In this document: piece after piece, positions 1 through 51,557 of the stretch
How positions within the stretch are numbered: position 1 is the first letter of the stretch
How the letters are laid out: each line of letters opens with the position of its first letter
Assembly (NCBI GenBank): GCA_002762845.1
Contig: PCYB01000066.1
Span: forward strand, 1-51,557
Direction: 5' to 3'
DNA from: Candidatus Woesearchaeota archaeon CG10_big_fil_rev_8_21_14_0_10_36_11
GTDB lineage: Archaea; Nanobdellota; Nanobdellia; Woesearchaeales; GW2011-AR9
DNA length: 51,557 bases
Program-made: the position numbers and the translations under genes
Notes under the pieces: generated by a model
The model's database searches: none
The model's input: only the letters and a program-made list of their open reading frames with translations
What the model was told of the DNA's origin: nothing

Positions 1-47
1 TCAAGTAGAGATCAAGCAAAGCAGTACCGGTTAACAGCTTTTGTTAG

Positions 48-584
48 CTAATTAATCATACCACCACGTCTATTGACTGGTGGTTCTTGATTTCTTATCC
101 AAAATTTTGTGTCAACAGGGAATGGTTGTGCTAATCCTCCAGAAGGCTCATCAAATTTAATGTGCATGTGTTCTTGAGAGTTTGCTCTCGCAAAACACTT
201 TCCATCAATTCTCTCCATAGGAACATATTCCACTCCAAGATGTTCTGCATCTTCTGCACGTACTTCTTGCATAGCTATACTAACGGTAGCAATTGAAAGT
301 CCATAATCAACTGCCCGATTATAATTCATTGCTACTTGCGCAAATGCTCGTACATGTCCTGTTGGAAGAAGAAGTATTCTAAACCCTGTCCGCGGATCTG
401 ATGTTACGGTATCTTGTAAAACTGCGTACCAATCTTCAACAGGATTGACCCCCGTTTGATGTATAATAACAGAACCTCTATCATCCGTATCACCTATGCT
501 TTTTTGTCCAAACTCACAAAATCCACAACCATCTTTAAGTACGATTTGTTCTTGTAATAATTTTTCTAATTGTGCTACTGACAT
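48..584 (-). CDS. HIT-superfamily-like protein (CxxC plus degenerate histidine triad HxHxK)
   Basis: ORF 48..746 trimmed to the ATG at 584 (MSVAQLEK...), because the longer form overlaps the divergent gene starting at 680. Motifs CGFC and EHMHIKF are present. Paralogous by eye to 680..1273. Confidence 0.45.
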   Translation of the reverse strand: MSVAQLEKLLQEQIVLKDGCGFCEFGQKSIGDTDDRGSVIIHQTGVNPVEDWYAVLQDTVTSDPRTGFRILLLPTGHVRAFAQVAMNYNRAVDYGLSIATVSIAMQEVRAEDAEHLGVEYVPMERIDGKCFARANSQEHMHIKFDEPSGGLAQPFPVDTKFWIRNQEPPVNRRGGMIN

Positions 585-679
585 AGTTGATGAAAATGGA
601 TTCTTCTCGTATTTAAATCTTATGAAATAAAATACAGATTGATAACATTTATTAATGGACAGTTTTTGAATAGAACAGT
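585..679. promoter_or_regulatory. Divergent promoter region with two TATA-like boxes
   Basis: A 95-bp AT-rich spacer between divergent genes. ATTTAAAT at 611-618 lies about 27-34 bp from the minus-strand ATG. TTTATTAA at 648-655 lies about 25-32 bp from the plus-strand ATG at 680. Confidence 0.35.
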
Positions 680-1273
680 ATGGAACATGACGAAAACTGC
701 AATCTCTGCAAAGAAACAACATTAAGGGTAGGAGAAACTTCGCCATACGGTGCAGTTGTTATTTGTACAATCGGGACAGAACCAGAAAATACATGGTTAG
801 CTACCATCTCACCAAAAACTGGGGGAGATCCAGATAAAGATTTCACGATACAACTTATGCCCCACTATCATTATACAAACTTTACAGAAGTTAATGCTAA
901 TCCTACACTAGCACAAAATTATGGGATTATATTTGCAAAGATAAGTAAAGCAGTGTTTGATATCATGGCAGAACAGGACCCTCATTTTACTGATCCTTCT
1001 GATACACGAGAATCTTCTGTGTCGATAGCATCGTATGGGAAGTGGACAACATGGAACGAAAAAAAGGAACATTTACATATCAAAATATTTCCTTTTAGAA
1101 ATGCGATTGGTCAACCATACACTGTTGATTCGTCATTTGGAAGAAAAGAAGTTCATCAGGATTCTGAAACTGGAGAAAGATTTATCAAAATGATGCCCGT
1201 AGAGAAGAAAATGGTTTCAACAGAAAGATTTACACAGTTAAAAGATACATTTATCTTATTATTACAAAAATAA
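680..1273 (+). CDS. HIT-superfamily-like protein (CxxC plus HxHxK), paralog of 48..584
   Basis: ATG-initiated 197-aa ORF with motifs NCNLCK and EHLHIKIFPF. Confidence 0.45.
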   Translation: MEHDENCNLCKETTLRVGETSPYGAVVICTIGTEPENTWLATISPKTGGDPDKDFTIQLMPHYHYTNFTEVNANPTLAQNYGIIFAKISKAVFDIMAEQDPHFTDPSDTRESSVSIASYGKWTTWNEKKEHLHIKIFPFRNAIGQPYTVDSSFGRKEVHQDSETGERFIKMMPVEKKMVSTERFTQLKDTFILLLQK

Positions 1274-1286
1274 AAACCAGTGAAAA

Positions 1287-2156
1287 ATGACAAAAGTCGA
1301 TTTACATGCACATACAAACGAATCTGATGGTGAATTATCCCCAAAAGAATTTGTTGACCAAGCAATATCGTGCGGACTCAAAGCTGTTGCGATAACAGAT
1401 CATGATACAATTTATGGGTGTGCACAAGCAGTTGAGTATGCGAAAGATAAAGATATTGAAATAATTCCTGGAATTGAAATTAGTTGTACTGATAAAGAGA
1501 AAGGTTTTGTTGAAATTCACGTTATTGGTTTGTGTATTGATTATATGGATAAAGATTTCATAACATTTTGTGAAAAAGTGCGTGGTGAACGAATCGGTCA
1601 GAAAAAACGTATGATTGAAAAGTTGCAAGAACTTGGATTTGATATAACATTTGATGAAGTTGTTCGTATTGCAAATTATTCGTTTGGAAGACCGCACGTC
1701 GCAGCCATCTTAATGAAGAAATATCCTGATAGATTTCCTGATATGAAAAGTGTTTTTGATCAATATCTTGGGAATGATAGGCCTGGTTTTATTGCCAGAG
1801 AATTCTATCCAACAATAGGAGAAGCGATTACATTGATAACGAATGCCGGTGGAGTTCCAATACTTGCACACCCAGGAGTGTACGATGAAGTGCGCGTGAT
1901 TGAGCTTATTGAGTACTTTGTATCTCTTGGTGGGAAAGGTATCGAAACGTATTATCCTTACGATAAGATAAATCGTATCTCAAAAGAAGATTCCGATAGG
2001 CTCAATGTACAATTTAAAGAGTATGCAGAAAAACACAGTCTTCTTCAATCTGGTGGTTCTGATTTTCATGGTCCAAAACGAAAACCAGTTGTATTAGGTG
2101 AACTTGATATTTTTTATGATGTTCTTGAGAAAATTAAAAGTAAGTCACAAGCATAA
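1287..2156 (+). CDS. PHP-domain metal-dependent phosphoesterase
   Basis: N-terminal VDLHAHTNESDG and AITDHDT, later ILAHPG and GGSDFHG. These are the classic PHP (polymerase/histidinol phosphatase) His/Asp motifs. Confidence 0.8.
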   Translation: MTKVDLHAHTNESDGELSPKEFVDQAISCGLKAVAITDHDTIYGCAQAVEYAKDKDIEIIPGIEISCTDKEKGFVEIHVIGLCIDYMDKDFITFCEKVRGERIGQKKRMIEKLQELGFDITFDEVVRIANYSFGRPHVAAILMKKYPDRFPDMKSVFDQYLGNDRPGFIAREFYPTIGEAITLITNAGGVPILAHPGVYDEVRVIELIEYFVSLGGKGIETYYPYDKINRISKEDSDRLNVQFKEYAEKHSLLQSGGSDFHGPKRKPVVLGELDIFYDVLEKIKSKSQA

Positions 2157-3680
2157 CTTTTTAATACTTTCACTGAGAAGATTCTTTTCTTTTTCCGTTT
2201 TGTTTTCTTTCTCAAAAATAATGTCTCTTGTTTGCAATTCCGATCCATTATCAAAAATATCCTGTAAGACTTTTCCGTCCATATCTTTTGGGATCGGAAC
2301 TCCTATTACATGCAGTATTGTTGGTGCAACATCAAAGATGTTCACCCCTTTAGTTATATAACTTTTTTTAATATTTTTACCATATGCCATGAAGATGCCA
2401 TTAAGGGAATGCATTTCCCTTTTGAGATACATAAACTCATTTTCGCCAATAGTCGTATCAATTTCATATTTTGTTGACGTTACAATAATATCCCCCAATC
2501 GTTTACTATACTTTCCATTAAAGAACTTTTCACAATCATGAGCTTCAATATCAGGAACAGCATTTAGTTTAATCAGTATCTCTTTTTTTAACTCTTCTTT
2601 CTCAACGTCCGACATTTTTTTATTCAGGAAGATTGTTCCTTCAAAAAGCGAACGGCAGTATGCTCTTGTTTTATCAATATCTATTTTTGGTTGTTTGACC
2701 ATATTAAATGGTAAATATTTAACACTAAAATCATAAAATGGTTCCAACGATTTGAATAATCGTGGATGTTTTTTCACAAAGACAATAAACCTTGAAATAT
2801 CAATATTTCTTTTCTTTTCTTTGTGTCCGCGGAGGATTACATCTTGTAATGATGATCCTTCTTTTGATGATGTTACCAAATAATTATTATTCTTCAACCA
2901 GCTGTTAAGGAGGAACTTTCCTTCGTACATCTGAAAACCATGATCACTTGCGATTAAAACAACCGTATCCTCCTCTTTGTTTGTATCAATCCAATCAATA
3001 ACAGAATCTAACTCCTGCAAGATTCTCTTGCTTATTTTTGTCTTTTTTGTATTCTTATTGGCCATTATATCATTAAACGCTTTATGCTGGACCATATCTG
3101 CAGCGTTAAGCAAGAAAAAATAAACATCATGTTCATTTCCTTTCAGGACATCTTTAACAACCTCGTTCTGTGATTTAGCCACTTCAAGGGCAGAATTTAA
3201 ATATCTCATGACACTTCGTGAACGATCTGCTCGACAGACATACTTCTTTAATGCAGGATACTTTTCCTGTAACAATGCTGGATGAAACAGGTCTACAATA
3301 TTCTTATAAAGATGAAGCCACGAGAAGACTATATCTCCTTTAATTTTTGCAGGGTATGTAAATGGAAGGTTCATGATGAAACATCTCAGGCCTTGTGCAT
3401 CTGCAAGTTCATAGAACGTTTTTTCTTTAATATCCAAACTTGAGACGACATCTATTTGAAGTTTATCATCATACTTGAAAAAGTTTGCAATTCCATGATT
3501 TCCTATTTTCTTCCCAGTTTGGAACGATGTCCATGTTGGTCCTGTGAAGTATGGGATTGTTGTTCTAAGAATGCCTTGCGTATCATGTTGTAGATGATTA
3601 TATAATGCAGGCATATCTTTTTTACATTTCTCAACCAGTTGATGATGTAATGCGTCTATGCCAAGGATGATTAATTTCAT
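2145..3680 (-). CDS. Alkaline-phosphatase-superfamily enzyme (type I phosphodiesterase/nucleotide pyrophosphatase-like)
   Basis: MKLIILGIDAL..., TGPTWTSFQTG and IASDHGF motifs are typical of the AlkP/NPP metalloenzyme core. 511 aa. Confidence 0.65.
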   Translation of the reverse strand: MKLIILGIDALHHQLVEKCKKDMPALYNHLQHDTQGILRTTIPYFTGPTWTSFQTGKKIGNHGIANFFKYDDKLQIDVVSSLDIKEKTFYELADAQGLRCFIMNLPFTYPAKIKGDIVFSWLHLYKNIVDLFHPALLQEKYPALKKYVCRADRSRSVMRYLNSALEVAKSQNEVVKDVLKGNEHDVYFFLLNAADMVQHKAFNDIMANKNTKKTKISKRILQELDSVIDWIDTNKEEDTVVLIASDHGFQMYEGKFLLNSWLKNNNYLVTSSKEGSSLQDVILRGHKEKKRNIDISRFIVFVKKHPRLFKSLEPFYDFSVKYLPFNMVKQPKIDIDKTRAYCRSLFEGTIFLNKKMSDVEKEELKKEILIKLNAVPDIEAHDCEKFFNGKYSKRLGDIIVTSTKYEIDTTIGENEFMYLKREMHSLNGIFMAYGKNIKKSYITKGVNIFDVAPTILHVIGVPIPKDMDGKVLQDIFDNGSELQTRDIIFEKENKTEKEKNLLSESIKKLCL

Positions 3681-3732
3681 TTTTTTATTCTTGAAAGACA
3701 GTTTTTATAAACTTTCGTGTAGCCAATTAACT

Positions 3733-4590
3733 CTAAAGATATAATATAATAATGGTTGAAACTATCCAAAGTAATATTCCCACAACTATATTTTTATCTT
3801 GAAAAATCTTCTCTGGATGGCGGGCAATAATTGATCCAGAATTTATTAAATAAAAGTATCTAAAAATAACAAATAATGCAAATGGTAGGGTATATATTAG
3901 GTTCTTATGAGCACTTAAGAAACAGTAAAATGTGTACGAAATTATGAACAATGTTGTCGATATGATTAATAGATAATTTGTTAATTCTATCGTGTAATCT
4001 TTAAGAACTTTTTTTGTCTGTGAGGCATTTTCTTTAAGGAGCGTTAGATCAGAACGCCTTTTTCCTGTTGATAAGAATAATGATAAGAAAAATGGACACA
4101 ATATTAACCAAATCGTGATTTCAACATTAATTATATAAACTCCCGATATCGATCGTATAACAAACAGGATAGCGATAATCAAAATATCTGCAAAAAGAAT
4201 CTTCTTAAAGAAAAATGAGTAGAGTTGCGTAAGAACAAATAATGATAGTACTGCATACAAAAAATTTCTTCCCAACATTTGTGCCAGAAACAACGAAATA
4301 GCAAAAAGTAGAATCATGAGAAGTACAGCACTAGCTTTTCTAATTTTTCCTGCAGCAAGTGGGCGACATTTCTTTTCGGGATGTAATTGGTCAGCTTTCA
4401 AATCAATAATATCATTGATGATATATCCTACGGAAGACATGAATGAAAGAGAGAAAAAGCCAACTATAGTAAAGTAAAGCCATTCTGGTCGTGCTACACT
4501 TCCTACAAAAAAGAGAGCAAGAAAAACAACAATGTTTTTGTACCATTGACGTACACGCATGAGGTTGATATACTCTTTTATTTTTGTCAC
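3733..4590 (-). CDS. UbiA-family prenyltransferase, decaprenyl-phosphate phosphoribosyltransferase-like
   Basis: Polytopic membrane protein with NDIIDLKADQLHPEKKCRPLAAGKI (NDxxDxxxD followed by HP.K..RP.A.G). GTG start overlaps the upstream stop (GTGA). Confidence 0.7.
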   Translation of the reverse strand: MTKIKEYINLMRVRQWYKNIVVFLALFFVGSVARPEWLYFTIVGFFSLSFMSSVGYIINDIIDLKADQLHPEKKCRPLAAGKIRKASAVLLMILLFAISLFLAQMLGRNFLYAVLSLFVLTQLYSFFFKKILFADILIIAILFVIRSISGVYIINVEITIWLILCPFFLSLFLSTGKRRSDLTLLKENASQTKKVLKDYTIELTNYLLIISTTLFIISYTFYCFLSAHKNLIYTLPFALFVIFRYFYLINSGSIIARHPEKIFQDKNIVVGILLWIVSTIIILYL

Positions 4591-6197
4591 GATTTTACAC
4601 CTTTGTCTTGTGTTTTTTCATTCTTGCCTATGACTTCATGAATTAAGTCAATTACCCTCTCTGATGCTTTTCCGTCAACAATACCACAATATTCAAGGAC
4701 AACTTTTTTCATTCTCTGTTTAAGGACATCTTGTTCTCGTACTGCTCTTTCAATAGCATTTTTTATATTGTCAGTATACGCAATCTCTATTGTCGCATCA
4801 TTGTTTTTTATCCAATGTTCTATCCCTTTATATAATAAATCAATCGTAACTATTGGTCTGCCAATAATCATCGCTTCTAATGCTGCATTCGACCCAAAAT
4901 GGACAAAGACGTCACACTCTTGAATAAGCTGATAAAAATCATCTCGGGAAATGTTTGATTTAAATGTCCGTACATTTGTAAACTTGTTTTTCTCTACAAT
5001 ATCTACATACTTTTCATACAATGTGTTTTTAGGATGCAATTTTAAGTCGATGTTGATACCCGAAATTTTATTTATTTGAATAATAATCTGTTCAATTCTA
5101 TGAAAATAATCTTCTTCTGTTGCTGATCCTCCATCGACTTTTGAATCTATTGCAATTAATATTTTTTGACATTTACTCTCTTTCTCAGAAATGTACCGGG
5201 ATATTTCATCATATACCACCGGTCCAACAACACGAATATCATTCTTGTTTCCATTTTGTATGTATCCCTCTTTTTCTACCTCACTAAACACTGCAATCGT
5301 TGTCGATTGCATCAAATCTTTATTTTTTGAGTTTTTTCCAATACCATGCGCAATAACTATTGAAGGAATATTCATTTTTTCTGCAGCAGCTAACAAACAT
5401 CGTTCAACGATTGAACTTGATCCTGTAAGAACAACTGCAGCAATACTTTCCTGTGCAAGAACTTTTTTATACATCTCATATTGGAGTGCCACAATATACA
5501 AAAATTCTTTAGAGAGATATACATTAAAAGCGTATTTGTAAAAAGGCCAGTATGATATACCATCTTTTGTAAGAAAATCTAATTTTGTCTTATTACTTAT
5601 TCGTTTCCATTGGGATGATAATGCTTGAGAAACGTTTCTCGCTTTTGTGGCAATGTCTTCATTATAATATGAATAAAGAAAATCTCTACCCAAAACCAGT
5701 TTATACTCATTTCGTGATAAAGGGTCCACGAAAAGGACAAACTCTGTAAACTTTTGATCTTCTTTGATTTTCTTAATAATTCCTTCAATTCTGAATATCT
5801 TCTTATCGTCTGACATATGGTGAGGAAACGTGAGGAATAGTACCTTTTTCTTGTTTTGCCCATTAAGTTCAATTATTTCGCTTTTGTCTTTATTTTTACT
5901 TTTATTTTTAACAAACTTTATTTTCTTCAACTCGTTTATACGTAAATATTGTGCAAGAAGTTTTGAAAAAAGAAATAATTTTGCTTTATTAAATGGCGCG
6001 ATATTTTTATTCTGTTCAAGAGATTTGTATGTATTAATCTGAGAAGGGATAATATACCTTCGAAAACTTCTATTATACAAGAATTCTAGTGGAAATCCGT
6101 CAAGTGTAAATATTTCATTAAAACTTTTTTGCATACAAAACTCTTTGTTTGCCCAATCATCGATAAAATCGTACAAATCTACTTTTAATTGTGTCAT
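4587..6197 (-). CDS. Putative GT-B-fold glycosyl/capsule-polysaccharide-type transferase
   Basis: 536-aa soluble protein. The C-terminal half has IAHGIG, LKLHPKN and HFGSNAALEAMIIGRPIV, resembling GT-B / capsule-synthesis transferases. The assignment is weak. Confidence 0.3.
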   Translation of the reverse strand: MTQLKVDLYDFIDDWANKEFCMQKSFNEIFTLDGFPLEFLYNRSFRRYIIPSQINTYKSLEQNKNIAPFNKAKLFLFSKLLAQYLRINELKKIKFVKNKSKNKDKSEIIELNGQNKKKVLFLTFPHHMSDDKKIFRIEGIIKKIKEDQKFTEFVLFVDPLSRNEYKLVLGRDFLYSYYNEDIATKARNVSQALSSQWKRISNKTKLDFLTKDGISYWPFYKYAFNVYLSKEFLYIVALQYEMYKKVLAQESIAAVVLTGSSSIVERCLLAAAEKMNIPSIVIAHGIGKNSKNKDLMQSTTIAVFSEVEKEGYIQNGNKNDIRVVGPVVYDEISRYISEKESKCQKILIAIDSKVDGGSATEEDYFHRIEQIIIQINKISGINIDLKLHPKNTLYEKYVDIVEKNKFTNVRTFKSNISRDDFYQLIQECDVFVHFGSNAALEAMIIGRPIVTIDLLYKGIEHWIKNNDATIEIAYTDNIKNAIERAVREQDVLKQRMKKVVLEYCGIVDGKASERVIDLIHEVIGKNEKTQDKGVKS

Positions 6198-6361
6198 AGG
6201 TATACTCTTATGGTTTACTTTTTATACGTAAAAAAACACTTTTAAATCTTATGATTCTTATATCTATTTTGTATGATTTCTCTGTAAGTACGCGTAACAG
6301 TGTACAACACTGTATTAGAAAACGATAAAGTTTTTATATGATGATACTGGGGAGTGATATT

Positions 6362-7777
6362 ATGGGAAATAGACCAAAGAAAGTTATTCTTGTACGATAT
6401 CATGATAAAGGTAATATTAATACCCGTCTTCCTGAAAGTCTTAACAAAGTACAGGGTGTTCTTCCACCATTAGGAATAGCATACATTGCTGCGTTTCTTG
6501 AACAGAATGGGGTTAACGTTTCAATTATTGATGTTCAAGGTTTAAACATGACTTCTGCAGAATTTGCAAAAGCTATTGAGGATAAGAAACCAGACATCGT
6601 TGCGATAACATGTATGACACCAACATTTCATGGAGCACTTGAAGCAGCAAAAATGTGTAAAAAAGCAGGTGCAACCGTTGTTTTGGGTGGATCGCATATT
6701 TCAGTATACCCAAAAGAGTCATTACAGCCAGACTTTGTTGATTTTGGGATCGTTGGAGAAGGCGAATATACTCTTGCAGAATTAGTAGATGCTTTAGAAA
6801 ATGAATCCGATTATTCAACCATTAAAGGTTTAGCGTATAAAAAAGATGGTAACGTAATTATAAACCAAGCCCGAATAGTTAAAGATATTGACACGTTACC
6901 CTTCCCTGCATACCATCTCTTGCCCATGAAAAAATATTCTTCAGTAATTGGCCTGCATCCCGTATCCACCATGATATCTTCTCGTGGCTGTCCGTACAGG
7001 TGCGGTTTTTGTTTCAAGCAACCTTCTGATAAGGTGTTTAGGACACGTAATCCATATAGTGTTGTTGACGAGATGGAAATGCTTGTTACTAAACATGGTG
7101 TTAAAGAGATTATGTTTTATGATGATACGATTACAGTAAAACGAAGTCATATTGAAGGTATCTGTAACGAAATTCTTAAAAGAGATTTAAAAGTTAAATG
7201 GGAGTCACCAACACGTATTGACCTTGTTGATAAAGAATTACTAACGCTGATGAAGAAAGCGGGATGTATCAGGTTACGGTACGGTGTTGAATCTGGCGAC
7301 CCACGAATTTTAGAACTTATGAACAAAAAGATAACGATTGATCGAGTCCAAGAAGTATTTGCATTAACAAAAAAAGTTGGTTTAGAATCATTTGCGTATT
7401 TCATTATTGGATACGCGACGGAAACGCCACATACCATGCAGGGAACGATTGACCTTGCAAAGAAAATCAATCCCGACTTTGTTATGTTTACTATCGCAAC
7501 ACCTTACCCCCAAACGCCATTACATACGTTAAGTGTTACGAATGGACTTATTGACCCTGATTATTGGCGGAAGTTTACGTTGGGAGAAGATGTTGGTAGG
7601 ATGCCATACTTGATTCCTGATGCAGAGGAATGGATAAAGAAAGCGTATAGGTCGTTTTATCTCCGACCAAGTTTTATCTTTAAGAAAGCAAAGAAGTTAC
7701 GGTCATGGAGCACGTTTAAGAAATATTGTGCCGGCGCATGGGGTTTAGTTCGGTTTAATATGCTGCCTGAAGATTAA
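6362..7777 (+). CDS. B12-binding-domain radical SAM enzyme
   Basis: N-terminal cobalamin-binding-like Rossmann segment (DIVAITCMTP, VVLGGSH) and SRGCPYRCGFC (CX3CX2C). The ORF track starts at 6338. I prefer the ATG at 6362 because a TATA-like TTTTTATAT (6331-6339) overlaps 6338. Confidence 0.8.
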   Translation: MGNRPKKVILVRYHDKGNINTRLPESLNKVQGVLPPLGIAYIAAFLEQNGVNVSIIDVQGLNMTSAEFAKAIEDKKPDIVAITCMTPTFHGALEAAKMCKKAGATVVLGGSHISVYPKESLQPDFVDFGIVGEGEYTLAELVDALENESDYSTIKGLAYKKDGNVIINQARIVKDIDTLPFPAYHLLPMKKYSSVIGLHPVSTMISSRGCPYRCGFCFKQPSDKVFRTRNPYSVVDEMEMLVTKHGVKEIMFYDDTITVKRSHIEGICNEILKRDLKVKWESPTRIDLVDKELLTLMKKAGCIRLRYGVESGDPRILELMNKKITIDRVQEVFALTKKVGLESFAYFIIGYATETPHTMQGTIDLAKKINPDFVMFTIATPYPQTPLHTLSVTNGLIDPDYWRKFTLGEDVGRMPYLIPDAEEWIKKAYRSFYLRPSFIFKKAKKLRSWSTFKKYCAGAWGLVRFNMLPED

Positions 7778-7799
7778 GATCATGCGGAAAAAATATAGA

Positions 7800-8492
7800 T
7801 CATAAAAACCCGTATCTGTCAATTTCTCTATCGCTTAATGTTCCTGCTTCTAATGCTTCCACACGTTGTGCAAGTGAAAAGACCCTATCTCGTGCTGCAA
7901 TAACTGCCCGTATTGTCACTTCTCCCATCGGTCCGGAACCCGCAAGGGTTGGATCTTGTGTATATTTTTTTACTAAACCACTTATCCTTTCTTGAACACT
8001 AATACGTTCTTCACTTTTATTTGCAAGGTCTGCATACGTCACAATTGCTTCCTGCCATGTTCGTGGGAGAAGAAGGATTGGATCTATCGGTCCAAACTCC
8101 TTTCTTTTTTCAGTACACGCAGAATCGTGCCAAAACTCGTACACAAATGCGTGAGGTCGAAACATCTGTGCAAGACGATAATTATCATTGTCGTTTTGTG
8201 CAATACCTTCTTCTACACCATGTTCTTCAACGTATCGTGCACCTCGAAGTTCATGGAATGTCTGATCGGCCTGAAATGGTCTTCCAATATCGTGCAATCC
8301 CGCGGCGGCAGAAATCTCTCGCAGGTTTAATGGTATGTTTGGATAATGGCGTACAGCATTTTTAATCACTGTTTCCGCAATGTCGTACGATAAATGTAGA
8401 TGTTGCACTAGACTTTCTGCACGTCTAACATTTCCTGGATTTTTGTCTATAATGTTCCTTGCAAAATGAAGAATACTCGTTTTATCGATCAT
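7800..8492 (-). CDS. HD-domain phosphohydrolase
   Basis: AAGLHDIGRP (the HD dyad) plus downstream His/Asp residues. 230 aa. Confidence 0.6.
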   Translation of the reverse strand: MIDKTSILHFARNIIDKNPGNVRRAESLVQHLHLSYDIAETVIKNAVRHYPNIPLNLREISAAAGLHDIGRPFQADQTFHELRGARYVEEHGVEEGIAQNDNDNYRLAQMFRPHAFVYEFWHDSACTEKRKEFGPIDPILLLPRTWQEAIVTYADLANKSEERISVQERISGLVKKYTQDPTLAGSGPMGEVTIRAVIAARDRVFSLAQRVEALEAGTLSDREIDRYGFL

Positions 8493-8553
8493 CTTTACTT
8501 TTTAATATTATTCTTTATAAATATTATGGGAGATTACTCTCTTAAAACAAATA

Positions 8554-10236
8554 TCATGAACTTACAGGAAATACCACCTTTTCATTAAAAAATTGATTGT
8601 AAAGAGTTATTCCGTCCTCTCTGTTGTTCATCTCAAATATCTGTATCCTGTATGTTTTAGAACTATCATCATATACTAATGTAACGTCGTCAGATAACTT
8701 GTCCATCTGTGTAAGTTCTTCATAATTGTCCCATTTTTCGAGATTTCCTTCATCAATAACAATAAAATCAACATTGTACAACTTGCCAAAATGTATTATG
8801 TCTTTGTAATTAGCATATGGAAGATTTGTGTACTTTGCCTCACTGTAAAAACTAATCTCCGGTCGTCGTGACATAACATTTATCTGTTCATATTCGGGAT
8901 ATTTCTCTTTCAAGAATGATGCTGCATCAACATATTCTGTAAGGTCATGTTCATACATAAATCCGTAATAGACAATATAGGGAATAGAACTTACTATTAA
9001 AAAAAGAACAATTATACGCTTGCTATTTTTTTCTATGAACCGAACAAACATATTTCTTTTTATTCTATGAAGAGTAATTTTCTGAGTAATTATTTTAGTA
9101 GAATGAACAAATCCTGTTAGTGATAATAATAATAATAAAAGAATTATAGGGAGCATGAATCGCGCAAAATTGATGAAAAAACATGCATATATAAGAACAA
9201 ATAAAATTATTAAAGTTATTATAATCTTGTTTTGTGTATCTTTTAAGAAGCCTTTATTGAGAAAAGAAAAGAGAAGAGGAATTATAATGGGAATAGCAAG
9301 AAGAAAAATCCATTTAATTTCATTGAGTATGTTATTGAAAAATCGTTGTCTAAATTCTGTTGGATTGTCCCCAATATACCCTAAAAGTGAAACGTTATTA
9401 TTTTTCTCAAATATGTCTATTTGATTTTTCTCTTCGTTGAGAGAATATACTATTTTTTCATAATCTCCTCCTGTAACGACTTCACCAACCAAAACGTTCA
9501 TGCCAGATTTACCACTAATAGTTATGTGGCCTGTTGATTCTGTAATGAAAGAAATGTATGGGAATGCAATAAGAATAACAATAACAAGAATAAATACAAC
9601 TCTTAACAAATTATTTATATCTGGAAGAATGTTCCATCGTTTCATTCCATTCTTTGTTTTTTCTTGACTACGCAAAAATAAAATAGGTAACACAAGTAAG
9701 AAAACCCCCTCTGGTCGAATTAAGTATGTACCTGCCACAGTAATAGAAAACAATACTAACAATAATTTTGTTCTTGTTTTATACAACCGAAAGAAAAGAT
9801 ATAATGAAAGAAAGAAGAACAAAAAAAAGAGTGATTCTGTTAACACTTGTGTTGCTGTTCGTATGATGAACGGATACATTGTAAATGCTGTTGCAGCAAA
9901 TACTCCTACATTTTCATTATGCAATTCTTTTCCAAGGAAATAAAAAATGACTATCGTTAAGATACTTGCAAGCAAGGAAACTATCTTTCCTGCAATAAAA
10001 AGGTCATTAACAACCAAATTCGTCAGACCAATGAATAAAGGGTATCCCGGAGGAAAAATTATCCCCCAATTATGATTTTCACGGAACGAATATTCACTTC
10101 GTTCAATGAGATTCTGTCCTAAGCGAGCATACGCAATTCCATCCGGATTAATGAACTCTTCTTGGTTAAATAAAGGTATTCGAATACATATTCCAAGCAG
10201 AATAAGGAACAAAAGTAAAAAATAAACTTTTTTCAT
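8554..10236 (-). CDS. GT-C-fold membrane glycosyltransferase (ArnT/PMT-like)
   Basis: 560 aa with about 10 or more hydrophobic segments. The first loop reads NPDGIAYARLGQNL, and there is a C-terminal soluble domain. Architecture is typical of polyprenyl-phosphate-sugar-dependent GT-C enzymes. Confidence 0.55.
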   Translation of the reverse strand: MKKVYFLLLFLILLGICIRIPLFNQEEFINPDGIAYARLGQNLIERSEYSFRENHNWGIIFPPGYPLFIGLTNLVVNDLFIAGKIVSLLASILTIVIFYFLGKELHNENVGVFAATAFTMYPFIIRTATQVLTESLFFLFFFLSLYLFFRLYKTRTKLLLVLFSITVAGTYLIRPEGVFLLVLPILFLRSQEKTKNGMKRWNILPDINNLLRVVFILVIVILIAFPYISFITESTGHITISGKSGMNVLVGEVVTGGDYEKIVYSLNEEKNQIDIFEKNNNVSLLGYIGDNPTEFRQRFFNNILNEIKWIFLLAIPIIIPLLFSFLNKGFLKDTQNKIIITLIILFVLIYACFFINFARFMLPIILLLLLLSLTGFVHSTKIITQKITLHRIKRNMFVRFIEKNSKRIIVLFLIVSSIPYIVYYGFMYEHDLTEYVDAASFLKEKYPEYEQINVMSRRPEISFYSEAKYTNLPYANYKDIIHFGKLYNVDFIVIDEGNLEKWDNYEELTQMDKLSDDVTLVYDDSSKTYRIQIFEMNNREDGITLYNQFFNEKVVFPVSS

Positions 10237-10377
10237 AGTGAAACTAATACGATTATATTTCCTATATAAGGATTATGAACGTACAATGAATACTTTGAGA
10301 ATAAATCTTAATCAATCGCTTTATATAGAACTAAAGTCAGAAATCTTTAAATAATCACCTCGGGATTAAAGAGGAAA

Positions 10378-11385
10378 ATGGGTTCAAATAAGACAATTAA
10401 GTTAGGGGTTATAGGAATTGGTTCTATTTTTAAGACTCATTATAAAGCAATTACTTCCATAAAGAACGCAGAATTAGTAGCTCTTTGCTCTCGGTCTGAA
10501 GAGAAGCTTCATTCTGAAGCAGAAAAGTTAGGGGTTAAAGCATATCGTACAGTTGAGGAAATGGTAGCTGATCCAAAGATCGATGCTGTCATTGTTCTTA
10601 CACCACCGTATACTCATACAGATATTGGGTTGAAAGTAGCACGCGCAGGCAAGCATCTTCTTATTGAAAAACCTCTTGACATTGACATTGAGAAAGCGCA
10701 ACAGTTGGTAGAAGAATGTGAAAAAAATAATGTTATATTAAGCGTCATTTCACAGATGAGGTTTGGTGGTGCAGTACAAAAAGCAAAACGATTGATTGAA
10801 CACGGAACGTTAGGAAAGCTAACCCTTCTTCGTGTTTCTATGAAATGGAATAGGAGCAAAAAATATTACGATTCTAGTTCTTGGATAACAGATTCTCAAA
10901 AGTCTGGCGGTGGAGTTTTGATTAATCAAGGGATTCATTTTGTAGACCTGCTTCGGTGGTTAGGCGGTCCGTATACTAAAGTGTCTTCATTTAAATGTAC
11001 TTTGAAACATACTGTTCCAATAGAAGATACGTTTGTTGGTATGGTACAATTCAAGAATAATGCATTGGGAATAATCGAGGCAACAACGACAGCATGTCGA
11101 AACCTTCCAAATATTATTGAAGTTCATGGAACTAATGGTTCAATAGTTATAAAGAATAATAAGATTATTGAATATCATTTTGGTGATTACTCACTCTTTA
11201 ATACAATCAGATCAAAATTATATTCAAAAATATTCTCATTTATTCCGTTGAAGAAAGGCCATATTACAGATCAGATTACCAATTTCGTTTCAACAATCAA
11301 TAAAGAGGAAAAACTTTTCGTTCCTGGTTCAGAGGGATTGGACACATTAAAGTTATGTCGGAAATTGTATGAAAATGGTACATAA
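10378..11385 (+). CDS. Gfo/Idh/MocA-family NAD(P)-dependent oxidoreductase
   Basis: IKLGVIGIGSI Rossmann start and the LLIEKPL motif. GAGG lies about 8 bp upstream of the ATG. Confidence 0.8.
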   Translation: MGSNKTIKLGVIGIGSIFKTHYKAITSIKNAELVALCSRSEEKLHSEAEKLGVKAYRTVEEMVADPKIDAVIVLTPPYTHTDIGLKVARAGKHLLIEKPLDIDIEKAQQLVEECEKNNVILSVISQMRFGGAVQKAKRLIEHGTLGKLTLLRVSMKWNRSKKYYDSSSWITDSQKSGGGVLINQGIHFVDLLRWLGGPYTKVSSFKCTLKHTVPIEDTFVGMVQFKNNALGIIEATTTACRNLPNIIEVHGTNGSIVIKNNKIIEYHFGDYSLFNTIRSKLYSKIFSFIPLKKGHITDQITNFVSTINKEEKLFVPGSEGLDTLKLCRKLYENGT

Positions 11386-12520
11386 ATTAATACAAAAAGC
11401 AAGAACAGCGATTACTAAAGTTAGGCCAGTTTATAACGTCGCAAGAAAGATATATTATCGTCAAGAACGTAAATATCTTAAAGAGATTTATTCCCGAACT
11501 TTGAAAACTGGTGATGCACCATTTCCAGAGATGGTTATTTTTGAACCTACAGCACGGTGCAATTTAAAGTGTAAGATGTGCTTTTTTAATCGCCTTGCGC
11601 AGGTTAAGAAAGATGTTCCAGAACTTACCATGGAAGAAATAAAAGAGATATTCACAAAAAATAGGTTCAAGAAAGTCAACCTTATCGGTGGAGAACCGAT
11701 GATGCATCACAACATCCTCGATACGATGAAATTGTTTGATTCTCTTGGCATGAAATACGATTTAGCAACGAATGGGACATTGATTAATGCGATAAATATT
11801 GATACTCTTGCGCAGATGAAAGGATTAGTAAGTGTTGGCATGTCTTTAGATGGTAATCAGGAGATGCATAACGAAATCCGCGGTTCTCCCGTTGCATTCC
11901 AAAGAACATTGGAAGCGTTTAAAATGCTTCATCAAAAAGGAATCATTACCAACATCGTTTCTGTTGTCATGAAAGAAAATCTTCCGTACCTTAAAGATAT
12001 TGTCAAAATTGCACACGAAAATGGTATTAAATCCGTGTGGTTTGAAATTGAACGGTATTATATCAAGAATGAAATTGCACAAACTCAATCTTTACTTAAA
12101 GTGCGTGATGAAGATAAAGACGACGTTTTTCCCTTGATGATAATTGATGAATATACTCGGGCGTATTCTGTAGATGAATTGAAAACGTCTCTTCAGGAAG
12201 CACAAGAATATGGAAAGAAGAACGGCGTTAACGTCTTTTTTTATCCTGATTATTTACTAACACAAGTAAATGACTGTCATGCCAGAACACTTCGGCGGAA
12301 TGGTCGGTTTATGTGCCGGTTCATTAACAGGGCGAGGATAGATCCGTATGGGAACGTTATTCACTGCGGGCAATTACGCAAATCTTTTGGTAATCTGAAA
12401 GGAAAATCCTTTAAAGAGATTTGGACTAGCCAAGAATATAAAGAGTTTCGATTGAACTTGTTAAACCATAACCTTATGCCCATCTGTGAGACTTGTTTGA
12501 ATATGGTTAAGATAAATTAG
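11369..12520 (+). CDS. Radical SAM enzyme with C-terminal Cys-rich (SPASM-like) region
   Basis: EPTARCNLKCKMCF (CX3CX2C), a GGEP motif, and C-terminal Cys residues (CRF, HCGQ, CETC). Overlaps the upstream gene by 17 nt. Confidence 0.75.
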   Translation: MKMVHKLIQKARTAITKVRPVYNVARKIYYRQERKYLKEIYSRTLKTGDAPFPEMVIFEPTARCNLKCKMCFFNRLAQVKKDVPELTMEEIKEIFTKNRFKKVNLIGGEPMMHHNILDTMKLFDSLGMKYDLATNGTLINAINIDTLAQMKGLVSVGMSLDGNQEMHNEIRGSPVAFQRTLEAFKMLHQKGIITNIVSVVMKENLPYLKDIVKIAHENGIKSVWFEIERYYIKNEIAQTQSLLKVRDEDKDDVFPLMIIDEYTRAYSVDELKTSLQEAQEYGKKNGVNVFFYPDYLLTQVNDCHARTLRRNGRFMCRFINRARIDPYGNVIHCGQLRKSFGNLKGKSFKEIWTSQEYKEFRLNLLNHNLMPICETCLNMVKIN

Positions 12521-13764
12521 TTTTTTTTGTATCGTATCAATTTTTCATACACTTTCCTATGATGTTGAAACACAGCCGATACATTAGATACTTTGGTAAT
12601 GAGAGCAAGTCCATTCTTTGCAAGCCTTTCTCTGGTGTCCGGTTCTTTAATAAGTGTGATTATAGCGTTTGTCATGTCTTTAACGTTTCTTGCTTCAACC
12701 ACTAGGCCTGTTTTACCATGAATAACAAGCTCAGAACTACCGCCAACATCTGTTGCAATAATAGTTTTTTTCATTGTAAATGATTCAAAGATAATGCGTG
12801 TAAGCGGTTCCGGCCATAACGATGGCGAGATAACAAAGTGTGAATGTGCATATTCTTCTCTCATTGTTTCGTGGTTGATATTTCCTAAGAACGTTACATT
12901 TTGTTTCAATCGTAATCTTCTTGTCAACTTTACCAACTTTTCCATTGATGATCCCTCGCCCGCGATACGTAATTGTGTGTTAGGATATTTATCAACTACA
13001 TATCTAAATGAATGTAGAAGATAATCAAACCCTTTTGTTTTTTTCAGTCCGCCCGCAGTAAATATTCTTATTTTTTGGGACGTTCCTATACCATTAATGG
13101 GGCTCCATTCTTCTTTCTGCACTTTTATTGTTTTTATTTTTCTCTTTTCAATACCAGACTCAATAACTTTATTTTTCACAAAATCCGAAACAGTAATGTA
13201 ATAATCAATATTTTTGAAATAATGGAGCAGCCGATTATTCTGTGTATAAAACCATGGAAAGACAAGATAACTTATCCATCCTTTTCCATATCTCTGAACA
13301 AACGACTCATATAACCACTTTTTGTACATCTTTTTGTTGTACCTAAACGGAACAATTCCTTGTTCTAAAGGAATAGACAAATTACACACAAAACGATAAT
13401 CTCTGACGGTAAACACTGTTGGAATTTTTAACTTCTTTGACACTTTAATTGCCGTTATCATCATGGAAGAATCTTGTATATGAACAACATCTGGTTTTTC
13501 TTTTTGAAGAATTGTATGTATTCTTTTTTCCATAAGTCTATCAATATATTTGTGTCCTATAAGAAGAACAGAATTTGGTACATGTCGTACTGAAGGAATA
13601 GAATAACATCGAAAGGGCATTGGATGAGATATCTTTGTTGTTATCACAAATGCAGAATCATTCTTATTTTGAGAAGTATTAAAACTCTTTGCAAGGAGAA
13701 AACTACTGATTTCTGCTCCTGACGTTTTTTGTCCAAGGAATGTAGCAATGATAGCGACTTTCAT
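12517..13764 (-). CDS. GT4-family (group 1) glycosyltransferase
   Basis: C-terminal EPLTRIIFESFTMKKTIIATDVGGSSELV (EX7E-type motif). Confidence 0.8.
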   Translation of the reverse strand: MKVAIIATFLGQKTSGAEISSFLLAKSFNTSQNKNDSAFVITTKISHPMPFRCYSIPSVRHVPNSVLLIGHKYIDRLMEKRIHTILQKEKPDVVHIQDSSMMITAIKVSKKLKIPTVFTVRDYRFVCNLSIPLEQGIVPFRYNKKMYKKWLYESFVQRYGKGWISYLVFPWFYTQNNRLLHYFKNIDYYITVSDFVKNKVIESGIEKRKIKTIKVQKEEWSPINGIGTSQKIRIFTAGGLKKTKGFDYLLHSFRYVVDKYPNTQLRIAGEGSSMEKLVKLTRRLRLKQNVTFLGNINHETMREEYAHSHFVISPSLWPEPLTRIIFESFTMKKTIIATDVGGSSELVIHGKTGLVVEARNVKDMTNAIITLIKEPDTRERLAKNGLALITKVSNVSAVFQHHRKVYEKLIRYKKN

Positions 13765-15032
13765 GATGTTATTCTTGTTGTCTTAATACTTTTTATTTTT
13801 CTGTATGTTTTATATGTTGTAATAAGTTGTTGTATAACTGAATTCTCATCATATTTCAGCACTTTTTTCATCCCGACAATGCCCATTTTCTTCCTTTGGT
13901 CAGGTTTTTCGATAAGTGTCTTCAGGGTAGTATGTAACTCTTGTATATTGCCTGGTTGTACAAGTATCCCCGCACATTTCTCTATAGTTTCTTTGATACC
14001 ACCAATAGACGAGCCGATAACAGGTTTTCCAGCAGCCATAGATTCGATAGAAATTCTTCCAAACGGTTCTGGCCACAATGAGGGAAATACGACGATGTCT
14101 GCTACATCATAGATTGCTGGAATTTGAGAATAGGAAACTGGTTCATGGAGTGTCGCATTGAGTTTATTTTTGTTAATAAACTGTACCAGTTCTTCTTTGA
14201 GTACACCATCACCGTACAATGTACAATGACAGTCAAGTTCCCGTAATGCACGTAGAAGAATCTGTGGTCCTTTTGATTTGATTAATGATCCTAAGTACAC
14301 CACTTCAACTTTTTTACTTTTCCTATCTTTATTTTTATTCTTTATTCTAAACTCATGTACTGCAAGAGCATTTGGAATAACGATACTCTGTAATTTATGT
14401 TGATGCAAGATTCCCTGGACATATTTACTTATTGCAATGAGATTACAATACTGTAATGATTTTTGTAATTTTGTATAGTATCTATAAACATACCAGAGAA
14501 ATAAAGGATTATACTTGAAATACCATATGTTTTTCATCTTCCCTATTTCTACAGATTGTTGTTGACAGGAAATGAATTGTAATGGAGAACATCGTATCAT
14601 ACACTCTTTTTTTCCGTGAAATATCCTATCTCCCTTTGGACATAACGCGGGATAACTTTCAACTGTTGCACAGAGCGGAATCTCGAGATGGTTCAGTTTT
14701 GGTGCCGCAATGCAACTTGTTCCAATAAAATGAATGATGTCAAACTTCTTTCTTCTTGTCATCAGCAATACTTCTTTATCAATCGATTTTGGAAAGTGAA
14801 CACTTCGTATAATGTTATTCCGTATACCAATTGGCGATTCGCCCGTTGTACACGTTCTATAAACATGTATCCCATCAACAATTTCGTATCTCTGAAGACC
14901 TTTATGGTACGATGTTAATACAGAAACTCCTACTCCCTGTTTCACTAATGCTTTCGCAAGGAGATGAAGGTTTATCTCGCCACCACCCATAATCTTTGGA
15001 GGGAAATATTCTGAAACAAAGAGAATGTCCAT
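13761..15032 (-). CDS. GT4-family (group 1) glycosyltransferase
   Basis: EPFGRISIESMAAGKPVIGSSIGGIKE. ATGA overlap with the downstream gene. Confidence 0.8.
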   Translation of the reverse strand: MDILFVSEYFPPKIMGGGEINLHLLAKALVKQGVGVSVLTSYHKGLQRYEIVDGIHVYRTCTTGESPIGIRNNIIRSVHFPKSIDKEVLLMTRRKKFDIIHFIGTSCIAAPKLNHLEIPLCATVESYPALCPKGDRIFHGKKECMIRCSPLQFISCQQQSVEIGKMKNIWYFKYNPLFLWYVYRYYTKLQKSLQYCNLIAISKYVQGILHQHKLQSIVIPNALAVHEFRIKNKNKDRKSKKVEVVYLGSLIKSKGPQILLRALRELDCHCTLYGDGVLKEELVQFINKNKLNATLHEPVSYSQIPAIYDVADIVVFPSLWPEPFGRISIESMAAGKPVIGSSIGGIKETIEKCAGILVQPGNIQELHTTLKTLIEKPDQRKKMGIVGMKKVLKYDENSVIQQLITTYKTYRKIKSIKTTRITS

Positions 15033-15079
15033 AATACAATTGCGAGAAAAATGGCTTTATAATGGTTATGGAGAAAGGT

Positions 15080-16219
15080 TCAGTTCTTATGAGACAAAAT
15101 CCTATACAACTCTAAATATTTCTCAATACTCGGTGCCCATTCAAATCTTCTGATTGGGGTCTCGTTATACTTCCCTTTCGCTCCCTGTATGACTTTTTCT
15201 GCAAGTTCTCTATAATCTTTACTTTTAAACATAAGATATTTCCCAGACACAACTTCAGGAATAGAACCGGCATCACTTACAATTACTGGCTTGTGCATCG
15301 CAACAGATTCAGTTGTTGTGTATCCAAACCCTTCTGCAAGTGACGGCACAACAATACAATCAGCGGCGTTAATATAATCACCTAACTCCTCATATGGTAC
15401 TGAGGGAACAATCTTGACATAACTTTCTATCTTTAGTTTTTTAATGAGTTGTCGCAGTTCTTGATATTTATTTTTATACTTATCTATAGACCCTAACATT
15501 AACAAGAATAATGAGTTTGGCAATCTCTCTTTAATATATGGAACTGCCTTAAGAACATATTCAAACCCTTTTGATGGTCCTGGCCGACCCCATGAAAAAT
15601 ATACAAACTTTTTTTCTGCACCTAACTCTTTTCGTATTCTCTTTGCGTTTTCAGTATTAAAATTCGTTGGATCCCAGAACGTATAATCCAATCCGTTATA
15701 GATTGTTACTGTTTTCTTTTCTTTGATGCCGGATCGTATCAAATCGTTCCGTGTTGCGTTTGATACACAAACGTACTTATCAAAAGGCAACATGTAAATT
15801 AATCGTTCTAAACATTCATGAATGAATGACTTTATCCACGGAAATCCTGTGTTTTTTCTCCATTTACCAATCCACACTTCATGTATCGTAAGAACAACTT
15901 TTTTCCCTGTAAGTTTCGCAGCTATCCATGCTGGTACAGCACCATTAAATGTTGTCGTCTGAATTATATCTGCTTGCCGTGCCATCTTGATTGCGTTTGG
16001 GATAGCAGAAAACGTAAAGACATATCGAGAAAAGAACGAAGGAACACGATAAACTTTCACGCTGTTCATGACTTCTTTTTCTTTTGTGTTTTTTAATTGG
16101 TGCGTGAGGAGCGCGACGGTATGGCCACGTGTGACGTACCCTTCTGCAATATTCTTGAACACAACTTCTGCTCCGCCATAATGCGGAATATAATTCTCAC
16201 ACACGAAAAGAATTTTCAT
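15080..16219 (-). CDS. GT4-family (group 1) glycosyltransferase
   Basis: N-terminal HYGGAE and C-terminal EGFGYTTTESVAMHKPVIVSDAGSIPE. Confidence 0.8.
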   Translation of the reverse strand: MKILFVCENYIPHYGGAEVVFKNIAEGYVTRGHTVALLTHQLKNTKEKEVMNSVKVYRVPSFFSRYVFTFSAIPNAIKMARQADIIQTTTFNGAVPAWIAAKLTGKKVVLTIHEVWIGKWRKNTGFPWIKSFIHECLERLIYMLPFDKYVCVSNATRNDLIRSGIKEKKTVTIYNGLDYTFWDPTNFNTENAKRIRKELGAEKKFVYFSWGRPGPSKGFEYVLKAVPYIKERLPNSLFLLMLGSIDKYKNKYQELRQLIKKLKIESYVKIVPSVPYEELGDYINAADCIVVPSLAEGFGYTTTESVAMHKPVIVSDAGSIPEVVSGKYLMFKSKDYRELAEKVIQGAKGKYNETPIRRFEWAPSIEKYLELYRILSHKN

Positions 16220-16230
16220 TTTTAACTCTC

Positions 16231-16602
16231 TTATTTTTGTTTCACTTCTTGTTTTTCTTTTCCATATTCTTCAGCATTTTGTAATGCTTGCTTTCGCACA
16301 AACATTTTTAGTTTATGTTCAAGCTTCTTTGTCTTGCTATAATTATAAAACCCAAGTGCAAGAAGGATAAAGAATCCAAACACTACAAAAAAGTCAAGTC
16401 TTCGATAAAAGTTGAGCGGATCAATTATGGGGTCAAGGATACTAGGAGATATTGCGGTGATGCCAAGAATAATCCATCCAGCAGTCCACGTAATAAACTC
16501 TCCTGAGTTAAGTTCCTTCCGTTTATATTTGACATATGTGAAATAAATCATTGCTATACCAAAGATTATTCCAAGTAGTTGTATCCATAATGTTGTATTC
16601 AT
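16231..16602 (-). CDS. Small membrane protein, DUF2304-like GT2 partner
   Basis: 123 aa with 3-4 TM segments. The YKRKELNSGEF motif follows TM1. There is a 4-nt overlap with the upstream GT2 gene, an arrangement typical of this family. Confidence 0.5.
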   Translation of the reverse strand: MNTTLWIQLLGIIFGIAMIYFTYVKYKRKELNSGEFITWTAGWIILGITAISPSILDPIIDPLNFYRRLDFFVVFGFFILLALGFYNYSKTKKLEHKLKMFVRKQALQNAEEYGKEKQEVKQK

Positions 16603-17252
16603 TTGAAAAACCTCCAGAGGAACATTTTCATGACAATACTTACGCCATCAAGAACTGTTGTTCCTTTGTATTTATCAGCATAAATTGTTTGTATTGGAAT
16701 CTGTGCATAGGACACTTTATGTTTTCCTGCGCGTGCAATCATTTCCGACTCCATACTATAATCCGATGCATTCCATCGAATTTTCTTATATGTTTCTGCT
16801 GTAAATGCCCTATACCCACATTGTGTATCTTTTACGGTAATACCATACAATATCTTTGTTGTTTTATTTATGAATGCATTTCCAAATCGTAGAACGAATG
16901 GCATTGACGTGCCAAGGGTTCTATATCCAAAAACAAGGTTTACATTGTTCAGTTTCTCAATAAATTCTGGTATCTTTTCTGGGTCATGTTGACCGTCAGC
17001 ATCCATGACAATGATATTGTGAACATTCTGTGTTATAGCATAATCACACCCAGTTTTGAGTGCTGCCCCTTTCCCCAAATTAACTGCATGTTTAAGAAAT
17101 ATAACATTTTCTTCCTGTACAATCTGTTCTGTAGTATCGTGACTTCCATCATCCACGATAATGATATCCTGGACGTATTTCTTGACAGCATGAATGACGT
17201 TTCTGAGTGTCTTTTCCTCGTTATATGCTGGAATGATAACAACAGTGTTCAT
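16599..17252 (-). CDS. GT2-family glycosyltransferase (dolichyl-phosphate sugar synthase-like)
   Basis: VVIIPAYNEE, VDDGSHD and MDADGQH motifs. Confidence 0.85.
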   Translation of the reverse strand: MNTVVIIPAYNEEKTLRNVIHAVKKYVQDIIIVDDGSHDTTEQIVQEENVIFLKHAVNLGKGAALKTGCDYAITQNVHNIIVMDADGQHDPEKIPEFIEKLNNVNLVFGYRTLGTSMPFVLRFGNAFINKTTKILYGITVKDTQCGYRAFTAETYKKIRWNASDYSMESEMIARAGKHKVSYAQIPIQTIYADKYKGTTVLDGVSIVMKMFLWRFFK

Positions 17253-17316
17253 GGAAAGAATATCAAAGAATACGGTATATAAGGATTATGAAATAAGAGA
17301 AATGTGGTTCAAGATT

Positions 17317-18351
17317 TTAAAGAAATCTCTCAACGACTCGTGTTAATCCTTCTTTAAATACAGGAATGTCCATAAACTGTTCATATTCTCGTTGACCAAA
17401 CTGGTGAAGGGCATACAACACAGTTGCGCCACACATACCATGTAAAGGCATATCACATACTCTTTGTCGTAACGCGTCTGGGTCATCTGGAACCGGAATT
17501 ACATTTTTGTTTTCCCAACAATCTGGTGCAATAAATGATACTCCACCTTTTAATGCTTCTCTAAGGATGCGCCTTGCAATTATTTCTTTATTTGTATCGT
17601 CGCTTCTAGTATTGTCTTTTGCCCATGTATACATCCACATGGAATTCTCATGCCTTCTTTGAATTACTTCAATTGGAACATCGTCTTTTAAATCAATCAC
17701 GTACACGAAACAGTTTGATACTGCGCCACTATCAGTTTCTTGTTTCCATGCACCAATACATCGCACCTCTGCAACATCATCTCTATGAATTGCTGCTTCT
17801 TCTTCAGCTTCTGTGTATACTCCTTCTTTAATTGGGTCGTATTGAGGCAGTAAATGGCCATTTTGACCATTTATGGAAAGTGGAACCGATCCTCCAGGTA
17901 TAGTAAGTATTCTTCCTAGTCCACCAGCACCCCCACCACGTTCTCCAAACAAAAGTGTGTCTTTCCCATCCACTGAATGTGCACGTGTAAACCCATAAAT
18001 AACAGTTTCAATTAAACCATTACTTTCAACTTTCTTTTTTCTTTGAGCCTGAACCGTAAAAGAGTCAGTACCATATCCGTTTAATCGAAGAACGTTATCT
18101 CCCTTCATCCGAGAAAGGCTTGCTTCAAAATCAGCAAGTGCAAGAAGTTCTTCCTGCCATTCAAGCTCGGGGATTCCTTTGTTAATATAAACCGCATCTC
18201 CATATTGTTCTCTAAGAACTTCAAAATTTGGTCTTCCATGACGTAAAAATGTATCGATTCTTCTTTCAAGTAATGGAAAGCTATTATGTATAGTAACCTC
18301 AAGTTTTGGTTCATTATCTTTCGGGAAATGCTTCAAAAGAGTATTTGTCAT
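17317..18351 (-). CDS. Hypothetical protein (possible divergent Nudix-like segment)
   Basis: 344-aa intact ORF. TIPGGSV...EGVYTEAEEEAAI loosely resembles a Nudix box with an insertion. Amino-acid composition differs from neighbouring glycan genes. Confidence 0.25.
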   Translation of the reverse strand: MTNTLLKHFPKDNEPKLEVTIHNSFPLLERRIDTFLRHGRPNFEVLREQYGDAVYINKGIPELEWQEELLALADFEASLSRMKGDNVLRLNGYGTDSFTVQAQRKKKVESNGLIETVIYGFTRAHSVDGKDTLLFGERGGGAGGLGRILTIPGGSVPLSINGQNGHLLPQYDPIKEGVYTEAEEEAAIHRDDVAEVRCIGAWKQETDSGAVSNCFVYVIDLKDDVPIEVIQRRHENSMWMYTWAKDNTRSDDTNKEIIARRILREALKGGVSFIAPDCWENKNVIPVPDDPDALRQRVCDMPLHGMCGATVLYALHQFGQREYEQFMDIPVFKEGLTRVVERFL

Positions 18352-18411
18352 ATTTTTCCTTCACGTTATGTTCGCTTTATAAGAATTATGCAAAAAAACT
18401 CAAATATAATT

Positions 18412-19476
18412 TTACGATAAATTATTTAACTTTAACAAGTCAGAAACAAGAGATTTTCGTAATTCTGTGTCCATTTTTATTCTATCACAATCATGGCACA
18501 TCGGTAACAAGCAAAAATTCTTTTCTAGATGGATTTTTCGTAAACATTTTAGCTTATCATTATTCCAACATTCTTTCAACGTACTTATATTTAAATCTCC
18601 ATACGTTAACTTTGCCTCAAAATCAACACAGCATACTGTTAATGTCCCATCATAATTAACGATGAACCTATTCCATAGTAAATTACATGGAGCCCATTTT
18701 TCTTTTGGAAGCATTATATCTTTTAGTTTAGAATCAATCTCTAGCGGAAGAGAACTATCATCCACCTGACTACCCTGATTTGACACAATGTTAAACAATG
18801 TTTGATCAACAATCTTACCAAACACATTATTATAATTCAAAAGGTCGTTATAATTCTCTTTCATGATAACAAACGACGCAAATATTCCCAATGTAGATTT
18901 TTTCTCATCACGCAATTTACGTAATTTTTGTATATTTTCTACTAATTTATCCCACTTTGCATTCACACGGATAGATTCATAACTTTCTTTTGCTCCAGAA
19001 TCAATAGAAAATTTTATGGAATCCAATCTTGATTCTATTATTTTATGTATCTTGTTGTCGTCTAATACTTGACCGTTCGTTGTTATGTACACATATTTCA
19101 TACCTGCTTCTTTTGCAATGGTAATGAAATCAAATATTTTTGTATGTAAAAACGATTCACCCGTTGTGTATAACGCAACATTTTCAATCCCTAACTCTTT
19201 TGCTTCGGTAATAACTTTTCTAAACAATTCTTCAGACATAAAGCCTATTTTTCGTTTCATATCTTTATGATAACACATCTTGCATCGTAAATTACATGCA
19301 TTCGTCACTTCGAACATTATTGTTTTAGGATACTCAGCATCTAAAGAAAGTTTTTTCTCATCTCCCCACATCTTTACTTTTCTGTCACGTATTAAGATTT
19401 TTGTATCTTCAATTGCAGACTTTTGTGAAGTATCATCACTATTTTCCGTTTCATCTTTTGTATTACTTTCAACCAC
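18412..19476 (-). CDS. Radical SAM enzyme with SPASM-like C-terminal Cys cluster
   Basis: EVTNACNLRCKMCY (CX3CX2C) and C-terminal CNLLW...CCVDF...CHDC. Apparent GTG start 10 nt after the aglB stop. Confidence 0.75.
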   Translation of the reverse strand: MVESNTKDETENSDDTSQKSAIEDTKILIRDRKVKMWGDEKKLSLDAEYPKTIMFEVTNACNLRCKMCYHKDMKRKIGFMSEELFRKVITEAKELGIENVALYTTGESFLHTKIFDFITIAKEAGMKYVYITTNGQVLDDNKIHKIIESRLDSIKFSIDSGAKESYESIRVNAKWDKLVENIQKLRKLRDEKKSTLGIFASFVIMKENYNDLLNYNNVFGKIVDQTLFNIVSNQGSQVDDSSLPLEIDSKLKDIMLPKEKWAPCNLLWNRFIVNYDGTLTVCCVDFEAKLTYGDLNISTLKECWNNDKLKCLRKIHLEKNFCLLPMCHDCDRIKMDTELRKSLVSDLLKLNNLS

Positions 19477-19485
19477 TTTACAGTC

Positions 19486-22400
19486 CTATCTTTTTTCAAT
19501 AACATAAATTAAATGATACCCAAACGGTGTTTTTATAGGGGCAGAAATTTCTCCTGGACCAAGAGAGAACGCAGCATTTTCAAATTCAGGCACCATCATG
19601 TTTCTTCCGAACCACCCCAAATCTCCACCGTTAATTGCACTTCCAGGATCCTCAGACGTATCTTTCGCATATTGTTCAAAGTTTGCTGCATTAACCAACT
19701 TTCGTATTTCCGTGATTATAGCAAGTGTATCTTCATCACTTCGTCCTTCCGTTGAAATTAAGATGTGTGCTGCGTGAACTTCTTCCTGTTGATCTTTAGT
19801 CTCTTCAGGTGTCGAATAGACATTATTTTCTTGCTGACAGTCAAAATCAACTTTCCATGTGATTATCCTTGCTCCCGTTAACTGCTGTCTATCATCAAAC
19901 TTACTAAAACATTTTAATCCGTGACCGTCAAAAAGGAAAAGTTTTGTAAACATGCTATTTGCCTGAAGCGGATGCGCAAGTACGATTGTGTTTTGATCAA
20001 CAAGAATAACTGAAAGTCCCATCAATTCTCCTACAAACTTCTTTTCAACAATTCCATTTTCCGTTGTGTAGACGATGCTGTTAGGATATACTTTTCCATT
20101 ATTTGTCTGGATGAACGCTTCTTTTGTTGCTTTATCAATCTGAATAACTGCATTTCCATTACCAACACTAATTGTACATTCAAGTGCAGTACTTGTTTCA
20201 TCACAGCCAAAACTTCCTTGATAATTTGGCCATTGAGCAATCCATTGATCCGCGCCAGTCGTCGTTATTTCATAATAATACGTATCTGCTTCACTACTGG
20301 TTAAACCGAATTTGTTCATAAGTATTTGTTTTCCATTCTGTACATCAAGCTTTACTGCTTGGTACATCGCAGCTTTTTTGAAATCCCAGCTTCCAAAATG
20401 GCCCCAGACACCGGCTTTTCCTACCATGTCTTCTGAAGTAATATAAAATTGGTCAAGAAGGTTGTCACAGTATGTTATCGCAATAACATCTGCAATTTGT
20501 GCCGTGGTAAGACCTTCATCTTTAAGAATCTTGACTGCTTTTGTCTTATCATTGACAACCATCATCTTATTCATAACATCAACTGCTTTTACAGCATCAC
20601 CGTTAAGAAACCCTTCAAGTACATGAACTGGTTTCTGCTGTCCACAATTGAGCATACGTAACAACCCTACAGAAACTTGTTCGTCGTCCGTAAGCAATGT
20701 TTTTCCTACCCAATATATCCTTTCACCTTGGTCGGCACCGTCAAACGTGACGTGTTGTCCACTTATAGAATAGAACCAATGGCCAAAATCCCACCAGGAT
20801 GTTATTATTGCCTCTTTTGTACTATCTTTAATTTTTGTTAAACTAGTATACCATGCATCATTCATACTTGGGATCTCATTCTGTACTGTGTTTTTTGCAT
20901 CGTTTAATGGCGTTATTAACAATAAACAGAAAATGATGATAAAAAGAACTTTTGAAATTGTTTTGTCTATATGTATCGCATTTGAAAGCCATTCACTTGC
21001 AGCTTTGTATGTAATACCAATCATTGCACCGAATGCAATTGCAAATGCAGGAACCATAAGGATTGAAAATCGTACTCCTTTTGTGAAACCGTATGCAGTT
21101 CCCGCAATCCAAATGATAAGGAGAAGAGCGTATTGCATATTCGCATTACTCTCTTTAAAATAGACTATTTTTATAATACCAACAAGTACGGGAACACTTA
21201 TAAGGGTAATAAATACTATTGGGTTGTTAAGTGTGTTTTTTAACGAAATGATAATTAAATAATACGCACCAGATCCGAGAAAGTACCACACATTTTTCAT
21301 TTTCTCTTTTTTTGTAGTACATAACAATAAAATAATCCCCATAAGACCTATCCAAAATAAGAACTTTCCACCCATTTGTGATATGATACCACTAAGGTCA
21401 GTTTCGTTAAATTCTGCAACAGTTGTGAGGACATTTGGCCATATCTTCGTTACTGCAACTTGTTTAATTGCCGATGCTTTTAATGGCGCTGTGAATAATA
21501 TTTTAAACTTTGAGAATCCTGCCAAAAGAGAGATGAACACTGCCGATGCAATAAAATAAATGCCTCCTACAAAAGCTGTATCTTTAACATTCTTTTTAAA
21601 TAACGGTTTTGTTTCTTTATGTTGTACATTGCGTACAATGTTATATCCCAAATATATAATTATTGCTGCAAAGATAAACACGAGTATGTACCAATATCCT
21701 AACCATGTTACTGCATACAAACCACTTACAAGACCCGCAATGCAACCAAACAGAACCTTCTTCTTTGTATTTTTTGCTTCAAGTGCTTCAAGGAAAAACC
21801 ATGCTATTAATAATGGAAATAAAATGTTATATGCATCAGTGTCAGAAAATCCTGCAGGTGTCCTGCCAAGAAGTGCGGCATTGATGGCAATAATTGTTGA
21901 TGCAAAAAATCCACCTACATTCCCTCCAACCTTTCTTCCTATAAGAAACGCAGGAATGAGCGATAAACCAATAATAATAACAGGAATAAAAAATATAACG
22001 CGCATTAATGACGTATCTTTGCTAAAGAGATGGACAAATTTGTATACCCATGCACTGAAAATGGTATGGACTGGAATGTTTGTTATTGCACGTCCTTCTC
22101 GACCGTTCCGCAAACTAAATATTCTTTCTCCATCAGCATTATAACTATCTCCTAATTGGCCATACTCCAAATAGTTTCTTGCTTCTGCAAACCAGTAATA
22201 AGGATCTATCGCGAGAAGGTACGTATCACCATTTTCGTCTTGTAATTGTGATTTAAATTGTGCAGATACTTGTTCTTTATCTAATTCTATCTGATCTTTA
22301 TTATTCTGCAACATCGTTTGAAACTCTTTTTCAATCAACACATCTCTATTTTGCTGCGGAAGGTTCGGATACTGCTGATTAACACTTTGTGTTATTTGGT

Positions 22401-22944
22401 TTTTATAAAACGATTGAACCTGACTTTCTGCCCAGTCATCTGTTATCGGAAGGTACGCTGGAGCCATCCTAAAATAGGATGAAATAAAAATGGTAAGAAG
22501 GATAAGTGCAAGTGGAAGTAACCACTTCTTGTTTTTGTGCGTCCATGCACCAATTTTTGCAGTATCAATAGAAAAATCATCTTTCTTTCTTGTATGAGTT
22601 CCGCTTCTTTCACTTTTGTTATCTTTTGAGTATACGTTTTTAATGAAACTTTTTGTCTTAGTTTTTATTGCAGCAAGATCAAAAGAAACGGTTTTATTTG
22701 TTTCTTCTTCAGTAAATTCTTCAGTAAACATATCATCACTTTTCCTGTGATGTGGTTCACTAATTTCAACAATCCTTTCTTTCTTTTCTTTTGCAGGGAT
22801 TTCTTTCCCTAATGGTTTCTGAGGGCCCGTAGTGTGTTTTATTTCTTTCTCTGAACCTTCATTTGCAAATCCTTCAAGAATATCATCATTATTGTCCTGT
22901 TCCTCATTTTTATAATCTTCGCTATTATCAATCACTGTACACAC
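19486..22944 (-). CDS. aglB: Archaeal oligosaccharyltransferase AglB/STT3 fused to a C-terminal PpiC/parvulin-type peptidyl-prolyl isomerase
   Basis: Many TM segments. The WWDFGHW motif (nt 20776-20796) equals the STT3 WWDYG signature. The last ~100 aa read AAHILI...GGDLGWFGRNMMVPEFENAAF...TPFGYHLIYV, a parvulin signature. GTG start with TTTATAAA 27-34 bp upstream. Confidence 0.85.
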   Translation of the reverse strand: MCTVIDNSEDYKNEEQDNNDDILEGFANEGSEKEIKHTTGPQKPLGKEIPAKEKKERIVEISEPHHRKSDDMFTEEFTEEETNKTVSFDLAAIKTKTKSFIKNVYSKDNKSERSGTHTRKKDDFSIDTAKIGAWTHKNKKWLLPLALILLTIFISSYFRMAPAYLPITDDWAESQVQSFYKNQITQSVNQQYPNLPQQNRDVLIEKEFQTMLQNNKDQIELDKEQVSAQFKSQLQDENGDTYLLAIDPYYWFAEARNYLEYGQLGDSYNADGERIFSLRNGREGRAITNIPVHTIFSAWVYKFVHLFSKDTSLMRVIFFIPVIIIGLSLIPAFLIGRKVGGNVGGFFASTIIAINAALLGRTPAGFSDTDAYNILFPLLIAWFFLEALEAKNTKKKVLFGCIAGLVSGLYAVTWLGYWYILVFIFAAIIIYLGYNIVRNVQHKETKPLFKKNVKDTAFVGGIYFIASAVFISLLAGFSKFKILFTAPLKASAIKQVAVTKIWPNVLTTVAEFNETDLSGIISQMGGKFLFWIGLMGIILLLCTTKKEKMKNVWYFLGSGAYYLIIISLKNTLNNPIVFITLISVPVLVGIIKIVYFKESNANMQYALLLIIWIAGTAYGFTKGVRFSILMVPAFAIAFGAMIGITYKAASEWLSNAIHIDKTISKVLFIIIFCLLLITPLNDAKNTVQNEIPSMNDAWYTSLTKIKDSTKEAIITSWWDFGHWFYSISGQHVTFDGADQGERIYWVGKTLLTDDEQVSVGLLRMLNCGQQKPVHVLEGFLNGDAVKAVDVMNKMMVVNDKTKAVKILKDEGLTTAQIADVIAITYCDNLLDQFYITSEDMVGKAGVWGHFGSWDFKKAAMYQAVKLDVQNGKQILMNKFGLTSSEADTYYYEITTTGADQWIAQWPNYQGSFGCDETSTALECTISVGNGNAVIQIDKATKEAFIQTNNGKVYPNSIVYTTENGIVEKKFVGELMGLSVILVDQNTIVLAHPLQANSMFTKLFLFDGHGLKCFSKFDDRQQLTGARIITWKVDFDCQQENNVYSTPEETKDQQEEVHAAHILISTEGRSDEDTLAIITEIRKLVNAANFEQYAKDTSEDPGSAINGGDLGWFGRNMMVPEFENAAFSLGPGEISAPIKTPFGYHLIYVIEKR

Positions 22945-23082
22945 CCTCTTGGCTTCGAAATGGTAAGTCGTTTATAAAGTTTATTATGTTTGAAACCATT
23001 TCATTTCATAGAAATACTCCATTTTAATCACATCTATTCTTCAGCAAGCTTTTTATATGTCGATATTCTTTTAAATGAAAGT
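22945..23082. promoter_or_regulatory. Divergent promoter region (aglB and secreted-protein operon)
   Basis: TTTATAAA at 22971-22978 lies 27-34 bp from the aglB start. TTTTATAT at 23051-23058 lies 25-32 bp upstream of the ATG at 23083. Confidence 0.45.
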
Positions 23083-24132
23083 ATGCAAAAAAGAGGACAA
23101 GTAACAGTGTTTATTATAGTTGGGATTGTCTTATTATTAGTGGTTGGATTGTTATTCTTTCAACAAGGACAAGATGAAACGGAAACAGTTCTTATTGATA
23201 GAGAACTTATCACCGTCCCGTATGCTTCTTCTGTCCAAGATTTTGTTCAATCATGTTTCGAACAAGTAGTGGAACTGGGAGTTCTTCAAACTGGCAGGCA
23301 GGGCGGATATTGGGAATCGCCACTTGACTATTCAATAATTTTCTTTGACGATTCACTTCCTTATTATTATGCTGACGAAAAAATGATGATCATCTCAGAA
23401 GTTGATGCTGAGAAAGAACTTGAGAGGTACATTGAAGAAACGTTACCTACTTGTTTACAAAACTTTTCACATTTTGAAGAGGAAGGATACAAAATAATGT
23501 CTGGTAAAGTAGATGTTAATGTTGATTTTGGTCAACAGGTTATTGTTGAACTTAAGTATCCTCTTGAAGTACAAAAAGGAATCACAGTTATCGAGCTACA
23601 CGATTTTGTTCATACTGTTGATATTAACATACAAAAATTTTTAGAAACTGCACGTAAAATAGTTCAGAAACATATGGATACTGAGGGATACGTTTGCTTA
23701 ACATGTATTGACGAATGGGCAACTGACGATGATGTTATAATCACCGTTTTTCCCGTATATGATACCGGACCGTTTGGAAATGATCTTGTGTGGTTTACTA
23801 TGCAAGACAAAGATACTGCACTAATAAAAGGTAATAATTTTACGTTTGAGTTTATTGTTGAGGCCATTCCTGTGAAAGAAAAAGAAGAATTTGTGATGGA
23901 AGATATTGTTAGTTTTGATATTTTATCAAACATTTTGTTTGAATATCAGATAAAAACAAACAAAGATGACGTTTTATTTTATGATGATACCGACATGTTT
24001 GATATTAACAACGATGGACTGATTAAATTTACTCCCTCAGAAGACCAAAAAGGATCACATTTTGTTGAAATTGAAGCTCAAGATAATATTGGTAATATTG
24101 ATACAGAACTAATATTGTTTACAATAAATTAA
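23083..24132 (+). CDS. Signal-anchored/secreted hypothetical protein
   Basis: ORF 22990.. begins with TTG. The ATG at 23083 gives MQKRGQVTVFIIVGIVLLLVVGLLFF (an N-terminal TM/signal) and has a well-placed TATA box. Confidence 0.6.
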   Translation: MQKRGQVTVFIIVGIVLLLVVGLLFFQQGQDETETVLIDRELITVPYASSVQDFVQSCFEQVVELGVLQTGRQGGYWESPLDYSIIFFDDSLPYYYADEKMMIISEVDAEKELERYIEETLPTCLQNFSHFEEEGYKIMSGKVDVNVDFGQQVIVELKYPLEVQKGITVIELHDFVHTVDINIQKFLETARKIVQKHMDTEGYVCLTCIDEWATDDDVIITVFPVYDTGPFGNDLVWFTMQDKDTALIKGNNFTFEFIVEAIPVKEKEEFVMEDIVSFDILSNILFEYQIKTNKDDVLFYDDTDMFDINNDGLIKFTPSEDQKGSHFVEIEAQDNIGNIDTELILFTIN

Positions 24133-24135
24133 TAG

Positions 24136-26949
24136 ATGAAAAAAATGAGAAAATATAACCCGATAATGGTACTTGTTCTTTTTGTATTTAGTATAGCATT
24201 TGTTATTGCACAAGATCCTACTCTTCATTTTCCCTCCGCCCCAGTAGATTCAGTTCCAGTAGAGGAATTTATATTCTTTACTCCACAAGATCAAGCATTG
24301 TATATCTCAAGTATTCAAGATTTTGAAGATAATTATCAAATTGCATATGATTATTTTTCAAGTTCTGCAAATATTATGGTGGTTCCCGATGCATTCGAAC
24401 AGTTTATGGCATCACAGGGAATAACAATTTTCATTGATACCCTTGCTCCCCCATCAGAATTTTACTATAGTCCTTCCGGAAAACTTGTTGGTGCCGGTGG
24501 GGAAGAAGTTAACATATACGATTTTTCTCATGCTAAAGAAAGTTTAAAGATTGATGATGAGGGAAACGTTATCATCGTTGATAGCGATAATGGTGAGTGG
24601 CCATTTTCTGGAACACTTAGTTTCTCTCAAGGCAAGTTTGTCATCGACGATGGCGAGATTGGTTCTCAGAAAATTCAAGATGGAGAGTTCATACTTATTG
24701 GTGGAACTGTGAGGGGAAACGCAATAGGTTTTGCAGGACTTCATTTTGAAAAGTCTACAGCGTTTGAATTTGTTGAGAATAATAACATAGTTAAGTTAGT
24801 AAAAGCGACAGTTAAAAGTGTTGATGCGGATTCTGATATTACAATCTATGGACGGAAAGTTTTGCTTCCTGAGGGGGATAGGATAGAAAAAGGAAGGTTA
24901 ACATTTGAGAAGGGCAGCCCCGTCTTAGTTGGAAGTGATTCTCAAGTTACTATCAAAGGCTTTACACATACCACACAAAAAGATAAAACGTTACGATTAG
25001 TCTACGTTACAAGTCCTGAATTGGATAATATCAATGCAGAAGAACAAGATGCACTATCAAAAGTTTCTTTGGGAAGTGAATTTGAACATGAGTGGAACGA
25101 TCAGTTTAGTAAACTTTCCGCTCTTAAAGCAAAACAGAAAGAACTTGAGAAACGGTTTAGAGAGTTAGTTGGTTCAAAAGCATCATCTGAAAAAATCAAT
25201 ATTGTCAAACAAGAATTAGAATCACTTTCACTATCAATTTCTTTAGAATCTGATGTATTGCGGAAAATTACTACAAAATATGTTCCGACAGTTATGGTGC
25301 AGGAAGATATCCATCAAAAATATAAAGAGCAACGAGAAAAATTGTACGCGGAAATTGTTCCAAGTATCATGCCTGAAGAAAATTATTTCATGTATGGTGA
25401 TGAACACATTTGGTTGGGTGGTGATGGTTTTGTCTCACGTGCTGAAGATGATAATCCAATATTCCTTGAATATAGGGTGGTATTTGAAGGCTGGCAAACA
25501 AGACAACGTACGGGGCGTTTAGAATTTGAACTCAAAGGGGGAACAATGGATGTTGTTAAAGAGTCTCCTCCTAAAAGACCATTAGCTTTATCTCTAACAT
25601 TATCTGGAGAGGGAACAATTACTAATGGTAAATATGTTTTCGATGCTGATGGCCAACAGATACTTCTTTCTGCCACAGATGTTTCACCCTCTGAAGAATT
25701 AGTTTCTTCTGATATGAGATTTGAATACCATACACATAGTGGAGAAATGAAGTTATACGACCTTAACATTGATGCAGAATACTATCTTGAACTTACATCG
25801 GAAGAACGAGCAGATTTATTGGAGCGACGTGCACCTATTGAAGAATTTCTAAAAGCATATAGTATAGAACTTGATGAAAACCCCCAATTTAAAAAAATAA
25901 TTGCAGCACTTGAACCCCTGGAAGATAAACTTCTTCTACTGCGTTATGATCAGGAAGAAGCGTTAGGACAATTACGTCGAGCAGAACTTGCCGGAACTCC
26001 TGCAGAAAAAATTTTAACAAAGAAAGAATTAGACAAGATTACAGCATCAATCGAAGATGTAGATCGTCAGATTGTATTTCTTGAACAAAGTGCAGGGGGA
26101 TATGATGACTTTAAAAGATTACGAGAAGCACAAGCAGAATATGCAGACGAACTTGATGACATTAATTTTAGACTTGTAGGTGATATTGGAGAAATAAAAT
26201 CTGGCGTTTGGGGTCAAATTATAAGTTCAGAAGATGGTAATTCGTTTATAAGTTATCAAGAATATATTGAAGGTTTTCCCATTATCAGAAATACAGATGT
26301 TCGGCAATGGACCGCAGAAACATACAGACAATCTGCAGGAGTAACAGTAAGTGGTGAAGAACTTGAAATTCCAAACATAATTATTAAAAATAGTGATAGG
26401 CTACAACTCGACGTATTAAATGGCGATCAACAATGTATAGACACACAGTTTCGTTTAGCATATGAATATGCGATATCAACTGGTCAGGATATTTGTTTTG
26501 GCGGTGGAAAAACGTGCCTACGTGATCCTCAATATTTTCAACGTCCACAAAAGTTTGTTGAAGATTGGATGGCAAGTCAGTCAACTCAAGCGTATGTGCG
26601 AGCGACACAATTGGTAGAAGCAGGAAGTGGAAGTTCATGGGAAGATGATATACAAGTTCTTTCTGTTGACGAGTATGATACTATTCAACCTGGCGATGTT
26701 CTAATACTATATGGTCATGCAATCGGTGTTAAAGACGTTATTGAGATTCCTCCTGGAAGTGGAAAAAAATATATACAACAATTTGCGGGATCAATGCCTG
26801 CGATTGATGCACACATATACCAAGGTGTTGGTGAACATGGCGGCTTGAAAAGTATTGAACAGCTCAAATCTGAACGTCGTGGAATTGAAGGCGAAAAGAA
26901 AAAGCTACTTTCAGTGTTTAGATGGAAATTTAGACCTTACGCGACTTAA
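24136..26949 (+). CDS. Large secreted protein with coiled-coil middle and possible C-terminal Cys-His hydrolase-like region
   Basis: N-terminal signal/TM (IMVLVLFVFSIAFVIAQDP). Heptad-like E/K/L-rich central segments. C-terminal QQCIDTQF ... PGDVLILYGHAIGV weakly resembles NlpC/P60. Confidence 0.55.
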   Translation: MKKMRKYNPIMVLVLFVFSIAFVIAQDPTLHFPSAPVDSVPVEEFIFFTPQDQALYISSIQDFEDNYQIAYDYFSSSANIMVVPDAFEQFMASQGITIFIDTLAPPSEFYYSPSGKLVGAGGEEVNIYDFSHAKESLKIDDEGNVIIVDSDNGEWPFSGTLSFSQGKFVIDDGEIGSQKIQDGEFILIGGTVRGNAIGFAGLHFEKSTAFEFVENNNIVKLVKATVKSVDADSDITIYGRKVLLPEGDRIEKGRLTFEKGSPVLVGSDSQVTIKGFTHTTQKDKTLRLVYVTSPELDNINAEEQDALSKVSLGSEFEHEWNDQFSKLSALKAKQKELEKRFRELVGSKASSEKINIVKQELESLSLSISLESDVLRKITTKYVPTVMVQEDIHQKYKEQREKLYAEIVPSIMPEENYFMYGDEHIWLGGDGFVSRAEDDNPIFLEYRVVFEGWQTRQRTGRLEFELKGGTMDVVKESPPKRPLALSLTLSGEGTITNGKYVFDADGQQILLSATDVSPSEELVSSDMRFEYHTHSGEMKLYDLNIDAEYYLELTSEERADLLERRAPIEEFLKAYSIELDENPQFKKIIAALEPLEDKLLLLRYDQEEALGQLRRAELAGTPAEKILTKKELDKITASIEDVDRQIVFLEQSAGGYDDFKRLREAQAEYADELDDINFRLVGDIGEIKSGVWGQIISSEDGNSFISYQEYIEGFPIIRNTDVRQWTAETYRQSAGVTVSGEELEIPNIIIKNSDRLQLDVLNGDQQCIDTQFRLAYEYAISTGQDICFGGGKTCLRDPQYFQRPQKFVEDWMASQSTQAYVRATQLVEAGSGSSWEDDIQVLSVDEYDTIQPGDVLILYGHAIGVKDVIEIPPGSGKKYIQQFAGSMPAIDAHIYQGVGEHGGLKSIEQLKSERRGIEGEKKKLLSVFRWKFRPYAT

Positions 26950-27020
26950 AGATGAACACATTACAAGAATAATTAATTATTAATTGAAATAATTAATAGA
27001 ATAAGTTATTTTATCACAAT

Positions 27021-27041
27021 TATTACATTAATGATGTAATA
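27021..27041. terminator. AT-rich hairpin between convergent genes
   Basis: TATTACAT-TAATG-ATGTAATA forms an 8-bp stem with a 5-nt loop, located between the 3' ends of 24136..26949 (+) and 27050..27595 (-). Confidence 0.2.
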
Positions 27042-27049
27042 ATAAATAC

Positions 27050-27595
27050 TTATCTGCTTATCATATTTAATGGTGTTAAAACTTTATCTCCTTCAGAATC
27101 CATTCTTTTCGCTAATCTCCTGATTCTTGTATAATGTGGTTGTGTTCTTACAGTATTAAAAGCAAATGTTATAAAATCTTCATATCCTTCCTTTGGTTTG
27201 TGGACTAATGATTTACGTTCTTCTCCATTTAAACTAAGGTATGTTTTTGCAAAATTTTTTATATCCGAACCGTCTCTATGTGTAAGAATATATACCCCCA
27301 TTTGTGGTGCAAGTTCAACAAGGACGTACTCATGGCCATTAGGAGAATAATCTAATCCTTTTCTAAACGCGCGAACACTTTCAGGAACAGTGATATAGTC
27401 GTCAAGAGTCCTATCTTCAATCCTCTTATTTCCTCTATCACCTGGACTCTCATCAACTCGTTTTTCATTTTCTTGTGGTGTAGAAAGTGTTACTTTTGTT
27501 GTTACATCTGGTTCTAGTGTATCACGACAAGAGTTAAGTGCTACTAATCCAACAAGACTAGCAACCGAAATAAGTGTTCTTATGTAATATGACAT
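27050..27595 (-). CDS. Putative lipoprotein/secreted hypothetical protein
   Basis: ATG at 27595 gives MSYYIRTLISVASLVGLVALNSC (signal peptide with a lipobox-like LNSC). The ORF-track start at 27610 is a GTG. Confidence 0.5.
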   Translation of the reverse strand: MSYYIRTLISVASLVGLVALNSCRDTLEPDVTTKVTLSTPQENEKRVDESPGDRGNKRIEDRTLDDYITVPESVRAFRKGLDYSPNGHEYVLVELAPQMGVYILTHRDGSDIKNFAKTYLSLNGEERKSLVHKPKEGYEDFITFAFNTVRTQPHYTRIRRLAKRMDSEGDKVLTPLNMISR

Positions 27596-27658
27596 TCTTA
27601 TCAATACCACGTATGATTATAAAAACAAGTGCGACCAAGTTTATAAATCTTTTTAGAA

Positions 27659-28885
27659 TTATTTACTAGTAAGTAGTTCTTTCCAACGGAGGATTTCTTT
27701 AGGTACCCCAAATGCTTCACACAATGGAACTATTGTGGGTTCGTGAAATAATGTGTGAAGAACAAGATCTGAACAATCTAAAACACCATTTCCATTATCT
27801 TCGTAAAGAACAGCAATGTGTCTGGGAAAGAAAACAACATCACCTTCATTAACAGTTCCATATGGGACTGGATTCCCCCCGTTATCTAAAAGTATTCCTC
27901 GAGTATTGGTATCAGAAATCTGTGCAATTCTCGTGGTATGTTTTTTATTACGTAATCCATACGACCACGTGTACGGGTTTTCATGTCCATATCTTCTCCA
28001 TCCGTATGTTGCAAAGTCTGCACAATCAGATCCGATTAACGAGTCAACCTGCGATGTAGTACTTGCCCATATGTATGGTGTGTTAAACAACTCAAAAAGG
28101 TAATCTGTCCATGAACCTGTATCTGGACGAAAAGAAACACGATGAACCTTCGTACTTATTGCACCATGTTTAATAGACTCACTACCAGAACTTGCCATTT
28201 CTCTTCCATTAAGACGTGCAACTACTTTAAATCTCATAACACCTATTCCCGAAGGTTTCTCCAAAAATAGATCTTCAAATGATGTTGGATGAACGTCGGC
28301 ACTAGTTTTCCATCCGTCTCGCCATGATGTTTCCTCATAAAGTATAGGGTGCCTCTTTGAAATATATCCATAACTATTACCTTCTGCCTCGACTTTAAAC
28401 CATTCTACGTCTGGCTTTTTTGATGATGGCCAAGACATAACTCTATCCGCTTTCCTTTTTCCTTGTAATTTAATACATGGCGCATCAGTAAAGTACACTT
28501 TTTGTCCAAATCGTGTCGCTTCAAGAACAACGTACATTTCAACAGTATCGTCAATAGTTGCGTACTTTGGTTTTTGATCAGCACACGTTGCCGCAACGTC
28601 TTCTCCTCCAGTAATGCGTGAAACGATATGTACATTTTGTGGTATAATGCCAGATGTTAAAATTGTTTCTGGTTGAATCCCTGCCGTGATTCCAGCTTCA
28701 ACAACTCTTTCCAGTGTTGATCCACAAAATTGTGATAATGAAGAAACGTGTCTTGGTGGTTGAACAATGGCAAAACGTGCAGGATTTGCAAACGCAAGGG
28801 AGCCAATCAACGCAAGTGATGCAAGTGATGTCGCAACATTTCTCAAAACCATCTGTGGAGGAGTTGTGATGGAATATATAAACAT
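27659..28885 (-). CDS. Secreted NlpC/P60-like cysteine peptidase-domain protein
   Basis: N-terminal hydrophobic signal. The C-terminal GSDCADFATYGWRRYG ... EGDVVFFPRHIAVLYEDNG ... LHT matches the Cys...His...polar pattern of the NlpC/P60 fold. Confidence 0.5.
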   Translation of the reverse strand: MFIYSITTPPQMVLRNVATSLASLALIGSLAFANPARFAIVQPPRHVSSLSQFCGSTLERVVEAGITAGIQPETILTSGIIPQNVHIVSRITGGEDVAATCADQKPKYATIDDTVEMYVVLEATRFGQKVYFTDAPCIKLQGKRKADRVMSWPSSKKPDVEWFKVEAEGNSYGYISKRHPILYEETSWRDGWKTSADVHPTSFEDLFLEKPSGIGVMRFKVVARLNGREMASSGSESIKHGAISTKVHRVSFRPDTGSWTDYLFELFNTPYIWASTTSQVDSLIGSDCADFATYGWRRYGHENPYTWSYGLRNKKHTTRIAQISDTNTRGILLDNGGNPVPYGTVNEGDVVFFPRHIAVLYEDNGNGVLDCSDLVLHTLFHEPTIVPLCEAFGVPKEILRWKELLTSK

Positions 28886-28992
28886 TTCTTGATTTTTTTA
28901 CTTTTAAGTAGTTATTTAAAATTTTTGAATTTTATTTTTAAGCGTCATCACAAATCATAATCATTAAATAATCCGTTCTATTAAATAATCTC

Positions 28993-29622
28993 ATGATAAA
29001 CACACTTGCACGTATCTTCGGCTCAAAAACACATGCACAGGAGATTGTTTTGTTGCAGAAAGATGTGAAACATGTTGTCCGTCACGGATTTTATGAATCA
29101 GAGATTTCACAAGTTGAACACTATTGTCGAGAAAATAACCTCTTTTGTGTTAGATCAAAATTCAAAGTCATCCTTGCGGATGATACAGGATATTCAAACA
29201 AAGGGTTTAGGGTTCCAGAGAACGATTCACGACAAGGGATGTATTTTCTGTACATGTCAAAAGATGAAGAGAAAGTGTGGTTGGCAGCATATTATGAACT
29301 GATGAACAACCATGTAGATTTAGGACTATTGTTAGGATATCCACGATGTTGCGTGAATTTCTTTTGTAGAAATTTTAGCGAGAATAATCCTAATCCTGCC
29401 CATATACCCACAAACCCATTTACAAATCTCACAAAGAGAAACAATGATGCGGTTTTAGTGTCACACTTTCCATGCAGTTCAGACTGTGAAGAAAGTATTG
29501 CATTGGCAAAGGTATACCTTGCCGTTCTTATGAAAGAAGATACAGGTAGGACAGAAGAGTTATTGAAAGAGTTACGTCTTACTCAATCTCAATCCCAACA
29601 GGACAATGATCCGATCCCATAA
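28993..29622 (+). CDS. Hypothetical protein with GYPRCC motif
   Basis: Intact 209-aa ORF with LLLGYPRCCVNFF and FPCSSDCEES Cys motifs. Its 3' end overlaps convergent xth by 44 nt. Confidence 0.4.
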   Translation: MINTLARIFGSKTHAQEIVLLQKDVKHVVRHGFYESEISQVEHYCRENNLFCVRSKFKVILADDTGYSNKGFRVPENDSRQGMYFLYMSKDEEKVWLAAYYELMNNHVDLGLLLGYPRCCVNFFCRNFSENNPNPAHIPTNPFTNLTKRNNDAVLVSHFPCSSDCEESIALAKVYLAVLMKEDTGRTEELLKELRLTQSQSQQDNDPIP

Positions 29623-30337
29623 TGCTTGAAAGAATGAATGCTTTTTTAAGTTTTTGTCGTAACTTTTTTGAAATTAAGAAATAATCAATTCGCCAGCCAA
29701 TATTTCTCTTACGAAGATTGTTCCAATATCCCCAATAACTGTAGTGTCCAGGCGTTGTATGAAATTCTCTAAACGTATCAACAAAACCATGGTCAATAAA
29801 CCGTTGAAATCCGTCAATCTCTATCTGTGTATATCCTGCAGTTTTATTATAATTACTTTTTGGATTTGCCAGGTCTATCTCTGTATGAGCAACATTAAAA
29901 TCACCACAGACAATGACTGGTTTTTCTTTTTCTAATTTCTGAACGTAATGTAAGAAATCCTTGTCCCACTCTTTCCGATAGTCAAGACGTGGGAGGCCTC
30001 TTCCTGAGTTTGGAATGTACACCGTCACGACATAATACGTTTTAAATTCAAGTGTAATTACTCTTCCTTCGGCATCATGTTCTTGTTTTCCAATTCCATT
30101 CTTGACAGAGAGCGGTTCATGTTTGCTAAAGATTGCTGTTCCTGCATACCCCTTCTTTTTTGCTTCATTCCAGAAATGGTAAGGATACTCATCAAGTATT
30201 TTGTCTACTTGGTTCAAATGTGCCTTTGTTTCTTGAATACACAAAATGTCTGGATTTTCTTTTTCAACGAAAGTAAGAAAATCTTTCTTAAGGGCTGCTC
30301 TGATGCCGTTGACATTCCAAGAAATGATTTTAGTCAT
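29579..30337 (-). CDS. xth: Exodeoxyribonuclease III (AP endonuclease, EEP family)
   Basis: ISWNVNGIRA, CIQETK, GDFNVAH and SDHCPV motifs. 252 aa. Confidence 0.9.
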   Translation of the reverse strand: MTKIISWNVNGIRAALKKDFLTFVEKENPDILCIQETKAHLNQVDKILDEYPYHFWNEAKKKGYAGTAIFSKHEPLSVKNGIGKQEHDAEGRVITLEFKTYYVVTVYIPNSGRGLPRLDYRKEWDKDFLHYVQKLEKEKPVIVCGDFNVAHTEIDLANPKSNYNKTAGYTQIEIDGFQRFIDHGFVDTFREFHTTPGHYSYWGYWNNLRKRNIGWRIDYFLISKKLRQKLKKAFILSSIMGSDHCPVGIEIE

Positions 30338-30397
30338 CTTCTGTCTCCTTTTTTGGACTCCGTGAGATAAGTTTCATATCCTTGTTATTCTCATGGA

Positions 30398-30416
30398 TTT
30401 TATAAAGTTTTATAAA
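30398..30416 (+). promoter_or_regulatory. Tandem TATA boxes (TTTATAAAG x2)
   Basis: TTTATAAAGTTTTATAAAG. The second copy lies about 24-31 bp upstream of the ATG at 30440. Confidence 0.4.
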
Positions 30417-30439
30417 GTCTCTTCCAAGTATATTCTCTA

Positions 30440-30736
30440 ATGCCACGATTAAAGTTTAAAAAAAAGTGTAACATATGCAAAGATGAGTGGGTTCTTGTTC
30501 ATCCACGAGAGTATACGATCTGTACAAAATGTCACATGAAACAGATTTTCTCTGAAGAAATTGATAATAAAAAATACGATTTTCTTAACATTAGTAAGAA
30601 ATTGTACGAACAATCACGTTTCTTACGGAATATCAGGCAAGCATATCTTATGTATAAGAACCTTACAGTCAAACAAATTTCTGCATTCAAAGATACTGTG
30701 AAGAAAGTCAAGGAAGGAAAAGAAGAATCAGAATAA
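30440..30736 (+). CDS. Small zinc-ribbon-like hypothetical protein
   Basis: 98 aa with CNIC...CTKC (two CxxC pairs) and a Lys-rich tail. Confidence 0.4.
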   Translation: MPRLKFKKKCNICKDEWVLVHPREYTICTKCHMKQIFSEEIDNKKYDFLNISKKLYEQSRFLRNIRQAYLMYKNLTVKQISAFKDTVKKVKEGKEESE

Positions 30737-30954
30737 TTTAAGTAATATTCTATTTTTGTTACATAACAATTTACACATAACAACTTACATAAAAAACTTT
30801 ATAAACATTTACTTAAGAATTTATAATGATAAGATACTTTTCCAGGCAACAAAACTGCCATTACTATTCTGGAGTGGTGTTTCTTCCGTAATCTTTATAA
30901 AGTATATACATTTTTAATTATCAAAACTAAAAGATACTGCTGAGGGCGCAATAT

Positions 30955-32484
30955 ATGATTGATACAACAGCAATAAGGCAACAATTTCCATATTTACAGA
31001 GGTCACTTCAGATGGATGTGCGCAATCCGCGGACCGATACACCGCGCCATTTTATGGATAGTACCGCTTCGACACATTTACCTCTTCCAGTTCTTGAAAG
31101 AATTGCACAAAGTCTTTTCAGTTATGCCAATGTTCACCGAGGCGAATATGACGCATCAATGGCAACAACAGAAGAGTTTGAAAGGTCATATAATATTGCT
31201 GCAAACTTAGTTAATGCTCGTTCTTGGCGGGAAATAATTTTTGGAAGAAATGCAACAGACATGATTAATCTTGTACGGCGTGGAATGGAACGTCAAGTTC
31301 GCTCAGGAGATAATATAGTTGTTACTGCCCTTGAACATAATTCTAATTATGTTCCATGGGTCGAACTTAAAGCAACGTTAGCAGATTTTGGTCGAGAGGT
31401 AGACATTCGAATAGTTCCATTTGATCTTAAAACGGGAGAACTTAACATGTCTGAATTGAAACATCTTGTTGACAAGAGAACAAAATTGGTTGCTGTTACA
31501 GGTGCATCAAACTTTATGGGAGTCAAACCAGACGTTGCAACAATTGGTGAGATTGCACATGCAAGTGGATATGTACAACCAGACGGTTTTCAGGGGTCAT
31601 ACTTATTAGTTGATGGGGCACAACTTGTTCCAGGAAGTCCTGTCGATGTTCAGAATCTTGACTGTGATTTTTTAGCATGGTCATTTCATAAAATGGCATT
31701 ACCTTTGGGTGTTGGTGGTTTATGGGCTCGAAAAGAAGCAATTCAACATTTTGATCCTTACATATCTGGTGGGGATATGATTTTAGATGTTACACCAGAC
31801 GCTATTGAGTTTCAAGATTTACCTTGGAAATATACTGCAGGAACACCAAACATCTTAGGAGTTATAGGGACTGGATTTGGTATAGAATTTCTTATTTCCA
31901 TGGCTTTGGGCAATTTGTCTGAACATGATGAGATTGAACGTACTGGAAAACGTATTGAAACAGAAATCCTTTTGAACACGCCACGGGGAGATTTTGAATA
32001 TAGTTTGTATAATGTTGAAGAAAGACATCCCGCTGAGGTCGAACTCTTTGGGAGATATGTTGAAAGACATCATGATGTAATGGCAACTCTTCAAAATCCC
32101 CAGAAACGATTAGAGAAAACAAAACACGTTGTACGAACAGCGATGGAAAAGATTCAATATCACGAGCAGGAACTTACACAACGTGCAATTGACGGTCTTG
32201 TAACTATACCTGGGATAACTTTGTATGGTCCTACTGATGCGACACAAAGAACCGGCCTTATTGCATTTAATCTTGCAGGTATAGAACCAATGGCACTTGC
32301 ATTTGCATTAAACAGAGAAGGTGTTGAGGTGCGAAACGGTGTTCACTGTGCATCTCTTGCACATCATTATTTGGGGATTAGAGAAACTGGAAGTGTCAGG
32401 ATGAGTGTCTACGTACCAACAACACAAGATGAAGTTACTGCTGCAGTAGATGCAGTTACTAGGATACAAAAAAGATTACATTAA
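30955..32484 (+). CDS. Class V aminotransferase / SufS-CsdA-like cysteine desulfurase with a ~85-aa insertion
   Basis: ANVHRG, TALEHNSNYVPW, LVDGAQ, DCDFLAWSFHKM (PLP lysine), YTAGTPN and VRNGVHCASLAHHY (catalytic Cys). An insertion lies between GIEFLISMALG and HEQELTQRA. Confidence 0.85.
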   Translation: MIDTTAIRQQFPYLQRSLQMDVRNPRTDTPRHFMDSTASTHLPLPVLERIAQSLFSYANVHRGEYDASMATTEEFERSYNIAANLVNARSWREIIFGRNATDMINLVRRGMERQVRSGDNIVVTALEHNSNYVPWVELKATLADFGREVDIRIVPFDLKTGELNMSELKHLVDKRTKLVAVTGASNFMGVKPDVATIGEIAHASGYVQPDGFQGSYLLVDGAQLVPGSPVDVQNLDCDFLAWSFHKMALPLGVGGLWARKEAIQHFDPYISGGDMILDVTPDAIEFQDLPWKYTAGTPNILGVIGTGFGIEFLISMALGNLSEHDEIERTGKRIETEILLNTPRGDFEYSLYNVEERHPAEVELFGRYVERHHDVMATLQNPQKRLEKTKHVVRTAMEKIQYHEQELTQRAIDGLVTIPGITLYGPTDATQRTGLIAFNLAGIEPMALAFALNREGVEVRNGVHCASLAHHYLGIRETGSVRMSVYVPTTQDEVTAAVDAVTRIQKRLH

Positions 32485-32525
32485 TTATGAAAAAAAAAGA
32501 TGGTTAGAGAGTGTGAAGAATAACA

Positions 32526-34586
32526 ATGACAAACAGAAAAATTATTGGGGCAACAACTGCAGTTGCTACTACGATTGATGCGGCTAGTGCACACCACATT
32601 GAAAAGTTACTTGCATTAGATGCAGTTATACAAAGACCCAAATCTTTAGAAGATGTTCGTTTCATGGGTGATTCTTTGATTGCATCATTCGGATTAAACA
32701 TGGACAATCCAACATTACCTCCAGATATAGATAAAGGATATGCCACTGCCGTTTCTTTTTTAGAACGTATTTGTTCTGTCTTTGAAGATCCAACACATGT
32801 TATTAGGATGGCTCCTTTTGCACATGCGTACCTTGGAACTCAAGGTTTTAACGATGCACTTGACGTTATTCTTGATCGGGCCGAGAAATTTCCTAATGAA
32901 CAACCAATGCTTGATACTATTTTTCCTGCAACAGCTTTAGTACAACCTTCATCTCGTGAAGAGTTTTTACTCAGTGTATTAGGATATGCTGCGGGAGAGT
33001 TAGAAGGCGATGAACTTCTCGGTTTGGGCTTCTTAATTAGTGATGCCAATCCAAATGTTACATTCACTGATCCTGGAGAATTTCCTTCAGAGTTTCCAAC
33101 AAGTGATGTACGTGATGCTGCCCATCGTATAGGAACATTTCTTGAATCAGGATTCTTTATTCCAGGTGTTGGATTTACTGATGTCTATAAAACATTCAAA
33201 GAAAAAATGGGTGGAGATATTGAGTATATGTTTAAAGAACCTTTACCAGAACATATAGTGGTTGTTTCTCCTAGTGAAGAGAAGTTTACATTTTTACAGG
33301 ATGATAATACTGTTGAGTGGACACCATCATATGACGCGCGGCCAAATACAACACATGAAAATCCTACAATTGTTATTGTGAATGATATTGTTCCTCTTGA
33401 TGCAGTGCGTTGTGTGTATCGTAATTCAACTATTGTGTATGTTGCAGGAAATAAACTTGCACGTGATGCAATGATGTCTGAACTTGGACCTAGCGCGCAA
33501 GAATTATTAATCGATACAACTGTTGTTAATGATAAAGGAGCAAAAAATCGTGTTGCAAATCACTTGAGGTATATTAGAACTCGGCGAGATAATTCTGGGC
33601 TGGTTGACTTTCGTGATATGTTAAATGCAGATATAAATGTAGCAGAAGATTTTGTTGCTCGAGGAAATGAACATTTCTTTGATTTCCGTAGCTCATTTGA
33701 AGAATTAGGGCGGGAAGGTCGTATTGATGCTATGGTTGAAGAAAAAGGATACACTGTTCCAATTAAAACAAATAATGATCTTGTTATGCTTCTTTCTCAT
33801 ACAGAAAGAGATTTAAACCCATTTTTTGAAAATGTAACACCAAAAACAGTTCGTGCATATTCAGGAATACCAGATATTACAAAAACAGGAATGCCTTTTG
33901 CTATCCTTACTAATATGTCTGTTCCTCATGCAGACATTATAGCAGCATATCCCTCTGCAACAGTTTTGTACGTTGCGCGAGATGACTCGGAAGAAACACG
34001 TATTATGAAAGCAAATCCCAATGGTGACATCTTTGTTGTTAACACTCAAAGTGTGGAAAGAGTTGCTGGTGGAGGTCGAAATCGTGCAGGATATGCCATT
34101 GTTGAAATGTTTTTTGAACAAATTGCAGCAGGAAGAACTGAAGGTGTCACTGTCATGTCTGCAATTACAAAAAGGATTTCAGCAGGGATTAAAAAAGAGA
34201 GAGATGATATACTTTTTAAAGAAAGTCTTCCGGGCTTTGCAGGAACGGCAGCATCATATTGGCGATTACAGGAAAAGTATCGTGCGACACCACTCGTTGC
34301 ACAATTAACGGATGGTGTTCTTATGGAAACATGTCCTACGGGCGGTTGTTTCAAACTTAATCAACCAGAACAAGGCGGATGTTGTGGTGGTGGGAACCTT
34401 CCTGGTGTTCTTATTGATTTTGCAATTGCGTACCGAAAACAAGTTGGTGATGAAAAGTTCATTGCAGAACTACAAACTTTTCATGGTGGGAACAGAACTG
34501 CGCCATGGTATCTTGATACGCGAGAGTACAAAAGAGTATTCCCTGGCGGCATTGAACCGAAAAAGAAAGGGCGGTTTACATTTTAA
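32526..34586 (+). CDS. Hypothetical 686-aa protein with an internal ~75-aa duplication and a Gly/Cys-rich C-terminal motif
   Basis: No recognisable family. Repeats: IVIVNDIVPLDAVRCVYRNSTIVYVAG versus FAILTNMSVPHADIIAAYPSATVLYVAR. Tail: CPTGGCFKLNQPEQGGCCGGGN. Confidence 0.7.
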   Translation: MTNRKIIGATTAVATTIDAASAHHIEKLLALDAVIQRPKSLEDVRFMGDSLIASFGLNMDNPTLPPDIDKGYATAVSFLERICSVFEDPTHVIRMAPFAHAYLGTQGFNDALDVILDRAEKFPNEQPMLDTIFPATALVQPSSREEFLLSVLGYAAGELEGDELLGLGFLISDANPNVTFTDPGEFPSEFPTSDVRDAAHRIGTFLESGFFIPGVGFTDVYKTFKEKMGGDIEYMFKEPLPEHIVVVSPSEEKFTFLQDDNTVEWTPSYDARPNTTHENPTIVIVNDIVPLDAVRCVYRNSTIVYVAGNKLARDAMMSELGPSAQELLIDTTVVNDKGAKNRVANHLRYIRTRRDNSGLVDFRDMLNADINVAEDFVARGNEHFFDFRSSFEELGREGRIDAMVEEKGYTVPIKTNNDLVMLLSHTERDLNPFFENVTPKTVRAYSGIPDITKTGMPFAILTNMSVPHADIIAAYPSATVLYVARDDSEETRIMKANPNGDIFVVNTQSVERVAGGGRNRAGYAIVEMFFEQIAAGRTEGVTVMSAITKRISAGIKKERDDILFKESLPGFAGTAASYWRLQEKYRATPLVAQLTDGVLMETCPTGGCFKLNQPEQGGCCGGGNLPGVLIDFAIAYRKQVGDEKFIAELQTFHGGNRTAPWYLDTREYKRVFPGGIEPKKKGRFTF

Positions 34587-34618
34587 ATTAAACAAATAAA
34601 GACACACACAAACACACA

Positions 34619-35470
34619 ATGGTAAATAAAAAAAACGATACAATCCCATGTGGATACTGGAAGGATGTACACGGAGATGTGCACACTTTACCCGCAGGCT
34701 TTTGGACAGATAGGGACGGAGTAATCCGAGATAGAAGAGATAATCCACGACTTCCTGATGGAAGGTCAAGTGCTTTAGATGTATTTGCAAATTTACATGC
34801 GTCAACAAGTTTCCCAGACCTCTCAGGTCCAGAATCTGCTAGAATACAAGAATATCGAGAACTGGCTTATTCATTGATTATTATTTGTGGTGGTCAAGCA
34901 CCATCAGTAGTATCTCCAGTTTCGCGATCGCAAGGAACGGAAATACTAACACCTGCTGAAAGAAATGGTTGTTTTACATTCGGTGGTTTAGAAGTACAAC
35001 TAGATAAAGAAGAGATTGATGTTAGTGGAAAACCACAAACGTTTAACCGAAATTCGCCACCTGATTGTGTTCCTCAACTTTTACAGTTAGCATACGCTAC
35101 CATGTGCAATTCTCGCGAATCATATTTCCGTACAAAATTTGTTGCTAGCAATAAACCTGCAGAAGTATCAATTCTCAGAACGCATTATTTTCCTTTTAGT
35201 CTACTAGATAAAATCGATTCTGACGGAGATCCTATTGGGAGAGATATTGAGGTAGGACCTGCTCTTATGGATCATGTTTTGGTGGGGGGTACAGGTGTCC
35301 GAAGGGCGTATGTTACTCTTATGCTCCTTGATGGTGGTAGAGTGATATCTCAGTTACAAAAATATGGTGAAGGTACAGAAAGGATAATTCGCGCTGACGT
35401 TTTTTACAAACCTGTCGATGGAGAAGAAATAAAGATTGTTCCTTTGTATGAAAAAGAGATCTTGTTTTAG
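34619..35470 (+). CDS. Hypothetical protein (283 aa)
   Basis: Intact ATG ORF in the same-strand block. No motif recognised. Confidence 0.6.
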   Translation: MVNKKNDTIPCGYWKDVHGDVHTLPAGFWTDRDGVIRDRRDNPRLPDGRSSALDVFANLHASTSFPDLSGPESARIQEYRELAYSLIIICGGQAPSVVSPVSRSQGTEILTPAERNGCFTFGGLEVQLDKEEIDVSGKPQTFNRNSPPDCVPQLLQLAYATMCNSRESYFRTKFVASNKPAEVSILRTHYFPFSLLDKIDSDGDPIGRDIEVGPALMDHVLVGGTGVRRAYVTLMLLDGGRVISQLQKYGEGTERIIRADVFYKPVDGEEIKIVPLYEKEILF

Positions 35471-35532
35471 AAAATGACCTGGAGAATAAAAAATAAGCAA
35501 CAAAAAAGCAATTGGATATTCATGTTCATTAT

Positions 35533-35552
35533 CGTGACGTTCTGACGTCACG
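35533..35552 (+). promoter_or_regulatory. GC-rich perfect hairpin containing the palindrome TGACGTCA
   Basis: CGTGACGT-TCTG-ACGTCACG forms an 8-bp stem with a 4-nt loop. It sits in the largest intergenic gap of the block (35471-35618). Confidence 0.4.
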
Positions 35553-35618
35553 GTATGATTAAAAAAAAAGTATGGTGGATGAAAAAGTTACAATAAACAA
35601 CACGAGGTAAAAATAAAA

Positions 35619-36272
35619 ATGGTAACAACAACAAGGCCATGTGGAGACACTCGGCCAGAAGATAGAAAAGATGAAAAAACAGTTGAAGAGCAGAAATATA
35701 CCGTTGGAAATTTAGATCCAAATTTTCACGTTATTCTTGCACTGTTTCCTGGATGTGTTCAGGGTGGTCGAGTAGCAGTTGCAACGCGGGGAGACGATAG
35801 GCACGTTCTTTTAGACGGAACAGCTCAACAAATTGTTGAATATGGTGTAGGAAAGCAAGTAACTATCGAGGGTGTAAAATATTCTCGAAACGTTAGTGCA
35901 AGAGCGCAACCTGCAGTTGACGGTATCATTGCTGAAATGACGGGAACTGGCGAAGTTGCAAAACTCATTGAAGAAACTGGTAAAAAGACAGGGAAAGGTG
36001 CTCAGTTTGGTGGGTACACTGTTACAGTTCATGCAAAAGCTGCCGATGGTACTGAAGTAAAAGAACGTGTTACTTTAGGTTCTAAAGTAAATCAGTACTT
36101 CCGTCCAGATAGTGTTCTGAAAGATGATGTTAAAAGGGAGTTCCTCGGCGGAGTAGAACTGATGGTATCTGCAATCATCATACCTGGAAGTTCCAATGAC
36201 AAAAATGTTTTAGGAACTGAAAGCACTTCTAGCTATTGTGCAAAGGGTACCATTGACTACAAACTAGCATGA
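35619..36272 (+). CDS. Hypothetical 217-aa protein; candidate ubiquitin-like modifier precursor (speculative)
   Basis: Intact ORF with GAGG 13 nt upstream. Internal ...VKREFLGG (GG at nt 36147-36152) is followed by a 39-aa tail. The stop overlaps the next start (ATGA). Confidence 0.6.
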   Translation: MVTTTRPCGDTRPEDRKDEKTVEEQKYTVGNLDPNFHVILALFPGCVQGGRVAVATRGDDRHVLLDGTAQQIVEYGVGKQVTIEGVKYSRNVSARAQPAVDGIIAEMTGTGEVAKLIEETGKKTGKGAQFGGYTVTVHAKAADGTEVKERVTLGSKVNQYFRPDSVLKDDVKREFLGGVELMVSAIIIPGSSNDKNVLGTESTSSYCAKGTIDYKLA

Positions 36273-37735
36273 AAACATTAACAACGTTTTTGGAAAGGAT
36301 AGCTGAGAGGGGGCTTTCTTTTGTATTGCATGGAAGTCGTCTTTACGATTTCGTCGATACCGAGAAGTATCCGGATAATGTTCGTGTTGGCGGTTTTCAT
36401 CAATCATTAGTTCCCTCACTTTCTTTTTCTCATCTTGAACGTTTTGATGTTGATATGCAAGTAAGACCAATTCATACTCACTGTACCGGATATGTGAAAG
36501 ATACTGTCAATGCAGAACTGAAAGCAGAAGAAGAGTTACTCTCAGAAAAAGGGCGGATACACACTTTAGAATTTATCATGTATGAATTGTTACCTTTAAT
36601 CGTGAGCAAGAAATACGGTGCTGATAGTAGCATTTACCACGACGAAATTAATGCTGCTCTTGATGACTTAGAAGGGGGTACAGGAAAAACTTCTGGTGTT
36701 GAAATACAACAGGATAGATTTGTTCAAACAGCAAAAGAAGAGATACGAGCACAACTCGCACAGGATTTTGGAACTGACGATACGGTGGAAGAAAATCCAA
36801 GTGAACGATTACGTGCCATCGTATTGCAAAGAGAAAAACAATCTCTTAGTCGTGATCCTTTAGTTCCATTGTTATATACTCCCGAAGAAATTGGTATAGT
36901 TGAAGATGGTATTTCTTCATCACTGTTTGGAGAAATAACAGGTAACCAAGCATTATATGTTATTAATGGAAATGTCTTTCAGTTAGTGATACGAGACCAA
37001 CATGATGATGGTGCAGATAGTGTTGACAGTGAACTTGTTTTTACTGTTAACGGAAGGGAGTACGTTCCTGGTAAGAAAGTTACTGACATAGCAACACTTT
37101 CTTCAGAATATAAACAGCGCCGGGTAAAATTATGGCGTATTGCTGCCCTTGAAAAGAGTAAAGATGCGTTTGATATCATTAGAAATATAGTGAGAGAAGA
37201 TGGAGTAACACAAAGGCAAATGCATGAACTTGCAAAAAGAGAAGAGTATGATATTTCAGGTAGTGGTTTTATTTTAAGAGAAGGACACTATTATGTATAC
37301 ACAACAGTAAACAAATTTGCAACTCAAGATGGACGAAATGGTGATGTATTTTGGCCATTTCCTACAACACGTGTTGCTATTCAAGTTGGATCCAATGGTG
37401 GTGTACATTACGTTACTAGAGAAGTTTACGTTGTAGAACAGCGAGAACATCACCCCTGTATTCGTGAGAGAATGAGGCCTAGTGGATTTGGTTCATTATG
37501 TAACCTTAAAGATAGCAATTATGGAAAAACGCCCGCAGAGATGGTCCGTAGACTAAATGCTGGCGTAAATGTTGTTAGAGAGCCACTTAATCAAATCAGT
37601 CTTGATAAACATCCCGGGTACACATATTTTTATGTACATCTTGATGATATTTTAACTCAAGGTTCTTTGACACGTGCTGATGCAAGAGCACAGGGATATG
37701 ATGTTATTGAGGTGTTAGAAAAAAAAGTGACATAA
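36269..37735 (+). CDS. Hypothetical 488-aa protein; C-terminal region with UBC/E2-like motif pattern (speculative)
   Basis: The C-terminal ~150 aa show predicted-strand-like runs followed by EHHPCIRERMRPSGFGSLCNLKD and then a helix-like TPAEMVRRLNAGV. This resembles the HPN...Cys layout of E2 enzymes. Confidence 0.6.
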   Translation: MKTLTTFLERIAERGLSFVLHGSRLYDFVDTEKYPDNVRVGGFHQSLVPSLSFSHLERFDVDMQVRPIHTHCTGYVKDTVNAELKAEEELLSEKGRIHTLEFIMYELLPLIVSKKYGADSSIYHDEINAALDDLEGGTGKTSGVEIQQDRFVQTAKEEIRAQLAQDFGTDDTVEENPSERLRAIVLQREKQSLSRDPLVPLLYTPEEIGIVEDGISSSLFGEITGNQALYVINGNVFQLVIRDQHDDGADSVDSELVFTVNGREYVPGKKVTDIATLSSEYKQRRVKLWRIAALEKSKDAFDIIRNIVREDGVTQRQMHELAKREEYDISGSGFILREGHYYVYTTVNKFATQDGRNGDVFWPFPTTRVAIQVGSNGGVHYVTREVYVVEQREHHPCIRERMRPSGFGSLCNLKDSNYGKTPAEMVRRLNAGVNVVREPLNQISLDKHPGYTYFYVHLDDILTQGSLTRADARAQGYDVIEVLEKKVT

Positions 37736-37800
37736 AAAAACAGTATTGTATTACAATACAATACAACAATACAAAAAATAAATAAGAAAGGAATGATACA

Positions 37801-39744
37801 ATGACAACACATGACAACTCTGGAAATGATATAGGACCAATAAATGCTACTGCTGCACTTACTCCAGCAACTACTACTACTACTGTTGGTTCTGCTGCCA
37901 CTCCCGTTACTTCTACTCCTTCCGCTGCTTCTGCAGGTACTCCTGTTACTCCTGTTACTGATTGTCCGACCGGAATATGCCCATTACCAACACCGCCTCG
38001 AGACGACGATGAGTTATTCGATCTTCTTGATGATGCCGCGGCAGAACAAAGTTTGAGTGCATACAAACTTGTTCCCAATCCTTTAATAATTAGTAAGAGA
38101 TGTTTGGCTTTAGGCCATATGATTGGCGAAATAACGCGAGATGTTGACGGCGAGGGAGTGGGAAAAGGAAAAGGTCGAAACTTAGAAGTTGGCGGTTTTT
38201 ATCTTATTGACGGTGGAGACGATACATTTACTTTATGCGATTTTATCGTTCCAAACGACCTTCCCGTATCGCAAGGAAATATTGTTGTTGCAGAGCAATT
38301 TCCTATGGCTGGACTTGAACTACGGACACACAACGAAACTCAAGGAACAGACCTACGTATGGCAGCAATGTTTCATATCCACCCTACACTTGTTGGTGGG
38401 TTAGCTCATAGTTCTGCAGACGATGCTGCTCTTACGAGTCTAGTTAATAAAATGAAGGGGGCGACAGAACGATCGTATCCAGAACCATTTAGACTTATAG
38501 ATCGGTTGGCTGATAAAGTAAAGGAATACACACCTGAGGGCCAGATTATCAAAGGCGATGCGTTCAAAGATGTTGTACAAAAATTTATATTTCCTAACGA
38601 TGGAGCGTTCTACGCATTGTTACAACATTTTGGATTTCATCCGGATAAAAAATATTTCCAGAAACAAGAATTTTTAGCTCGGCTCCTTGACACTGTTGAC
38701 ATTTCTCTTGAAGAACCAAGAGTTGTTCATTTCGCGGCAAGTTTTGTGTTTAATTATACTACAAATGGGCCTTTTGTTAAAATGGGTATTGGTGAACGTC
38801 GACTCTTTACGGGAGAAAAACCAATAGTGTACACATCAGATGTTCCTCTTCAAGTTATTGATTTGGGAGAACCAATGCCAACAGAAGCAGAAGTTGCACA
38901 ATTAGTACGTGAAAGGATACGCTTTCCACCTCGACCAAAAGTATTTACAAGAACTAGAAGTAAATCTGCAAGAGGCGGTGGTTCTAGTTTACCCACGGGA
39001 TATCCTCCCGATGCCACGAGTTATCAGTCTCATGGCGACACATGGAGACAACAATGGGGTCCAGTTCAACCCACTTCTCCTTGGCTACAAGGTCAAGGTG
39101 CCTCTAATGCGTCAGGCGGTCCAGTAACTCCAAAAAGACAAACTGACGATAAAGTTACAGATAAAAACTATCGTTTGACCGAGATTGCAGATTTGTTTAC
39201 ATTAGCTGCACATTCTTATGTTCTCGAATGGCGACACGATGACTGTAAGTTTTCTGAATACCTTGACGATGTATTAACTTCAATAGACCGTTTCTCTCTT
39301 CAACAAGGATATGGGGTTTCTACCATTTCTGGAGGTACGAGACAACCGTCGCCCGTTTTTGGTTTTCGTGAAGCTGTAAAATATACTGGTCCAATTAGTG
39401 ATGATCCTTTGAAAGAAGTATTTACGCCACGATTTGCTTTCTATCACGCGAGTGGAGTTGCCAAATGTATCTCTGCAGGACTTAAAGAAAATCCTGATGA
39501 TAATGCGACTATTCAGTTCATGTTTAGGTTTATTTATGGTAGTACAGACTCACGGAATACAGCCTTACAAAGATATGTTACACAAGTTGCAGGGGAATAT
39601 GTTCCTTTACCGCAAAGTTTAGAACAAATTGAACCTACTGCTCACGTGCTTGGCACTCAAGAATTGTCAGATTTAAGCCTTACAACAATATATAATGGTG
39701 CACTAGACGATTTAGGTGATTCAACGGATAAAAATGAAGAATAA
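37801..39744 (+). CDS. JAB/MPN+ (JAMM) metallopeptidase-domain protein with low-complexity N-terminus and long C-terminal extension
   Basis: NLEVGGFYLIDGG (conserved Glu) and about 60 aa later MFHIHPTLVGGLAHSSADD (HxH...SxxD). The N-terminal ~60 aa are Thr/Pro/Ala/Ser-rich. Confidence 0.75.
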   Translation: MTTHDNSGNDIGPINATAALTPATTTTTVGSAATPVTSTPSAASAGTPVTPVTDCPTGICPLPTPPRDDDELFDLLDDAAAEQSLSAYKLVPNPLIISKRCLALGHMIGEITRDVDGEGVGKGKGRNLEVGGFYLIDGGDDTFTLCDFIVPNDLPVSQGNIVVAEQFPMAGLELRTHNETQGTDLRMAAMFHIHPTLVGGLAHSSADDAALTSLVNKMKGATERSYPEPFRLIDRLADKVKEYTPEGQIIKGDAFKDVVQKFIFPNDGAFYALLQHFGFHPDKKYFQKQEFLARLLDTVDISLEEPRVVHFAASFVFNYTTNGPFVKMGIGERRLFTGEKPIVYTSDVPLQVIDLGEPMPTEAEVAQLVRERIRFPPRPKVFTRTRSKSARGGGSSLPTGYPPDATSYQSHGDTWRQQWGPVQPTSPWLQGQGASNASGGPVTPKRQTDDKVTDKNYRLTEIADLFTLAAHSYVLEWRHDDCKFSEYLDDVLTSIDRFSLQQGYGVSTISGGTRQPSPVFGFREAVKYTGPISDDPLKEVFTPRFAFYHASGVAKCISAGLKENPDDNATIQFMFRFIYGSTDSRNTALQRYVTQVAGEYVPLPQSLEQIEPTAHVLGTQELSDLSLTTIYNGALDDLGDSTDKNEE

Positions 39745-39786
39745 AAAACAAAAAAAAGAATAATAAGAAACAACAACATTACTACA

Positions 39787-41340
39787 ATGACAAACGCTGA
39801 CACTCTTGTAATCGAAGAAGAACGGTATGACAGACAGAAATTGCTCTGGGGTGATGCTGGTCAAGATAGACTTAAGAATGCACGAGTGTCCGTTATAGGA
39901 TTAGATTTTCAGGGAAAATACGTTGCACTTTGTCTTGCAGCTCTTGGTGTTGGTAATGTAGTTCTTATTGATGGCAAAAATACAATCGAAGAAGAGGAAC
40001 GTGGCACATTTATGGGTACTCCCGTTTCCCATGGTTCTCGAGCATTAGCATATGCAGAACTTCTTCGTCGTGTTAATCCTCAAATACGCGTTGAAGGATA
40101 TCCAACAGACTTAGTTTCACGAATTGATCAAGATACATTAACTGGTTCAACAGTTATTGTTGATGCAACAAATATGGTTACATCAAAAAGAAATGCAATC
40201 CTGTTTGGTCATGAACATCATATCCCTGTGTTAAGTACATCTTCCCAATGGGGATATACAAAACTTGTACGGTGCGATTCCGAATCTCATGATCTAGCAT
40301 ATCTTATGCCTATGTTTGAAGGAAATGAGCAGGACGAATTAATGGCATTACTTATGTGCGGTGTTACGACTGAAGAAGTTCGTAAACTTATCTTTAATGA
40401 TAAAGATATTCTGCAAAAACCAGTTAGATACCGGCTTGGCGACGGATATCGTTTTGGATTCCCGAAAGAAGGAGAAATGGCTCCTCGACCTGATGCGACT
40501 AAATACGCTGATCTTCGTGTTGCATTCCTTGGCGCAGGCGCTATTGGATGTTGGGGCGCGATTGCTGCAGCAAAAATGGGCATTGACCGTGTTGACGTGT
40601 TTGATTACGATACGTTTGATTCAACAAATATTAACAGACAGGTATTAGGTTTTGACGGTGTTGGAGAACTGAAAGCAGTTCATATTGCAAAAAAGATTGT
40701 GGAAATGAGTTTAGGGAGAACACACTCTGATGGATTTAACGTAAAGATTCTTCCTGGATTTGAAACAGAACGGGAATATGATGTTGTATTCGACTTTGTT
40801 GATAATCCTTACACTCGTGCATTGAACACTGCACACGCAATTTCACATAATATACCAATGATAAGTTCAGGAGCACTTCCATATAGTGCGCGGTCAATAA
40901 CACAAGTTGCTGGAAAGACATTCTGTCAAGATTGTCTTTATCAGATTTATGATCGGGGTAGACAGGATGAAATGATTCGACGTGCAAGTTGTGCAGCCAA
41001 TCCTGACCCCTCGGTTGTCATGAGTAATGCTGTTGCAGGTGCACTTGCTGTACTTGAAATTTTTACGTTAGTTGAACCTGAAAAGTATGGGGTACCGTTC
41101 AGCGGAGAAATTATGTACCGTTCATCTGCTCCAACGAGGTTTGGTGCGGAGGGACTAACGGGTGCATGTGATTGTTATTCCAATCCTGTTCCGCAATTGG
41201 AAATATCGGATGAAGATGTTGCAGCATTTGCTAATGCAATTCCTCACGTACTTACGGGAGGATTAGTAGAAACTGAAAGAAAAGAAGGGAGAGGATTAGA
41301 AAGAGGATTAGAAGTGCTTACTGTTGAGCAACCAGAATGA
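39787..41340 (+). CDS. Tandem ThiF/MoeB-type E1-like adenylyltransferase (degenerate N-terminal plus intact C-terminal adenylation domain)
   Basis: Repeat 1: VSVIGLDFQGKYVALCLAALGVGNVVLIDG ... IVDATNMVTSKRN (nucleotide loop degenerate). Repeat 2: VAFLGAGAIGCWGAIAAAKMGIDRVDVFDYDTFDSTNINRQ ... VFDFVDNPYTRALN. Cys motifs CQDC and CDC are also present. Confidence 0.8.
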   Translation: MTNADTLVIEEERYDRQKLLWGDAGQDRLKNARVSVIGLDFQGKYVALCLAALGVGNVVLIDGKNTIEEEERGTFMGTPVSHGSRALAYAELLRRVNPQIRVEGYPTDLVSRIDQDTLTGSTVIVDATNMVTSKRNAILFGHEHHIPVLSTSSQWGYTKLVRCDSESHDLAYLMPMFEGNEQDELMALLMCGVTTEEVRKLIFNDKDILQKPVRYRLGDGYRFGFPKEGEMAPRPDATKYADLRVAFLGAGAIGCWGAIAAAKMGIDRVDVFDYDTFDSTNINRQVLGFDGVGELKAVHIAKKIVEMSLGRTHSDGFNVKILPGFETEREYDVVFDFVDNPYTRALNTAHAISHNIPMISSGALPYSARSITQVAGKTFCQDCLYQIYDRGRQDEMIRRASCAANPDPSVVMSNAVAGALAVLEIFTLVEPEKYGVPFSGEIMYRSSAPTRFGAEGLTGACDCYSNPVPQLEISDEDVAAFANAIPHVLTGGLVETERKEGRGLERGLEVLTVEQPE

Positions 41341-41438
41341 AACTGTTAATGCCTCTAACAACCACAATAAAAAATTTCAAAAAATAAACACAATGTCCAA
41401 AAAAAATCACTTAACTATTCACATAAAAAATTAATACC

Positions 41439-44400
41439 ATGGCAGAAGAAATTATACAAATGTTAAAACTTAAAGAACAAGAAAGAACTAAAGAACTAGA
41501 AATACTTCCTATACTCGATATTCCTCCTGCACTTGATGACGATGACAGTTTTTTTGATGAAGATGACTTAGCAGATATGTTTAATCGCGCAAGTGAAACA
41601 AATCTTTTTGGTGAAGAAGAAGAGGTTGTTACTGTTGTCGCTCCTCCATATGATCCAGTTAAGAAAATAGCAGCTATTTTGGAACTGGATGATGGTCGTA
41701 CAAAAAGAGATCCAGTAACATTCAATCCTAATCCTGTTCGTAATATGGTTTTTAACGCGTTGACAAGGAATGTTCTTCCAACAACATTTAAGGGCAGTCC
41801 TTTGGATAGTGATGGGCCAGTTTCTGATTTAGCAAGCGGAATATTGGTAGCTGAAAGTGCACTACGCCATTTTTCTATAAAAGAAACTGTTGATGGTGCC
41901 AGTTCCGCAGAAGGATATTTCCAAGAGGTTTCATGGAATTTAGGTACGCGAATGCAAAGATTGTTAAATCTTGAACTTGAGACAATGGAAGAACTGGGAT
42001 TGACATTATTAGAACGAGCAGGGTATGCATTTAATGCTGCATCACTTCGATATATCGATCTAAAAACAGGAAGATTTTTCTCTCGCGAAAAAGTACTTGA
42101 TGACATAGAACAACTTACTCTTGTTACAAATCCTACATTTATGAAGCGTGTTGGAATATATTACAGTACTCTTGGAAAACGATATATAAATGCCAGAATA
42201 AAAAAGTTTGTTTCTCGTGAAAGTGCACGAGATATGTTAGAACTTGGCGGCTCCATTAGAATTGCATCAGAGCTTACACTTGAAGAATCTGTTCAAATAC
42301 ACGGTAGGAAAAGAGTTGTGGAAAGAACAGAAACGTATCAAGATGTATTCTTTGAAGGGTTTCATCCTGAGACTTCTATTGTCGCTGATACCGTTGCTCA
42401 TATTCTTACTGGATACGAAGACCGTTTACGCTACGTTACTTCCTTTGATGAACTTGCAGATTTAACAACACTTTGTCTTGGCATTGGTTTAGTTACTGAT
42501 GAAACAACTGCCCAAGCTTTACGTACCTATGCTCTTGATCATTCTGTTGATGCGAGAACACTACTTTTGCGAACGTTCGCTACTGTTGCACAGCAGGATG
42601 GTTTTTTTCAGGACATGAAAATTGATGATGTATTATCACGATACGAAATTGGTTTACACTCAAGAGCAACATATACAAAAAATATGGTCCGTGAACTGGA
42701 CGAGTTACGTGGAAGAACATTTAATTTTAACGTATTAGCAGAACAAATTGTGACACGGTTAGAAGAAGAAAAAGGAGTTGTCCTTTCACTTCCTTCAATT
42801 TACGGTGAAGACGATTTTGATAATTTTTGTACCAGAATTACCGACTTTAATGTCCCTCTGTATGAAATTGTTTCTGATGATACGTTCGGCGCTTTACGAG
42901 CACAGTACGGAAAGATTCAATATGAATTTGAACAAAGTGATGTTAGAGCAAAAAAAGCTCGTGATGCCGTTCCTGTGGGCCATTCCTCATTAGGAGAAAA
43001 AGTGTTACAACAATTACACAGAAAGTACGGGCTTGATGTGGAACAAAGACAATTTGAATCCTATGAAGTATATAAAGAACAATCTGCAGAATTAATACAA
43101 GTTGTAAGGGGAATAATTCAAAAAACATTGGATGATGTTGTTACAGTTATTCCAAAAAAGTTAGGCGTTGACGTTCGTGTTAAATCTCTTGGTCCTATAA
43201 AAAGAAGAATAAGATATCTTCACGGGGGAGAAATCCATGACGTGCCTATTGGAAGCACAGGTACAGTTACAGGAATAAGAAAAGAAGGAACTTACACTAC
43301 TATCTTTGTTGCATTTGACCATCGTACTCATCACACTGATTGGTATACAGATCCTAAAGAGTTAGAGATTATTGCTAGTGATACTATTCCTTCTGAATTA
43401 CGTGGCGTTCTTAAAGAATTTGACGGCGATACTGAACGTGCTGCTGCCAGTATTATTAGCTCACTTGAACAGGAGATTAATTATGTATATCGAGAACAAG
43501 AGTTTAGAAGAATTAATGATGAACATATTGCACAACAAAAAGTAATCGCTGCAAAAATGTCCACTCTCTTTTTTGATAATGGAAAAAGAGTTATGCGAAC
43601 ATTTAGGGCATTAGGAATTGGGGAGTACAAGTCTAGAGAAACCAACACTCATCGTGTTCCTTTGGGAACTATTGGGCTTCCTGAGAGATACACCGGCGAC
43701 GGTTTTTTTGATGTTACATTTCCAATTCGAGACAGAAGAGGAAAGATTCATATTGATGAAATGCAACTTTTACGAAAAGTAGATGTTTCACCACGGTCAA
43801 TGATCGGTGCCCGTGCTCAAATTACTCAAGAAACAAATGAGGGAGATTATAAACTGGGAAGTTGGGGTATAGTAACTGGCACAGATGGAATTTCCCTGAG
43901 AGTACAATTTAAACATATTGAAGGAAAAGAGACTCAAGACGATTTACCTTGTGTATGGATACGTAGTCGGTATCTTACACTTAAATATGACGATATTGAA
44001 TGGAGAAAAACAGTTAATAAAACAACAAACAATCTCTTTGACAGTATTGAACAGACTGTACGTGATGTCCAGCGTGAATATAAACAGGTACAAAATCGCA
44101 AACGTGAATTAGTTGAATTAGGAGTGTCTCACTTCCGTGCAATAGGTATTGAAGATACAATCATACATATTCTTTTTGAGGATTGTCTTACCAATGAGGA
44201 TTTTGTGACGTATGTAAATAATGGTCTTCTTTCATCAGAAAGTGTGTTCGACGAAATTGAGACTGAACTAGATAGTTTAGGCGGCGAAGAGGAATATAGT
44301 GGTTTAGCTACTAAAATTAAAACTCAAGTTCAAGAAAAGATGGGACTCATATGGAGCGATACAACAGAAATTACTGGCGAAGAAACATATCAAACATTTA

Positions 44401-45158
44401 AAGATACACTTGTTGAATCGATAGTACAGAGGGGGTATATTATTTCAAAAGAAGGTACTGCAATCCCTAAAACTATCAAAAAGAGAACTCCCGTTCTTTT
44501 TGTAAAGGGATATGATGGAATTCCGGAAGGATCTTTTGGAATATTTAAAGAGTGGTGTGAAGGTGTGGGAGGGAACAATGTTCATGTTGATGGAACAACG
44601 AATGGGAACAATTGTTGTATCCCTAAAAATTGCTTAGTAACTGATGTCGTTCCTCTATTTACTTTACGTGATAACATTGATGATCTTACAAAAGGTGCAT
44701 ACAAAAGAGGCGTTAAAGTACGGCTCAGGATGGACAGCCAGTATGCATATCAACATGCAGGTGTTGGAGTTCTTGAAGAAGATTTAGAAGGAGAGGATAC
44801 AGAATATTATGGAGATGTATGTTTTGAAGGCGGGTACGTTAATGCATACAGAATAAAAGATTTAGAACTTGTCAATCCTCAAGATGTGTTACAGGGAAAA
44901 CAATTGCAATTGTATCAAAAAGCAATGCAAGAAAGAGAAACAAGAAAAGAAGAAATCCGGCGTGGTGTTGAATCAATAATTCAGGAAATAGAACGGGAAC
45001 GTAATCAACGCTATCAGAAAGTGCACGACTTATCTGTTGCTGTCCGAGACGAGTTACGGTCGTTTGGAAAAACAGACACAGAGATATACGAAGTATTTGA
45101 ACAACACATTTCTGAAACTTCTTACTTAACATACCGAGGAATATTAGATGTTGCATAA
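41439..45158 (+). CDS. Hypothetical 1239-aa protein with acidic N-terminus and at least 5 repeated beta-barrel-like modules
   Basis: Intact ORF. Repeats fall at about nt 43221-43379, 43650-43784, 43809-43991, 44484-44648 and 44709-44876. No catalytic motif recognised. Confidence 0.75.
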   Translation: MAEEIIQMLKLKEQERTKELEILPILDIPPALDDDDSFFDEDDLADMFNRASETNLFGEEEEVVTVVAPPYDPVKKIAAILELDDGRTKRDPVTFNPNPVRNMVFNALTRNVLPTTFKGSPLDSDGPVSDLASGILVAESALRHFSIKETVDGASSAEGYFQEVSWNLGTRMQRLLNLELETMEELGLTLLERAGYAFNAASLRYIDLKTGRFFSREKVLDDIEQLTLVTNPTFMKRVGIYYSTLGKRYINARIKKFVSRESARDMLELGGSIRIASELTLEESVQIHGRKRVVERTETYQDVFFEGFHPETSIVADTVAHILTGYEDRLRYVTSFDELADLTTLCLGIGLVTDETTAQALRTYALDHSVDARTLLLRTFATVAQQDGFFQDMKIDDVLSRYEIGLHSRATYTKNMVRELDELRGRTFNFNVLAEQIVTRLEEEKGVVLSLPSIYGEDDFDNFCTRITDFNVPLYEIVSDDTFGALRAQYGKIQYEFEQSDVRAKKARDAVPVGHSSLGEKVLQQLHRKYGLDVEQRQFESYEVYKEQSAELIQVVRGIIQKTLDDVVTVIPKKLGVDVRVKSLGPIKRRIRYLHGGEIHDVPIGSTGTVTGIRKEGTYTTIFVAFDHRTHHTDWYTDPKELEIIASDTIPSELRGVLKEFDGDTERAAASIISSLEQEINYVYREQEFRRINDEHIAQQKVIAAKMSTLFFDNGKRVMRTFRALGIGEYKSRETNTHRVPLGTIGLPERYTGDGFFDVTFPIRDRRGKIHIDEMQLLRKVDVSPRSMIGARAQITQETNEGDYKLGSWGIVTGTDGISLRVQFKHIEGKETQDDLPCVWIRSRYLTLKYDDIEWRKTVNKTTNNLFDSIEQTVRDVQREYKQVQNRKRELVELGVSHFRAIGIEDTIIHILFEDCLTNEDFVTYVNNGLLSSESVFDEIETELDSLGGEEEYSGLATKIKTQVQEKMGLIWSDTTEITGEETYQTFKDTLVESIVQRGYIISKEGTAIPKTIKKRTPVLFVKGYDGIPEGSFGIFKEWCEGVGGNNVHVDGTTNGNNCCIPKNCLVTDVVPLFTLRDNIDDLTKGAYKRGVKVRLRMDSQYAYQHAGVGVLEEDLEGEDTEYYGDVCFEGGYVNAYRIKDLELVNPQDVLQGKQLQLYQKAMQERETRKEEIRRGVESIIQEIERERNQRYQKVHDLSVAVRDELRSFGKTDTEIYEVFEQHISETSYLTYRGILDVA

Positions 45159-45179
45159 TACTATAAGGTGAAATATTAA

Positions 45180-47612
45180 ATGACACAAAAAACTGTTATC
45201 TCAACGGCAACTAGCGTAAATCTCACAGAAAGTACTATTCCTAACACTCCTCCTGATATCTTTGCACCATTACTAAAGACTGTGTACCAACTTGTAGCAC
45301 GGGATTATATTGATACCATTTTTTATTTATTAGGCGATACACCCTCTCGCGTACAGTTAGCTTCTCAAATTCCTAACATTCATACAGATGCAGACTTTGC
45401 CACTTTTTTATCTTCATTACCTTCGGCAACAGAACTTGCCGACATTGTAAAGCAAGACATTCGTGCTGAGTACGCAACGCTTGATACTGTTCTTGCAGAA
45501 AACGAAACACGACGTGCAACTGCATTGGCCGGTGCACAGATAGACTTTTCTGAATACGTTCCCGTATTACTTGAAGCAATAAATCGTCAATTACAAGTTT
45601 CACTTCCTTCTCCTAAAAGAGGTATAACTACCAAGGACGGTTTTGATACTTACCGAAGTACATTGGAAGGCCACGTATCTGATGCTATCACTGCAAAACT
45701 TACTTCTCCTTTTGGAAACGGTATGCGTATCGGCGATATTCTTACTGTAACGCGAATGTCAGGTCTTACTATTGACGATGATGGTGAGATGGCAGATGAG
45801 TTTCATTATGGTGGAAACCAAGACGATATTCCTCTTGGTCTTGAGGGCGAACTTGTCAATATCATTGGAAAAGATTCCGTTTTCGTTCGTTTTACTCGTG
45901 ATGGCGACGTAAAAGAATGGCAATTTTATCCCGACGAAATTACAAGTACTGGCAGAAATACGTACCAGGAATATCTTACCAAATTTGGTGGCGATGTAGG
46001 CCAAGCAGCCTCAACAGTTATTGCTACTGCTGAATTTCGTCTTATTTCTGAATATCTTCAAAGAGCACAAGAACGAGTTAATAACGTATTTGATGCAAAT
46101 GTTAGTTACATTTCAGATAGTATCCGAAGACGGTTTGCTCTTACCGACGATCAACTTACTGCCCTTGTTGCTGGTGATGACTTTGAGTACACCATTGACG
46201 ATGTAAAAGAAGGCGGACAAGTTGTCATTCCATTTGAAAGGTTGGCAGTCTTAGCATATCGGGCTTTAACTCACAAACTTGGTAAAGACACGAAACGTCC
46301 AAATCAGAGAATTGTAAGCGAAGCCGATTTTAGGCGTTTTATATCTGATTCAGCAATAAAATTGCGTGCAGGTGAAGATACATTCGATTTAGTTAAAGAA
46401 CAAATGAAAACTCTTGCAGTTTTACTCGAAAAAGAATATAGTGTTGTTGGCAGAAGGATGGTCCAGGAGAGTAAAGAAACACAACTAGGACGGGTTTTAG
46501 ATTTAGCAATTGAATCTTGGATTGATAGAGAACATCAAAGTGGTTGTTTAGGCGTCAAATATTCGTTTGATAGGGCATTATTGTACAATGATAGAAAAGT
46601 ATACACTGCTGAACCTTTCTCACCGCCATCAGAGGAGCTACATAGAGTTATCAAACTAGAAATGGGAAATGGTTGTAGTTATGCTAAATGCACGTATTGT
46701 ACAGAATATGGGCAGGCACGTTTCTTTTTACGGTCTCCTGACGACTTTAAAGATCATGTGCAGGAAGTAAAAAGAAAATTAGGAAGAGACATTAAGAATG
46801 TTGAAAGAGTATTTTTGGCTGGAGGGAGTATCCTATCTATTCCAACTAAAATACTTATTCAATATGTTGATATTGCCAGGAAGGCATTTCATAATCAACG
46901 AACAGATGGAGACAGAACGTATATTAGACGAATTGCTGCGTTTACGCGAACAGAAGGGCTAGCACGGAAGTCAGTACAAGAATTGGACGAACTGGTTAGT
47001 CATGGACTTAATATGGTTTTCTGGGGTATTGAAACGGGCGCTGATTCTGTTTTACAGTATGTTAACAAGGGAATTACTCACGACGAAATGATTGCTGCCG
47101 GATCAAAAATGCCACATACTCGAATGGAAGTTTCAACGATGGTAATGACTGGTCTTGGTGGACTTAAACATTATGAGAATCATGTTGTTCAAACTGCTAA
47201 ATTATTAAATGCTCTTCAGCCGCGATATATAACGTTTATGACGATAAATGCTCAACCTCATTCAATGTATGCTCATATCATGGCAGGAGAACAGGCTCGG
47301 GGAGAAAATATGCCCCTTACACCAGAGATGGTAGTCGAACAAATGTATGATATCGTGAGTCTTATTGACCCAAGATTATGGTCTGGTCGTCGTTGTTTAG
47401 TCGCTGCGTATCAATTACCTGTAGAACGAATTGCTGAAAATCCTGTACAATTTCGTGGCAGGTTAGAATATAATGACAAAACTACAATTTTGAGAGGGTT
47501 ACAAGATTACTTTACACGTGGTAGGACACCCAGTGAACTTGTTCCTGTAGCAGAATTTAATCAGAAAAGTCCTTTGAGAAGAATGGTGGTGGGAGACACT
47601 CCGATTGAATAA
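45180..47612 (+). CDS. Radical SAM enzyme with ~480-aa N-terminal extension paralogous to the preceding giant protein
   Basis: GNGCSYAKCTYCTEYG (CX4CX2C, nt 46674-46700), VFLAGGSIL, and FWGIETGADSVLQYVNKG. The N-terminal region carries a barrel-like module and the FGGDVGQAAS segment shared with 41439..45158. Confidence 0.75.
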   Translation: MTQKTVISTATSVNLTESTIPNTPPDIFAPLLKTVYQLVARDYIDTIFYLLGDTPSRVQLASQIPNIHTDADFATFLSSLPSATELADIVKQDIRAEYATLDTVLAENETRRATALAGAQIDFSEYVPVLLEAINRQLQVSLPSPKRGITTKDGFDTYRSTLEGHVSDAITAKLTSPFGNGMRIGDILTVTRMSGLTIDDDGEMADEFHYGGNQDDIPLGLEGELVNIIGKDSVFVRFTRDGDVKEWQFYPDEITSTGRNTYQEYLTKFGGDVGQAASTVIATAEFRLISEYLQRAQERVNNVFDANVSYISDSIRRRFALTDDQLTALVAGDDFEYTIDDVKEGGQVVIPFERLAVLAYRALTHKLGKDTKRPNQRIVSEADFRRFISDSAIKLRAGEDTFDLVKEQMKTLAVLLEKEYSVVGRRMVQESKETQLGRVLDLAIESWIDREHQSGCLGVKYSFDRALLYNDRKVYTAEPFSPPSEELHRVIKLEMGNGCSYAKCTYCTEYGQARFFLRSPDDFKDHVQEVKRKLGRDIKNVERVFLAGGSILSIPTKILIQYVDIARKAFHNQRTDGDRTYIRRIAAFTRTEGLARKSVQELDELVSHGLNMVFWGIETGADSVLQYVNKGITHDEMIAAGSKMPHTRMEVSTMVMTGLGGLKHYENHVVQTAKLLNALQPRYITFMTINAQPHSMYAHIMAGEQARGENMPLTPEMVVEQMYDIVSLIDPRLWSGRRCLVAAYQLPVERIAENPVQFRGRLEYNDKTTILRGLQDYFTRGRTPSELVPVAEFNQKSPLRRMVVGDTPIE

Positions 47613-47650
47613 AGTTTATAGATCAAGAATCGGAACAGTTACATGGGAAA

Positions 47651-48382
47651 ATGACACTACCAATTGAAATAATACATTTTGTGGACGAAATAAGAAATAA
47701 CAGATATTTTCAAAGAGAAGTGCGTTTTGTTCAAGAAGGGTTGGGGGTCGAGTTACCTTTTGCTAACTTCTTTAAGGATTATGTACCAAAAGAAGAATGG
47801 TTCTATCGACACAATACTGGTGTTCATGATATCTCTCATGAAACGAGAGTTCTTGTTCTCTCAGAAATTATTGGAAGGTTAGTGCGCAAAAAGAGAGAAG
47901 TTCTTGTTGATATGAAGAGCATTCGCTGGGCAGCAATTACTCATGACACACAAAGAACTGGAGAAGGGTCTAATTATGAACATGGAGTAAAAGCTGCAGA
48001 GTGGGTCCAATCTAATGCCCACCGTATAATCCCTCATGATTGCGATTCAAGAGGAGAAGAGGTGAATATTGATCAAGTAGCATATCTTAATAAGTGGCAT
48101 GTTCCGCACGACTCTGAGGCCCCTGTTATGACTTTAGAACTTTCTATTCTTAAAGATGCAGATGGATTAGACAGGGTGAGGGTTGGAGAACTAAATCCAG
48201 TTTATTTAAGAACGGAAGAAGCAACAAGAATAGTTTTTGTTGCGTATGGTCTTTACGTGGTTAGTAACGCTTTACAACAACGGGATCAACATCAGCAACA
48301 TCATTTTGGTGAATATGCTTCTGTTATAGAAGCTGCAACATTGTTAGGAATCGTAAAGAGAAGTACACTTGGGCGAGAATGA
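47651..48382 (+). CDS. HD-domain phosphohydrolase
   Basis: VHDISHE, AAITHDTQR (the HD dyad) and LKDADGLDRV motifs. Confidence 0.65.
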   Translation: MTLPIEIIHFVDEIRNNRYFQREVRFVQEGLGVELPFANFFKDYVPKEEWFYRHNTGVHDISHETRVLVLSEIIGRLVRKKREVLVDMKSIRWAAITHDTQRTGEGSNYEHGVKAAEWVQSNAHRIIPHDCDSRGEEVNIDQVAYLNKWHVPHDSEAPVMTLELSILKDADGLDRVRVGELNPVYLRTEEATRIVFVAYGLYVVSNALQQRDQHQQHHFGEYASVIEAATLLGIVKRSTLGRE

Positions 48383-48499
48383 GAATGAACATAAAAACAT
48401 AATCCGAATCCACAACTGAATGTTAGAATATCAATCAAGTGAATTAAAAAGACAGAAATAACAAGAATAACAAACAACAAAAAATAAACAAGAACAAAA

Positions 48500-49324
48500 A
48501 TGGACCCCGAATTAAGGTTAAGTTATATGAAGTATGTAGCCAGAACAGCCGGTGGTTTAATCAACGAAGCACTAGGGCGAGGTCTTAAAGTAAACTATAA
48601 AAATGACGGTTCTATTGTAACCTCTGCTGACCTTAGGGTAAGAGATTTTGTTCGGGAAGCGTTCACAAGAGAATTCTCAGAATGTGGTTTATTGACTGAA
48701 GAGAGTGAAGATTCTTTGGAACGGTTAACAAAAAAAGGAGTTATTATTGTTGATGAGGTAGATGGAAGTAACGAACTTAGAAAGGGGGGGTCAGACTTTT
48801 CATTTCAGTGTGCATATGTGGAAAATGGAATTCCTACTATTGGACTCATCTGTGAACCTCATAAAAATAGAATGTACTTTGCTCTAAAAGGGGGTAAGGC
48901 ATATCTTGTCGAGAGGGAAACGCAACCTATAGAATTACCTTCGTTAGAAAGAGTAGCGTGGGAAAATGTGCTTGTTGGCCATCATAGAAATGGGCGTGAT
49001 CATAGAAGACTTTATCGTCTTTTGGGAATACCTGAAAACAGAATTGTTACTTCTGGAAGCATGGGGACAAGGATGGTTCAAGCTGCTACTCGGGACATCC
49101 ATCTTTATGTAAGTTTTACAAGAAGATTAAAAGAATGGGACATTGCTGCTGGTCAGGTACTGCTTGAATCATTAGGATTTAGCGTGACAGATGTTTATGG
49201 AAAACAATTAGAATACAACAAAAGAAATCCAATAACTCAAAACGGTATATTGGTTGTTCATCCAGATATTAAGAGAGTTACTTTGAAAAAACTTTCTAGC
49301 TGTTATGATCAAGTTCTTTTTTGA
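48500..49324 (+). CDS. Inositol monophosphatase / CysQ-family phosphatase-like protein
   Basis: LTEESED, IIVDEVDGSNE (a variant of DPIDGT) and KEWDIAAG (the WDxAAG motif). Confidence 0.7.
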   Translation: MDPELRLSYMKYVARTAGGLINEALGRGLKVNYKNDGSIVTSADLRVRDFVREAFTREFSECGLLTEESEDSLERLTKKGVIIVDEVDGSNELRKGGSDFSFQCAYVENGIPTIGLICEPHKNRMYFALKGGKAYLVERETQPIELPSLERVAWENVLVGHHRNGRDHRRLYRLLGIPENRIVTSGSMGTRMVQAATRDIHLYVSFTRRLKEWDIAAGQVLLESLGFSVTDVYGKQLEYNKRNPITQNGILVVHPDIKRVTLKKLSSCYDQVLF

Positions 49325-49331
49325 TAATCTC

Positions 49332-50069
49332 TTAAACGATATACTCCTCTAGCCCGACTTGTTTTTTTTCTGTCAACGTATATTTAGATCCGTCGTAAGT
49401 ATATCTTTCATGAACACCAATTATTCCTTTTGCTTCATCAATAAAAGGGCCATCGCTATTAGGATCATAATCAAGATAGAACATTTCCATACCGCCTCTA
49501 TGGAAATGTGTTACGATTCCCATCCCCAACTCGCCATGTAGGGTTCCTTTTATCTGGAATGTGTGAACATTATCATTAGCGAGGATAGGTAAACGTGGGA
49601 TACGCATCGCAAGTCTGGTTTTATTTCCACACTCTTCATTTCCTACACTTTTATCTAATGCAATAAAATGTTCTGGAAGTTCAGAATATGATGCAGACAA
49701 TCCTTTTGGATGTCCGTTTGCGATTTCCATCACTCTCGCAATCCTCGCATCGTTTAAATGGGCGATGTACGCTCCGTCTCCCCTATGCTTATTAAAATAT
49801 GTATGAAAATCATCATACCTTGGGACAGATGTAAACTTTAGTTTTTCTGGATCTTCAATCATTTCAGAAGTAGTAAGTTTCTCAACAAGCGTATCTCCAT
49901 TTGCAACAATTAAAAATCTTTTAACGTCATTGGGTGTGCGATGATCGTACCCAATATCCCCTTCTTCTACAAAATCAGCTTTTCCGTCATTAATATGTGG
50001 GGCTACGATTGGTAAGTTATGTTCTACATGTAATCTTACTAACCAATTGAACAACTGATCGCTTTCCAT
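49332..50069 (-). CDS. Hypothetical protein (245 aa)
   Basis: ORF 49332..50270 trimmed to the ATG at 50069 (MESDQLFNW...). The longer form overlaps the divergent gene at 50175, and a TATA-like box lies about 25-35 bp upstream of 50069. Confidence 0.5.
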   Translation of the reverse strand: MESDQLFNWLVRLHVEHNLPIVAPHINDGKADFVEEGDIGYDHRTPNDVKRFLIVANGDTLVEKLTTSEMIEDPEKLKFTSVPRYDDFHTYFNKHRGDGAYIAHLNDARIARVMEIANGHPKGLSASYSELPEHFIALDKSVGNEECGNKTRLAMRIPRLPILANDNVHTFQIKGTLHGELGMGIVTHFHRGGMEMFYLDYDPNSDGPFIDEAKGIIGVHERYTYDGSKYTLTEKKQVGLEEYIV

Positions 50070-50174
50070 GCTATTAGTATACAAATGCCTATATTTATAT
50101 GTTGTTAGTTGTTTTTTTTGATTTATGGGTAAAACTTTAGTAAATTTTATAAATAAATAAAAATAACACTTGCC
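50070..50174. promoter_or_regulatory. Divergent promoter region
   Basis: TATATTTATATG (about 50090-50101, read on the minus strand) serves the gene starting at 50069. TTTTATAAATAAATAAAA (about 50143-50160) lies about 15-30 bp upstream of the ATG at 50175. Confidence 0.35.
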
Positions 50175-51164
50175 ATGGTTAGAATAAATAAAGAATTGTT
50201 GTTCATATGCTCTGAGAATGCTCGGGAAAAAATTAAAAGTATTAGTAGAGTTCGTCATCACAGTTCTCAAAGAACAAAATATGCAATAGAAGTCTTAAAA
50301 AAAGATAAAATAATATATAATCCTTTTTGTATATTTGACTATTCTTATTTCGGACTAATTTTGTTCAGGGTATACTTTAAAGGGGGGTACATAAGAGAAA
50401 AAGACAAACAGGCAATAGTTTCTAAACTAATTGAAAATCCTTACGTTGTATCGGTATATGAAATGTTAGGCGAGTTTGATATTGCAATAGAACTTGTATC
50501 GCCGAATCCTTCTCGGTTTAATAAAGAACTCAAAAAAGTAGCAAACCTCATCCCAACTCTAAACAGTTATAAAATGATCTTAAACATTGTTTCGTATTTA
50601 TATCCTCGGTTTTATTTAACTAAAGAATCAGACATTCTAATGATGGTAGAACAAGAAATATTGATTGGTGGTGATAGAAAAGTCGAAACATTTGACGAAA
50701 AAGAGATGCTTGTGATGAAAACTCTTTTGAATGATCCTTTAATCAGACTGACAACATTGGCGAAGAAATGTCAAATTAATGTTAAAACAGCAACAAATAT
50801 CATGAAAAGTTTGAAAAAAAGAAAAGTTATTCGGGGATTTAAATATAACGTTGGCGCAAGTCAACTTAATCTGCACAGGTTTAGGCTCTTTCTAAAACTT
50901 CACAATCTCACGACTGAACGGGAGTTTGATTTCATGAAACATATGTTAAGTACGAAAGAGATTATTGTGGTGAATAAAACTGTTGGCGACTGGGAAATGG
51001 AAATAGATTTAGAATCAACAAATAAACCAGATATCAGGAAAGTAATTGTTTATTTACGAGAAGAATTTAAAGATATAATTGAAAGTTTTAATAGCATTGA
51101 GTTTTATCATTATTATAAAAGATCATTTTTACCAGAGTACATTTTTCTGTCAGCAGAACAATAA
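50175..51164 (+). CDS. Tandem Lrp/AsnC-like transcriptional regulator (two wHTH + RAM-like halves)
   Basis: The second half reads MKTLLNDPLIRLTTLAKKCQINVKTATNIMKSLKKRKVIRGF, then FRLFLKL...GDWEMEIDLES. The first half has an analogous pattern (YAIEVLKKDKII..., ILFRVYFKGG, GEFDIAIELV). Confidence 0.5.
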   Translation: MVRINKELLFICSENAREKIKSISRVRHHSSQRTKYAIEVLKKDKIIYNPFCIFDYSYFGLILFRVYFKGGYIREKDKQAIVSKLIENPYVVSVYEMLGEFDIAIELVSPNPSRFNKELKKVANLIPTLNSYKMILNIVSYLYPRFYLTKESDILMMVEQEILIGGDRKVETFDEKEMLVMKTLLNDPLIRLTTLAKKCQINVKTATNIMKSLKKRKVIRGFKYNVGASQLNLHRFRLFLKLHNLTTEREFDFMKHMLSTKEIIVVNKTVGDWEMEIDLESTNKPDIRKVIVYLREEFKDIIESFNSIEFYHYYKRSFLPEYIFLSAEQ

Positions 51165-51198
51165 ATACAATAAATGCAACAAATGCAACAAATATCCT
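51163..51198. repeat. Short 9-bp tandem repeat (AAATRCAAY-like, about 4 units)
   Basis: AAATACAAT AAATGCAAC AAATGCAAC AAATATCCT, lying between the regulator stop and the tRNA-Ser 3' end. Confidence 0.4.
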
Positions 51199-51247
51199 TC
51201 CATTAAAAGTTAGAAGTGCTATTATAAATCTATAGAAAAATAAAAAG

Positions 51248-51369
51248 CGCCAACGCCCGGATTTGAACCGGGAATTCCTAACGGAACTGGTTATCTAGTA
51301 TTGGTAATTCGATTCTGTTGAAACATATTGTTTCAAGACCAGCGCAATACCGAGTTATGCGACGTTGGC
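51248..51369 (-). tRNA. tRNA-Ser(UGA): tRNA-Ser (anticodon UGA) with a ~39-nt intron 3' of position 37
   Basis: Reverse complement: acceptor GCCAACG/CGTTGGC, anticodon stem CTGGT/ACCAG, loop CTTGAA[intron]A, long variable arm TTCC-GTTA-GGAA, T arm CCCGG-TTCAAAT-CCGGG, discriminator G. No encoded CCA. Confidence 0.85.
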
Positions 51370-51379
51370 ATTAATGAGA

Positions 51380-51505
51380 TGGCGGTGGGGGGATTTGAGC
51401 CCCCGGCCTCTACGTACCTCAGTTATATCAAGTTAATCATCGAGCATTGCTCTCATCGCTCAAGCATATGAGCGTAGCGCTATAACCAGGCTTAGCTACA
51501 CCGCC
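51380..51505 (-). tRNA. tRNA-Met(CAU): tRNA with CAU anticodon (elongator Met or Ile2) with a ~51-nt intron 3' of position 37
   Basis: Reverse complement: acceptor GGCGGTG/CACCGCC, D arm GCTA-AGCCTGGTTA-TAGC, anticodon stem CTACG/CGTAG, loop CTCATA[intron]A, T arm GGGGG-CTCAAAT-CCCCC, discriminator A. The G1-C72 pair argues against an initiator. Confidence 0.85.
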
Positions 51506-51528
51506 TTCCACACAAGAATGATGGTGTT

Positions 51529-51540
51529 CTTTATATAAAG
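51529..51540 (-). promoter_or_regulatory. TATA box for the tRNA-Met/tRNA-Ser transcription unit
   Basis: CTTTATATAAAG lies 25-35 bp upstream of the tRNA-Met 5' end. Only 10 nt separate the two tRNAs, so co-transcription is likely. Confidence 0.5.
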
Positions 51541-51557
51541 ATTTCTGCAATTTAGTC

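Follow-up and report, generated by a model that had tools for sequence, protein, structure and literature searches.

A rare operon was found that joins a candidate ubiquitin-like protein (Ubl), an E1, a putative trimming protease, a cysteine desulfurase, usually radical SAM enzymes and several families without known relatives. It is a self-contained chromosomal operon of a few DPANN archaea (Woesearchaeota/Nanoarchaeota-type MAGs). The operon was tentatively read as a Urm1/SAMP-like module for Ubl activation and thiocarboxylation with a macromolecular target, a reading that is possible rather than probable.

Layout and conservation of the operon

The operon was analysed in a stretch of 51,557 nucleotides (the window). 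All 11 plus-strand ORFs were present at the predicted coordinates between 30955 and 49324:

30955..32484, plus strand: g1, SufS-like desulfurase (Pfam Aminotran_5, NCBIfam SufS)
32526..34586, plus strand: g2, conserved orphan protein of ~650–690 aa (no family match)
34619..35470, plus strand: g3, window-specific ORFan (no homologue in related loci)
35619..36272, plus strand: g4, candidate Ubl precursor (AlphaFold2 model, Foldseek)
36269..37735, plus strand: g5, orphan protein of ~470–505 aa (invariant HP and Cys; no family match)
37801..39744, plus strand: g6, candidate metallopeptidase with a JAMM/MPN+ motif (invariant motif, hhalign against Rpn11)
39787..41340, plus strand: g7, tandem E1 (Pfam ThiF, PDB matches)
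41439..45158, plus strand: g8, giant SH3-like repeat protein (iterated HMM, MIB1 REP/SH3_15 matches)
45180..47612, plus strand: g9, radical SAM enzyme of ~756–810 aa (Pfam Radical_SAM)
47651..48382, plus strand: g10, weakly HD-domain-like protein (sub-cut-off Pfam HD)
48500..49324, plus strand: g11, CysQ/IMPase-family phosphatase (NCBIfam CysQ, Pfam Inositol_P)

From g1 to g11, the intergenic gaps were 41, 32, 148, −4, 65, 42, 98, 21, 38, and 117 bp, the −4 bp gap being an ATGA overlap that couples the start of g5 translationally to g4. The genes flanking the operon were of mixed orientation. The uninterrupted run and its mixed surroundings, both described in an earlier sequence-only reading, were verified at all coordinates. 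The block had been judged GC-richer by eye, and its computed GC was slightly higher than that of the rest of the window (0.387 and 0.348, respectively). GC at the third codon position was 0.21–0.26 in the block and 0.18–0.36 in the flanks, i.e., equal or lower in the block; therefore, the difference comes from amino-acid composition and not from codon usage. Operon GC also followed host GC in every locus, and the idea of a foreign island was thus unsupported.

A neighbourhood search in relatives revealed the same gene order in nine further distinct loci of archaeal MAGs and metagenomes. Across the 10 loci (the window and nine others), seven genes were kept in constant order: g1, g2, g4, g5, g6, g7, and g8. 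The core proteins were 21–66% identical between loci, so the arrangement is not due to chance. The conserved core consists of seven genes, or eight counting g9; this part of the proposed 11-gene block held. The gene g3 had no counterpart in related loci by BLASTP and tblastn and no match in family databases, and it is outside the conserved system. Outside the window, g10 and g11 recurred in L004 only.

The 5' end was present in nine loci, and g1 was the first operon gene in all of them; it was more constant across loci than the radical SAM genes. g1 and g2 were never separate from g4–g8 in the 10 loci, all being packed closely in a single run on the same strand, where genes overlap or are separated by short gaps. 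Downstream of the core, g9 and/or a B12-radical SAM enzyme gene was found in nine of the 10 loci. g9 occurred in seven, with two copies in L009 and L015, and the B12-radical SAM gene in five. L017 had no radical SAM gene, yet it kept g1 and g2. An alpha/beta hydrolase gene was present in L010 and L013; like g10 and g11, it is a lineage-specific accessory enzyme.

No relatives were found among viral contigs, phages, and plasmids, and PADLOC gave only generic matches to the operon proteins. Every core protein contained at least one invariant cysteine, near-invariant in g4. These results, together with a seven-gene order kept in 10 loci whose host GC ranged from 0.31 to 0.50, favour the reading as a thiocarboxylation module.

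Desulfurase, E1, candidate Ubl, and candidate peptidase

g1 is of the class V, type II cysteine desulfurase type, with a conserved insertion of ~95 aa. It matched Pfam Aminotran_5 (E 2.6e-91) and NCBIfam SufS TIGR01979 (E 1.9e-99; 333 bits, under the 475-bit cut-off), consistent with the earlier SufS-like call. Its orthologues were 52–66% identical, and the PLP Lys246 and catalytic Cys465 (RNGVHCAS) were invariant in eight of them. By these residues g1 looks catalytically competent, and their invariance in a gene that always comes first favours a role of sulfur. Both Ubl conjugation and a sulfur relay had been hypothesized earlier; the evidence is not decisive, and it leans to the relay because the desulfurase was found in 9/9 loci with the 5' end.

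The neighbouring g2 was found in all nine loci covering its position, at 37–49% identity, and its C-terminal cysteine cluster METCPTGGC-x10-C (C603, C608, C619) was invariant. No match was obtained in Pfam, NCBIfam, PADLOC, PHROGs, or PDB sequences, singly or as a profile; the ORFan status assigned earlier to the remaining proteins was borne out. g2 may act as a partner that handles sulfur, metal, or Fe-S.

The usual role of SufS-type enzymes is in Fe-S assembly, and the preferred reading is weakened because g1 could do no more than supply Fe-S clusters. The operon might then hold two or three co-travelling modules, in which the sole task of g1 (with g2) is Fe-S cluster maturation for the radical SAM enzymes, and the Ubl, E1, and JAMM proteins function with no link to sulfur. 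The [4Fe-4S] cluster required by g9 agrees with this, and the three cysteines of g2 could hold a cluster. However, L017 retains both genes without a radical SAM gene, g1–g2 and g4–g8 are inseparable, and Pfam and NCBIfam searches showed that no SufBCD, SufU, or SufE-like scaffold is encoded. Co-travelling modules are therefore considered very improbable.

g7 matched Pfam ThiF in two stretches (E 2.1e-42). The best PDB matches were NAE1, SAE1, and the UBA7 inactive domain for the N-terminal half, and Uba4 (3.5e-16), TcdA, MoeB, and SAE2 for the C-terminal half. The adenylation motifs were intact and orthologues were 56–64% identical. The sequence confirmed the earlier call of a tandem E1, with one inactive and one active adenylation domain. 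Uba4 is the Urm1 adenylyl/sulfur-transferase, and as the closest solved relative of the active domain it favours the sulfur reading. Known E1s for sulfur carriers have a single domain, act as homodimers, and often bear a rhodanese domain. In contrast, g7 fuses an inactive and an active domain in one chain and has no rhodanese domain, which counts against the sulfur reading; outside this operon, such a fusion typifies conjugating E1s (PMC10557695).

The AlphaFold2 model of g4 (19 sequences; pLDDT 87.9, pTM 0.82) showed a compact fold at about residues 10–192, composed of two beta-beta-alpha-beta-beta units. The top Foldseek PDB matches were FERM-F1, DIX, RA, RAWUL, USP15-UBL, staphylokinase, and SSL beta-grasp domains, each individually weak (E 0.05–0.5, probability up to 0.77). 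The model thus supported g4 as a candidate Ubl precursor. The earlier Ubl call was thus supported, though less strongly than first put.

The conserved last strand, GGVE.VSAII.PG, ended at Gly190, which was invariant, as was G178. Past G190 the tail was disordered (pLDDT <50 at residues 196–211) and variable, from ~2 to >40 residues among relatives; a processing peptidase is therefore called for. The mature C-terminus is likelier Gly190 than the internal LGG proposed earlier, which formed a turn ahead of the last strand in the model. The confident model, its Ubl/beta-grasp matches, and the position of Gly190 at the order/disorder boundary favour a Ubl module. However, g4 is far larger than ThiS, MoaD, Urm1, and SAMPs, had no significant profile similarity to them, and ends in Pro-Gly instead of Gly-Gly, all of which weakens the preferred reading. 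Only 24 relatives of g4 were found among 1.84 billion representatives.

In g6, E129, H192, H194, S204, and D207 were invariant in 11 sequences (E...HxH...S..D motif), and hhalign placed all five in register with the E/HxH/S/D residues of Rpn11. The score was 21.2, compared with 13.1 ± 2.4 for shuffles (z ~3.4), and one of 200 shuffles reached it. The JAMM core spans about residues 90–330; the N-terminus is of low complexity and carries an invariant Cys60, and the C-terminus holds an additional domain. The motif and register supported the earlier JAB/MPN+ call, though less strongly than first put, with g6 as a candidate JAMM/MPN+ metallopeptidase, and favour a trimming step; no match was found in Pfam, NCBIfam, or PDB sequences. 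A JAMM assignment by motif and z ~3.4, and g4 fold matches of E ≥ 0.05, weaken the preferred reading.

Comparison with a Bil-like cascade

A eukaryote-style cascade was considered, in which g6 trims g4, Cys402 of g7 takes up the Ubl as a thioester, g5 serves as a highly divergent E2 that receives the Ubl on its Cys411, and g8 is an E3 or adaptor with Mind-bomb-like SH3 repeats. Targets would be tagged for defence or regulation, with the desulfurase and radical SAM enzymes as effectors or Fe-S suppliers. The order g4-g5-g6-g7 equals the Ubl-E2-DUB-E1 order of BilABCD (PMC10557695), which weakens the sulfur reading. The fused g7 with its 4-Cys zinc site (C380/C383 and C461/C463) matches BilD, and the two-unit look of g4 is shared with ISG15 and type I BilA. 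However, BilD has a CYS domain of ~80 aa (PMC10557695) that is absent from g7. The invariant Cys402 of g7 lies in a short crossover loop only ~7 residues longer than that of MoeB, and no Bil E1 was among the best 60 PDB matches of g7.

In g5, His395-Pro396 and Cys411, 15 residues downstream, were invariant (H395 and C411 in 12 sequences). The elements around them in the AlphaFold2 model (pLDDT 69.6; HP...C loop <50) were ordered as helix, beta-meander, loop, and helices. In a forced global hhalign, HHPC fell on the HPN motif of E2s and C411 on their catalytic Cys; these features agree with the cascade. However, none of the 167 Foldseek PDB matches of the model was an E2, and the profile score against five E2s was 12.7, compared with 14.1 ± 3.4 for shuffles (62 of 100 reached it). 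There was no match in Pfam, PADLOC, or PDB sequences. The earlier E2-like assignment was therefore unsupported, and g5 is a candidate thiol-transfer protein.

g8 ranged from 820 to 1239 aa among loci, with helical linkers and repeated SH3-like barrels (residues 567–652 and 709–786 in the window, plus diverged further copies) and an invariant Cys1040. An iterated HMM found a module common to g8 and g9 (E down to 1e-26), as expected from the paralogy noted earlier. The best PDB match of its profile was the MIB1 REP domain (4tse_A, E 9.3e-4), and Pfam SH3_15 (Mind bomb SH3 repeat) matched six of 21 module copies (best E 0.0011). g8 is probably a scaffold or substrate-recognition protein. The weak MIB1 match and the fast evolution of g8 (orthologues just 21–28% identical) agree with a cascade, as do the MmeI-like restriction-modification and ArdC-N genes adjoining L017; however, the genomic context of nine of the 10 loci was not a defence island. 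A Bil-like cascade also leaves the desulfurase, the most constant partner, unexplained; it is judged less likely than the sulfur reading, though a serious rival to it.

Radical SAM enzymes and proposed reaction route

g9 exceeded the 29.5-bit cut-off of Pfam Radical_SAM (1.5e-09, 38.7 bits), confirming the predicted radical SAM enzyme of the earlier call. Its core at ~490–700 carried an invariant Cx4Cx2C (C499, C504, C507), and weak matches were to Elp3, OxsB, RaSEA, and B12-radical SAM families. Within the first ~470 aa of g9 lies a module of ~240 aa that is a paralogue of part of g8, with an SH3-like barrel at residues 176–265. g10 was 53% identical to the same-position gene of L004, but its Pfam HD match (E 6.8e-4, 20.3 bits) was under the 22-bit cut-off, and the HD hydrolase call was not upheld. 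g11, 59% identical to its L004 counterpart, matched NCBIfam CysQ TIGR01331 (1.9e-31; 110 bits, under the 229-bit cut-off) and Pfam Inositol_P (precomputed), confirming by homology the predicted CysQ/IMPase-like type.

The operon could also be a biosynthetic cluster. A small molecule or peptide would be built on, or sulfured by, the activated g4 C-terminus, tailored by variable enzymes (radical SAM, B12-radical SAM methyltransferase, hydrolase, phosphatases), and released by the JAMM peptidase. A constant core with lineage-variable genes (g10/g11, the hydrolase, the B12-radical SAM gene, doubled g9) is the pattern of such clusters, and in RiPP and thio-cofactor pathways ThiF-like enzymes are found alongside radical SAM enzymes and peptidases. 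The combination of Ubl, E1, radical SAM enzyme, and desulfurase resembles the established logic of ThiS/ThiF/ThiH/IscS and MoaD/MoeB/MoaA. However, Pfam and NCBIfam searches recognized no ThiG, MoaE, sulfhydrylase, YcaO, ATP-grasp, or transporter, DPANN archaea have little biosynthetic capacity, and radical SAM genes are absent from L017. In addition, the proteins are of unusual size and contain repeats of protein-interaction type. A biosynthetic cluster is thus improbable. The large multidomain proteins, SH3-like repeats, and 470-aa extension of g9 suggest a macromolecular and not a small-molecule substrate.

In the preferred thiocarboxylation module, g6 would trim the g4 tail to expose Gly190, which the pseudo-heterodimeric g7 would adenylate in its single active site. 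g1 would mobilize the sulfur of cysteine and carry it as a Cys465 persulfide. The sulfur would pass to the Ubl acyl-adenylate to give a Ubl thiocarboxylate, either directly or via invariant cysteines of g7 (C402), g5 (C411), and g2 (C603/C608/C619). Such a transfer would mirror Urm1-Uba4 and SAMP-UbaA. Like Urm1 and SAMPs, the activated Ubl may act as sulfur donor, covalent tag, or both, on a macromolecular substrate recruited by g8. g9, bearing its copy of the g8 module, and/or the B12-radical SAM enzyme may process the substrate further. A weakness of this scheme is that no activity could be assigned to g2, g5, or g8. The module itself is recognizable as a Ubl with an activating enzyme, a trimming protease, and a sulfur-releasing enzyme; if tentatively read in this way, Ubl activation in these archaea would be hard-wired to its own sulfur mobilization.

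Gene array and surroundings in the window

Eleven open reading frames (g1-g11, numbered 5' to 3') were recovered where the sequence-only reading had placed them, every one on the + strand and separated by intergenic gaps of -4 to 148 bp. The array was preceded by a 218-bp AT-rich spacer. In order, the genes encode a SufS-like cysteine desulfurase (g1), an orphan protein (g2), an ORFan specific to the window (g3), a ubiquitin-like (Ubl) candidate (g4), a second orphan (g5), a JAMM-motif protein (g6), a tandem E1 (g7), a giant SH3-repeat protein (g8), a radical SAM enzyme (g9), a weakly HD-like protein (g10) and a CysQ/IMPase-like protein (g11). GenBank holds the same protein sequences as PIN75808-PIN75817 (locus tags COV17_03625-03670), under a MAG of Candidatus Woesearchaeota (CG10_big_fil_rev). 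Each of the ten that were looked up (g2-g11, the E1 and the radical SAM enzyme among them) was annotated as 'hypothetical protein'. The window DNA was also present in ENA as a 51.7-kb metagenome contig.

Features of the window named in this section (coordinates; strand; description)
6338-7777; +; B12-binding radical SAM gene, 24 kb upstream of the operon
19486-22944; -; 1152-aa protein with an STT3/AglB domain and a C-terminal PPIC-type peptidyl-prolyl isomerase domain (Rotamase_3, 1.8e-27)
30440-30736; +; 98-aa ORF upstream of the operon, with a CxxC...CxxC zinc-ribbon-like N-terminus; called as a gene in ENA
30955-49324; +; eleven-ORF array, g1-g11
34619-35470; +; g3, a 283-aa ORFan found only in this genome, between g2 and g4; no family matches
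51248-51369; -; tRNA gene (Rfam, 42.6 bits)
51380-51505; -; tRNA gene (Rfam, 54.6 bits)

The block had earlier been regarded as a possible foreign island of higher GC content. GC was 0.387 in the block and 0.348 in the remaining window, and GC3 was 0.21-0.26 in the block and 0.18-0.36 outside. In the related loci, the GC of the operon tracked that of the host (0.33-0.50) and was mostly 1-4 points over the flanks. Since GC3 was not raised and operon GC tracked the host, the compositional difference between block and flanks was attributed to amino-acid content. The island interpretation was rejected because block GC3 was equal to or under flank GC3 and because of the tracking in the related loci. 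Nothing points to a recent foreign origin of the operon.

The window flanks look archaeal. They carry an STT3/AglB oligosaccharyltransferase-PPIase fusion, a DUF483 protein, an Lrp/AsnC regulator and two tRNA genes of ~122-126 nt, a length that suggests intron-containing archaeal tRNAs. Neither tRNA was reported in the window by ARAGORN in its default bacterial mode. The STT3/AglB-PPIC fusion is unusual and is sited within a glycosylation gene cluster.

Several window genes were considered as operon components and rejected. The B12-binding radical SAM gene, considered as a missing accessory, encodes a protein with 21-23% identity to the operon-linked B12-radical SAM enzymes elsewhere, and is not an orthologue of those that follow the operon in five loci. 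The 98-aa ORF is unique to the window and has no counterparts at the other loci. g3 had no counterpart in any fetched locus; at its position, the related locus L004 has a g2-g4 gap of 27 bp.

The E1 and its putative Ubl partners

The assignment of g7 as a tandem E1 was confirmed. The protein is a ThiF-family E1 of two halves (Pfam 2e-42). In the N-terminal half, the RYxRQ arginines are kept and the glycine motif is degenerate; this half resembles eukaryotic regulatory subunits, and its best solved matches were NAE1 (5e-12), SAE1 and the inactive domain of UBA7. In the C-terminal half, the GAGAIGC, NINRQ and DFVDN motifs are intact, and the best solved matches were Uba4 (3.5e-16), TcdA, SAE2 and MoeB. 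The two halves, their motifs and their PDB matches define one inactive N-terminal and one active C-terminal adenylation domain. The expected zinc site consists of four invariant cysteines, two from CQDC of the crossover loop and two from CDC close to the C-terminus. The crossover loop is short, ~7 residues longer than that of MoeB, with only ~25 residues between CQDC (380-383) and NPDPS (405-409), and it holds the invariant Cys402. Neither a CYS domain nor a rhodanese domain was found in g7. Scores against the NCBIfam equivalogs were far under the cut-offs (UbaA, 64 bits vs a cut-off of 450 bits; MoeB and ThiF likewise). Judged by its motifs, g7 is an intact single-site E1.

The claim that g4 is a Ubl rested in part on an internal LGG. 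The AlphaFold2 model of g4, built with 19 family members, had a pLDDT of 87.9 and a pTM of 0.82; residues ~10-192 formed one compact body, and 196-211 were disordered. By our reading of the DSSP string, the model would contain two beta-beta-alpha-beta-beta units with a helical hairpin between them. The best Foldseek matches in the PDB (radixin and SNX17 FERM-F1, DIX, RA, RAWUL, USP15-UBL, staphylokinase and superantigen-like domains) were almost all ubiquitin-like or beta-grasp, each of them individually weak (E 0.05-0.5, probability <=0.77, target-normalised TM <=0.58). A fold search of g4 in BFVD was uninformative. Profile comparison with ThiS, MoaD, Urm1, ubiquitin and SAMP2, whose sequences as used may contain small errors, gave nothing significant. 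g4 is a Ubl candidate.

The LGG was rejected as the Ubl C-terminus, because a strand of high conservation, GGVE.VSAII.PG, comes after G177-G178. Beyond the invariant Gly190 of a Pro-Gly, neither conservation nor order continues, and the tails range from ~2 to >40 residues. With a conserved strand after the LGG (176-178) and order ending at Gly190, the GG was interpreted as an internal turn; in ThiS, the DGD turn ahead of the final strand is comparable, as a pattern argument only. From the alignment and the model, Gly190 is likely the mature C-terminus of g4. With this mature end and a variable tail, g4 would be a substrate for a peptidase. Distant g4 matches in the giant proteins P0030-P0032 were judged spurious, since they were Ig/cadherin adhesin-like or were lost with the family profile.

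g6 had been named as a JAB/MPN+ peptidase. No match was found in Pfam, NCBIfam or PDB sequence and profile searches. JAMM/MPN+ metallopeptidases have an MPN fold with the metal-binding and catalytic motif E-x(n)-H-x-H-x(7-10)-S-x2-D. The corresponding g6 residues E129, H192, H194, S204 and D207 were invariant in all 11 sequences, and hhalign placed all five in register with Rpn11 (PSMD14; the sequence used may contain small errors), with a score of 21.2 vs 13.1 +/- 2.4 for shuffles; 1 of the 200 shuffles reached the real score. g6 is probably a highly divergent JAMM peptidase with extra domains. Its N-terminal region differs in length between orthologues and always keeps the invariant Cys C60, in the context C-[PV]-L-x. 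An imperfect 39-bp tandem repeat of 2.1 copies (window 37870-37950) encodes the Thr/Ala/Pro-rich low-complexity N-terminus of g6.

The proposal that g5 is an E2 was unsupported. The g5 model had a pLDDT of 69.6, falling to <50 in the putative active-site loop with the invariant His395-Pro396 and Cys411. Foldseek of this model against the PDB returned no E2, and no match reached E <= 0.001. Profile searches of the PDB and Pfam scans of all family members were empty, and PADLOC and PDB sequence searches gave no match. Alignment with five E2s by hhalign scored 12.7 vs 14.1 +/- 3.4 for shuffles, not distinguishable from noise (the E2 sequences used may contain small errors). Only a forced global alignment put HHPC of g5 on HPN of the E2s and Cys411 on the E2 cysteine. 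The HP-x14-C motif of g5 and its order of elements (helix, beta-meander, loop, helices) are compatible with a UBC fold, and this placement and order can be taken as a lead, not as evidence. Given the low confidence of the modelled loop, a very divergent E2 is possible. Internal repeats were absent from g5 at the sequence level.

Sulfur and radical SAM proteins and conservation of the operon

The desulfurase g1 is a class V enzyme (Aminotran_5, 2.6e-91) with invariant PLP Lys246 and catalytic Cys465, consistent with its first description as SufS-like. It scored 333 bits against TIGR01979, under the 475-bit cut-off, because of a ~95-aa insertion and divergence; it is therefore called SufS-like and not an equivalog. 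The insertion (residues ~327-420) is helical and conserved, has invariant D346, R385 and E404, and splits the Pfam match in two. It may serve operon partners as a docking site. On its conserved residues, g1 is catalytically equipped, and it is the most constant partner in the operon. The orphan g2 had no detectable relatives and contains an invariant C603-x4-C608-x10-C619 cluster. That g1 and g2 merely supply Fe-S is very improbable.

The giant g8 evolves fast and is built as a chain of helical segments and SH3-like barrels. A ~80-aa module occurs in at least two copies in g8, and the extension at the N-terminus of g9 holds one copy (HMM E down to 1e-26); the proposed paralogy of the two proteins was seen at BLAST level over ~240 aa. 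In the PDB this module best matched the REP domain of MIB1 (E 9.3e-4), and in Pfam 6 of its 21 copies touched SH3_15 (best 1e-3, under the cut-off); these matches are weak. REP repeats bind substrate in the E3 ligase MIB1, and the module shares their SH3-like barrel, whereas no RING or other ligase domain was found here. SH3-like barrels are widespread, so the MIB1 match is a fold-level lead only. g9 is a radical SAM enzyme as first recognized (PF04055, 38.7 bits, above the 29.5-bit cut-off), with a Cx4Cx2C motif (C499, C504, C507), the type of Cys triad that binds a [4Fe-4S] cluster in this superfamily, invariant in eight sequences. It fits no radical SAM subfamily and gave weak matches to the Elp3, OxsB, RaSEA and B12-radical SAM families. 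The CysQ/IMPase-like identity of g11 also held (1.9e-31); g10 was weakly HD-like, with a Pfam score under the cut-off.

The order desulfurase-g2-g4-g5-g6-E1-g8 was conserved on one strand in 10 distinct loci, namely the window, L002, L004, L008, L009, L010 (cut at its 5' end), L013, L014, L015 and L017. The desulfurase and the E1 had the highest identities to the window proteins.

Identity of operon proteins to the corresponding window protein
Desulfurase (g1); 52-66%
E1 (g7); 56-64%
g2; 37-49%
g5; 35-45%
g4, Ubl candidate; 31-42%
g6, JAMM-motif protein; 29-41%
g8, SH3-repeat giant; 21-28%, whole alignment

Relatives were few. Three were found for g6 among 5.8 billion clustered proteins, and 24 for g4 among 1.84 billion representatives. 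Pattern scans from the E1 alignment found 2 of 185,579 GTDB species genomes, 6 JGI metagenome contigs and 0 IMG/VR contigs; these counts are lower bounds, as exact peptide patterns were required. The g5 orthologue P0006 (L015/L016) was identical on 23 contigs from many samples, the index listing 26 blocks, so at least one carrier of the operon is environmentally widespread.

Gene content downstream of g8 differed between loci. A g9-type radical SAM enzyme was present in 7 of the 10 loci, L009 and L015 each having two copies. Five loci (L008, L010, L013, L014 and L015) had a B12-radical SAM enzyme of 444-459 aa, orthologous between them. An alpha/beta hydrolase gene was found in L010 and L013, and the HD-like and CysQ/IMPase-like genes in the window and L004 only. 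L017 had no radical SAM gene and kept the core, including the desulfurase. L009 (14661-20773) has three radical SAM genes, of which two are g9 paralogues and the other lies on the opposite strand, and L015 (17232-21449) has a B12-radical SAM gene with two g9 paralogues.

The genomic context also varied by locus (glycosylation cluster, RNA-processing genes, eIF2-gamma). A neighbourhood resembling defence or mobile elements was seen at L017 only among the 10 loci; there the operon lies directly downstream of MmeI-like type IIG restriction-modification, DUF559, NmeDI-like and ArdC-N/Peptidase_M78 genes (1-5154). A virus, plasmid or defence origin was considered and rejected: the E1 profile had no relative in IMG/VR, and g5 had none in phage and plasmid records. 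PADLOC gave generic E1 and DndA/SspA-type matches only, and PHROGs two marginal matches (g8 and g10), both to families of unknown function. L008 is a 127-kb contig (CAYVYK010000004.1) with a GC of 0.50 in operon and flanks, from a MAG labelled 'uncultured Methanosarcinales archaeon'. Either the operon extends beyond DPANN lineages of low GC, or the bin is labelled unreliably.

Relation to known systems and possible function

Ubiquitin signalling has its prokaryotic roots in Ubl-E1-JAMM modules, of which two lines are known. One comprises sulfur carriers whose E1s are simple homodimers, the other conjugation systems (Bil, CBASS and Bub) that have E2s. The operon clearly belongs to this broader Ubl-E1-JAMM kind and mixes marks of both lines, a fused E1 on the one hand and a constant dedicated desulfurase with usual radical SAM enzymes on the other.

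Urm1-Uba4 of eukaryotes and SAMP-UbaA-HvJAMM1 of archaea are dual sulfur-carrier and conjugation systems. In them, a ThiF-type E1 activates the Ubl, thiocarboxylation is possible with sulfur from a cysteine desulfurase, and a JAMM peptidase is a partner. The active domain of g7 was nearest to Uba4 among solved structures. The E1s of these systems are single-domain homodimers, with rhodanese in Uba4/MoeZ, whereas g7 is tandem and has no rhodanese. Their Ubls are ~65-100 aa and end in Gly-Gly, whereas g4 is large with Pro-Gly. Their genes are scattered, in no single operon with a dedicated desulfurase, and have no g2, g5, g8 or radical SAM partners.

In the JAMM sulfur-carrier operons (CysO-MoeZ-Mec+-CysM, QbsC/D/E and HcyS/F/D), the JAMM enzyme removes a C-terminal extension of the Ubl, as is proposed for g6 and g4, which the E1 then adenylates and which is subsequently thiocarboxylated. 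The proteins there are small and single-domain, and an identifiable small-molecule enzyme (sulfhydrylase, quinolobactin enzymes) is present that is absent here. ThiS/ThiF/ThiH/IscS and MoaD/MoeB/MoaA share the same four players, namely beta-grasp carrier (here the candidate g4), E1, radical SAM enzyme and cysteine desulfurase. In contrast to these pathways, the E1 here is tandem and the radical SAM enzyme is in no assigned family; no ThiG, ThiH, MoaE or MoaA was found among the operon proteins of the window and related loci. With its tandem E1, no rhodanese, absent pathway enzymes and large Pro-Gly Ubl candidate, the operon falls outside the SAMP/Urm1, ThiS and MoaD systems. An interpretation as a carrier-protein biosynthetic cluster is improbable.

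The operon was also compared with BilABCD, the bacterial ISG15-like ubiquitination operons, in which the order is Ubl, E2, JAB, E1 and the E1 holds its catalytic cysteine in a mobile helical CYS domain of ~80 aa in the crossover loop (PMC10557695). The correspondence drawn by the sequence-only reading held by position for g4-g5-g6-g7, with g5 not established as an E2. Both E1s are single polypeptides in which the N-terminal adenylation domain is inactive and the C-terminal one active. The Ubl of BilABCD requires trimming at its C-terminus and can contain several beta-grasp units, and both properties are predicted for g4. A Bil-like cascade with an E1-to-g5 thioester is the main rival and is somewhat unlikely. 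It is favoured by the Ubl-X-JAB-E1 gene order and by the fused inactive-plus-active E1, described as a hallmark of conjugating E1s (PMC10557695). The operon departs from Bil in its defining features: g7 lacks the helical CYS domain of ~80 aa, g5 as the second protein (~480 aa) is not demonstrably an E2 (UBC-like, 'CEHH'), and no Bil protein was found among the sequence matches of the operon proteins (for g7, the best 60 PDB matches). In addition, g6 is ~600 aa, the host is archaeal, the operon lies outside defence islands except at L017, and a SufS-like desulfurase, g2, g8 and radical SAM enzymes are added. Literature text searches found no description of this operon, and neither the 2006 prokaryotic Ubl survey (PMC1779556) nor the 2010 archaeal Ubl survey (PMC2948915) mentioned a radical SAM or desulfurase association.

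An Urm1/SAMP-like function is tentatively preferred over these rivals. The desulfurase is in every locus in which the 5' end of the operon is present, even in L017 with no radical SAM gene; Uba4 is the nearest match of the active E1 domain; an E2 could not be demonstrated; and the system lies outside defence islands and mobile elements. Tight operon structure and synteny were established, together with an intact single-site E1, an equipped desulfurase and a radical SAM enzyme. In the Urm1/SAMP-like function, g6 would trim g4 to Gly190, which g7 would adenylate. Persulfide sulfur from g1 would turn the g4 adenylate into a thiocarboxylate, possibly via Cys402 of g7, Cys411 of g5 and the g2 cysteine cluster. 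The activated g4 might then be a sulfur donor, a tag on a macromolecule or both, with g8 recruiting and the radical SAM enzymes acting.

A more speculative proposal, which is unlikely, is that Ubl activation by the operon feeds directly into radical chemistry, with a macromolecule as the substrate. The g4 thiocarboxylate, or a g4 thioester bound to E1/g5, would give sulfur to the radical SAM enzymes or be covalently tethered to them as a partner; these enzymes would dock via the g8-type SH3 module. If true, a machine with the new protein families g2, g5 and g8 would modify protein or RNA in a new way, and DPANN archaea would possess an E1 of eukaryote type with fused inactive and active units.

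At least three core proteins (g2, g5 and g8) have no recognisable relatives, and the system holds three or four orphan families. The keeping of 15-18 kb for one system in genome-reduced DPANN archaea implies an important role. The product of the operon could reveal a new sulfur- or Ubl-dependent modification, and the operon could inform the evolution of E1 architecture.

Follow-up and report, generated by a model that had tools for sequence, protein, structure and literature searches.

Do the two overlapping genes at positions 35,619 to 37,735 encode the ubiquitin-like protein (Ubl) and the E2 of the metalloprotease/E1 pair immediately downstream, as an earlier note on this DNA had proposed? 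The locus lies in a window of 51,557 nucleotides (the whole stretch of DNA analyzed) from Candidatus Woesearchaeota archaeon CG10_big_fil_rev_8_21_14_0_10_36_11, and all of the features discussed are on the plus strand. The two genes probably encode a Ubl precursor and an E2-like enzyme, and are followed by genes for a JAMM protease and a two-domain E1. With modest confidence, the region as a whole is best explained as the central part of a cassette of the Ubl-conjugation type found in DPANN archaea. The overall reading given in the earlier note is partly supported: its sequence facts were all correct, but its placement of the cleavage site probably does not hold, one of the two Cys residues that it named is not conserved, and the UBC fold did not emerge.

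The first gene of the pair (217 aa, COV17_03635, 35619-36272) ends in a TGA stop that overlaps the ATG of the second (488 aa, COV17_03640, 36269-37735) in an ATGA at 36269-36272, exactly as had been read. The same overlap is present at two further loci (L001 and L022); it is not conserved, and gaps of 20-80 nt are found at L003, L005 and L007. Both genes belong to a conserved 8-gene operon. Its first gene encodes a SufS-type cysteine desulfurase (30955-32484; Pfam Aminotran_5, E = 3e-91; NCBIfam SufS, E = 2e-99), followed by a conserved 686-aa protein (32526-34586) with an invariant C-terminal CPxGxC (aa 603-608), which had no match in any family library searched. The Ubl candidate, the E2 candidate, the JAMM candidate and the E1 come next. 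They are followed by a large protein with weak SH3-like repeats (41439-45158; 1239 aa here and 822-1243 aa elsewhere; weak matches to SH3_12, SH3_15 and the HECTD1 MIB domain), which is possibly an adaptor or target. The last conserved gene encodes a large radical-SAM enzyme (810 aa, 45180-47612; Pfam Radical_SAM, E = 1.5e-9), in which a CX4CX2C motif occupies aa 499-507 (nt 46674-46700). The operon contains several genes of the radical-SAM or B12-rSAM type. The eight genes are syntenic in at least 10 distinct DPANN MAGs at 30-60% identity. In distant relatives, a minimal cassette is found that consists of a small Ubl (113-137 aa), the E2 candidate, the JAMM and the E1, with neither SufS nor rSAM. 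This implies that the function of the core trio does not need SufS or rSAM.

The identity of the E1 (517 aa, 39787-41340) is clear, since it belongs to the ThiF family (Pfam PF00899, E = 2e-42, two stretches). [quoted passage not shown] Its C-terminal half (aa 233-446) matches MoeB, Uba4 and SAE2 (E = 1e-13 to 1e-10), with residues 241-446 collinear with residues 30-227 of the 249-aa MoeB; MccB and PaaA are also among the PDB matches. As judged from the sequence, the protein thus has a eukaryote-style tandem architecture, with the IAD at about aa 8-160 and the active adenylation domain (AAD) at about aa 233-446. The motifs GAGAIGCWG, NINRQ and DFVDN and the zinc cysteines CQDC (380) and CDC (461) are conserved, as is the crossover-loop Cys402, which lies in a short loop about 20 residues past CQDC. 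In the alignment, the mobile helical CYS domain of about 80 aa found in BilD and eukaryotic E1s is absent from this loop. In this respect the E1 resembles MoeB, ThiF and Uba4, a similarity as compatible with sulfur transfer as with conjugation, which counts against the conjugation cassette. In PADLOC, matches were obtained for the E1 alone, with Cap2-type 'E1-E2' models.

The gene upstream of the E1 encodes a candidate JAMM/MPN+ metalloprotease (647 aa, 37801-39744) with an N-terminal CPxGxC and a long C-terminal extension. The putative catalytic Glu129 (38185-38187) and the residues H192, H194, P195, H203, S204, D207 and D208 are invariant across 11 orthologues; the metal-binding motif HIHPTLVGGLAHSSADD (aa 192-208) is encoded at 38374-38424, and the protein follows the pattern E...HxH-x(7-10)-S-x-x-D. 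A Pfam search of the 11 close orthologues gave no JAB or Prok-JAB match even at E <= 10, and the 647-aa protein itself has no Pfam match. Distant homologues carry the canonical HSHx7SxxD and give sub-threshold Pfam matches to Prok-JAB (E = 0.0037, 17.6 bits vs a cut-off of 25) and JAB (E = 0.09).

The surroundings of the cassette suggest a different reading, a pure sulfur-carrier pathway. Here, the 217-aa protein would be a ThiS/MoaD-type carrier that the JAMM trims and the E1 adenylates at its Gly, sulfur from SufS would then yield a thiocarboxylate for a radical-SAM-dependent biosynthesis or modification, and the 488-aa protein, rather than being an E2, would serve as a persulfide relay or scaffold through Cys411. 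The thiamin and molybdopterin pathways likewise employ a radical-SAM enzyme and a desulfurase together with a Ubl and an E1, and in the present operon SufS, Cys-motif proteins and radical-SAM enzymes keep strict synteny with the cassette in the at least 10 MAGs. In addition, the active half of the E1, whose crossover loop is short, most resembles MoeB and Uba4, and two extra Cys residues of the Ubl candidate, C8 and C46, are conserved in the SufS-linked subfamily and missing from the minimal cassettes. The lack of statistical support for the E2 assignment (below) also favors this reading, and to our knowledge conjugation systems offer no precedent for a tight linkage to SufS and rSAM, which counts against the conjugation cassette. 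On the other hand, the E2-candidate/JAMM/E1 trio and a small Ubl exist without SufS and rSAM in distant relatives, IAD-AAD E1s are otherwise known from conjugation, and the HP...Cys signature of the 488-aa protein suits an E2-like active site. As the whole explanation, a pure sulfur carrier is rather unlikely.

Within the conjugation cassette, the 217-aa protein is the strongest candidate for the Ubl that would serve the JAMM and E1 encoded downstream, and it is probably made as a precursor, as had been claimed; its orthologues lie upstream of the E2 candidate at every locus examined. Foldseek comparison of its AF2 model (pLDDT 83, pTM 0.79) with the PDB placed at least 12 beta-grasp proteins among the top 30 matches (E = 0.17-1.3, TM <= 0.47), including staphylokinase, FERM F1, RA, DIX, RAWUL and PB1. 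The suggested check for a beta-grasp domain thus revealed an enrichment of this fold among the top matches, yet all E values exceeded 0.1. A BFVD search with the model returned nothing informative, and Pfam gave no match. By hhalign, the family is collinear with ThiS/MoaD/SAMP/CysO/Urm1 references, including 'VNGxxV' and the 12-residue G...G spacing, at a similarity that is not significant: the large family gave P = 0.074 and the small proteins gave P = 0.16, and a comparison with ubiquitin, NEDD8 and SUMO yielded P = 0.9. The 217-aa protein is also collinear with its distant homologues, which have 113-137 aa, and the carrier candidates here have 176-340 aa and contain insertions. We infer from these comparisons a ThiS/MoaD-like beta-grasp core with insertions.

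The position at which such a precursor would be cut is a separate matter. The earlier note had taken an internal LGG as the end of the Ubl. Its description of the ORF is accurate: LGG occupies residues 176-178, with the Gly177-Gly178 codons at 36147-36152, preceded by ...DSVLKDDVKREF and followed by 39 residues. Taken literally, the JAMM would cut after Leu-Gly-Gly178, free a 39-aa tail and leave G178 to be activated. GG is indeed more than a chance feature, since 15 of 16 close orthologues have it, and a short strand-like segment resembling LRLRGG precedes it (e.g. VRYRGG, IRYMGG). However, one orthologue has AG, and GG is missing from all six small distant homologues, which keep the distal Gly. 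Moreover, the 12 residues after GG, VE[LM]xxSAIIxPG, are conserved as strongly as GG itself and are modelled (pLDDT ~90) as a continuation of the strand, predicted at residues 171-189, in which GG lies. In ThiS and MoaD, a 'DGD' turn precedes the last beta-strand; GG matches this turn in position and is its proposed equivalent. Cleavage after G178 is thus very unlikely, and the internal LGG probably does not mark where the precursor matures.

A conserved Gly followed by a non-conserved tail, as expected for a removable propeptide, is found at G190 and not at G178. The last conserved strand, VELMVSAIIIP, and the proposed C-terminal Gly190 are encoded at 36153-36188. E180, A185 and G190 are invariant in the orthologues, and across the family the G190 position is Gly in 22 of 22 members, as PG, SG, GG, AG or QG. 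The tails beyond it vary in sequence and in length, from 2 to >40 aa, with a weak terminal [IL][DE]xx[LI] motif that recurs. The tail of the window protein (SSNDKN...IDYKLA, 36189-36269), the presumed substrate of the JAMM, is predicted to be disordered, with pLDDT <50 from residue 194. The 12 residues from G178 to G190 equal the spacing at the ends of ThiS, MoaD, SAMP1, CysO and Urm1. Because the small relatives lack GG, the G190 position is always Gly and the spacing matches that of ThiS and MoaD, the mature C-terminus is likely ...IIPG190. As LGG is probably not the maturation site, the tail is probably 27 aa long rather than the 39 aa first supposed. Pro189-Gly190 is an unusual ending for a Ubl, which counts against the conjugation cassette. 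The shift from G178 to G190 alters which constructs experimenters should build.

The 488-aa protein consists of two repeated beta-hairpin/helix modules and a C-terminal candidate catalytic domain (aa 296-488, 37154-37732). The modules (aa 4-59, 36278-36445, and aa 216-281, 36914-37111) align with each other in hhalign at a probability of 96.8% (E = 2e-10). In the C-terminal domain, the segments YYVYTTV, DVFWPFPTTRVAIQV and VHYVTREVYVV, then EHHPCIRERMRPSGFGSLCNL and then TPAEMVRRLNAGVNVV, were correctly described, as were the two Cys codons, that of C397 (in HPC) starting at 37457 and that of C411 starting at 37499. The importance attached to the two Cys residues holds for one of them. In a family of 168 representatives at 50% identity, Cys411 (37499-37501) is Cys in 137 of the 137 that cover the site, which is beyond chance, and is preceded by I, L or V. 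C397, however, is not conserved, the position being Phe in most members. His395 and Pro396 (37451-37456), which resemble the HPN flap, are kept in 133 and 130 of 139 representatives, respectively, and the third flap residue is not N: 100 representatives have F there and 18 have C. Family-wide conservation is restricted to these three residues, His395, Pro396 and Cys411. The His-to-Cys spacing is 13-16, mostly 14 or 13, and 16 here, which confirms that it exceeds the ~10 of UBC enzymes; the signature can be written HP[F/C]-x(10-13)-Cys.

As far as the sequence can tell, this conserved HP...Cys signature sits where an E2 active site is expected. In the AF2 model, which is mediocre (overall pLDDT 69.6; HP...Cys loop pLDDT 35-46), DSSP assigns a helix at 299-322, strands of a beta-meander at 326-388, the HP at 395-396, C411, a helix at 422-437 and three short helices. 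This predicted order fits that of UBC: alpha, four beta elements, HP, Cys and alpha helices. In the best local hhalign alignment, which is not significant, PF...HP...C aligns gap-free with PY...HPN...C. The hhalign comparison of the family with six eukaryotic E2s returned P = 0.066; when the E2 profiles were column-shuffled, 9 of 100 reached as high a score. Foldseek with the mediocre model found no PDB match at E < 0.4; Pfam matched 0 of 60 members, with no E2 model at E <= 1; Pfam, NCBIfam, PADLOC and PHROGs searches of the 488-aa protein gave no match, and phmmer and hmmsearch of the PDB found nothing. The UBC fold that had been proposed as a check for residues 330-470 thus did not emerge from Foldseek, Pfam or hhalign (P ~0.07-0.09), and no confident alternative fold appeared there. 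With no significant link to UBC from structure, Pfam or profile comparison, the E2 assignment rests on the motif, the predicted topology and the gene context. Of the claim that this protein is the E2, the conserved HP...Cys and the gene position, between the Ubl and the JAMM/E1 as in BilA-B-C-D, are supported. The protein is probably an unusual E2-like cysteine enzyme.

The same three conserved residues could belong to a Cys/His hydrolase or transpeptidase that acts on the Ubl or its conjugates instead of conjugating as an E2, for instance a peptidase resembling DUBs, or an enzyme of L,D-transpeptidase or sortase type in which His precedes Cys. The His-to-Cys distance of 13-16, which exceeds UBC spacing and recalls His...Cys enzymes such as YkuD, and the non-significant UBC similarity agree with this. 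However, the cassette already has a peptidase in its JAMM, the predicted order of secondary structure agrees with UBC, and no peptidase family matched the 488-aa family in Pfam, PDB or Foldseek searches, which makes a hydrolase or transpeptidase quite improbable. Least credible of all is a RiPP-like precursor, with the N-terminal domain as leader, GG as a double-glycine cleavage site and VELMVSAIIIPG... as a radical-SAM-modified core: a hydrophobic peptide does follow GG, the operon includes an E1-like enzyme alongside several genes of the radical-SAM or B12-rSAM type, and E1-like enzymes such as the matched MccB and PaaA occur in RiPP pathways, but the supposed core is modelled as an integral strand of the folded domain, the same element is present in minimal cassettes without radical-SAM genes, the stretch after G190 ranges from 2 to >40 aa, and RiPP systems are not typified by an IAD-AAD E1, a JAMM protease or an invariant-Cys protein.

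Based on the results presented above, the conjugation cassette may work as follows. The 217-aa beta-grasp protein would be made with its disordered 27-aa tail, which the JAMM would cut off after Gly190 (...AIIIPG). The AAD of the E1 would adenylate Gly190, and the Ubl would then move to Cys402 of the E1 before reaching the 488-aa protein at its invariant Cys411. This protein would use its C-terminal domain as an E2 of non-canonical type, in which HP[F/C] replaces HPN and His and Cys are separated by 13-16 rather than 10 residues. Targets might be chosen by its two N-terminal repeat modules or by the 1239-aa SH3-repeat protein. Since the cassette of the Woesearchaeota subfamily lies within an operon of SufS, Cys-motif protein and radical-SAM genes, the activated C-terminus may there be turned into a thiocarboxylate, in addition to conjugation or in place of it, and so supply sulfur chemistry.

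Carried further, this suggests an undescribed archaeal Ubl pathway that unites both uses of the beta-grasp fold, sulfur carriage and conjugation, in one operon, an idea that we offer tentatively and think doubtful as it stands. The IAD-AAD E1 and a new family of E2-like thiol enzymes would handle a ThiS/MoaD-like Ubl, and the same activated C-terminus would be coupled to radical-SAM chemistry through SufS and the Cys-motif relay proteins. If true, it would represent a living intermediate between sulfur-carrier and conjugation systems, with a new E2 family of ~480 aa. Current family libraries fail to recognize three of the four core proteins, and the E2 candidates by themselves comprise ~170 representatives at 50% identity. 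Once confirmed, the cassette would provide a new E2-like family and a new Ubl family, extend the eukaryote-like IAD-AAD E1 design from bacteria to DPANN archaea, and make the SufS/radical-SAM linkage a testable case for connecting the sulfur-carrier and conjugation roles of beta-grasp proteins.

Operons of the Ubl-E2-JAB-E1 type are already known from bacteria (Bil, Bub/6E and CBASS-Cap2), Caldiarchaeum and Asgard archaea, and our literature search found none described for DPANN archaea. The SAMP and Urm1 systems combine conjugation and sulfur-transfer roles, and in CysO-Mec+ and QbsE-QbsD a JAMM enzyme trims a sulfur carrier. With ThiS, MoaD, SAMP and Urm1, the cassette shares a beta-grasp carrier candidate with a 'VNGxxV ... 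G-x(11)-G' end, a MoeB/Uba4-like adenylation domain with a crossover-loop Cys, a JAMM that would be able to expose the Gly, and a cysteine desulfurase and radical-SAM genes nearby. Those systems, however, have no E2-like partner and use homodimeric single-domain E1s, and their carriers of 66-100 aa end in GG, whereas here the carrier candidates have 176-340 aa and PG plus a tail, and the cassette always has an adjoining invariant-Cys protein.

In the Bub (6E) systems, a single conserved Gly is the residue after which JAB cleaves the Ubl precursor, the Ubls differ widely in architecture and carry N-terminal additions, and catalytic residues are non-canonical (PMC11601596), features that recall the present cassette. 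In contrast, Bub has Ubl-E2 and JAB-E1 or E2-E1 fusions, includes the serine protease DUF6527 and uses oxyesters with no catalytic Cys, whereas the cassette genes are separate and the Cys residues of the E1 and the E2 candidate are conserved. The eukaryote-like operons of Caldiarchaeum subterraneum and Asgard archaea (E1-E2-RING-Rpn11; PMC5654768, PMC3082918) likewise comprise an archaeal Ubl, E1, E2 and JAMM; their ubiquitin, UBC and RING proteins are recognizable from sequence, whereas the present families are not and the cassette encodes no RING protein.

A close parallel in composition is BilABCD, the bacterial ISG15-like antiviral system of Ubl, E2, JAB and IAD-AAD E1, in which JAB pre-processes the Ubl (Chambers et al., PMC10557695; PMC11601596). 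The cassette differs from it in its archaeal (DPANN) host; in a Ubl, an E2 candidate and a JAMM without detectable similarity to any Pfam or PADLOC model; in the size of the E2 candidate (~480 aa), its two additional repeat modules and its HP[F/C]-x(10-13)-Cys; in a JAMM protein of ~600 aa; in an E1 without the ~80-aa CYS domain; and in being embedded among SufS and radical-SAM genes. The two nevertheless appear to have the same four components in the identical order of Ubl, E2, JAB/JAMM and E1, neither encodes an E3, and the C-terminal extension of the Ubl, which JAB removes in BilABCD to expose the Gly, is proposed to be removed alike in the cassette.

The 217-aa Ubl candidate of a Candidatus Woesearchaeota (DPANN) MAG (35619-36272; COV17_03635, deposited as a hypothetical protein) carries L176-G177-G178, with the GG codons at 36147-36152, and its end overlaps the start of the 488-aa ORF (36269-37735) in an ATGA at 36269-36272, just as an earlier note described. 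That note also took the internal LGG as the mature end of the modifier, and this is probably not the case. The GG at 177-178 is kept in 15 of 16 close orthologues, the remaining one having AG. The 12 residues that follow it, VE[LM]xx[ST]AIIx[PS]G, are conserved at least as strongly as the GG in these 16 sequences, and variation among the orthologues begins only past G190. In the AF2 model of the full-length protein, which was built with an 11-sequence alignment and is confident (pLDDT 83, pTM 0.79), one strand covers residues 171-189 and therefore passes uninterrupted through the GG, and residues 194-217 are disordered. The small Ubls of the minimal cassettes, the four-gene core in distant relatives, align over the entire core of the 217-aa family. 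They end in KYLGVDLIVASEQTGG followed by LERSL, YQELELRIAATDVGAG by DLEKLL, KYMGLDLIIASKQTGG by YSRYA, YRQLDIEVSAVQQGG by LYD, YQEFMLVVAAKQTQG by YY, and YHGVDLIVSSKQTGG by FQGLVARVYE; none of the six has a GG at the site of the earlier note, and all six have a Gly matching G190, after which comes a short, non-conserved tail. It is most likely that the internal GG is a turn preceding the last strand, and that the mature C-terminus is G190, with residues 191-217 as a propeptide. This re-mapping of the maturation site from G178 to G190 is the main concrete result of the analysis.

In a Foldseek search of the model of the 217-aa protein against the PDB, the best E value is 0.17 and no match is significant; the top of the same list is mostly beta-grasp (staphylokinase, superantigen domains, FERM-F1, RA, DIX, RAWUL and PB1), and a search against viral structures gave nothing useful. 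The spacing G178-x11-G190 equals the length of the ...DGDxhxhxxxhxGG ends of ThiS, MoaD, SAMP1, CysO, Urm1 and MOCS2A, and a "T-h-x-VNG-x-x-V" segment upstream is likewise reminiscent of ThiS. In profile-profile comparison (hhalign), the Ubl family is collinear with ThiS/MoaD without reaching significance (P = 0.07-0.16), and its match to ubiquitin is likewise not significant. Most likely, the 217-aa protein is a beta-grasp Ubl that resembles ThiS/MoaD and carries insertions; because the ThiS/MoaD match is not significant, the fold assignment is probable and not proven. A match to 7rdr (E = 1e-7, with no single stretch passing) concerns a designed repeat protein and was treated as low-complexity N-terminal noise, and the reading of the ORF as a RiPP precursor was among the ideas rejected.

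Two cysteines, Cys8 (35640-35642, in CGDxRPEDRK) and Cys46 (35754-35756, in YPGCIEGDR), are invariant or nearly so in the Ubls linked to the cysteine desulfurase SufS. These Ubls also carry helical insertions, and the 113-137-aa Ubls have neither the two cysteines nor the insertions. This restricted distribution suggests a sulfur- or metal-related function gained alongside SufS. The Ubl tails, otherwise unrelated and variable in length, often end in a motif of the [IL]-[DE]-x-x-[LI] type, which is IDYKLA in the window (36252-36269) and, for example, LDAKL, LDKYLR, LDKMLN, LEYRVR, LERSL or LEKLL in orthologues; the JAMM protease or the E1 might use this motif for docking.

The 488-aa protein (COV17_03640, also deposited as a hypothetical protein) belongs to a family that is far larger by HMM than a word-based search implied, with 168 representatives at 50% identity in an exhaustive HMM search; viral contigs scanned for the family held no relatives. 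The earlier note pointed to EHHPCIRERMRPSGFGSLCNL and its two Cys codons starting at 37457 and 37499, which are indeed present, and proposed an E2-like active site there. Conservation across 153 family representatives separates the two residues. C411 is Cys in 137/137 representatives covering the site and retains the candidacy, and position 397 is Phe in 100 and Cys in only 18, so that C397 is rejected as the catalytic Cys. Upstream, H395 is His in 133 of 139 representatives and P396 is Pro in 130 of 139, and the His-to-Cys spacing is mostly 14 or 13, with 16 in the window. The predicted order of elements in the C-terminal domain (helix, beta-meander, HP, short helix, Cys loop, long helix and short helices) fits the UBC fold. 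The best local hhalign alignment with six eukaryotic E2s places PF...HP...C opposite PY...HPN...C, ungapped over 31 residues, with P = 0.066; 9 of 100 column-shuffled E2 profiles score equally high, and the alignment is not significant. Pfam E2 models match 0 of 60 family members, and the sequence or profile similarity to UBC that defines an E2 was not found for this domain. Support for the E2 reading thus comes from the motif, the topology and the place of the gene. With five sequences, AF2 gave a full-length model of mediocre quality (pLDDT 69.6, falling to 35-46 around residues 391-417), for which Foldseek found nothing in the PDB; no alternative fold for the C-terminal domain emerged. The E2 fold is unproven and is the main weakness.

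Ahead of this domain, the 488-aa protein shows an internal duplication. Residues 4-59 (36278-36445) and 216-281 (36914-37111) form two beta-hairpin modules that hhalign finds to be homologous (probability 96.8%, E = 2e-10); long helices come after each of them, and the C-terminal domain of about 190 aa is last. These modules might serve in target recognition or oligomerisation. A third beta-rich region was considered as another copy of the N-terminal repeat and rejected (hhalign P = 0.07-0.16).

The JAB and E1 that the earlier note placed downstream of the pair are both recovered. The 647-aa ORF, which has no Pfam match, contains the JAMM residues E129...H192-x-H194...S204-x-x-D207, all invariant in 11 orthologues; the protein at this position in the minimal cassettes has a canonical HSHx7SxxD, with sub-threshold matches to Prok-JAB/JAB. 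The 517-aa ORF belongs to the ThiF family (Pfam E = 2e-42, two stretches). Its residues 8-160 are closest to inactive subunits or domains of eukaryotic E1s (NAE1, SAE1 and UBA7), and its C-terminal half is closest to MoeB, Uba4 and SAE2, and the protein has the ATP motifs and the zinc cysteines (CxxC...CxC). Its crossover loop is short and carries a conserved Cys402; unlike BilD and eukaryotic E1s, the protein has no CYS domain of about 80 aa. Two proteins of the operon share a CPxGxC motif: the 686-aa protein has it near its C-terminus (34332-34349, residues 603-608), where it is invariant, and the 647-aa protein has it in its N-terminal part (37963-37980, residues 55-60), where most orthologues conserve it. 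The motif might relay persulfide or bind metal, and so bridge the SufS and Ubl sides of the operon.

The related-locus search was run with an alignment of 17 closer sequences, and comparison of the loci shows that at least 10 distinct DPANN MAGs keep the operon, with protein identities of 30-60%. Its order is a SufS-type cysteine desulfurase (30955-32484), a protein of 650-690 aa with no assigned family, the Ubl candidate, the E2 candidate, the JAMM protein, the E1, a protein of 820-1240 aa with no assigned family, and a radical-SAM enzyme of 756-810 aa. B12-binding radical-SAM genes are additional in some loci, and the flanks vary from genome to genome. The 217-, 488-, 647-, 686-, 283- and 1239-aa proteins had no meaningful match in Pfam, NCBIfam, PADLOC or PHROGs, and sequence and profile searches of the PDB with the Ubl, E2-candidate, JAMM, 686-aa, 1239-aa and radical-SAM families returned nothing, or weak rSAM/Elp3 matches.

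Several other genes of the window deserve mention. A 283-aa ORF (34619-35470, + strand) follows the 686-aa gene and precedes the Ubl gene, and among the operons examined it is found only in the window; an unusually long, A-rich intergenic gap of 148 nt separates it from the Ubl gene and may hold an internal promoter. The 1239-aa protein (41439-45158, + strand) has repeated weak SH3-like matches (Xrn1 SH3_12, Mind-bomb SH3_15, HECTD1 MIB domain and PsaE), and a 948-aa counterpart follows the E1 in one minimal cassette (L017); an adaptor role or an E3-like role is possible for this protein. The radical-SAM enzyme (45180-47612, + strand) has CX4CX2C (CSYAKCTYC, 46674-46700) and not the usual CX3CX2C, and its N-terminal stretch of about 480 aa has no recognised fold; the weak PDB matches of the enzyme include Elp3-family proteins. 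On the minus strand, a 1152-aa protein (19486-22944) is an STT3/AglB oligosaccharyltransferase fused to a C-terminal PpiC-type peptidyl-prolyl isomerase domain, with glycosyltransferase, PMT_2 and UbiA genes around it.

The minimal cassettes, which have no SufS or radical-SAM genes, consist of a small protein (113-137 aa), the E2 candidate, a JAMM-like protein and the E1, in this order; in its components and their arrangement, the core unit thus matches bacterial BilABCD. Some cassettes adjoin genes typical of defence islands, among them an MmeI-like restriction-modification enzyme and ArdC (L005, 1-4600), an AAA ATPase and a ResIII/DEAD helicase (L019, 14700-19700), and paired nucleotidyltransferase genes (L020, 130-2600), a hint that the minimal cassettes could, like Bil, have an antiviral role. 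In one related locus (L003, 11431-11676), an 81-aa ORF whose product ends in ...ARGGEK separates the E2-candidate gene from the JAMM gene. This ORF was considered as the real Ubl and rejected; it is present only there and in L004 and missing from the other loci, and probably stands outside the system.

Every chemical step of the cassette is one that we infer. Most likely, the JAMM protease would trim the Ubl after G190, the E1 would adenylate G190 and pass the Ubl onto its Cys402, and Cys411 of the E2-like protein would accept the Ubl before its transfer to targets. Within the Woesearchaeota subfamily, the presence of SufS, CPxGxC proteins and radical-SAM enzymes suggests a different or additional fate, in which a thiocarboxylate for sulfur insertion may be formed from the acyl-adenylate or thioester, resembling the SAMP and Urm1 systems. 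The restriction of C8 and C46 to the SufS-linked Ubls is consistent with this fate.

A literature search did not find such a system described in DPANN archaea. The closest known system is BilABCD (PMC10557695, PMC11601596), which has in common the components, their order, an E1 with inactive and active adenylation domains (IAD-AAD) and pre-processing by a JAB, followed by the ThiS/MoaD/SAMP/Urm1 carrier systems and the Bub/6E operons. Compared with all of these, the host here is a DPANN archaeon, the E2-candidate and JAMM proteins are large and unrecognisable, the Ubl has a PG end followed by a tail, and SufS and radical-SAM genes are linked to the system.

Follow-up and report, generated by a model that had tools for sequence, protein, structure and literature searches.

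The gene at positions 39787-41340 of the window (the whole stretch of 51,557 nucleotides that was analysed) raises the question of whether an E1 enzyme with both a dead and a live adenylation domain exists in an archaeon, and with which partners it would work there. Such E1s were long held to be a eukaryotic hallmark, and the bacterial Bil examples are only recent. The source of the gene is a Candidatus Woesearchaeota MAG; Woesearchaeota are tiny symbiotic archaea. An earlier note on this DNA had described the contig as archaeal and AT-rich and the protein as two fused repeats of the ThiF/MoeB type. The description of the contig holds: GC content is 32-40%, and a 100% identical protein is found in Candidatus Woesearchaeota archaeon CG10_big_fil_rev. 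The open reading frame is present and encodes 517 aa, and all the motifs quoted from it are found, with GLDFQG, GAGAIG, CQDC and CDC at the residues listed below, DYD at aa 273-275, STNINRQ at aa 279-285 and VDNPYTR at aa 338-344.

39787..41340, + strand: E1-like Ubl-activating enzyme, fused inactive and active adenylation domain (open reading frame, Pfam ThiF, AlphaFold2, Foldseek)
39787..40464, + strand: inactive adenylation domain (IAD), aa 1-226, with the degenerate P-loop GLDFQG at aa 38-43 (ThiF 3.7e-16 alone; MoeB 1.2e-21)
39832..39834, + strand: codon of Arg16 in an RYDRQ motif, putative Arg finger reaching from the IAD to the active site of the active domain (invariant)
40465..41196, + strand: active adenylation domain (AAD), aa 227-470 (ThiF 1.9e-25; ATP/Mg residues conserved)
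40531..40548, + strand: nucleotide loop GAGAIG, aa 249-254 (MoeB alignment and 87-locus survey)
40924..40935, + strand: CQDC, aa 380-383, where the crossover loop begins; first half of a four-Cys zinc site that is predicted (aligns with MoeB C172/C175)
40990..40992, + strand: codon of Cys402, which lies on a short crossover loop and is the candidate for the catalytic, thioester-forming residue (invariant; aligns with MoeB C187)
41167..41175, + strand: CDC, aa 461-463, second half of the predicted zinc site (family conservation)
41197..41256, + strand: conserved C-terminal helix P-x-L-E-I-S-x-x-D-V-x-x-F (family consensus and model)

Against Pfam ThiF (PF00899) the whole E1 scores 2.1e-42 (145.4 bits; cut-off 28.1) in two stretches. 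The two repeats are each significant alone and far beyond chance, the N half (aa 1-226) at 3.7e-16 (59.4 bits) and the C half at 1.9e-25 (89.9 bits). The first half, ThiF by sequence alone, also models as a ThiF-type Rossmann domain: in the AlphaFold2 model of the E1 (pLDDT 85.4, pTM 0.87) the mean pLDDT of ten-residue blocks is about 86-98 over aa 21-220. With this model as query, the best Foldseek matches are the single-chain eukaryotic E1s Uba1, UBA7 and UBA6, in alignments that run over both domains (E 1e-19 to 1e-16; TM-score normalised to the query 0.56-0.62), with identities of only 13-16%. Sequence matches of the C half are SAE2/UBA2, UBA6, Uba1, Uba4 and MoeB. For the N half, a profile built from this half only finds E. 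coli MoeB in the PDB at 1.2e-21, and its matches also include NAE1, SAE1 and the inactive domain of UBA7. By sequence the N half is nearest to the active homodimeric enzymes MoeB, Uba4 and ThiF, and not to the eukaryotic inactive domains; a common descent of this duplication with that of eukaryotic E1s is therefore not established.

We compared individual residues in 21 family members aligned to MoeB, and more widely in 87 loci (52 archaeal and 35 bacterial). The pairing of a degenerate first repeat with an intact second repeat, read earlier from the one protein, extends to all 21 members, and it is the second half only that keeps the ATP-binding residues. No N half has the equivalents of N70, R73 and Q74 in MoeB numbering (0/21). 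The position of the Mg-binding D130 is Asn in 20 of the 21 and Asp in none, with Asn129 in the present protein; in the wider survey it is Asp in 1 of 52 archaeal and 0 of 35 bacterial sequences. The K86 position holds Arg in 14 members and Lys in five, the central Gly of the GxGxxG-like loop is kept in eight, and the zinc and crossover cysteines are all absent. The N half does contribute one residue without counterpart in the C half, Arg16, which is equivalent to MoeB R14 and is found in all 21 members and in all full-length sequences of the 87 loci. Judging from the alignments, its role would be analogous to that of Arg9 in BilD (PMC10557695); eukaryotic inactive domains, like that of BilD, keep an Arg finger and donate it to the active site. 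We take the N-terminal ThiF-like domain to be, in all probability, catalytically dead and to act as a structural partner, as the second subunit does in MoeB and ThiF homodimers.

The complete ATP/Mg site, comprising GxGxxG, the ribose Asp, NxxRQ, the Lys and the Mg-binding Asp, is found in the C half only. Compared with MoeB, its ATP/Mg, zinc and crossover-Cys positions are kept in 21 of 21 members, except those of C172 (20/21) and C175 (17/21). G249, G251, D273, D275, N281, R284, Q285, K296 and D339 are present in 87/87 loci, G254 in 86 and R344 in 83. The earlier note had pointed to CQDC and CDC as possible zinc ligands, and the two together form a predicted four-Cys zinc site; C380 is found in 47 of 52 archaeal loci, and the CDC motif is nearly invariant in the DPANN family and absent from the bacterial relatives. 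The crossover-loop catalytic cysteine it had proposed looking for has a candidate in Cys402, which is present in all 87 loci and aligned with MoeB C187. The first Cys of the CxxC and Cys402 are 20-23 residues apart in nearly all 87 loci, a spacing that excludes an inserted CYS domain, and in the AlphaFold2 model they are joined by a single helix (aa 384-400). Neither the 87-locus spacing nor the model contains an SCCH/CYS domain in the crossover loop. Beyond CDC there is no ubiquitin-fold domain but only a stretch of about 25 conserved residues, modelled as two short helices (aa 475-484 and 486-489). The conserved C-terminal helix occupies the place that the ubiquitin-fold domain has in canonical E1s, and could possibly be a partner-docking element. 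The tail from aa 491 is disordered (pLDDT <50).

The proposal of a eukaryote-like pseudo-heterodimer is thus supported, and neither of the two outcomes that the earlier note had named as refuting it is seen. An inserted catalytic-Cys domain and a ubiquitin-fold domain are both missing, however, so that the protein falls short of a full eukaryote-type E1 and is best described as a minimal canonical one. Our main reading, to which we give a probability of about three in four, is that the gene product is an E1-type intramolecular pseudo-heterodimer that works with a Ubl encoded in the same operon. The genes next to the E1 are these.

35619..36272, + strand: candidate Ubl precursor, 217 aa, in which a non-conserved tail of 27 aa comes after the invariant Gly190 (codon 36186-36188) (conservation and position)
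36269..37735, + strand: candidate E2-like Cys protein, 488 aa, with HP motif H395/P396 and Cys411 (codon 37499-37501) in its C-terminal domain (motif conservation)
37801..39744, + strand: 647-aa metallopeptidase of the JAMM/MPN+ type whose C-terminal extension is long (active-site residues and profile matches)
41439..45158, + strand: large fast-evolving protein, 1239 aa (conserved position)

The order Ubl precursor, ~480-aa E2-like protein, JAMM and E1 is conserved in about 35 DPANN loci, where the large fast-evolving protein then follows the E1, and the Ubl, E2-like and JAMM families accompany the E1 in the bacterial relatives too. Neither a RING E3 nor a recognisable UBC-type E2 is detected in the operon. 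PADLOC, applied to the operon proteins and their nearest neighbours, and Pfam, applied to the other open reading frames of the window, recognise no defence genes. The conserved operon looks like a complete ubiquitin-like tagging system, in which the JAMM and E1 assignments are solid, and the E2 and Ubl identities, drawn only from motifs and gene context, are unproven. The JAMM residues E129, H192, H194, S204 and D207 are invariant in seven orthologues (HxH..S..D at nt 38374-38421). Two of these seven match Prok-JAB, the best at 3.5e-10, and the profile matches the deubiquitinases BRCC36 (6.3e-05), Caldiarchaeum Rpn11-like and CSN5.

The candidate Ubl gene is the first of the operon in every locus. 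Gly190 is the sole invariant column among 27 orthologues and is followed by tails of 1-27 aa; the residue before it is Pro and not Gly in the closest subgroup, a point against the main reading, and distant members end in Gly-Gly plus a tail. Pfam, PDB and hhalign comparisons find no beta-grasp similarity in this protein. The E2-like candidate belongs to a family of 168 clusters and co-occurs with the E1 and the JAB protein in archaea and bacteria. In 124 representatives no column but Cys411 is invariant, and H395/P396 reach a conservation of 90% or more. Its AlphaFold2 model is weak (pLDDT 69.6, built from only five sequences) and predicts a helix, a beta-meander, the HP motif, a Cys loop and further helices. 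It has no Foldseek match at E<=0.001 and none in Pfam, PDB or NCBIfam. In hhalign comparisons with eukaryotic E2s the HPC/HPN and Cys/Cys elements are collinear at a non-significant level (E 0.076 in the local alignment; E 0.025 over 134 collinear columns; probability <=2%). The 1239-aa protein is encoded directly 3' of the E1 in all closer DPANN loci and has only weak SH3-like matches; its orthologues are only 21-27% identical, compared with 54-64% for those of the E1. It is a candidate for a target, an adaptor, an E3-like protein or a specificity factor.

Under the main reading, and by analogy with BilC and BilA, the JAMM peptidase would trim the variable precursor tail to expose the invariant Gly190. 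The active domain has the residues to bind ATP-Mg and would adenylate this glycine, and the N domain would supply Arg16 to the sole active site in the C-terminal domain. Cys402, on the short and flexible crossover loop, would then attack the adenylate to form an E1~Ubl thioester, as its invariance and its alignment with MoeB C187 suggest. In the least certain step, the Ubl might be handed to Cys411 of the ~480-aa E2-like protein and from there to target lysines. The JAMM enzyme may also reverse conjugation.

An alternative explanation is that the operon activates a sulfur carrier instead of a protein tag. The E1 would adenylate the carrier, a SufS-like enzyme would provide a persulfide, perhaps relayed by Cys402 or by the Cys-rich 686-aa and ~480-aa proteins, and the resulting thiocarboxylate would feed a radical-SAM thiolation or biosynthetic step; the JAMM enzyme would only mature the carrier. 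QbsD matures QbsE, and Mec+ matures CysO. This explanation draws on an extended cluster found in the closest subgroup, which as a whole has nine conserved genes and spans about 17 kb (30955-47612).

30955..32484, + strand: PLP enzyme of the SufS family, cysteine-desulfurase-like, 509 aa, first gene of the extended cluster (Aminotran_5)
32526..34586, + strand: 686-aa protein with a CP[TS]GGC motif, between the desulfurase and the Ubl gene (motif conservation)
45180..47612, + strand: radical-SAM protein, 810 aa (Pfam Radical_SAM 1.5e-09)

The 509-aa enzyme matches Pfam Aminotran_5 at 2.6e-91 and the NCBIfam SufS family at 1.9e-99, below the curated cut-off. The 686-aa protein matches no family in Pfam or NCBIfam; its motif is CPTGGC in nine of ten copies and CPSGGC in one, usually with GGCC thereafter. 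In the window the pair lies directly 5' of the Ubl gene, and both have orthologues, full-length for the desulfurase, in nine other loci of the closest subgroup, among which one contig is represented by two loci. The radical-SAM protein occurs only in the closest Woesearchaeal subgroup, with orthologues in six further loci, and a module in its N-terminal part (aa 64-302) shares homology with aa 451-694 of the 1239-aa protein (BLASTP 5e-07). To these neighbours, with radical-SAM genes downstream, can be added the alignment of Cys402 with the crossover-loop Cys of MoeB and ThiF, a ThiS/MoaD-like '..VNG.. ..GG' pattern in the candidate carrier (by pattern recognition only), and the fact that archaeal SAMPs and Urm1 double as sulfur carriers and protein modifiers. 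However, the desulfurase, the 686-aa protein and the radical-SAM protein are absent from the distant DPANN and bacterial loci, which keep the Ubl, E2-like, JAMM and E1 genes. The E1 has no rhodanese domain in Pfam or NCBIfam searches, and the sulfur-carrier pathways known so far make no use of an E2-like protein with an invariant Cys or of a large variable protein. Among the enzymes described in PMC10557695, PMC11601596 and PMC11354881, moreover, E1s with an inactive and an active domain come only from conjugating systems. Sulfur transfer in place of tagging is therefore unlikely. A sulfur-carrier role of some kind is possible because the closest relatives carry the SufS-like desulfurase and the radical-SAM gene on either side of the operon, and these genes fit such a role, at least as an additional function.

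Two further explanations appear very improbable. One places the protein with ThiF-like enzymes such as MccB, PaaA or TcdA, which serve secondary metabolism or RNA modification; its substrate for adenylation would be the carboxylate of a peptide or nucleoside, and its neighbours would be RiPP-like or unrelated. MccB, PaaA and TcdA are indeed among the PDB sequence matches, the small protein has a variable C-terminal tail, and B12/radical-SAM enzymes are frequent in RiPP clusters. Yet these matches are weaker than those to MoeB, Uba4 and the E1s, and the best structural matches are true E1s over both domains. An intact, deubiquitinase-related JAMM gene adjoins the E1, what is invariant in the small protein is a Gly, after which the tail is discarded, and not a modified core peptide, and the radical-SAM genes lie outside the conserved core. 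The N repeat might instead form a second, weakly active or regulatory nucleotide site, which would give the enzyme two functional sites. The N half stands out by its closeness to active enzymes (MoeB at 1.2e-21), and the retention of the central Gly (8/21) and of the Lys86 equivalent (5/21) by some members would agree with this; against it, the N70, R73 and Q74 equivalents are lacking in every member, the Mg-binding Asp is missing throughout the 21 and in all but one of the surveyed sequences (1/52 archaeal, 0/35 bacterial), and the C half offers no Arg finger to complement such a site.

The main reading, an E1 acting on the Ubl of its own operon, finds its closest parallel in bacteria. The earlier comparison with recently described bacterial conjugation systems was apt: Type I and Type II BilD, of the antiviral Bil systems, are IAD-AAD-CYS E1s (PMC10557695, Chambers et al. 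preprint; PMC11601596, Ye et al. preprint). Bil operons, with their IAD-AAD E1, are ordered Ubl-E2-DUB-E1, and the Type II E2, originally called CEHH, is unrecognisable by sequence (PMC10557695, PMC11601596). The present operon has the same order of Ubl, E2, JAMM peptidase and E1, with the Ubl and E2 as candidates. Like Type II BilA, the Ubl candidate is a precursor with a conserved Gly and a short variable tail (PMC10557695). BilD, as described, and the present E1, as far as its alignment tells, probably share an active site completed by an Arg of the IAD. In both, the crossover loop and the C-terminus each supply part of a four-Cys zinc site, predicted here, and both are without FCCH and ubiquitin-fold domains. 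The two differ in that BilD has a helical CYS domain of about 80 aa, whereas here Cys402 sits on a plain crossover loop, and in that the present IAD scores directly as ThiF, whereas the equivalent BilD region had earlier been annotated as a Prok-E2 family C domain (PMC10557695). Also unlike Bil, the E2-like partner is a protein of about 480 aa that matches no known family, the JAMM protein is 647 aa long here and 570-740 aa across the closest Woesearchaeal loci, the operon continues downstream with a conserved fifth gene of large size, and the hosts are DPANN archaea. BilD is absent from the best 50 structural and the best 60 sequence matches of the E1; PADLOC returns only Cap2-type E1-E2 matches for the E1 and none for its neighbours, and NCBIfam gives no Bil-type match.

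The IAD-AAD core recurs in canonical eukaryotic E1s (Uba1, UBA6, UBA7; NAE1-UBA3, SAE1-SAE2), where it has a single active site and an IAD-borne Arg finger, the latter putative in the present E1, and the zinc site predicted here has a counterpart in the SUMO and NEDD8 E1s (PMC10557695). At 517 aa, compared with about 1000 aa in the eukaryotic enzymes, the present E1 is without their FCCH, SCCH (CYS), four-helix bundle and ubiquitin-fold domain, and unlike them it has its catalytic-Cys candidate on the crossover loop. A catalytic or persulfide Cys on a short crossover loop is shared instead with MoeB-type enzymes and UBA5, which have no separate CYS domain (PMC11354881). MoeB, ThiF, UbaA, Uba4 and UBA5 also share the adenylation sequence and fold and a zinc site of the CxxC...CxxC type. 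However, all these enzymes are symmetric homodimers with two active sites, whereas here the partner is an inactivated domain of the same chain, and a JAMM peptidase and a candidate E2-like Cys protein are encoded nearby. The Caldiarchaeum/Asgard-type E1s have a single adenylation domain. A domain of about 60 aa holds their catalytic Cys (PMC11354881). Their E1/E2/RING-E3 clusters are likewise archaeal operons with a Ubl, an E2 and an Rpn11-like JAMM (Hennell James et al. 2017, PMC5654768; PMC11354881), but these contain a recognisable UBC-type E2 and a RING E3. The Bub operon is prokaryotic and combines Ubl, E2-like, JAMM and E1 functions, as here, and BubCD appears among the profile matches (4.5e-14). 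BubCD is a homodimeric JAMM-E1 fusion without a catalytic Cys that forms Tyr/Ser oxyester intermediates (PMC11601596), whereas the present E1 has an invariant Cys and an inactive adenylation domain.

The E1 family extends beyond archaea: Desulfobacterota, Chloroflexota and Acidobacteriota have relatives of 22-30% identity in which both halves are present, and no relatives are found in phage or IMG/VR collections. The IAD-AAD architecture now reaches DPANN archaea and further bacterial phyla. We suggest, tentatively and at somewhat less than even odds, that DPANN archaea (Woese-, Pace-, Nano- and Aenigmatarchaeota) and related Desulfobacterota and Chloroflexota possess a complete, previously undescribed ubiquitin-like conjugation system with a minimal E1 and a new E2-like family, coupled in Woesearchaeota to the flanking desulfurase and radical-SAM enzymes. 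If this were the case, the minimal E1 would have the architecture expected of an evolutionary intermediate that links MoeB-like homodimers to the E1s of Bil systems and eukaryotes. An IAD-AAD enzyme without a catalytic-Cys domain implies that duplication and inactivation are separable from the insertion of the mobile Cys domain, and the order of E1 evolution can therefore be tested by phylogeny and biochemistry. The E2-like partner would be a new family without a Pfam entry (168 clusters), and its HP...Cys signature, always alongside E1 and JAMM, exposes a sizeable unannotated family. The Woesearchaeal coupling to the SufS-like desulfurase and the radical-SAM protein would suggest a dual role as sulfur carrier and protein modifier, as in Urm1 and the SAMPs. 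The hosts of the cluster have genomes of about 1 Mb. For genomes of this size a nine-gene cluster of about 17 kb is a large investment, and its function is therefore probably important; host interaction, defence, proteostasis and sulfur chemistry are candidates. A related system is found in a cultured bacterium, Desulfoferrobacter suflitae DRH4 (locus L067), which offers a possible experimental entry point.

The E1-like protein is encoded by a reading frame that could be confirmed:

39787-41340, + strand, E1-like ORF of 517 aa

The earlier note had read this protein as two ThiF/MoeB-like repeats, the first degenerate and the second intact. The motifs quoted for this reading are all at the expected positions: GLDFQG at aa 38-43, GAGAIG at aa 249-254, DYD at aa 273-275, STNINRQ at aa 279-285, VDNPYTR at aa 338-344, CQDC at aa 380-383 and CDC at aa 461-463. 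Over the whole protein PF00899 scores 2.1e-42, with two matching stretches, and the halves aligned to it separately reach 3.7e-16 (aa 1-226, N half) and 1.9e-25 (aa 227-517, C half), both well above the curated cut-off. The two-repeat pattern is not due to chance, because each half alone scores as ThiF above that cut-off. For a comparison by residue, an alignment of 21 family members was assembled, comprising orthologues that are 54-64% identical and distant members at 26-38%, and their N and C halves were aligned jointly with residues 10-227 of E. coli MoeB, taken from the PDB alignment.

Residues of MoeB and the aligned positions in the two halves of the 21 E1-like proteins
G38/G40/G43, nucleotide loop: C half G249, G251 and G254 in 21/21, 21/21 and 19/21; N half first Gly in 21/21, central position Asp in 12 and Gly in 8, third Gly in 16/21
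D62/D64: C half D273 and D275 in 21/21; N half first Asp in 17/21, second position variable
N70/R73/Q74: C half N281, R284 and Q285 in 21/21; absent from the N half in 21/21
K86: C half K296 in 21/21; N half Arg in 14/21
D130, Mg-binding: C half D339 in 21/21; N half Asn in 20/21
C172/C175, zinc: C half C380 in 20/21 and C383 in 17/21; N half essentially without Cys, one sequence having Cys at each aligned position
C187, crossover loop: C half C402 in 21/21; absent from the N half
R14, N-terminal, in RYxRQ: N half Arg16 in 21/21; absent from the C half

The comparison agrees with a degenerate first and an intact second adenylation domain. Exactly this asymmetry sets apart the inactive (IAD) and active (AAD) adenylation domains of eukaryotic E1s, and likewise of BilD in the bacterial Bil systems; there an Arg of the IAD completes the single active site (PMC10557695). 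The asymmetry extends to a larger set of 87 loci (52 archaeal and 35 bacterial), in which the ATP and Mg residues of the AAD and Cys402 are conserved in 87/87, the exceptions being G254 (86/87) and R344 (83/87), and in which every full-length sequence keeps Arg16. In nearly all of these loci Cys402 lies 20-23 residues past the first Cys of the CxxC motif, and therefore no catalytic-Cys domain is inserted. Both the observation of a eukaryote-like, inactive-plus-active E1 architecture in an archaeal contig and its interpretation are supported, and we assign a probability of about 0.75 to the ORF encoding an E1 of this kind.

An AlphaFold2 model built from the 21-sequence alignment (mean pLDDT 85.4, pTM 0.87) confidently predicts the first half as a ThiF-like Rossmann domain, as had been claimed, with means of about 86 to 98 for ten-residue pLDDT blocks across aa 21-220. 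The crossover segment (aa 381-410) has a lower pLDDT of 60-74, as expected of a mobile loop, and the C-terminal 27 residues or so are disordered. The top ranks of a Foldseek search against the PDB are single-chain eukaryotic E1s, namely S. pombe and yeast Uba1 and human UBA7 and UBA6, at E-values of 1e-19 to 1e-16 and query-normalised TM-scores of 0.56-0.62, with alignments of about 580-630 columns that take in both domains. By sequence the N half matches NAE1/APPBP1, SAE1 and the inactive domain of UBA7, and the C half matches SAE2/UBA2, Uba4 and MoeB. Among the PDB matches listed, the family profile of the N half is nearest to active homodimeric enzymes (MoeB 1.2e-21, Uba4 9e-20, ThiF 4e-18); the eukaryotic inactive domains follow with UBA7 at 3.5e-16, SAE1 at 1.5e-13 and NAE1 at 2.8e-12. 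No similarity between the two halves is detectable by BLASTP (E 0.69). A recent internal duplication is unlikely, since MoeB is a closer match to either half than the halves are to each other. The architecture is eukaryote-like, but nothing in these comparisons ties it to the duplication event of eukaryotes.

The E1 gene is part of a core of five genes separated by -4 to 98 nt:

35619-36272, + strand, small protein of 217 aa, candidate Ubl precursor
36269-37735, + strand, 488-aa protein of a family of about 450-570 aa, candidate E2-like protein
37801-39744, + strand, JAMM protein of 647 aa with invariant active-site residues
39787-41340, + strand, the E1-like protein
41439-45158, + strand, large protein downstream of the E1

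The context of the E1 was scanned with HMMs of these neighbours in 7 loci found through a protein index and 79 from species-representative genomes. Three genes on the same strand precede the E1 almost without gaps in about 35 loci of DPANN archaea (Woese-, Pace-, Nano- and Aenigmatarchaeota); they encode a protein of 110-250 aa, one of about 450-570 aa that is sometimes duplicated, and a JAMM protein. Directly after the E1, the closer loci have a gene for a protein of 820-1240 aa. In the JAMM orthologues E129, H192, H194, S204 and D207 are invariant, two orthologues reach Pfam Prok-JAB (best 3.5e-10), and the family profile matches the deubiquitinases BRCC36 (6.3e-05), Caldiarchaeum Rpn11-like and CSN5.

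The labels "Ubl" and "E2" are used here as well-motivated hypotheses, not as strong assignments. Exactly one column of the Ubl candidate, a Gly, is invariant across 27 sequences. It corresponds to Gly190 of the window, closes a hydrophobic strand that reads ..VSA.I.PG (in distant members ..SAVQQGG) and is followed by 1-27 non-conserved residues. The same arrangement of Gly and tail is found in BilA of Type II systems, whose tail is removed by the JAMM partner BilC (PMC10557695). Beta-grasp similarity was detected neither with a PDB profile nor with Pfam for the 27 members, nor by hhalign against sequences of Ub, NEDD8, SUMO, Urm1, MoaD and ThiS.

For the E2 candidate an exhaustive search recovered 168 clusters at 50% identity; in 124 representatives Cys411 is the sole invariant residue, and H395 and P396 upstream of it are at least 90% conserved. 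This places HP and then Cys in the same order as in the HPN...Cys signature of UBC-fold E2s. A moderate AlphaFold2 model (pLDDT 69.6, from a 5-sequence alignment) shows, at aa ~299-474, a long helix, a beta-meander, HP, the Cys loop and three to four helices, which fits UBC topology. Foldseek returned no match to this model at E<=0.001, NCBIfam gave none for the protein, and a search for transitive homology, with 91 of the 168 clusters scanned with Pfam and the 124-sequence profile compared with the PDB, found nothing. Aligned by hhalign with five eukaryotic E2 sequences, HPC/HPN and Cys/Cys line up at a non-significant E of 0.076; under the greedy setting the two are collinear over 134 columns of a 147-residue E2, again not significantly (E 0.025). 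This likeness of the 488-aa protein to eukaryotic E2s is suggestive only. There is a precedent in the E2 of Type II Bil, likewise unrecognisable by sequence and first named CEHH (PMC10557695). In the AlphaFold2 model of the 488-aa protein a beta-meander-plus-helix unit occurs in three similar versions (aa 18-88, 229-296 and 326-437); they may represent repeats of a UBC/RWD-like module, with the Cys in the last only. Tandem paralogues of the gene, two copies each, are present in three loci (L004, L027 and L037).

Two-domain E1s with 22-30% identity also occur in Desulfobacterota, Chloroflexota and Acidobacteriota, from about rank 41 of the genome scan. They keep Arg16, Cys402 and all ATP and Mg residues of the AAD (R344 in 31/35), and mostly lack the zinc cysteines. 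Two bacterial loci illustrate their surroundings:

L067 (Desulfoferrobacter suflitae DRH4), 7932-13148, operon in the order E1, 124-aa protein, 371-aa E2-like protein, 158-aa protein, ClpX-like AAA+ ATPase and 266-aa JAMM protein
L058, 4913-9236, upstream of the E1 a fragmentary E2-like ORF with a masked stretch, an AAA+ ATPase and a JAMM protein

The 124-aa protein of L067 ends in ...PQEGG-MFK, that is, in GG and a tail of 3 aa, and the 371-aa protein carries KHPFL...QEIC. This type of operon could not be matched to any described family. The trio of E1, E2-like and JAMM proteins co-travels across two domains of life, which is the best contextual evidence that they act jointly.

The archaeal operon looks like a full Ubl-conjugation system, and we lean slightly towards its encoding the complete cascade. 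What the analysis shows is the domain content, the conserved residues, the fold and the operon; from these we infer a cycle whose every chemical step, like the identity of its targets, is a proposal. The JAMM peptidase would mature the Ubl at Gly190, the AAD would adenylate this residue with the IAD supplying Arg16 in cis, and the crossover-loop Cys402 would take the Ubl as a thioester. The E2-like protein would then receive the Ubl on its Cys411 and hand it on to targets, and the JAMM enzyme might reverse the conjugation.

Function as a sulfur carrier is a possible rival to this cascade, or an additional role of the operon. It is suggested by genes that flank the core in the closest Woesearchaeal subgroup, represented by the window and 9 further loci, two of which (L002 and L018) are one contig:

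30955-32484, + strand, SufS-family cysteine-desulfurase-like gene (Aminotran_5 2.6e-91; NCBIfam SufS 1.9e-99, below the curated cut-off)
32526-34586, + strand, 686-aa protein (650-700 aa across loci) with a conserved CP[TS]GGC motif
45180-47612, + strand, radical-SAM protein of 810 aa, present after the core in one or two copies of about 800 aa in the subgroup

The desulfurase and 686-aa genes lie directly upstream of the Ubl gene only in this subgroup. Neither these two nor the radical-SAM genes are present in the DPANN loci at greater distance or in the bacterial relatives, which argues against the sulfur-carrier reading. An E1-E2 fusion of the CBASS Cap2 type was also considered and rejected, as the PADLOC matches are confined to the adenylation domain of Cap2, covering aa ~230-400, and the chain has no E2 domain. 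An origin from a phage or mobile element was likewise rejected: a phage collection gave no megablast or tblastn match, no relatives of the E1 family were found on IMG/VR viral contigs, and the window carries archaeal housekeeping-type genes (AglB/STT3, glycosyltransferases).

The closest described system to the proposed Ubl-conjugation cascade is Bil. The two have in common the IAD-AAD core without a ubiquitin-fold domain and, on the archaeal side, a putative Arg finger, a predicted zinc site, a candidate Ubl precursor with a tail and, if the Ubl and E2 candidates are what they seem, the order of the operon. In contrast to Bil, the DPANN E1 has no CYS domain and its IAD is still recognisable as ThiF, the E2-like and JAMM partners are much larger, there is a conserved fifth gene, and the hosts are DPANN archaea. 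BilD was absent among the best 50 structural and best 60 sequence PDB matches listed. Eukaryotic E1s differ in having FCCH, SCCH and ubiquitin-fold domains, whereas MoeB, ThiF, UbaA and UBA5 are homodimers where the archaeal E1 has a fused dead partner. BubCD, the JAMM-E1 fusion of Bub operons, is a homodimer without a catalytic Cys (PMC11601596). The combination of a canonical IAD-AAD core with a non-canonical crossover-loop Cys, in an E1 accompanied by an unannotated E2-like family, makes the system of special interest. No description of it was found in the literature searched, outside subscription journals, and an earlier description is possible.

Several further features of the cluster were recorded. 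The second-best NCBIfam match of the desulfurase is the family 2A encapsulin cargo desulfurase. The motif of the 686-aa protein is CPTGGC in 9/10 copies and CPSGGC in one, usually followed by GGCC. The JAMM protein of the window has CPTGIC at aa ~55-60, and an N-terminal C-x2-G-x-C is present in nine of the close JAMM sequences recovered (eight distinct, those of L006 and L019 being the same), as CP[TD]GxC in six and as CVGGSC or CQNGSC in the rest. The CPTGIC-type motif resembles CPTGGC, and the two might serve as a common element for metal binding, docking or sulfur relay. The large protein (aa 451-694) and the N-terminal half of the radical-SAM protein (aa 64-302) share a homologous module (BLASTP 5e-07) that includes an SH3-like "GG..D.P.G..G.V" element; the large protein has several such barrel-like repeats and evolves fast, its orthologues being 21-27% identical. 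The 686-aa gene is separated from the Ubl gene by a 283-aa ORF (34619-35470) that has no homologue in the other loci examined and no family match, and is apparently an insertion peculiar to the window's genome.

The record of an identical E1 protein comes from Candidatus Woesearchaeota archaeon CG10_big_fil_rev, which belongs to the DPANN archaea. Among the relatives, the contig of L006 carries a full-length RpoD-like sigma-70 gene (294-1958, - strand; NCBIfam RpoD 2e-118, MzaA anti-phage-associated sigma 2e-101), which suggested a bacterial contig; archaeal-type UMP kinase, SecDF and ValRS show that it is archaeal. It bears the same operon as the window, and the sigma-70 gene seems to have been acquired from bacteria by a DPANN archaeon. 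Many GTDB representative MAGs with the DPANN-type operon are titled "uncultured Methanosarcinales archaeon" (binchicken/SRP co-assemblies; L013, L016, L018, L019, L024, L037 and others); gene content and E1 similarity suggest that these titles are placeholders or wrong labels. The window itself has a GC content of 32-40% and no tRNA genes, and its genes also include glycosyltransferases, radical-SAM genes and an AglB/STT3-PPIase fusion. The last of these (19486-22944, - strand) encodes 1152 aa in all, an STT3/AglB oligosaccharyltransferase fused to a C-terminal PPIC-type peptidyl-prolyl isomerase domain, an unusual combination.

Follow-up and report, generated by a model that had tools for sequence, protein, structure and literature searches.

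The window analysed here comprises the 51,557 nt of contig PCYB01000066.1 (assembly GCA_002762845.1) of the DPANN archaeon Candidatus Woesearchaeota archaeon CG10_big_fil_rev_8_21_14_0_10_36_11. Two adjacent genes, denoted A and B, share a genuine repeat consisting of a helix, a small SH3-like barrel and a long helix. The repeated module spans nt 42711-46169, and is thus longer than the 43221-46037 assigned to it in an earlier note on this DNA. The genes and elements of the locus are as follows:

30955..32484, + strand: SufS-type cysteine desulfurase, first gene of the operon (Pfam Aminotran_5 2.6e-91)
35619..36272, + strand: candidate ubiquitin-like sulfur carrier, 217 aa (alignment of four orthologues)
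37801..39744, + strand: divergent JAB/MPN-like protein, 647 aa (hhalign; 'EVGGF', 'FHIHP..GGLAHSSADD')
39787..41340, + strand: E1-like protein with two ThiF domains, immediately 5' of A (Pfam ThiF 2e-42, two stretches)
41439..45158, + strand: gene A, 1239 aa (ORF), with units U0 (A 445-711), U1 (712-945) and U2 (946-1239)
42771..42848, + strand: pre-barrel helix, copy 1 (A 445-470, 'LSLPSIYGEDDFDNFCTRI'; hhalign, predicted helical)
42876..43142, + strand: helical part of U0 (A 480-568), aligning with B 64-180 (family alignments)
43161..43376, + strand: barrel b0 (A 575-646), canonical, Pfam SH3_15-related (barrel HMM, hhalign, predicted strands)
43392..43571, + strand: post-b0 helices (A 652-711), including 'LKEFDGDTERAAASIISSLEQ' (hhalign against B 263-335)
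43572..43781, + strand: barrel b1 (A 712-781; barrel HMM, hhalign, five predicted strands)
43800..44003, + strand: barrel b2 (A 788-855), divergent, marked by 'GSWG' (predicted strands; register with b4)
44019..44273, + strand: post-U1 helical hairpin (A 861-945; hhalign against post-U2 helices)
44292..44432, + strand: pre-barrel helix, copy 2 (A 952-998, 'ITGEETYQTFKDTLVESI'; hhalign)
44466..44654, + strand: barrel b3 (A 1010-1072), divergent (hhalign against b1; predicted strands)
44700..44876, + strand: barrel b4 (A 1088-1146), PsaE- and MIB/HERC2-like (family profile against solved structures)
44898..45134, + strand: post-U2 helical hairpin (A 1154-1232; hhalign against post-U1 helices)
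45180..47612, + strand: gene B, 810 aa (ORF), composite module and helical linker (1-470), then radical SAM domain
45342..45701, + strand: pre-barrel helices of B (B 55-174; BLASTP, hhalign, predicted helices)
45726..45959, + strand: B's barrel (B 183-260), canonical, Pfam SH3_15-related (predicted strands, Foldseek, family profile)
45960..46169, + strand: post-barrel helices of B (B 261-330), including 'LTKFGGDVGQAASTVIATAEF' (hhalign against A 651-725)
46632..47579, + strand: radical SAM domain (about B 485-800; Pfam Radical_SAM)

Protein A, which has no match in Pfam, NCBIfam or PADLOC, features a conserved N-terminal region (about residues 60-445) ahead of three composite units; the alignment of its family contains 14 members. 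The composite module had been described as repeated in, and common to, both neighbouring proteins, and this is borne out by BLASTP (A 451-711 against B 64-319, E 5e-7, 20% identity) and by family profiles (hhalign, A 440-716 against the N-terminus of B, Prob 97.3%, E 1.7e-11, 243 columns). All 12 of the strings quoted in the earlier note occur in A and B at the places given. The two post-barrel segments regarded there as related, LKEFDGDTERAAASIISSLEQ (nt 43413-43472) and LTKFGGDVGQAASTVIATAEF (nt 45978-46037), lie within a match of A 651-725 with B 263-335 (Prob 97.1%, E 6e-11). The suggested origin by duplication is likewise upheld: A 726-975 aligns with A 1006-1239 (hhalign 98.7%, E 3.6e-16, 151 columns), with b2 set against b4 in register, and the units have been multiplied by duplication within A.

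The pre-barrel helices at A 425-480 and A 946-1005 match each other (hhalign 97.4%, E 1e-11), and each matches B 121-180 (88.5% for copy 1, 93.3% for copy 2). Helices of the same type occur twice in B 55-174 ('IPNIHTDADFATF' and 'VSLPSPKRGITTKDGFDTYRSTL') and a second time in U0 ('QFESYEVYKEQ'). Three of the four helical pieces originally quoted are thus related, while the fourth (B 379-395, VSEADFRRF...) shows no significant kinship (34% and 4%). The A 480-568 stretch, for which AlphaFold2 predicts helices at 480-509, 518-530 and 542-568, is exclusive to the 'long-form' members of the A family according to the family alignments. The helices 3' of the barrels fall into two classes, whose relatedness to each other is not significant. 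A long helix is predicted by AlphaFold2 after b0 (A 665-715) and after B's barrel (B 273-319); the post-U1 helices (predicted at A 861-901, 906-916 and 919-927) match the post-U2 helices (hhalign 98.2%, E 2.7e-14), among which a long one is predicted at A 1154-1208.

A barrel family was built from B's barrel as seed, and its HMM was iterated on 77 proteins; in a six-frame scan of the entire window this HMM matched only A and B, and the best of 385 shuffled sequences scored 0.3. Judged by their sequences, b0, b1 and B's barrel are a single, canonical family. The HMM detects b0 (A 592-643) at 7e-15 and b1 (A 732-776) at 5e-8, or 7.5e-12 in extended form, and the two match B's barrel by hhalign at 99.8% (E 2e-28) and 96.2%, respectively; Pfam matches on b0 are weak (SH3_12 7e-4, SH3_15 0.12). 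Barrels b2, b3 and b4 are divergent; their membership in the family rests on profile matches of lesser strength together with position and predicted fold. With the barrel HMM b2 scores marginally (0.09-0.8); its position holds a canonical barrel in five other family members (99.4% to B's barrel, hhalign), and b2 from other members matches b4 (61%, E 8e-5). Barrel b3 matches b1 (hhalign 78%, E 1.7e-5), and its position is occupied by a b1-like barrel in P0035 and P0022. The pattern of b4 is 'GxKVxIRxDSxY..Q..GVG...V.F..GY.N.YR..DLELV'. The last three of the quoted copies (A 804, 1027 and 1091) rest on the b1/b3, b2/b4 and duplication-register comparisons with a shuffled control. A barrel is predicted at all six sites, five in A and one in B, but the copies are not uniform, three being canonical and three divergent. 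The boundaries first drawn missed the initial strand of every barrel, which lies some 20-25 residues upstream (e.g. 'GVDVRVKSL', 'RIGDILTV').

In the AlphaFold2 models of the two proteins (mean pLDDT 79.6 and 77.9), B has a single barrel and A has five, all lying between helices. A five-stranded beta unit is predicted at all five sites of A and at that of B, where the strands lie between B 186 and 260; those of b0 are at A 578-581, 607-616, 619-628, 631-637 and 642-646. The last strand of all five A units is preceded by a short helical turn. The pLDDT is 80-90 for the five strands of b1 and 73-87 for the five of b4; model confidence is moderate for b0, b2 and b3 (about 60-75), with about 60-72 for the five strands of b2 and about 66-70 for those of b3, and is moderate likewise for b2-b4 taken together. 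Foldseek relates the A model to tandem SH3-like barrels, with Spt5 KOW arrays at the top (6e-5), KIN17, the 53BP1 Tudor domain and HERC2 (3.4e-4, probability 1.0); the B model aligns locally with barrels of the SH3, KOW and Tudor types, two ribosomal proteins (L14e and L21e) included. The KOW arrays among these best matches are RNA-associated. The SH3 fold guessed by eye was correct.

Protein B carries a Pfam Radical_SAM domain (38.7 bits, cut-off 29.5) with a cysteine triad, C499-x4-C504-x2-C507, that is kept across 20 family members. Its orthologues (36-52% identity) always follow the ThiF and A genes wherever upstream sequence is available. The first unit of 'long-form' A is closest to B's unit, so a unit was probably moved or copied between the neighbouring genes. 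At least one unit of this U0/B type is present in each A/B operon seen (seven loci): it is located in B in L001, L003 and L005, in both proteins in the window and L017, and in A in L009 and L016, where the place of B is taken by a B12-binding radical SAM protein that lacks the unit.

Contrary to the earlier supposition of a private repeat family, the barrel also occurs outside these genes: a full HMMER search of 1.84 billion representative proteins returned 69 clusters with it, among them stand-alone proteins of 78-92 aa, proteins of eukaryotes and further multi-barrel proteins of archaea. Of the 42 relatives scanned outside A and B, 12 match SH3_15, the Pfam model of the Mind bomb SH3 repeat, while the barrels of A and B themselves fall below its threshold (best 13.1 bits, cut-off 24). 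Against solved structures, the barrel profile matches the MIB1 REP domain (4tse, 4xi6; E 1e-5) and HERC2 (E 3.6e-3), and the b4 family profile matches PsaE (5e-5) and the HECTD1 MIB domain (3e-4), in keeping with the likeness to eukaryotic E3 ligases first noticed by eye. The canonical motif ('YYxGG', 'PLGxxG', 'WxxHPxE') is kept from archaea to eukaryotes. The barrels are a distant branch of the SH3 clan, mostly without annotation, and their nearest described kin are the Mind bomb SH3 repeat, HERC2, HECTD1 and PsaE.

Upstream of A, the desulfurase gene matches the NCBIfam SufS subfamily (1.9e-99, below that model's cut-off) and stands at the corresponding place in both L009 and L016. The 217-aa protein, which has no match in a Pfam scan, ends in a conserved '...GGVELxVSAIIxPG' followed by a variable tail in four orthologues, and weakly matches (E 6.6e-4, 51 columns) the C-terminus of proteins of 141-150 aa in L010 and L012, whose sequences close with '...VSAVQQGG' and a tail; on this sequence evidence it is tentatively a ubiquitin-like sulfur carrier. 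The 647-aa protein gave nothing in a direct Pfam scan and matches the Prok-JAB of L010 and L012 (hhalign 96.6%, E 5.6e-10, 252 columns). A tandem-ThiF E1 adjoins barrel proteins in the A/B operons of the window, L001, L003, L005, L009, L015, L016 and L017, in which JAB-like genes were also detected. Beyond the A/B operon, the analysis covered four contexts. L010 and L012 have a second layout, AAA / small-protein / JAB / E1 operons with barrel proteins adjoining the E1; in a third, L013, the E1 lies two genes upstream of the barrel protein and no JAB was detected on the contig. JAB genes are annotated or detected in two of the three layouts that combine a barrel protein with a tandem-ThiF E1. 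Compared over the full length, the window's E1 shares 28-38% identity with the barrel-adjacent E1s of L010, L012 and L013, and this range holds across all three layouts. No E1 or JAB lies near the barrel protein P0023 (locus L011), and no E2-like protein was recognised.

On balance, we consider it probable that the A and B units are protein-docking modules, by which A and the radical SAM enzyme would both attach to one common partner belonging to a sulfur-carrier or conjugation pathway. The repeated unit consists of a short amphipathic helix with the pattern 'x-F/Y-x-x-F/Y-K/R-x-x-L', one or two small SH3-fold barrels with five predicted strands, and a helical hairpin or long helix. The ligand of the barrels would be a protein or peptide from the machinery that their own operon encodes, namely the SufS-like cysteine desulfurase, the candidate ubiquitin-like carrier with its C-terminal tail, the JAB-like protease and the tandem-ThiF E1. 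Through this binding, the large scaffold A and enzyme B would meet the activated carrier, and the assembly of A, B and carrier may serve a sulfur-transfer or conjugation step. That barrel proteins are repeatedly linked to E1, and in two layouts to JAB as well, makes a shared partner more plausible.

There is a negligible probability that the repeats reflect chance or compositional likeness of short, beta-rich segments. Plain BLASTP of A against itself is empty and the HMM scores of b2 and b3 are marginal, as chance would predict, but the E-values of profile comparisons run from 1e-10 to 1e-28 while shuffled and reversed controls do no better than 0.02-0.3, the six-frame scan finds A and B alone, and the strand pattern recurs at 6/6 sites in structure predictions made independently. 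On profile E-values, controls and models, chance similarity is rejected for three barrels of A (b0, b1 and b4), for that of B and for the helices beside them. It is unlikely, too, that the units are purely structural, as spacers or oligomerisation elements of a large scaffold, with the likeness of A and B due to ancestry without a shared ligand. The helices of 40-55 residues after the barrels, the range of three to five barrels per A-family member, with losses and swaps, and the loss of the family motif 'YYxGG ... W..HP.E' from b2-b4 would suit such a role; however, the motif of the canonical barrels, shared by archaea and eukaryotes, suggests a conserved binding surface, the stand-alone proteins indicate that the barrel functions on its own, and E1 genes repeatedly adjoin barrel proteins of differing architectures.

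Thiolation of tRNA is carried out by systems that combine SufS and an E1 with a ubiquitin-like carrier (Urm1/Uba4, SAMP2/UbaA), and it has to be asked whether the barrels are KOW/Tudor-like nucleic-acid binders in an operon that modifies tRNA or rRNA, the strings of barrels holding the RNA substrate for thiolation via SufS, E1 and carrier together with a radical SAM step. The leading Foldseek matches (Spt5 for A, L14e and L21e for B) point this way, as does the weak NCBIfam similarity of the radical SAM domain to the tRNA-modifying enzymes RaSEA (1.2e-4) and MnmL/YtqA (1.4e-3), but the latter scores are far under the curated cut-offs. At the sequence level the kin are protein-binding barrels (MIB1 REP, HERC2, PsaE) rather than KOW, for which there is no Pfam match. 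Barrels of the family are moreover acidic (median pI 5.2, only 16% above pI 8), as are both proteins (net charge -51 for A, -21 for the N-terminus of B), which fits protein binding over nucleic-acid binding. We regard a role in RNA modification as distinctly improbable.

Peptide binding is described for one relative: the REP domain of MIB1 binds the C-box, a short peptide of Notch ligands (PMC11887331). Mind bomb and HERC2, both ubiquitin ligases of eukaryotes, possess substrate-binding barrels, of which the barrels of A and B are distant kin.

Two adjacent proteins, a 1239-aa scaffold (A) and an 810-aa radical SAM protein (B), share a composite unit in which a small β-barrel lies between conserved helices. 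Both are encoded in a row of plus-strand genes that extends from 30955 to approximately 49324; the source name of a protein identical to B indicates a Candidatus Woesearchaeota (DPANN) archaeon:

30955-32484, + strand: SufS-like cysteine desulfurase
following in the row, + strand: four proteins of 686, 283, 217 and 488 aa, with no family hits
37801-39744, + strand: 647-aa protein, JAB/MPN-like
39787-41340, + strand: E1-like protein with two ThiF domains (Pfam)
41439-45158, + strand: A, 1239 aa
45180-47612, + strand: B, radical SAM protein, 810 aa (Pfam)
47651-48382, + strand: HD-domain protein (below the Pfam cut-off)
48500-49324, + strand: inositol-monophosphatase-family protein (Pfam)

The earlier note had described, by eye, a repeat common to A and B, and all of the strings it quoted were found in the two proteins where it had placed them. 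The sharing holds, but its extent had been underestimated: BLASTP aligns A 451-711 with B 64-319 (E 5e-7), so that the common region comprises approximately 260 residues, and not just a 45-aa unit with a 21-aa segment. An HMM-HMM comparison of the two proteins, which the note had proposed, agrees with the sharing; between family profiles of four sequences, A 440-716 and the N-terminus of B match at 97.3% (E 1.7e-11). The same kind of profiles reveals a duplication inside the A family (96.8%, E 3e-10), while BLASTP of A against itself did not find the repeats. The C-terminal part of A can be divided into three composite units, U0 (445-711), U1 (712-945) and U2 (946-1239), each with a helix, one or two barrels and a long helix or hairpin. 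The five barrels are denoted b0-b4, and the single barrel of B lies at residues 183-260.

The units were compared segment by segment using profiles of 14 A-family members. A 726-975, in the second unit, matches A 1006-1239, in the third, at 98.7% (E 3.6e-16), and this alignment sets b2 opposite b4 and the post-barrel helices opposite one another. The pre-barrel helices at A 425-480 and A 946-1005 match at 97.4%, and each matches B 121-180 at 88-93%; a fourth helical piece that had been counted as similar, B 379-395, reaches 34% and 4% against the other pieces and was dropped. Among the barrels, that of B matches b0 at 99.8% and b1 at 96.2%, b0 and b1 match each other at 93.5%, and b1 matches b3 at 78% (E 1.7e-5). 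The window's own b2, which is of a ‘GSWG’ type, gives poor matches alone (5-18%); the barrel at the b2 position of five other family members matches that of B at 99.4% and b4 at 61% (E 8e-5). The helices that follow the barrels fall into two classes, the first pairing A 651-725 with B 263-335 (97.1%) and the second pairing A 851-945 with A 1151-1239 (98.2%). A single family of post-barrel helices was considered and rejected, as the helices following b0 and the barrel of B have no significant relation to those of U1 and U2.

A six-frame barrel scan of the whole window gave matches in A and B only. With shuffled controls the best of 385 sequences scored 0.3, and reversed-sequence controls, in a first, smaller set, scored 1.5 or worse. 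The first HMM iteration on a small set reached only b0 and one orthologue barrel, and a set of 77 proteins was required.

The AlphaFold2 model of A 425-1239, built from a nine-sequence alignment (mean pLDDT 77.9), contains five β units of five strands each, at 578-646, 717-781, 792-855, 1018-1072 and 1093-1144. Each has a short helical turn ahead of its last strand, and long helices lie between the units. An SH3-like strand pattern is thus predicted at all five sites of A. The model of B 1-470, from a five-sequence alignment (mean pLDDT 79.6), consists of helices and one β unit of similar size, at 186-260. Local confidence is moderate for b0, b2 and b3 (pLDDT 60-75) and higher for b1, b4 and the barrel of B (73-90), being good for b1 and b4. 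In Foldseek searches the model of A matches tandem-barrel proteins, namely Spt5 KOW arrays (6e-5), HERC2 (3.4e-4), KIN17, Agenet and the 53BP1 Tudor domain. The mostly helical model of B as a whole has no significant match in the PDB; its local high-probability matches are to SH3, KOW, Tudor and NdhS barrels.

Assignment to a known family was approached with the Pfam model of the Mind bomb SH3 repeat, SH3_15, and with profile searches against PDB sequences. The barrel b0 scores 13.1 bits (E 0.12), below the SH3_15 gathering threshold of 24 bits, and b1, b2, b3, b4 and the barrel of B have no match to this model; by Pfam's own criterion the barrels of A and B are therefore not SH3_15 members. 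Twelve of 42 relatives outside the A and B families match it at E <= 0.01. The threshold is passed by two relatives, P0021 (25.8 bits) and P0064 (48.7 bits), and two others, P0040 and P0044, fall just under it, with 19-21 bits across the full model length. When all PDB sequences are searched with a 38-barrel profile, MIB1 comes first (4tse and 4xi6, E 1e-5, both REP repeats aligned) and HERC2 next (9l8y, 3.6e-3). The b4 profile matches PsaE over nearly its full length (5e-5) and the MIB domain of HECTD1 (3e-4), the latter at profile positions 20-57 only. Pfam MIB_HERC2 (PF06701) reaches 0.049 in one of 11 members scanned, and the profile of whole A reaches the MZM region of MIB1 at 0.0085, each single stretch of this match being weak. 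On the SH3_15 matches of the relatives and the profile matches to MIB1/HERC2 and PsaE/HECTD1, the barrels are placed in the SH3 clan, closest to the Mind bomb/HERC2/PsaE group. This agrees with the likeness to SH3-fold modules, MIB/HERC2-like ones among them, that had been noted by eye.

The E1-like protein matches Pfam ThiF in two stretches (2.1e-42) as well as the NCBIfam ThiF and MoeB families; PADLOC recognises only its ThiF part and does not point to any known defence system. The 647-aa protein has no direct Pfam match, and its family profile gave nothing usable against the PDB. When aligned by hhalign with Prok-JAB proteins that Pfam does recognise, the family scores 96.6% (E 5.6e-10), with its ‘EVGGF’ and ‘HIHP..HSxxDD’ opposite ‘EVGGF’ and ‘HSHG..HSxxDD’. 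From these aligned catalytic motifs it is assigned as a divergent JAB/MPN protein. The family of the 217-aa protein (35619-36272; orthologues at L001:1508-2185, L005:2133-2810 and L009:4164-4751) ends in a conserved ‘...GGVELxVSAIIxPG’ followed by a variable tail, and in the N-terminal part two cysteines (‘CGDxRPEDRK’ and ‘FPGC’) are invariant. It has no ThiS, MoaD or ubiquitin match in Pfam, and a weak match (E 6.6e-4) to proteins of two other loci, L010 and L012, that end in ‘...VSAVQQGG’ and a tail. One possibility is an unusual sulfur carrier, ubiquitin-like but with an additional domain, that the JAB-like protein trims. No E2-like (UBC-fold) protein was found among the operon proteins using Pfam, NCBIfam and PADLOC, and PDB searches gave no match for the 488-aa and 686-aa families; the operon may still include a divergent E2.

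A Cys/Gly-rich motif, ‘CPTGGCFK ... GGCCGGGN’, is invariant among the four orthologues of the 686-aa protein (32526-34586), within the C-terminal ~90 residues. The motif has no family or PDB match and could be a metal or cluster site. The operon region (30001-50000) has a G+C content of 0.36-0.40, compared with mostly 0.32-0.37 over 1-30000, and its GC skew is steadily positive.

The Radical_SAM domain of B scores 38.7 bits in Pfam against a cut-off of 29.5. The cluster motif is CX4CX2C (‘CSYAKCTYC’, B 499-507, 46674-46700) instead of the usual CX3CX2C; the CX4CX2C triad is found in 16 of 20 family members, and the remaining four, a sub-branch (P0011-P0014), have CX3CX2C. As to subfamily, NCBIfam matches lie far under their cut-offs and the radical SAM domain alone has no match among PDB sequences. 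Orthologues of B are 36-52% identical, and their contigs keep the order ThiF, A-like protein, B. These operons often include one more gene, for a B12-binding radical SAM protein of ~450-490 aa, which comes after B or in its place (L003:7464-7655, L009:13709-15184, L016:13219-14571 and L017:12612-13988). The window has no such gene, and its HD-domain and inositol-monophosphatase-family genes follow B. The 491-aa B12-binding protein of L009 was considered as a relative of B and discarded, as BLASTP detected no similarity.

Word-indexed homologue searches recovered nothing beyond A itself, whether the query was A alone or an alignment of four A sequences; the A family was reached through the contigs of B orthologues and a full HMMER search. 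The latter, a profile of the B N-terminus and A 440-716 against 1.84 billion representative proteins (E <= 1e-3), yielded 69 proteins: B-type enzymes, ten more A-type proteins, stand-alone barrel proteins of 78-92 aa, multi-barrel proteins and two eukaryotic or eukaryote-like proteins. The barrel alignment found no relative in viral contigs. This branch of barrels is almost unannotated, with no Pfam hit in A or in the N-terminal part of B. The two eukaryotic or eukaryote-like members are P0038 (1681 aa, on a 2.96-Mb contig), with eight barrels, and P0064 (Picozoa), with four barrels and EF-hands; they link the archaeal family with eukaryotic SH3_15 repeats. One member of the scanned set has an ADP-ribosyltransferase (ART) Pfam match. 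The N-terminus of A (residues 1-424, 41439-42710) is kept in all 14 family members (‘YDPVKRIA’, ‘GFxPE’, ‘EELAxL’), and neither family, PDB nor repeat searches gave a match for it. The window's A also contains a ~95-residue insert, roughly at 185-280, that is absent from other members.

Across DPANN and other archaea the operon is conserved, with SufS, four large proteins, the candidate ubiquitin-like carrier, the JAB-like protein, the tandem-ThiF E1, the scaffold and the radical SAM enzyme. U0 (~A 480-716) is closer to the N-terminus of B than to the other units of A; it is present in seven ‘long-form’ members of the A family and absent from seven ‘short-form’ members. The U0/B-type unit occurs in B only at three loci (L001, L003 and L005), in A only at two (L009 and L016, in which A is followed by a B12-binding radical SAM protein that has no such unit), and in both proteins in the window and at L017. 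None of the seven operons is without it, which is consistent with a function that could come from either neighbour, seven loci being a small sample.

Outside the A/B operon, barrel proteins adjoin the same kind of tandem-ThiF E1 at three loci. The gene order is AAA, 150-aa protein, two JAB proteins, 111-aa protein, E1 and three-barrel protein at L010, with more barrel proteins downstream; AAA, 141-aa protein, barrel protein, JAB and E1 at L012; and E1, 258-aa protein and four-barrel protein at L013. The barrel protein of L011 has no neighbour of E1 or JAB type. L010:1773-9674 and L012:6056-12149, on other archaea-like contigs, represent a second, smaller type of operon, which encodes barrel proteins together with an AAA ATPase, a tandem-ThiF E1, either one or two Prok-JAB proteins and a 141-150-aa protein whose C-terminal ‘VSAVQQGG’ is followed by a short tail. 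Such an operon resembles a compact ubiquitin-like system in which a barrel protein serves as the adaptor.

The units are homologous, share a predicted fold and are linked through their genes. Their role has several possible explanations. One is that the barrels are KOW-like and bind RNA. Like Spt5/NusG KOW and tandem Tudor/Agenet proteins, A has strings of small SH3-like barrels, and these arrays are its top Foldseek matches; unlike them, its barrels are acidic and have helices between them. KOW has no Pfam match in any scan, NusG reaches only E 1.6-4.8 in the PDB profile search, and a sequence-level match to the Tudor family was not found. Alternatively, the units could be purely structural. 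In MIB1, REP recognises the C-box of JAG1 and Delta, which is a short linear peptide (PMC11887331). Together with the gene linkage, the acidity of the barrel family and the aromatic motif conserved in its canonical members, this binding leads us to infer that the units are protein-docking modules, which would tether A and the radical SAM enzyme to one shared component of the E1/JAB/carrier machinery. The presence of SufS and of a radical SAM enzyme suggests that the pathway is of the sulfur-carrier type, to which thiamin and molybdopterin synthesis belong; conjugation may be the alternative chemistry.

The fold and superfamily of the barrels are already known, as part of the SH3 clan with the Mind bomb REP as a distant relative. 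What is new, as far as our searches show, is the composite helix-barrel-helix unit, its sharing by a 1239-aa scaffold and a radical SAM enzyme, and the operon as a whole. A full-text literature search found no paper that treats the operon, or prokaryotic E1/JAB systems with SH3_15-type barrels, and ‘SH3’ is absent from the text of the 2006 survey of prokaryotic antecedents of the ubiquitin system by Iyer, Burroughs and Aravind (PMC1779556). It is conceivable, if rather unlikely, that the SH3-type barrels that hold substrates in E3 ligases (Mind bomb, HERC2, HECTD1, Cul7/PARC) descend from an older archaeal adaptor that already served E1-like enzymes, JAB proteases and ubiquitin-like carriers, and that in DPANN tethers a giant scaffold and a radical SAM enzyme to an activated carrier. 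A would then be a prokaryotic counterpart of an E3-like substrate/enzyme adaptor, in an undescribed pathway coupling ubiquitin-like activation to radical SAM chemistry. The findings bear on the origin of substrate-binding modules in eukaryotic ubiquitin ligases and on the extra machinery of archaeal ubiquitin-like or sulfur-carrier systems. The recurrence of barrel proteins beside a tandem-ThiF E1 offers a concrete way in; the barrels are small and probably soluble, and are suited to binding tests with other operon products.

The Mind bomb REP (PF18346; 4tse, 4xi6) is likewise a small SH3-fold barrel, of ~67 residues and used in tandem; it has the pattern ‘G-x-x-G-x-V ... I/V-x-V-x-F ... W-x-x-N/H-P’ in common with the barrels described here and occurs in a protein of a ubiquitin-type pathway. 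In contrast to REP, the barrels of A and B have an inserted loop with ‘YYxGG’ after the first strand and sit between conserved helices. The host is archaeal, A and B have no RING, ZZ or ankyrin parts, and the setting is an operon with an E1 and a JAB-like protein and no recognisable E2 or E3. With the MIB/HERC2 domain (HECTD1 3dkm, 2dk3) and the tandem barrels of HERC2 (9l8y, 9l93), b4 shares the pattern ‘G-x-R/K-V-x-x-R ... Q-x-x-G-x-G ... V-x-F/W-x-x-G-x-x-N-x-Y-R ... D-L-E’, although this match is partial and HECTD1 is outscored by PsaE (photosystem I subunit IV, PF02427), the best sequence match of b4 and the same SH3-like barrel. PsaE is a single-domain photosystem I subunit of cyanobacteria and plastids, and a DPANN archaeon is not known to possess a photosystem; the likeness is one of fold and superfamily only, the gene context being unrelated.

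The operon itself differs from ThiS-ThiF, MoaD-MoeB, CysO-Mec, QbsE-QbsD and the archaeal SAMPs in that its E1 has two ThiF domains in one chain, its JAB-like protein has 590-650 aa and is missed by Pfam, its candidate carrier has ~200 aa with a Cys-containing N-terminal part, and four large proteins without a recognised fold are included. As in those systems, the genes for an E1-like enzyme, a JAB-like protease and a cysteine desulfurase lie together, along with one for a small protein in which a Gly-containing C-terminal motif is followed by a tail, and the occurrence of a radical SAM enzyme in a carrier pathway recalls ThiH and MoaA.
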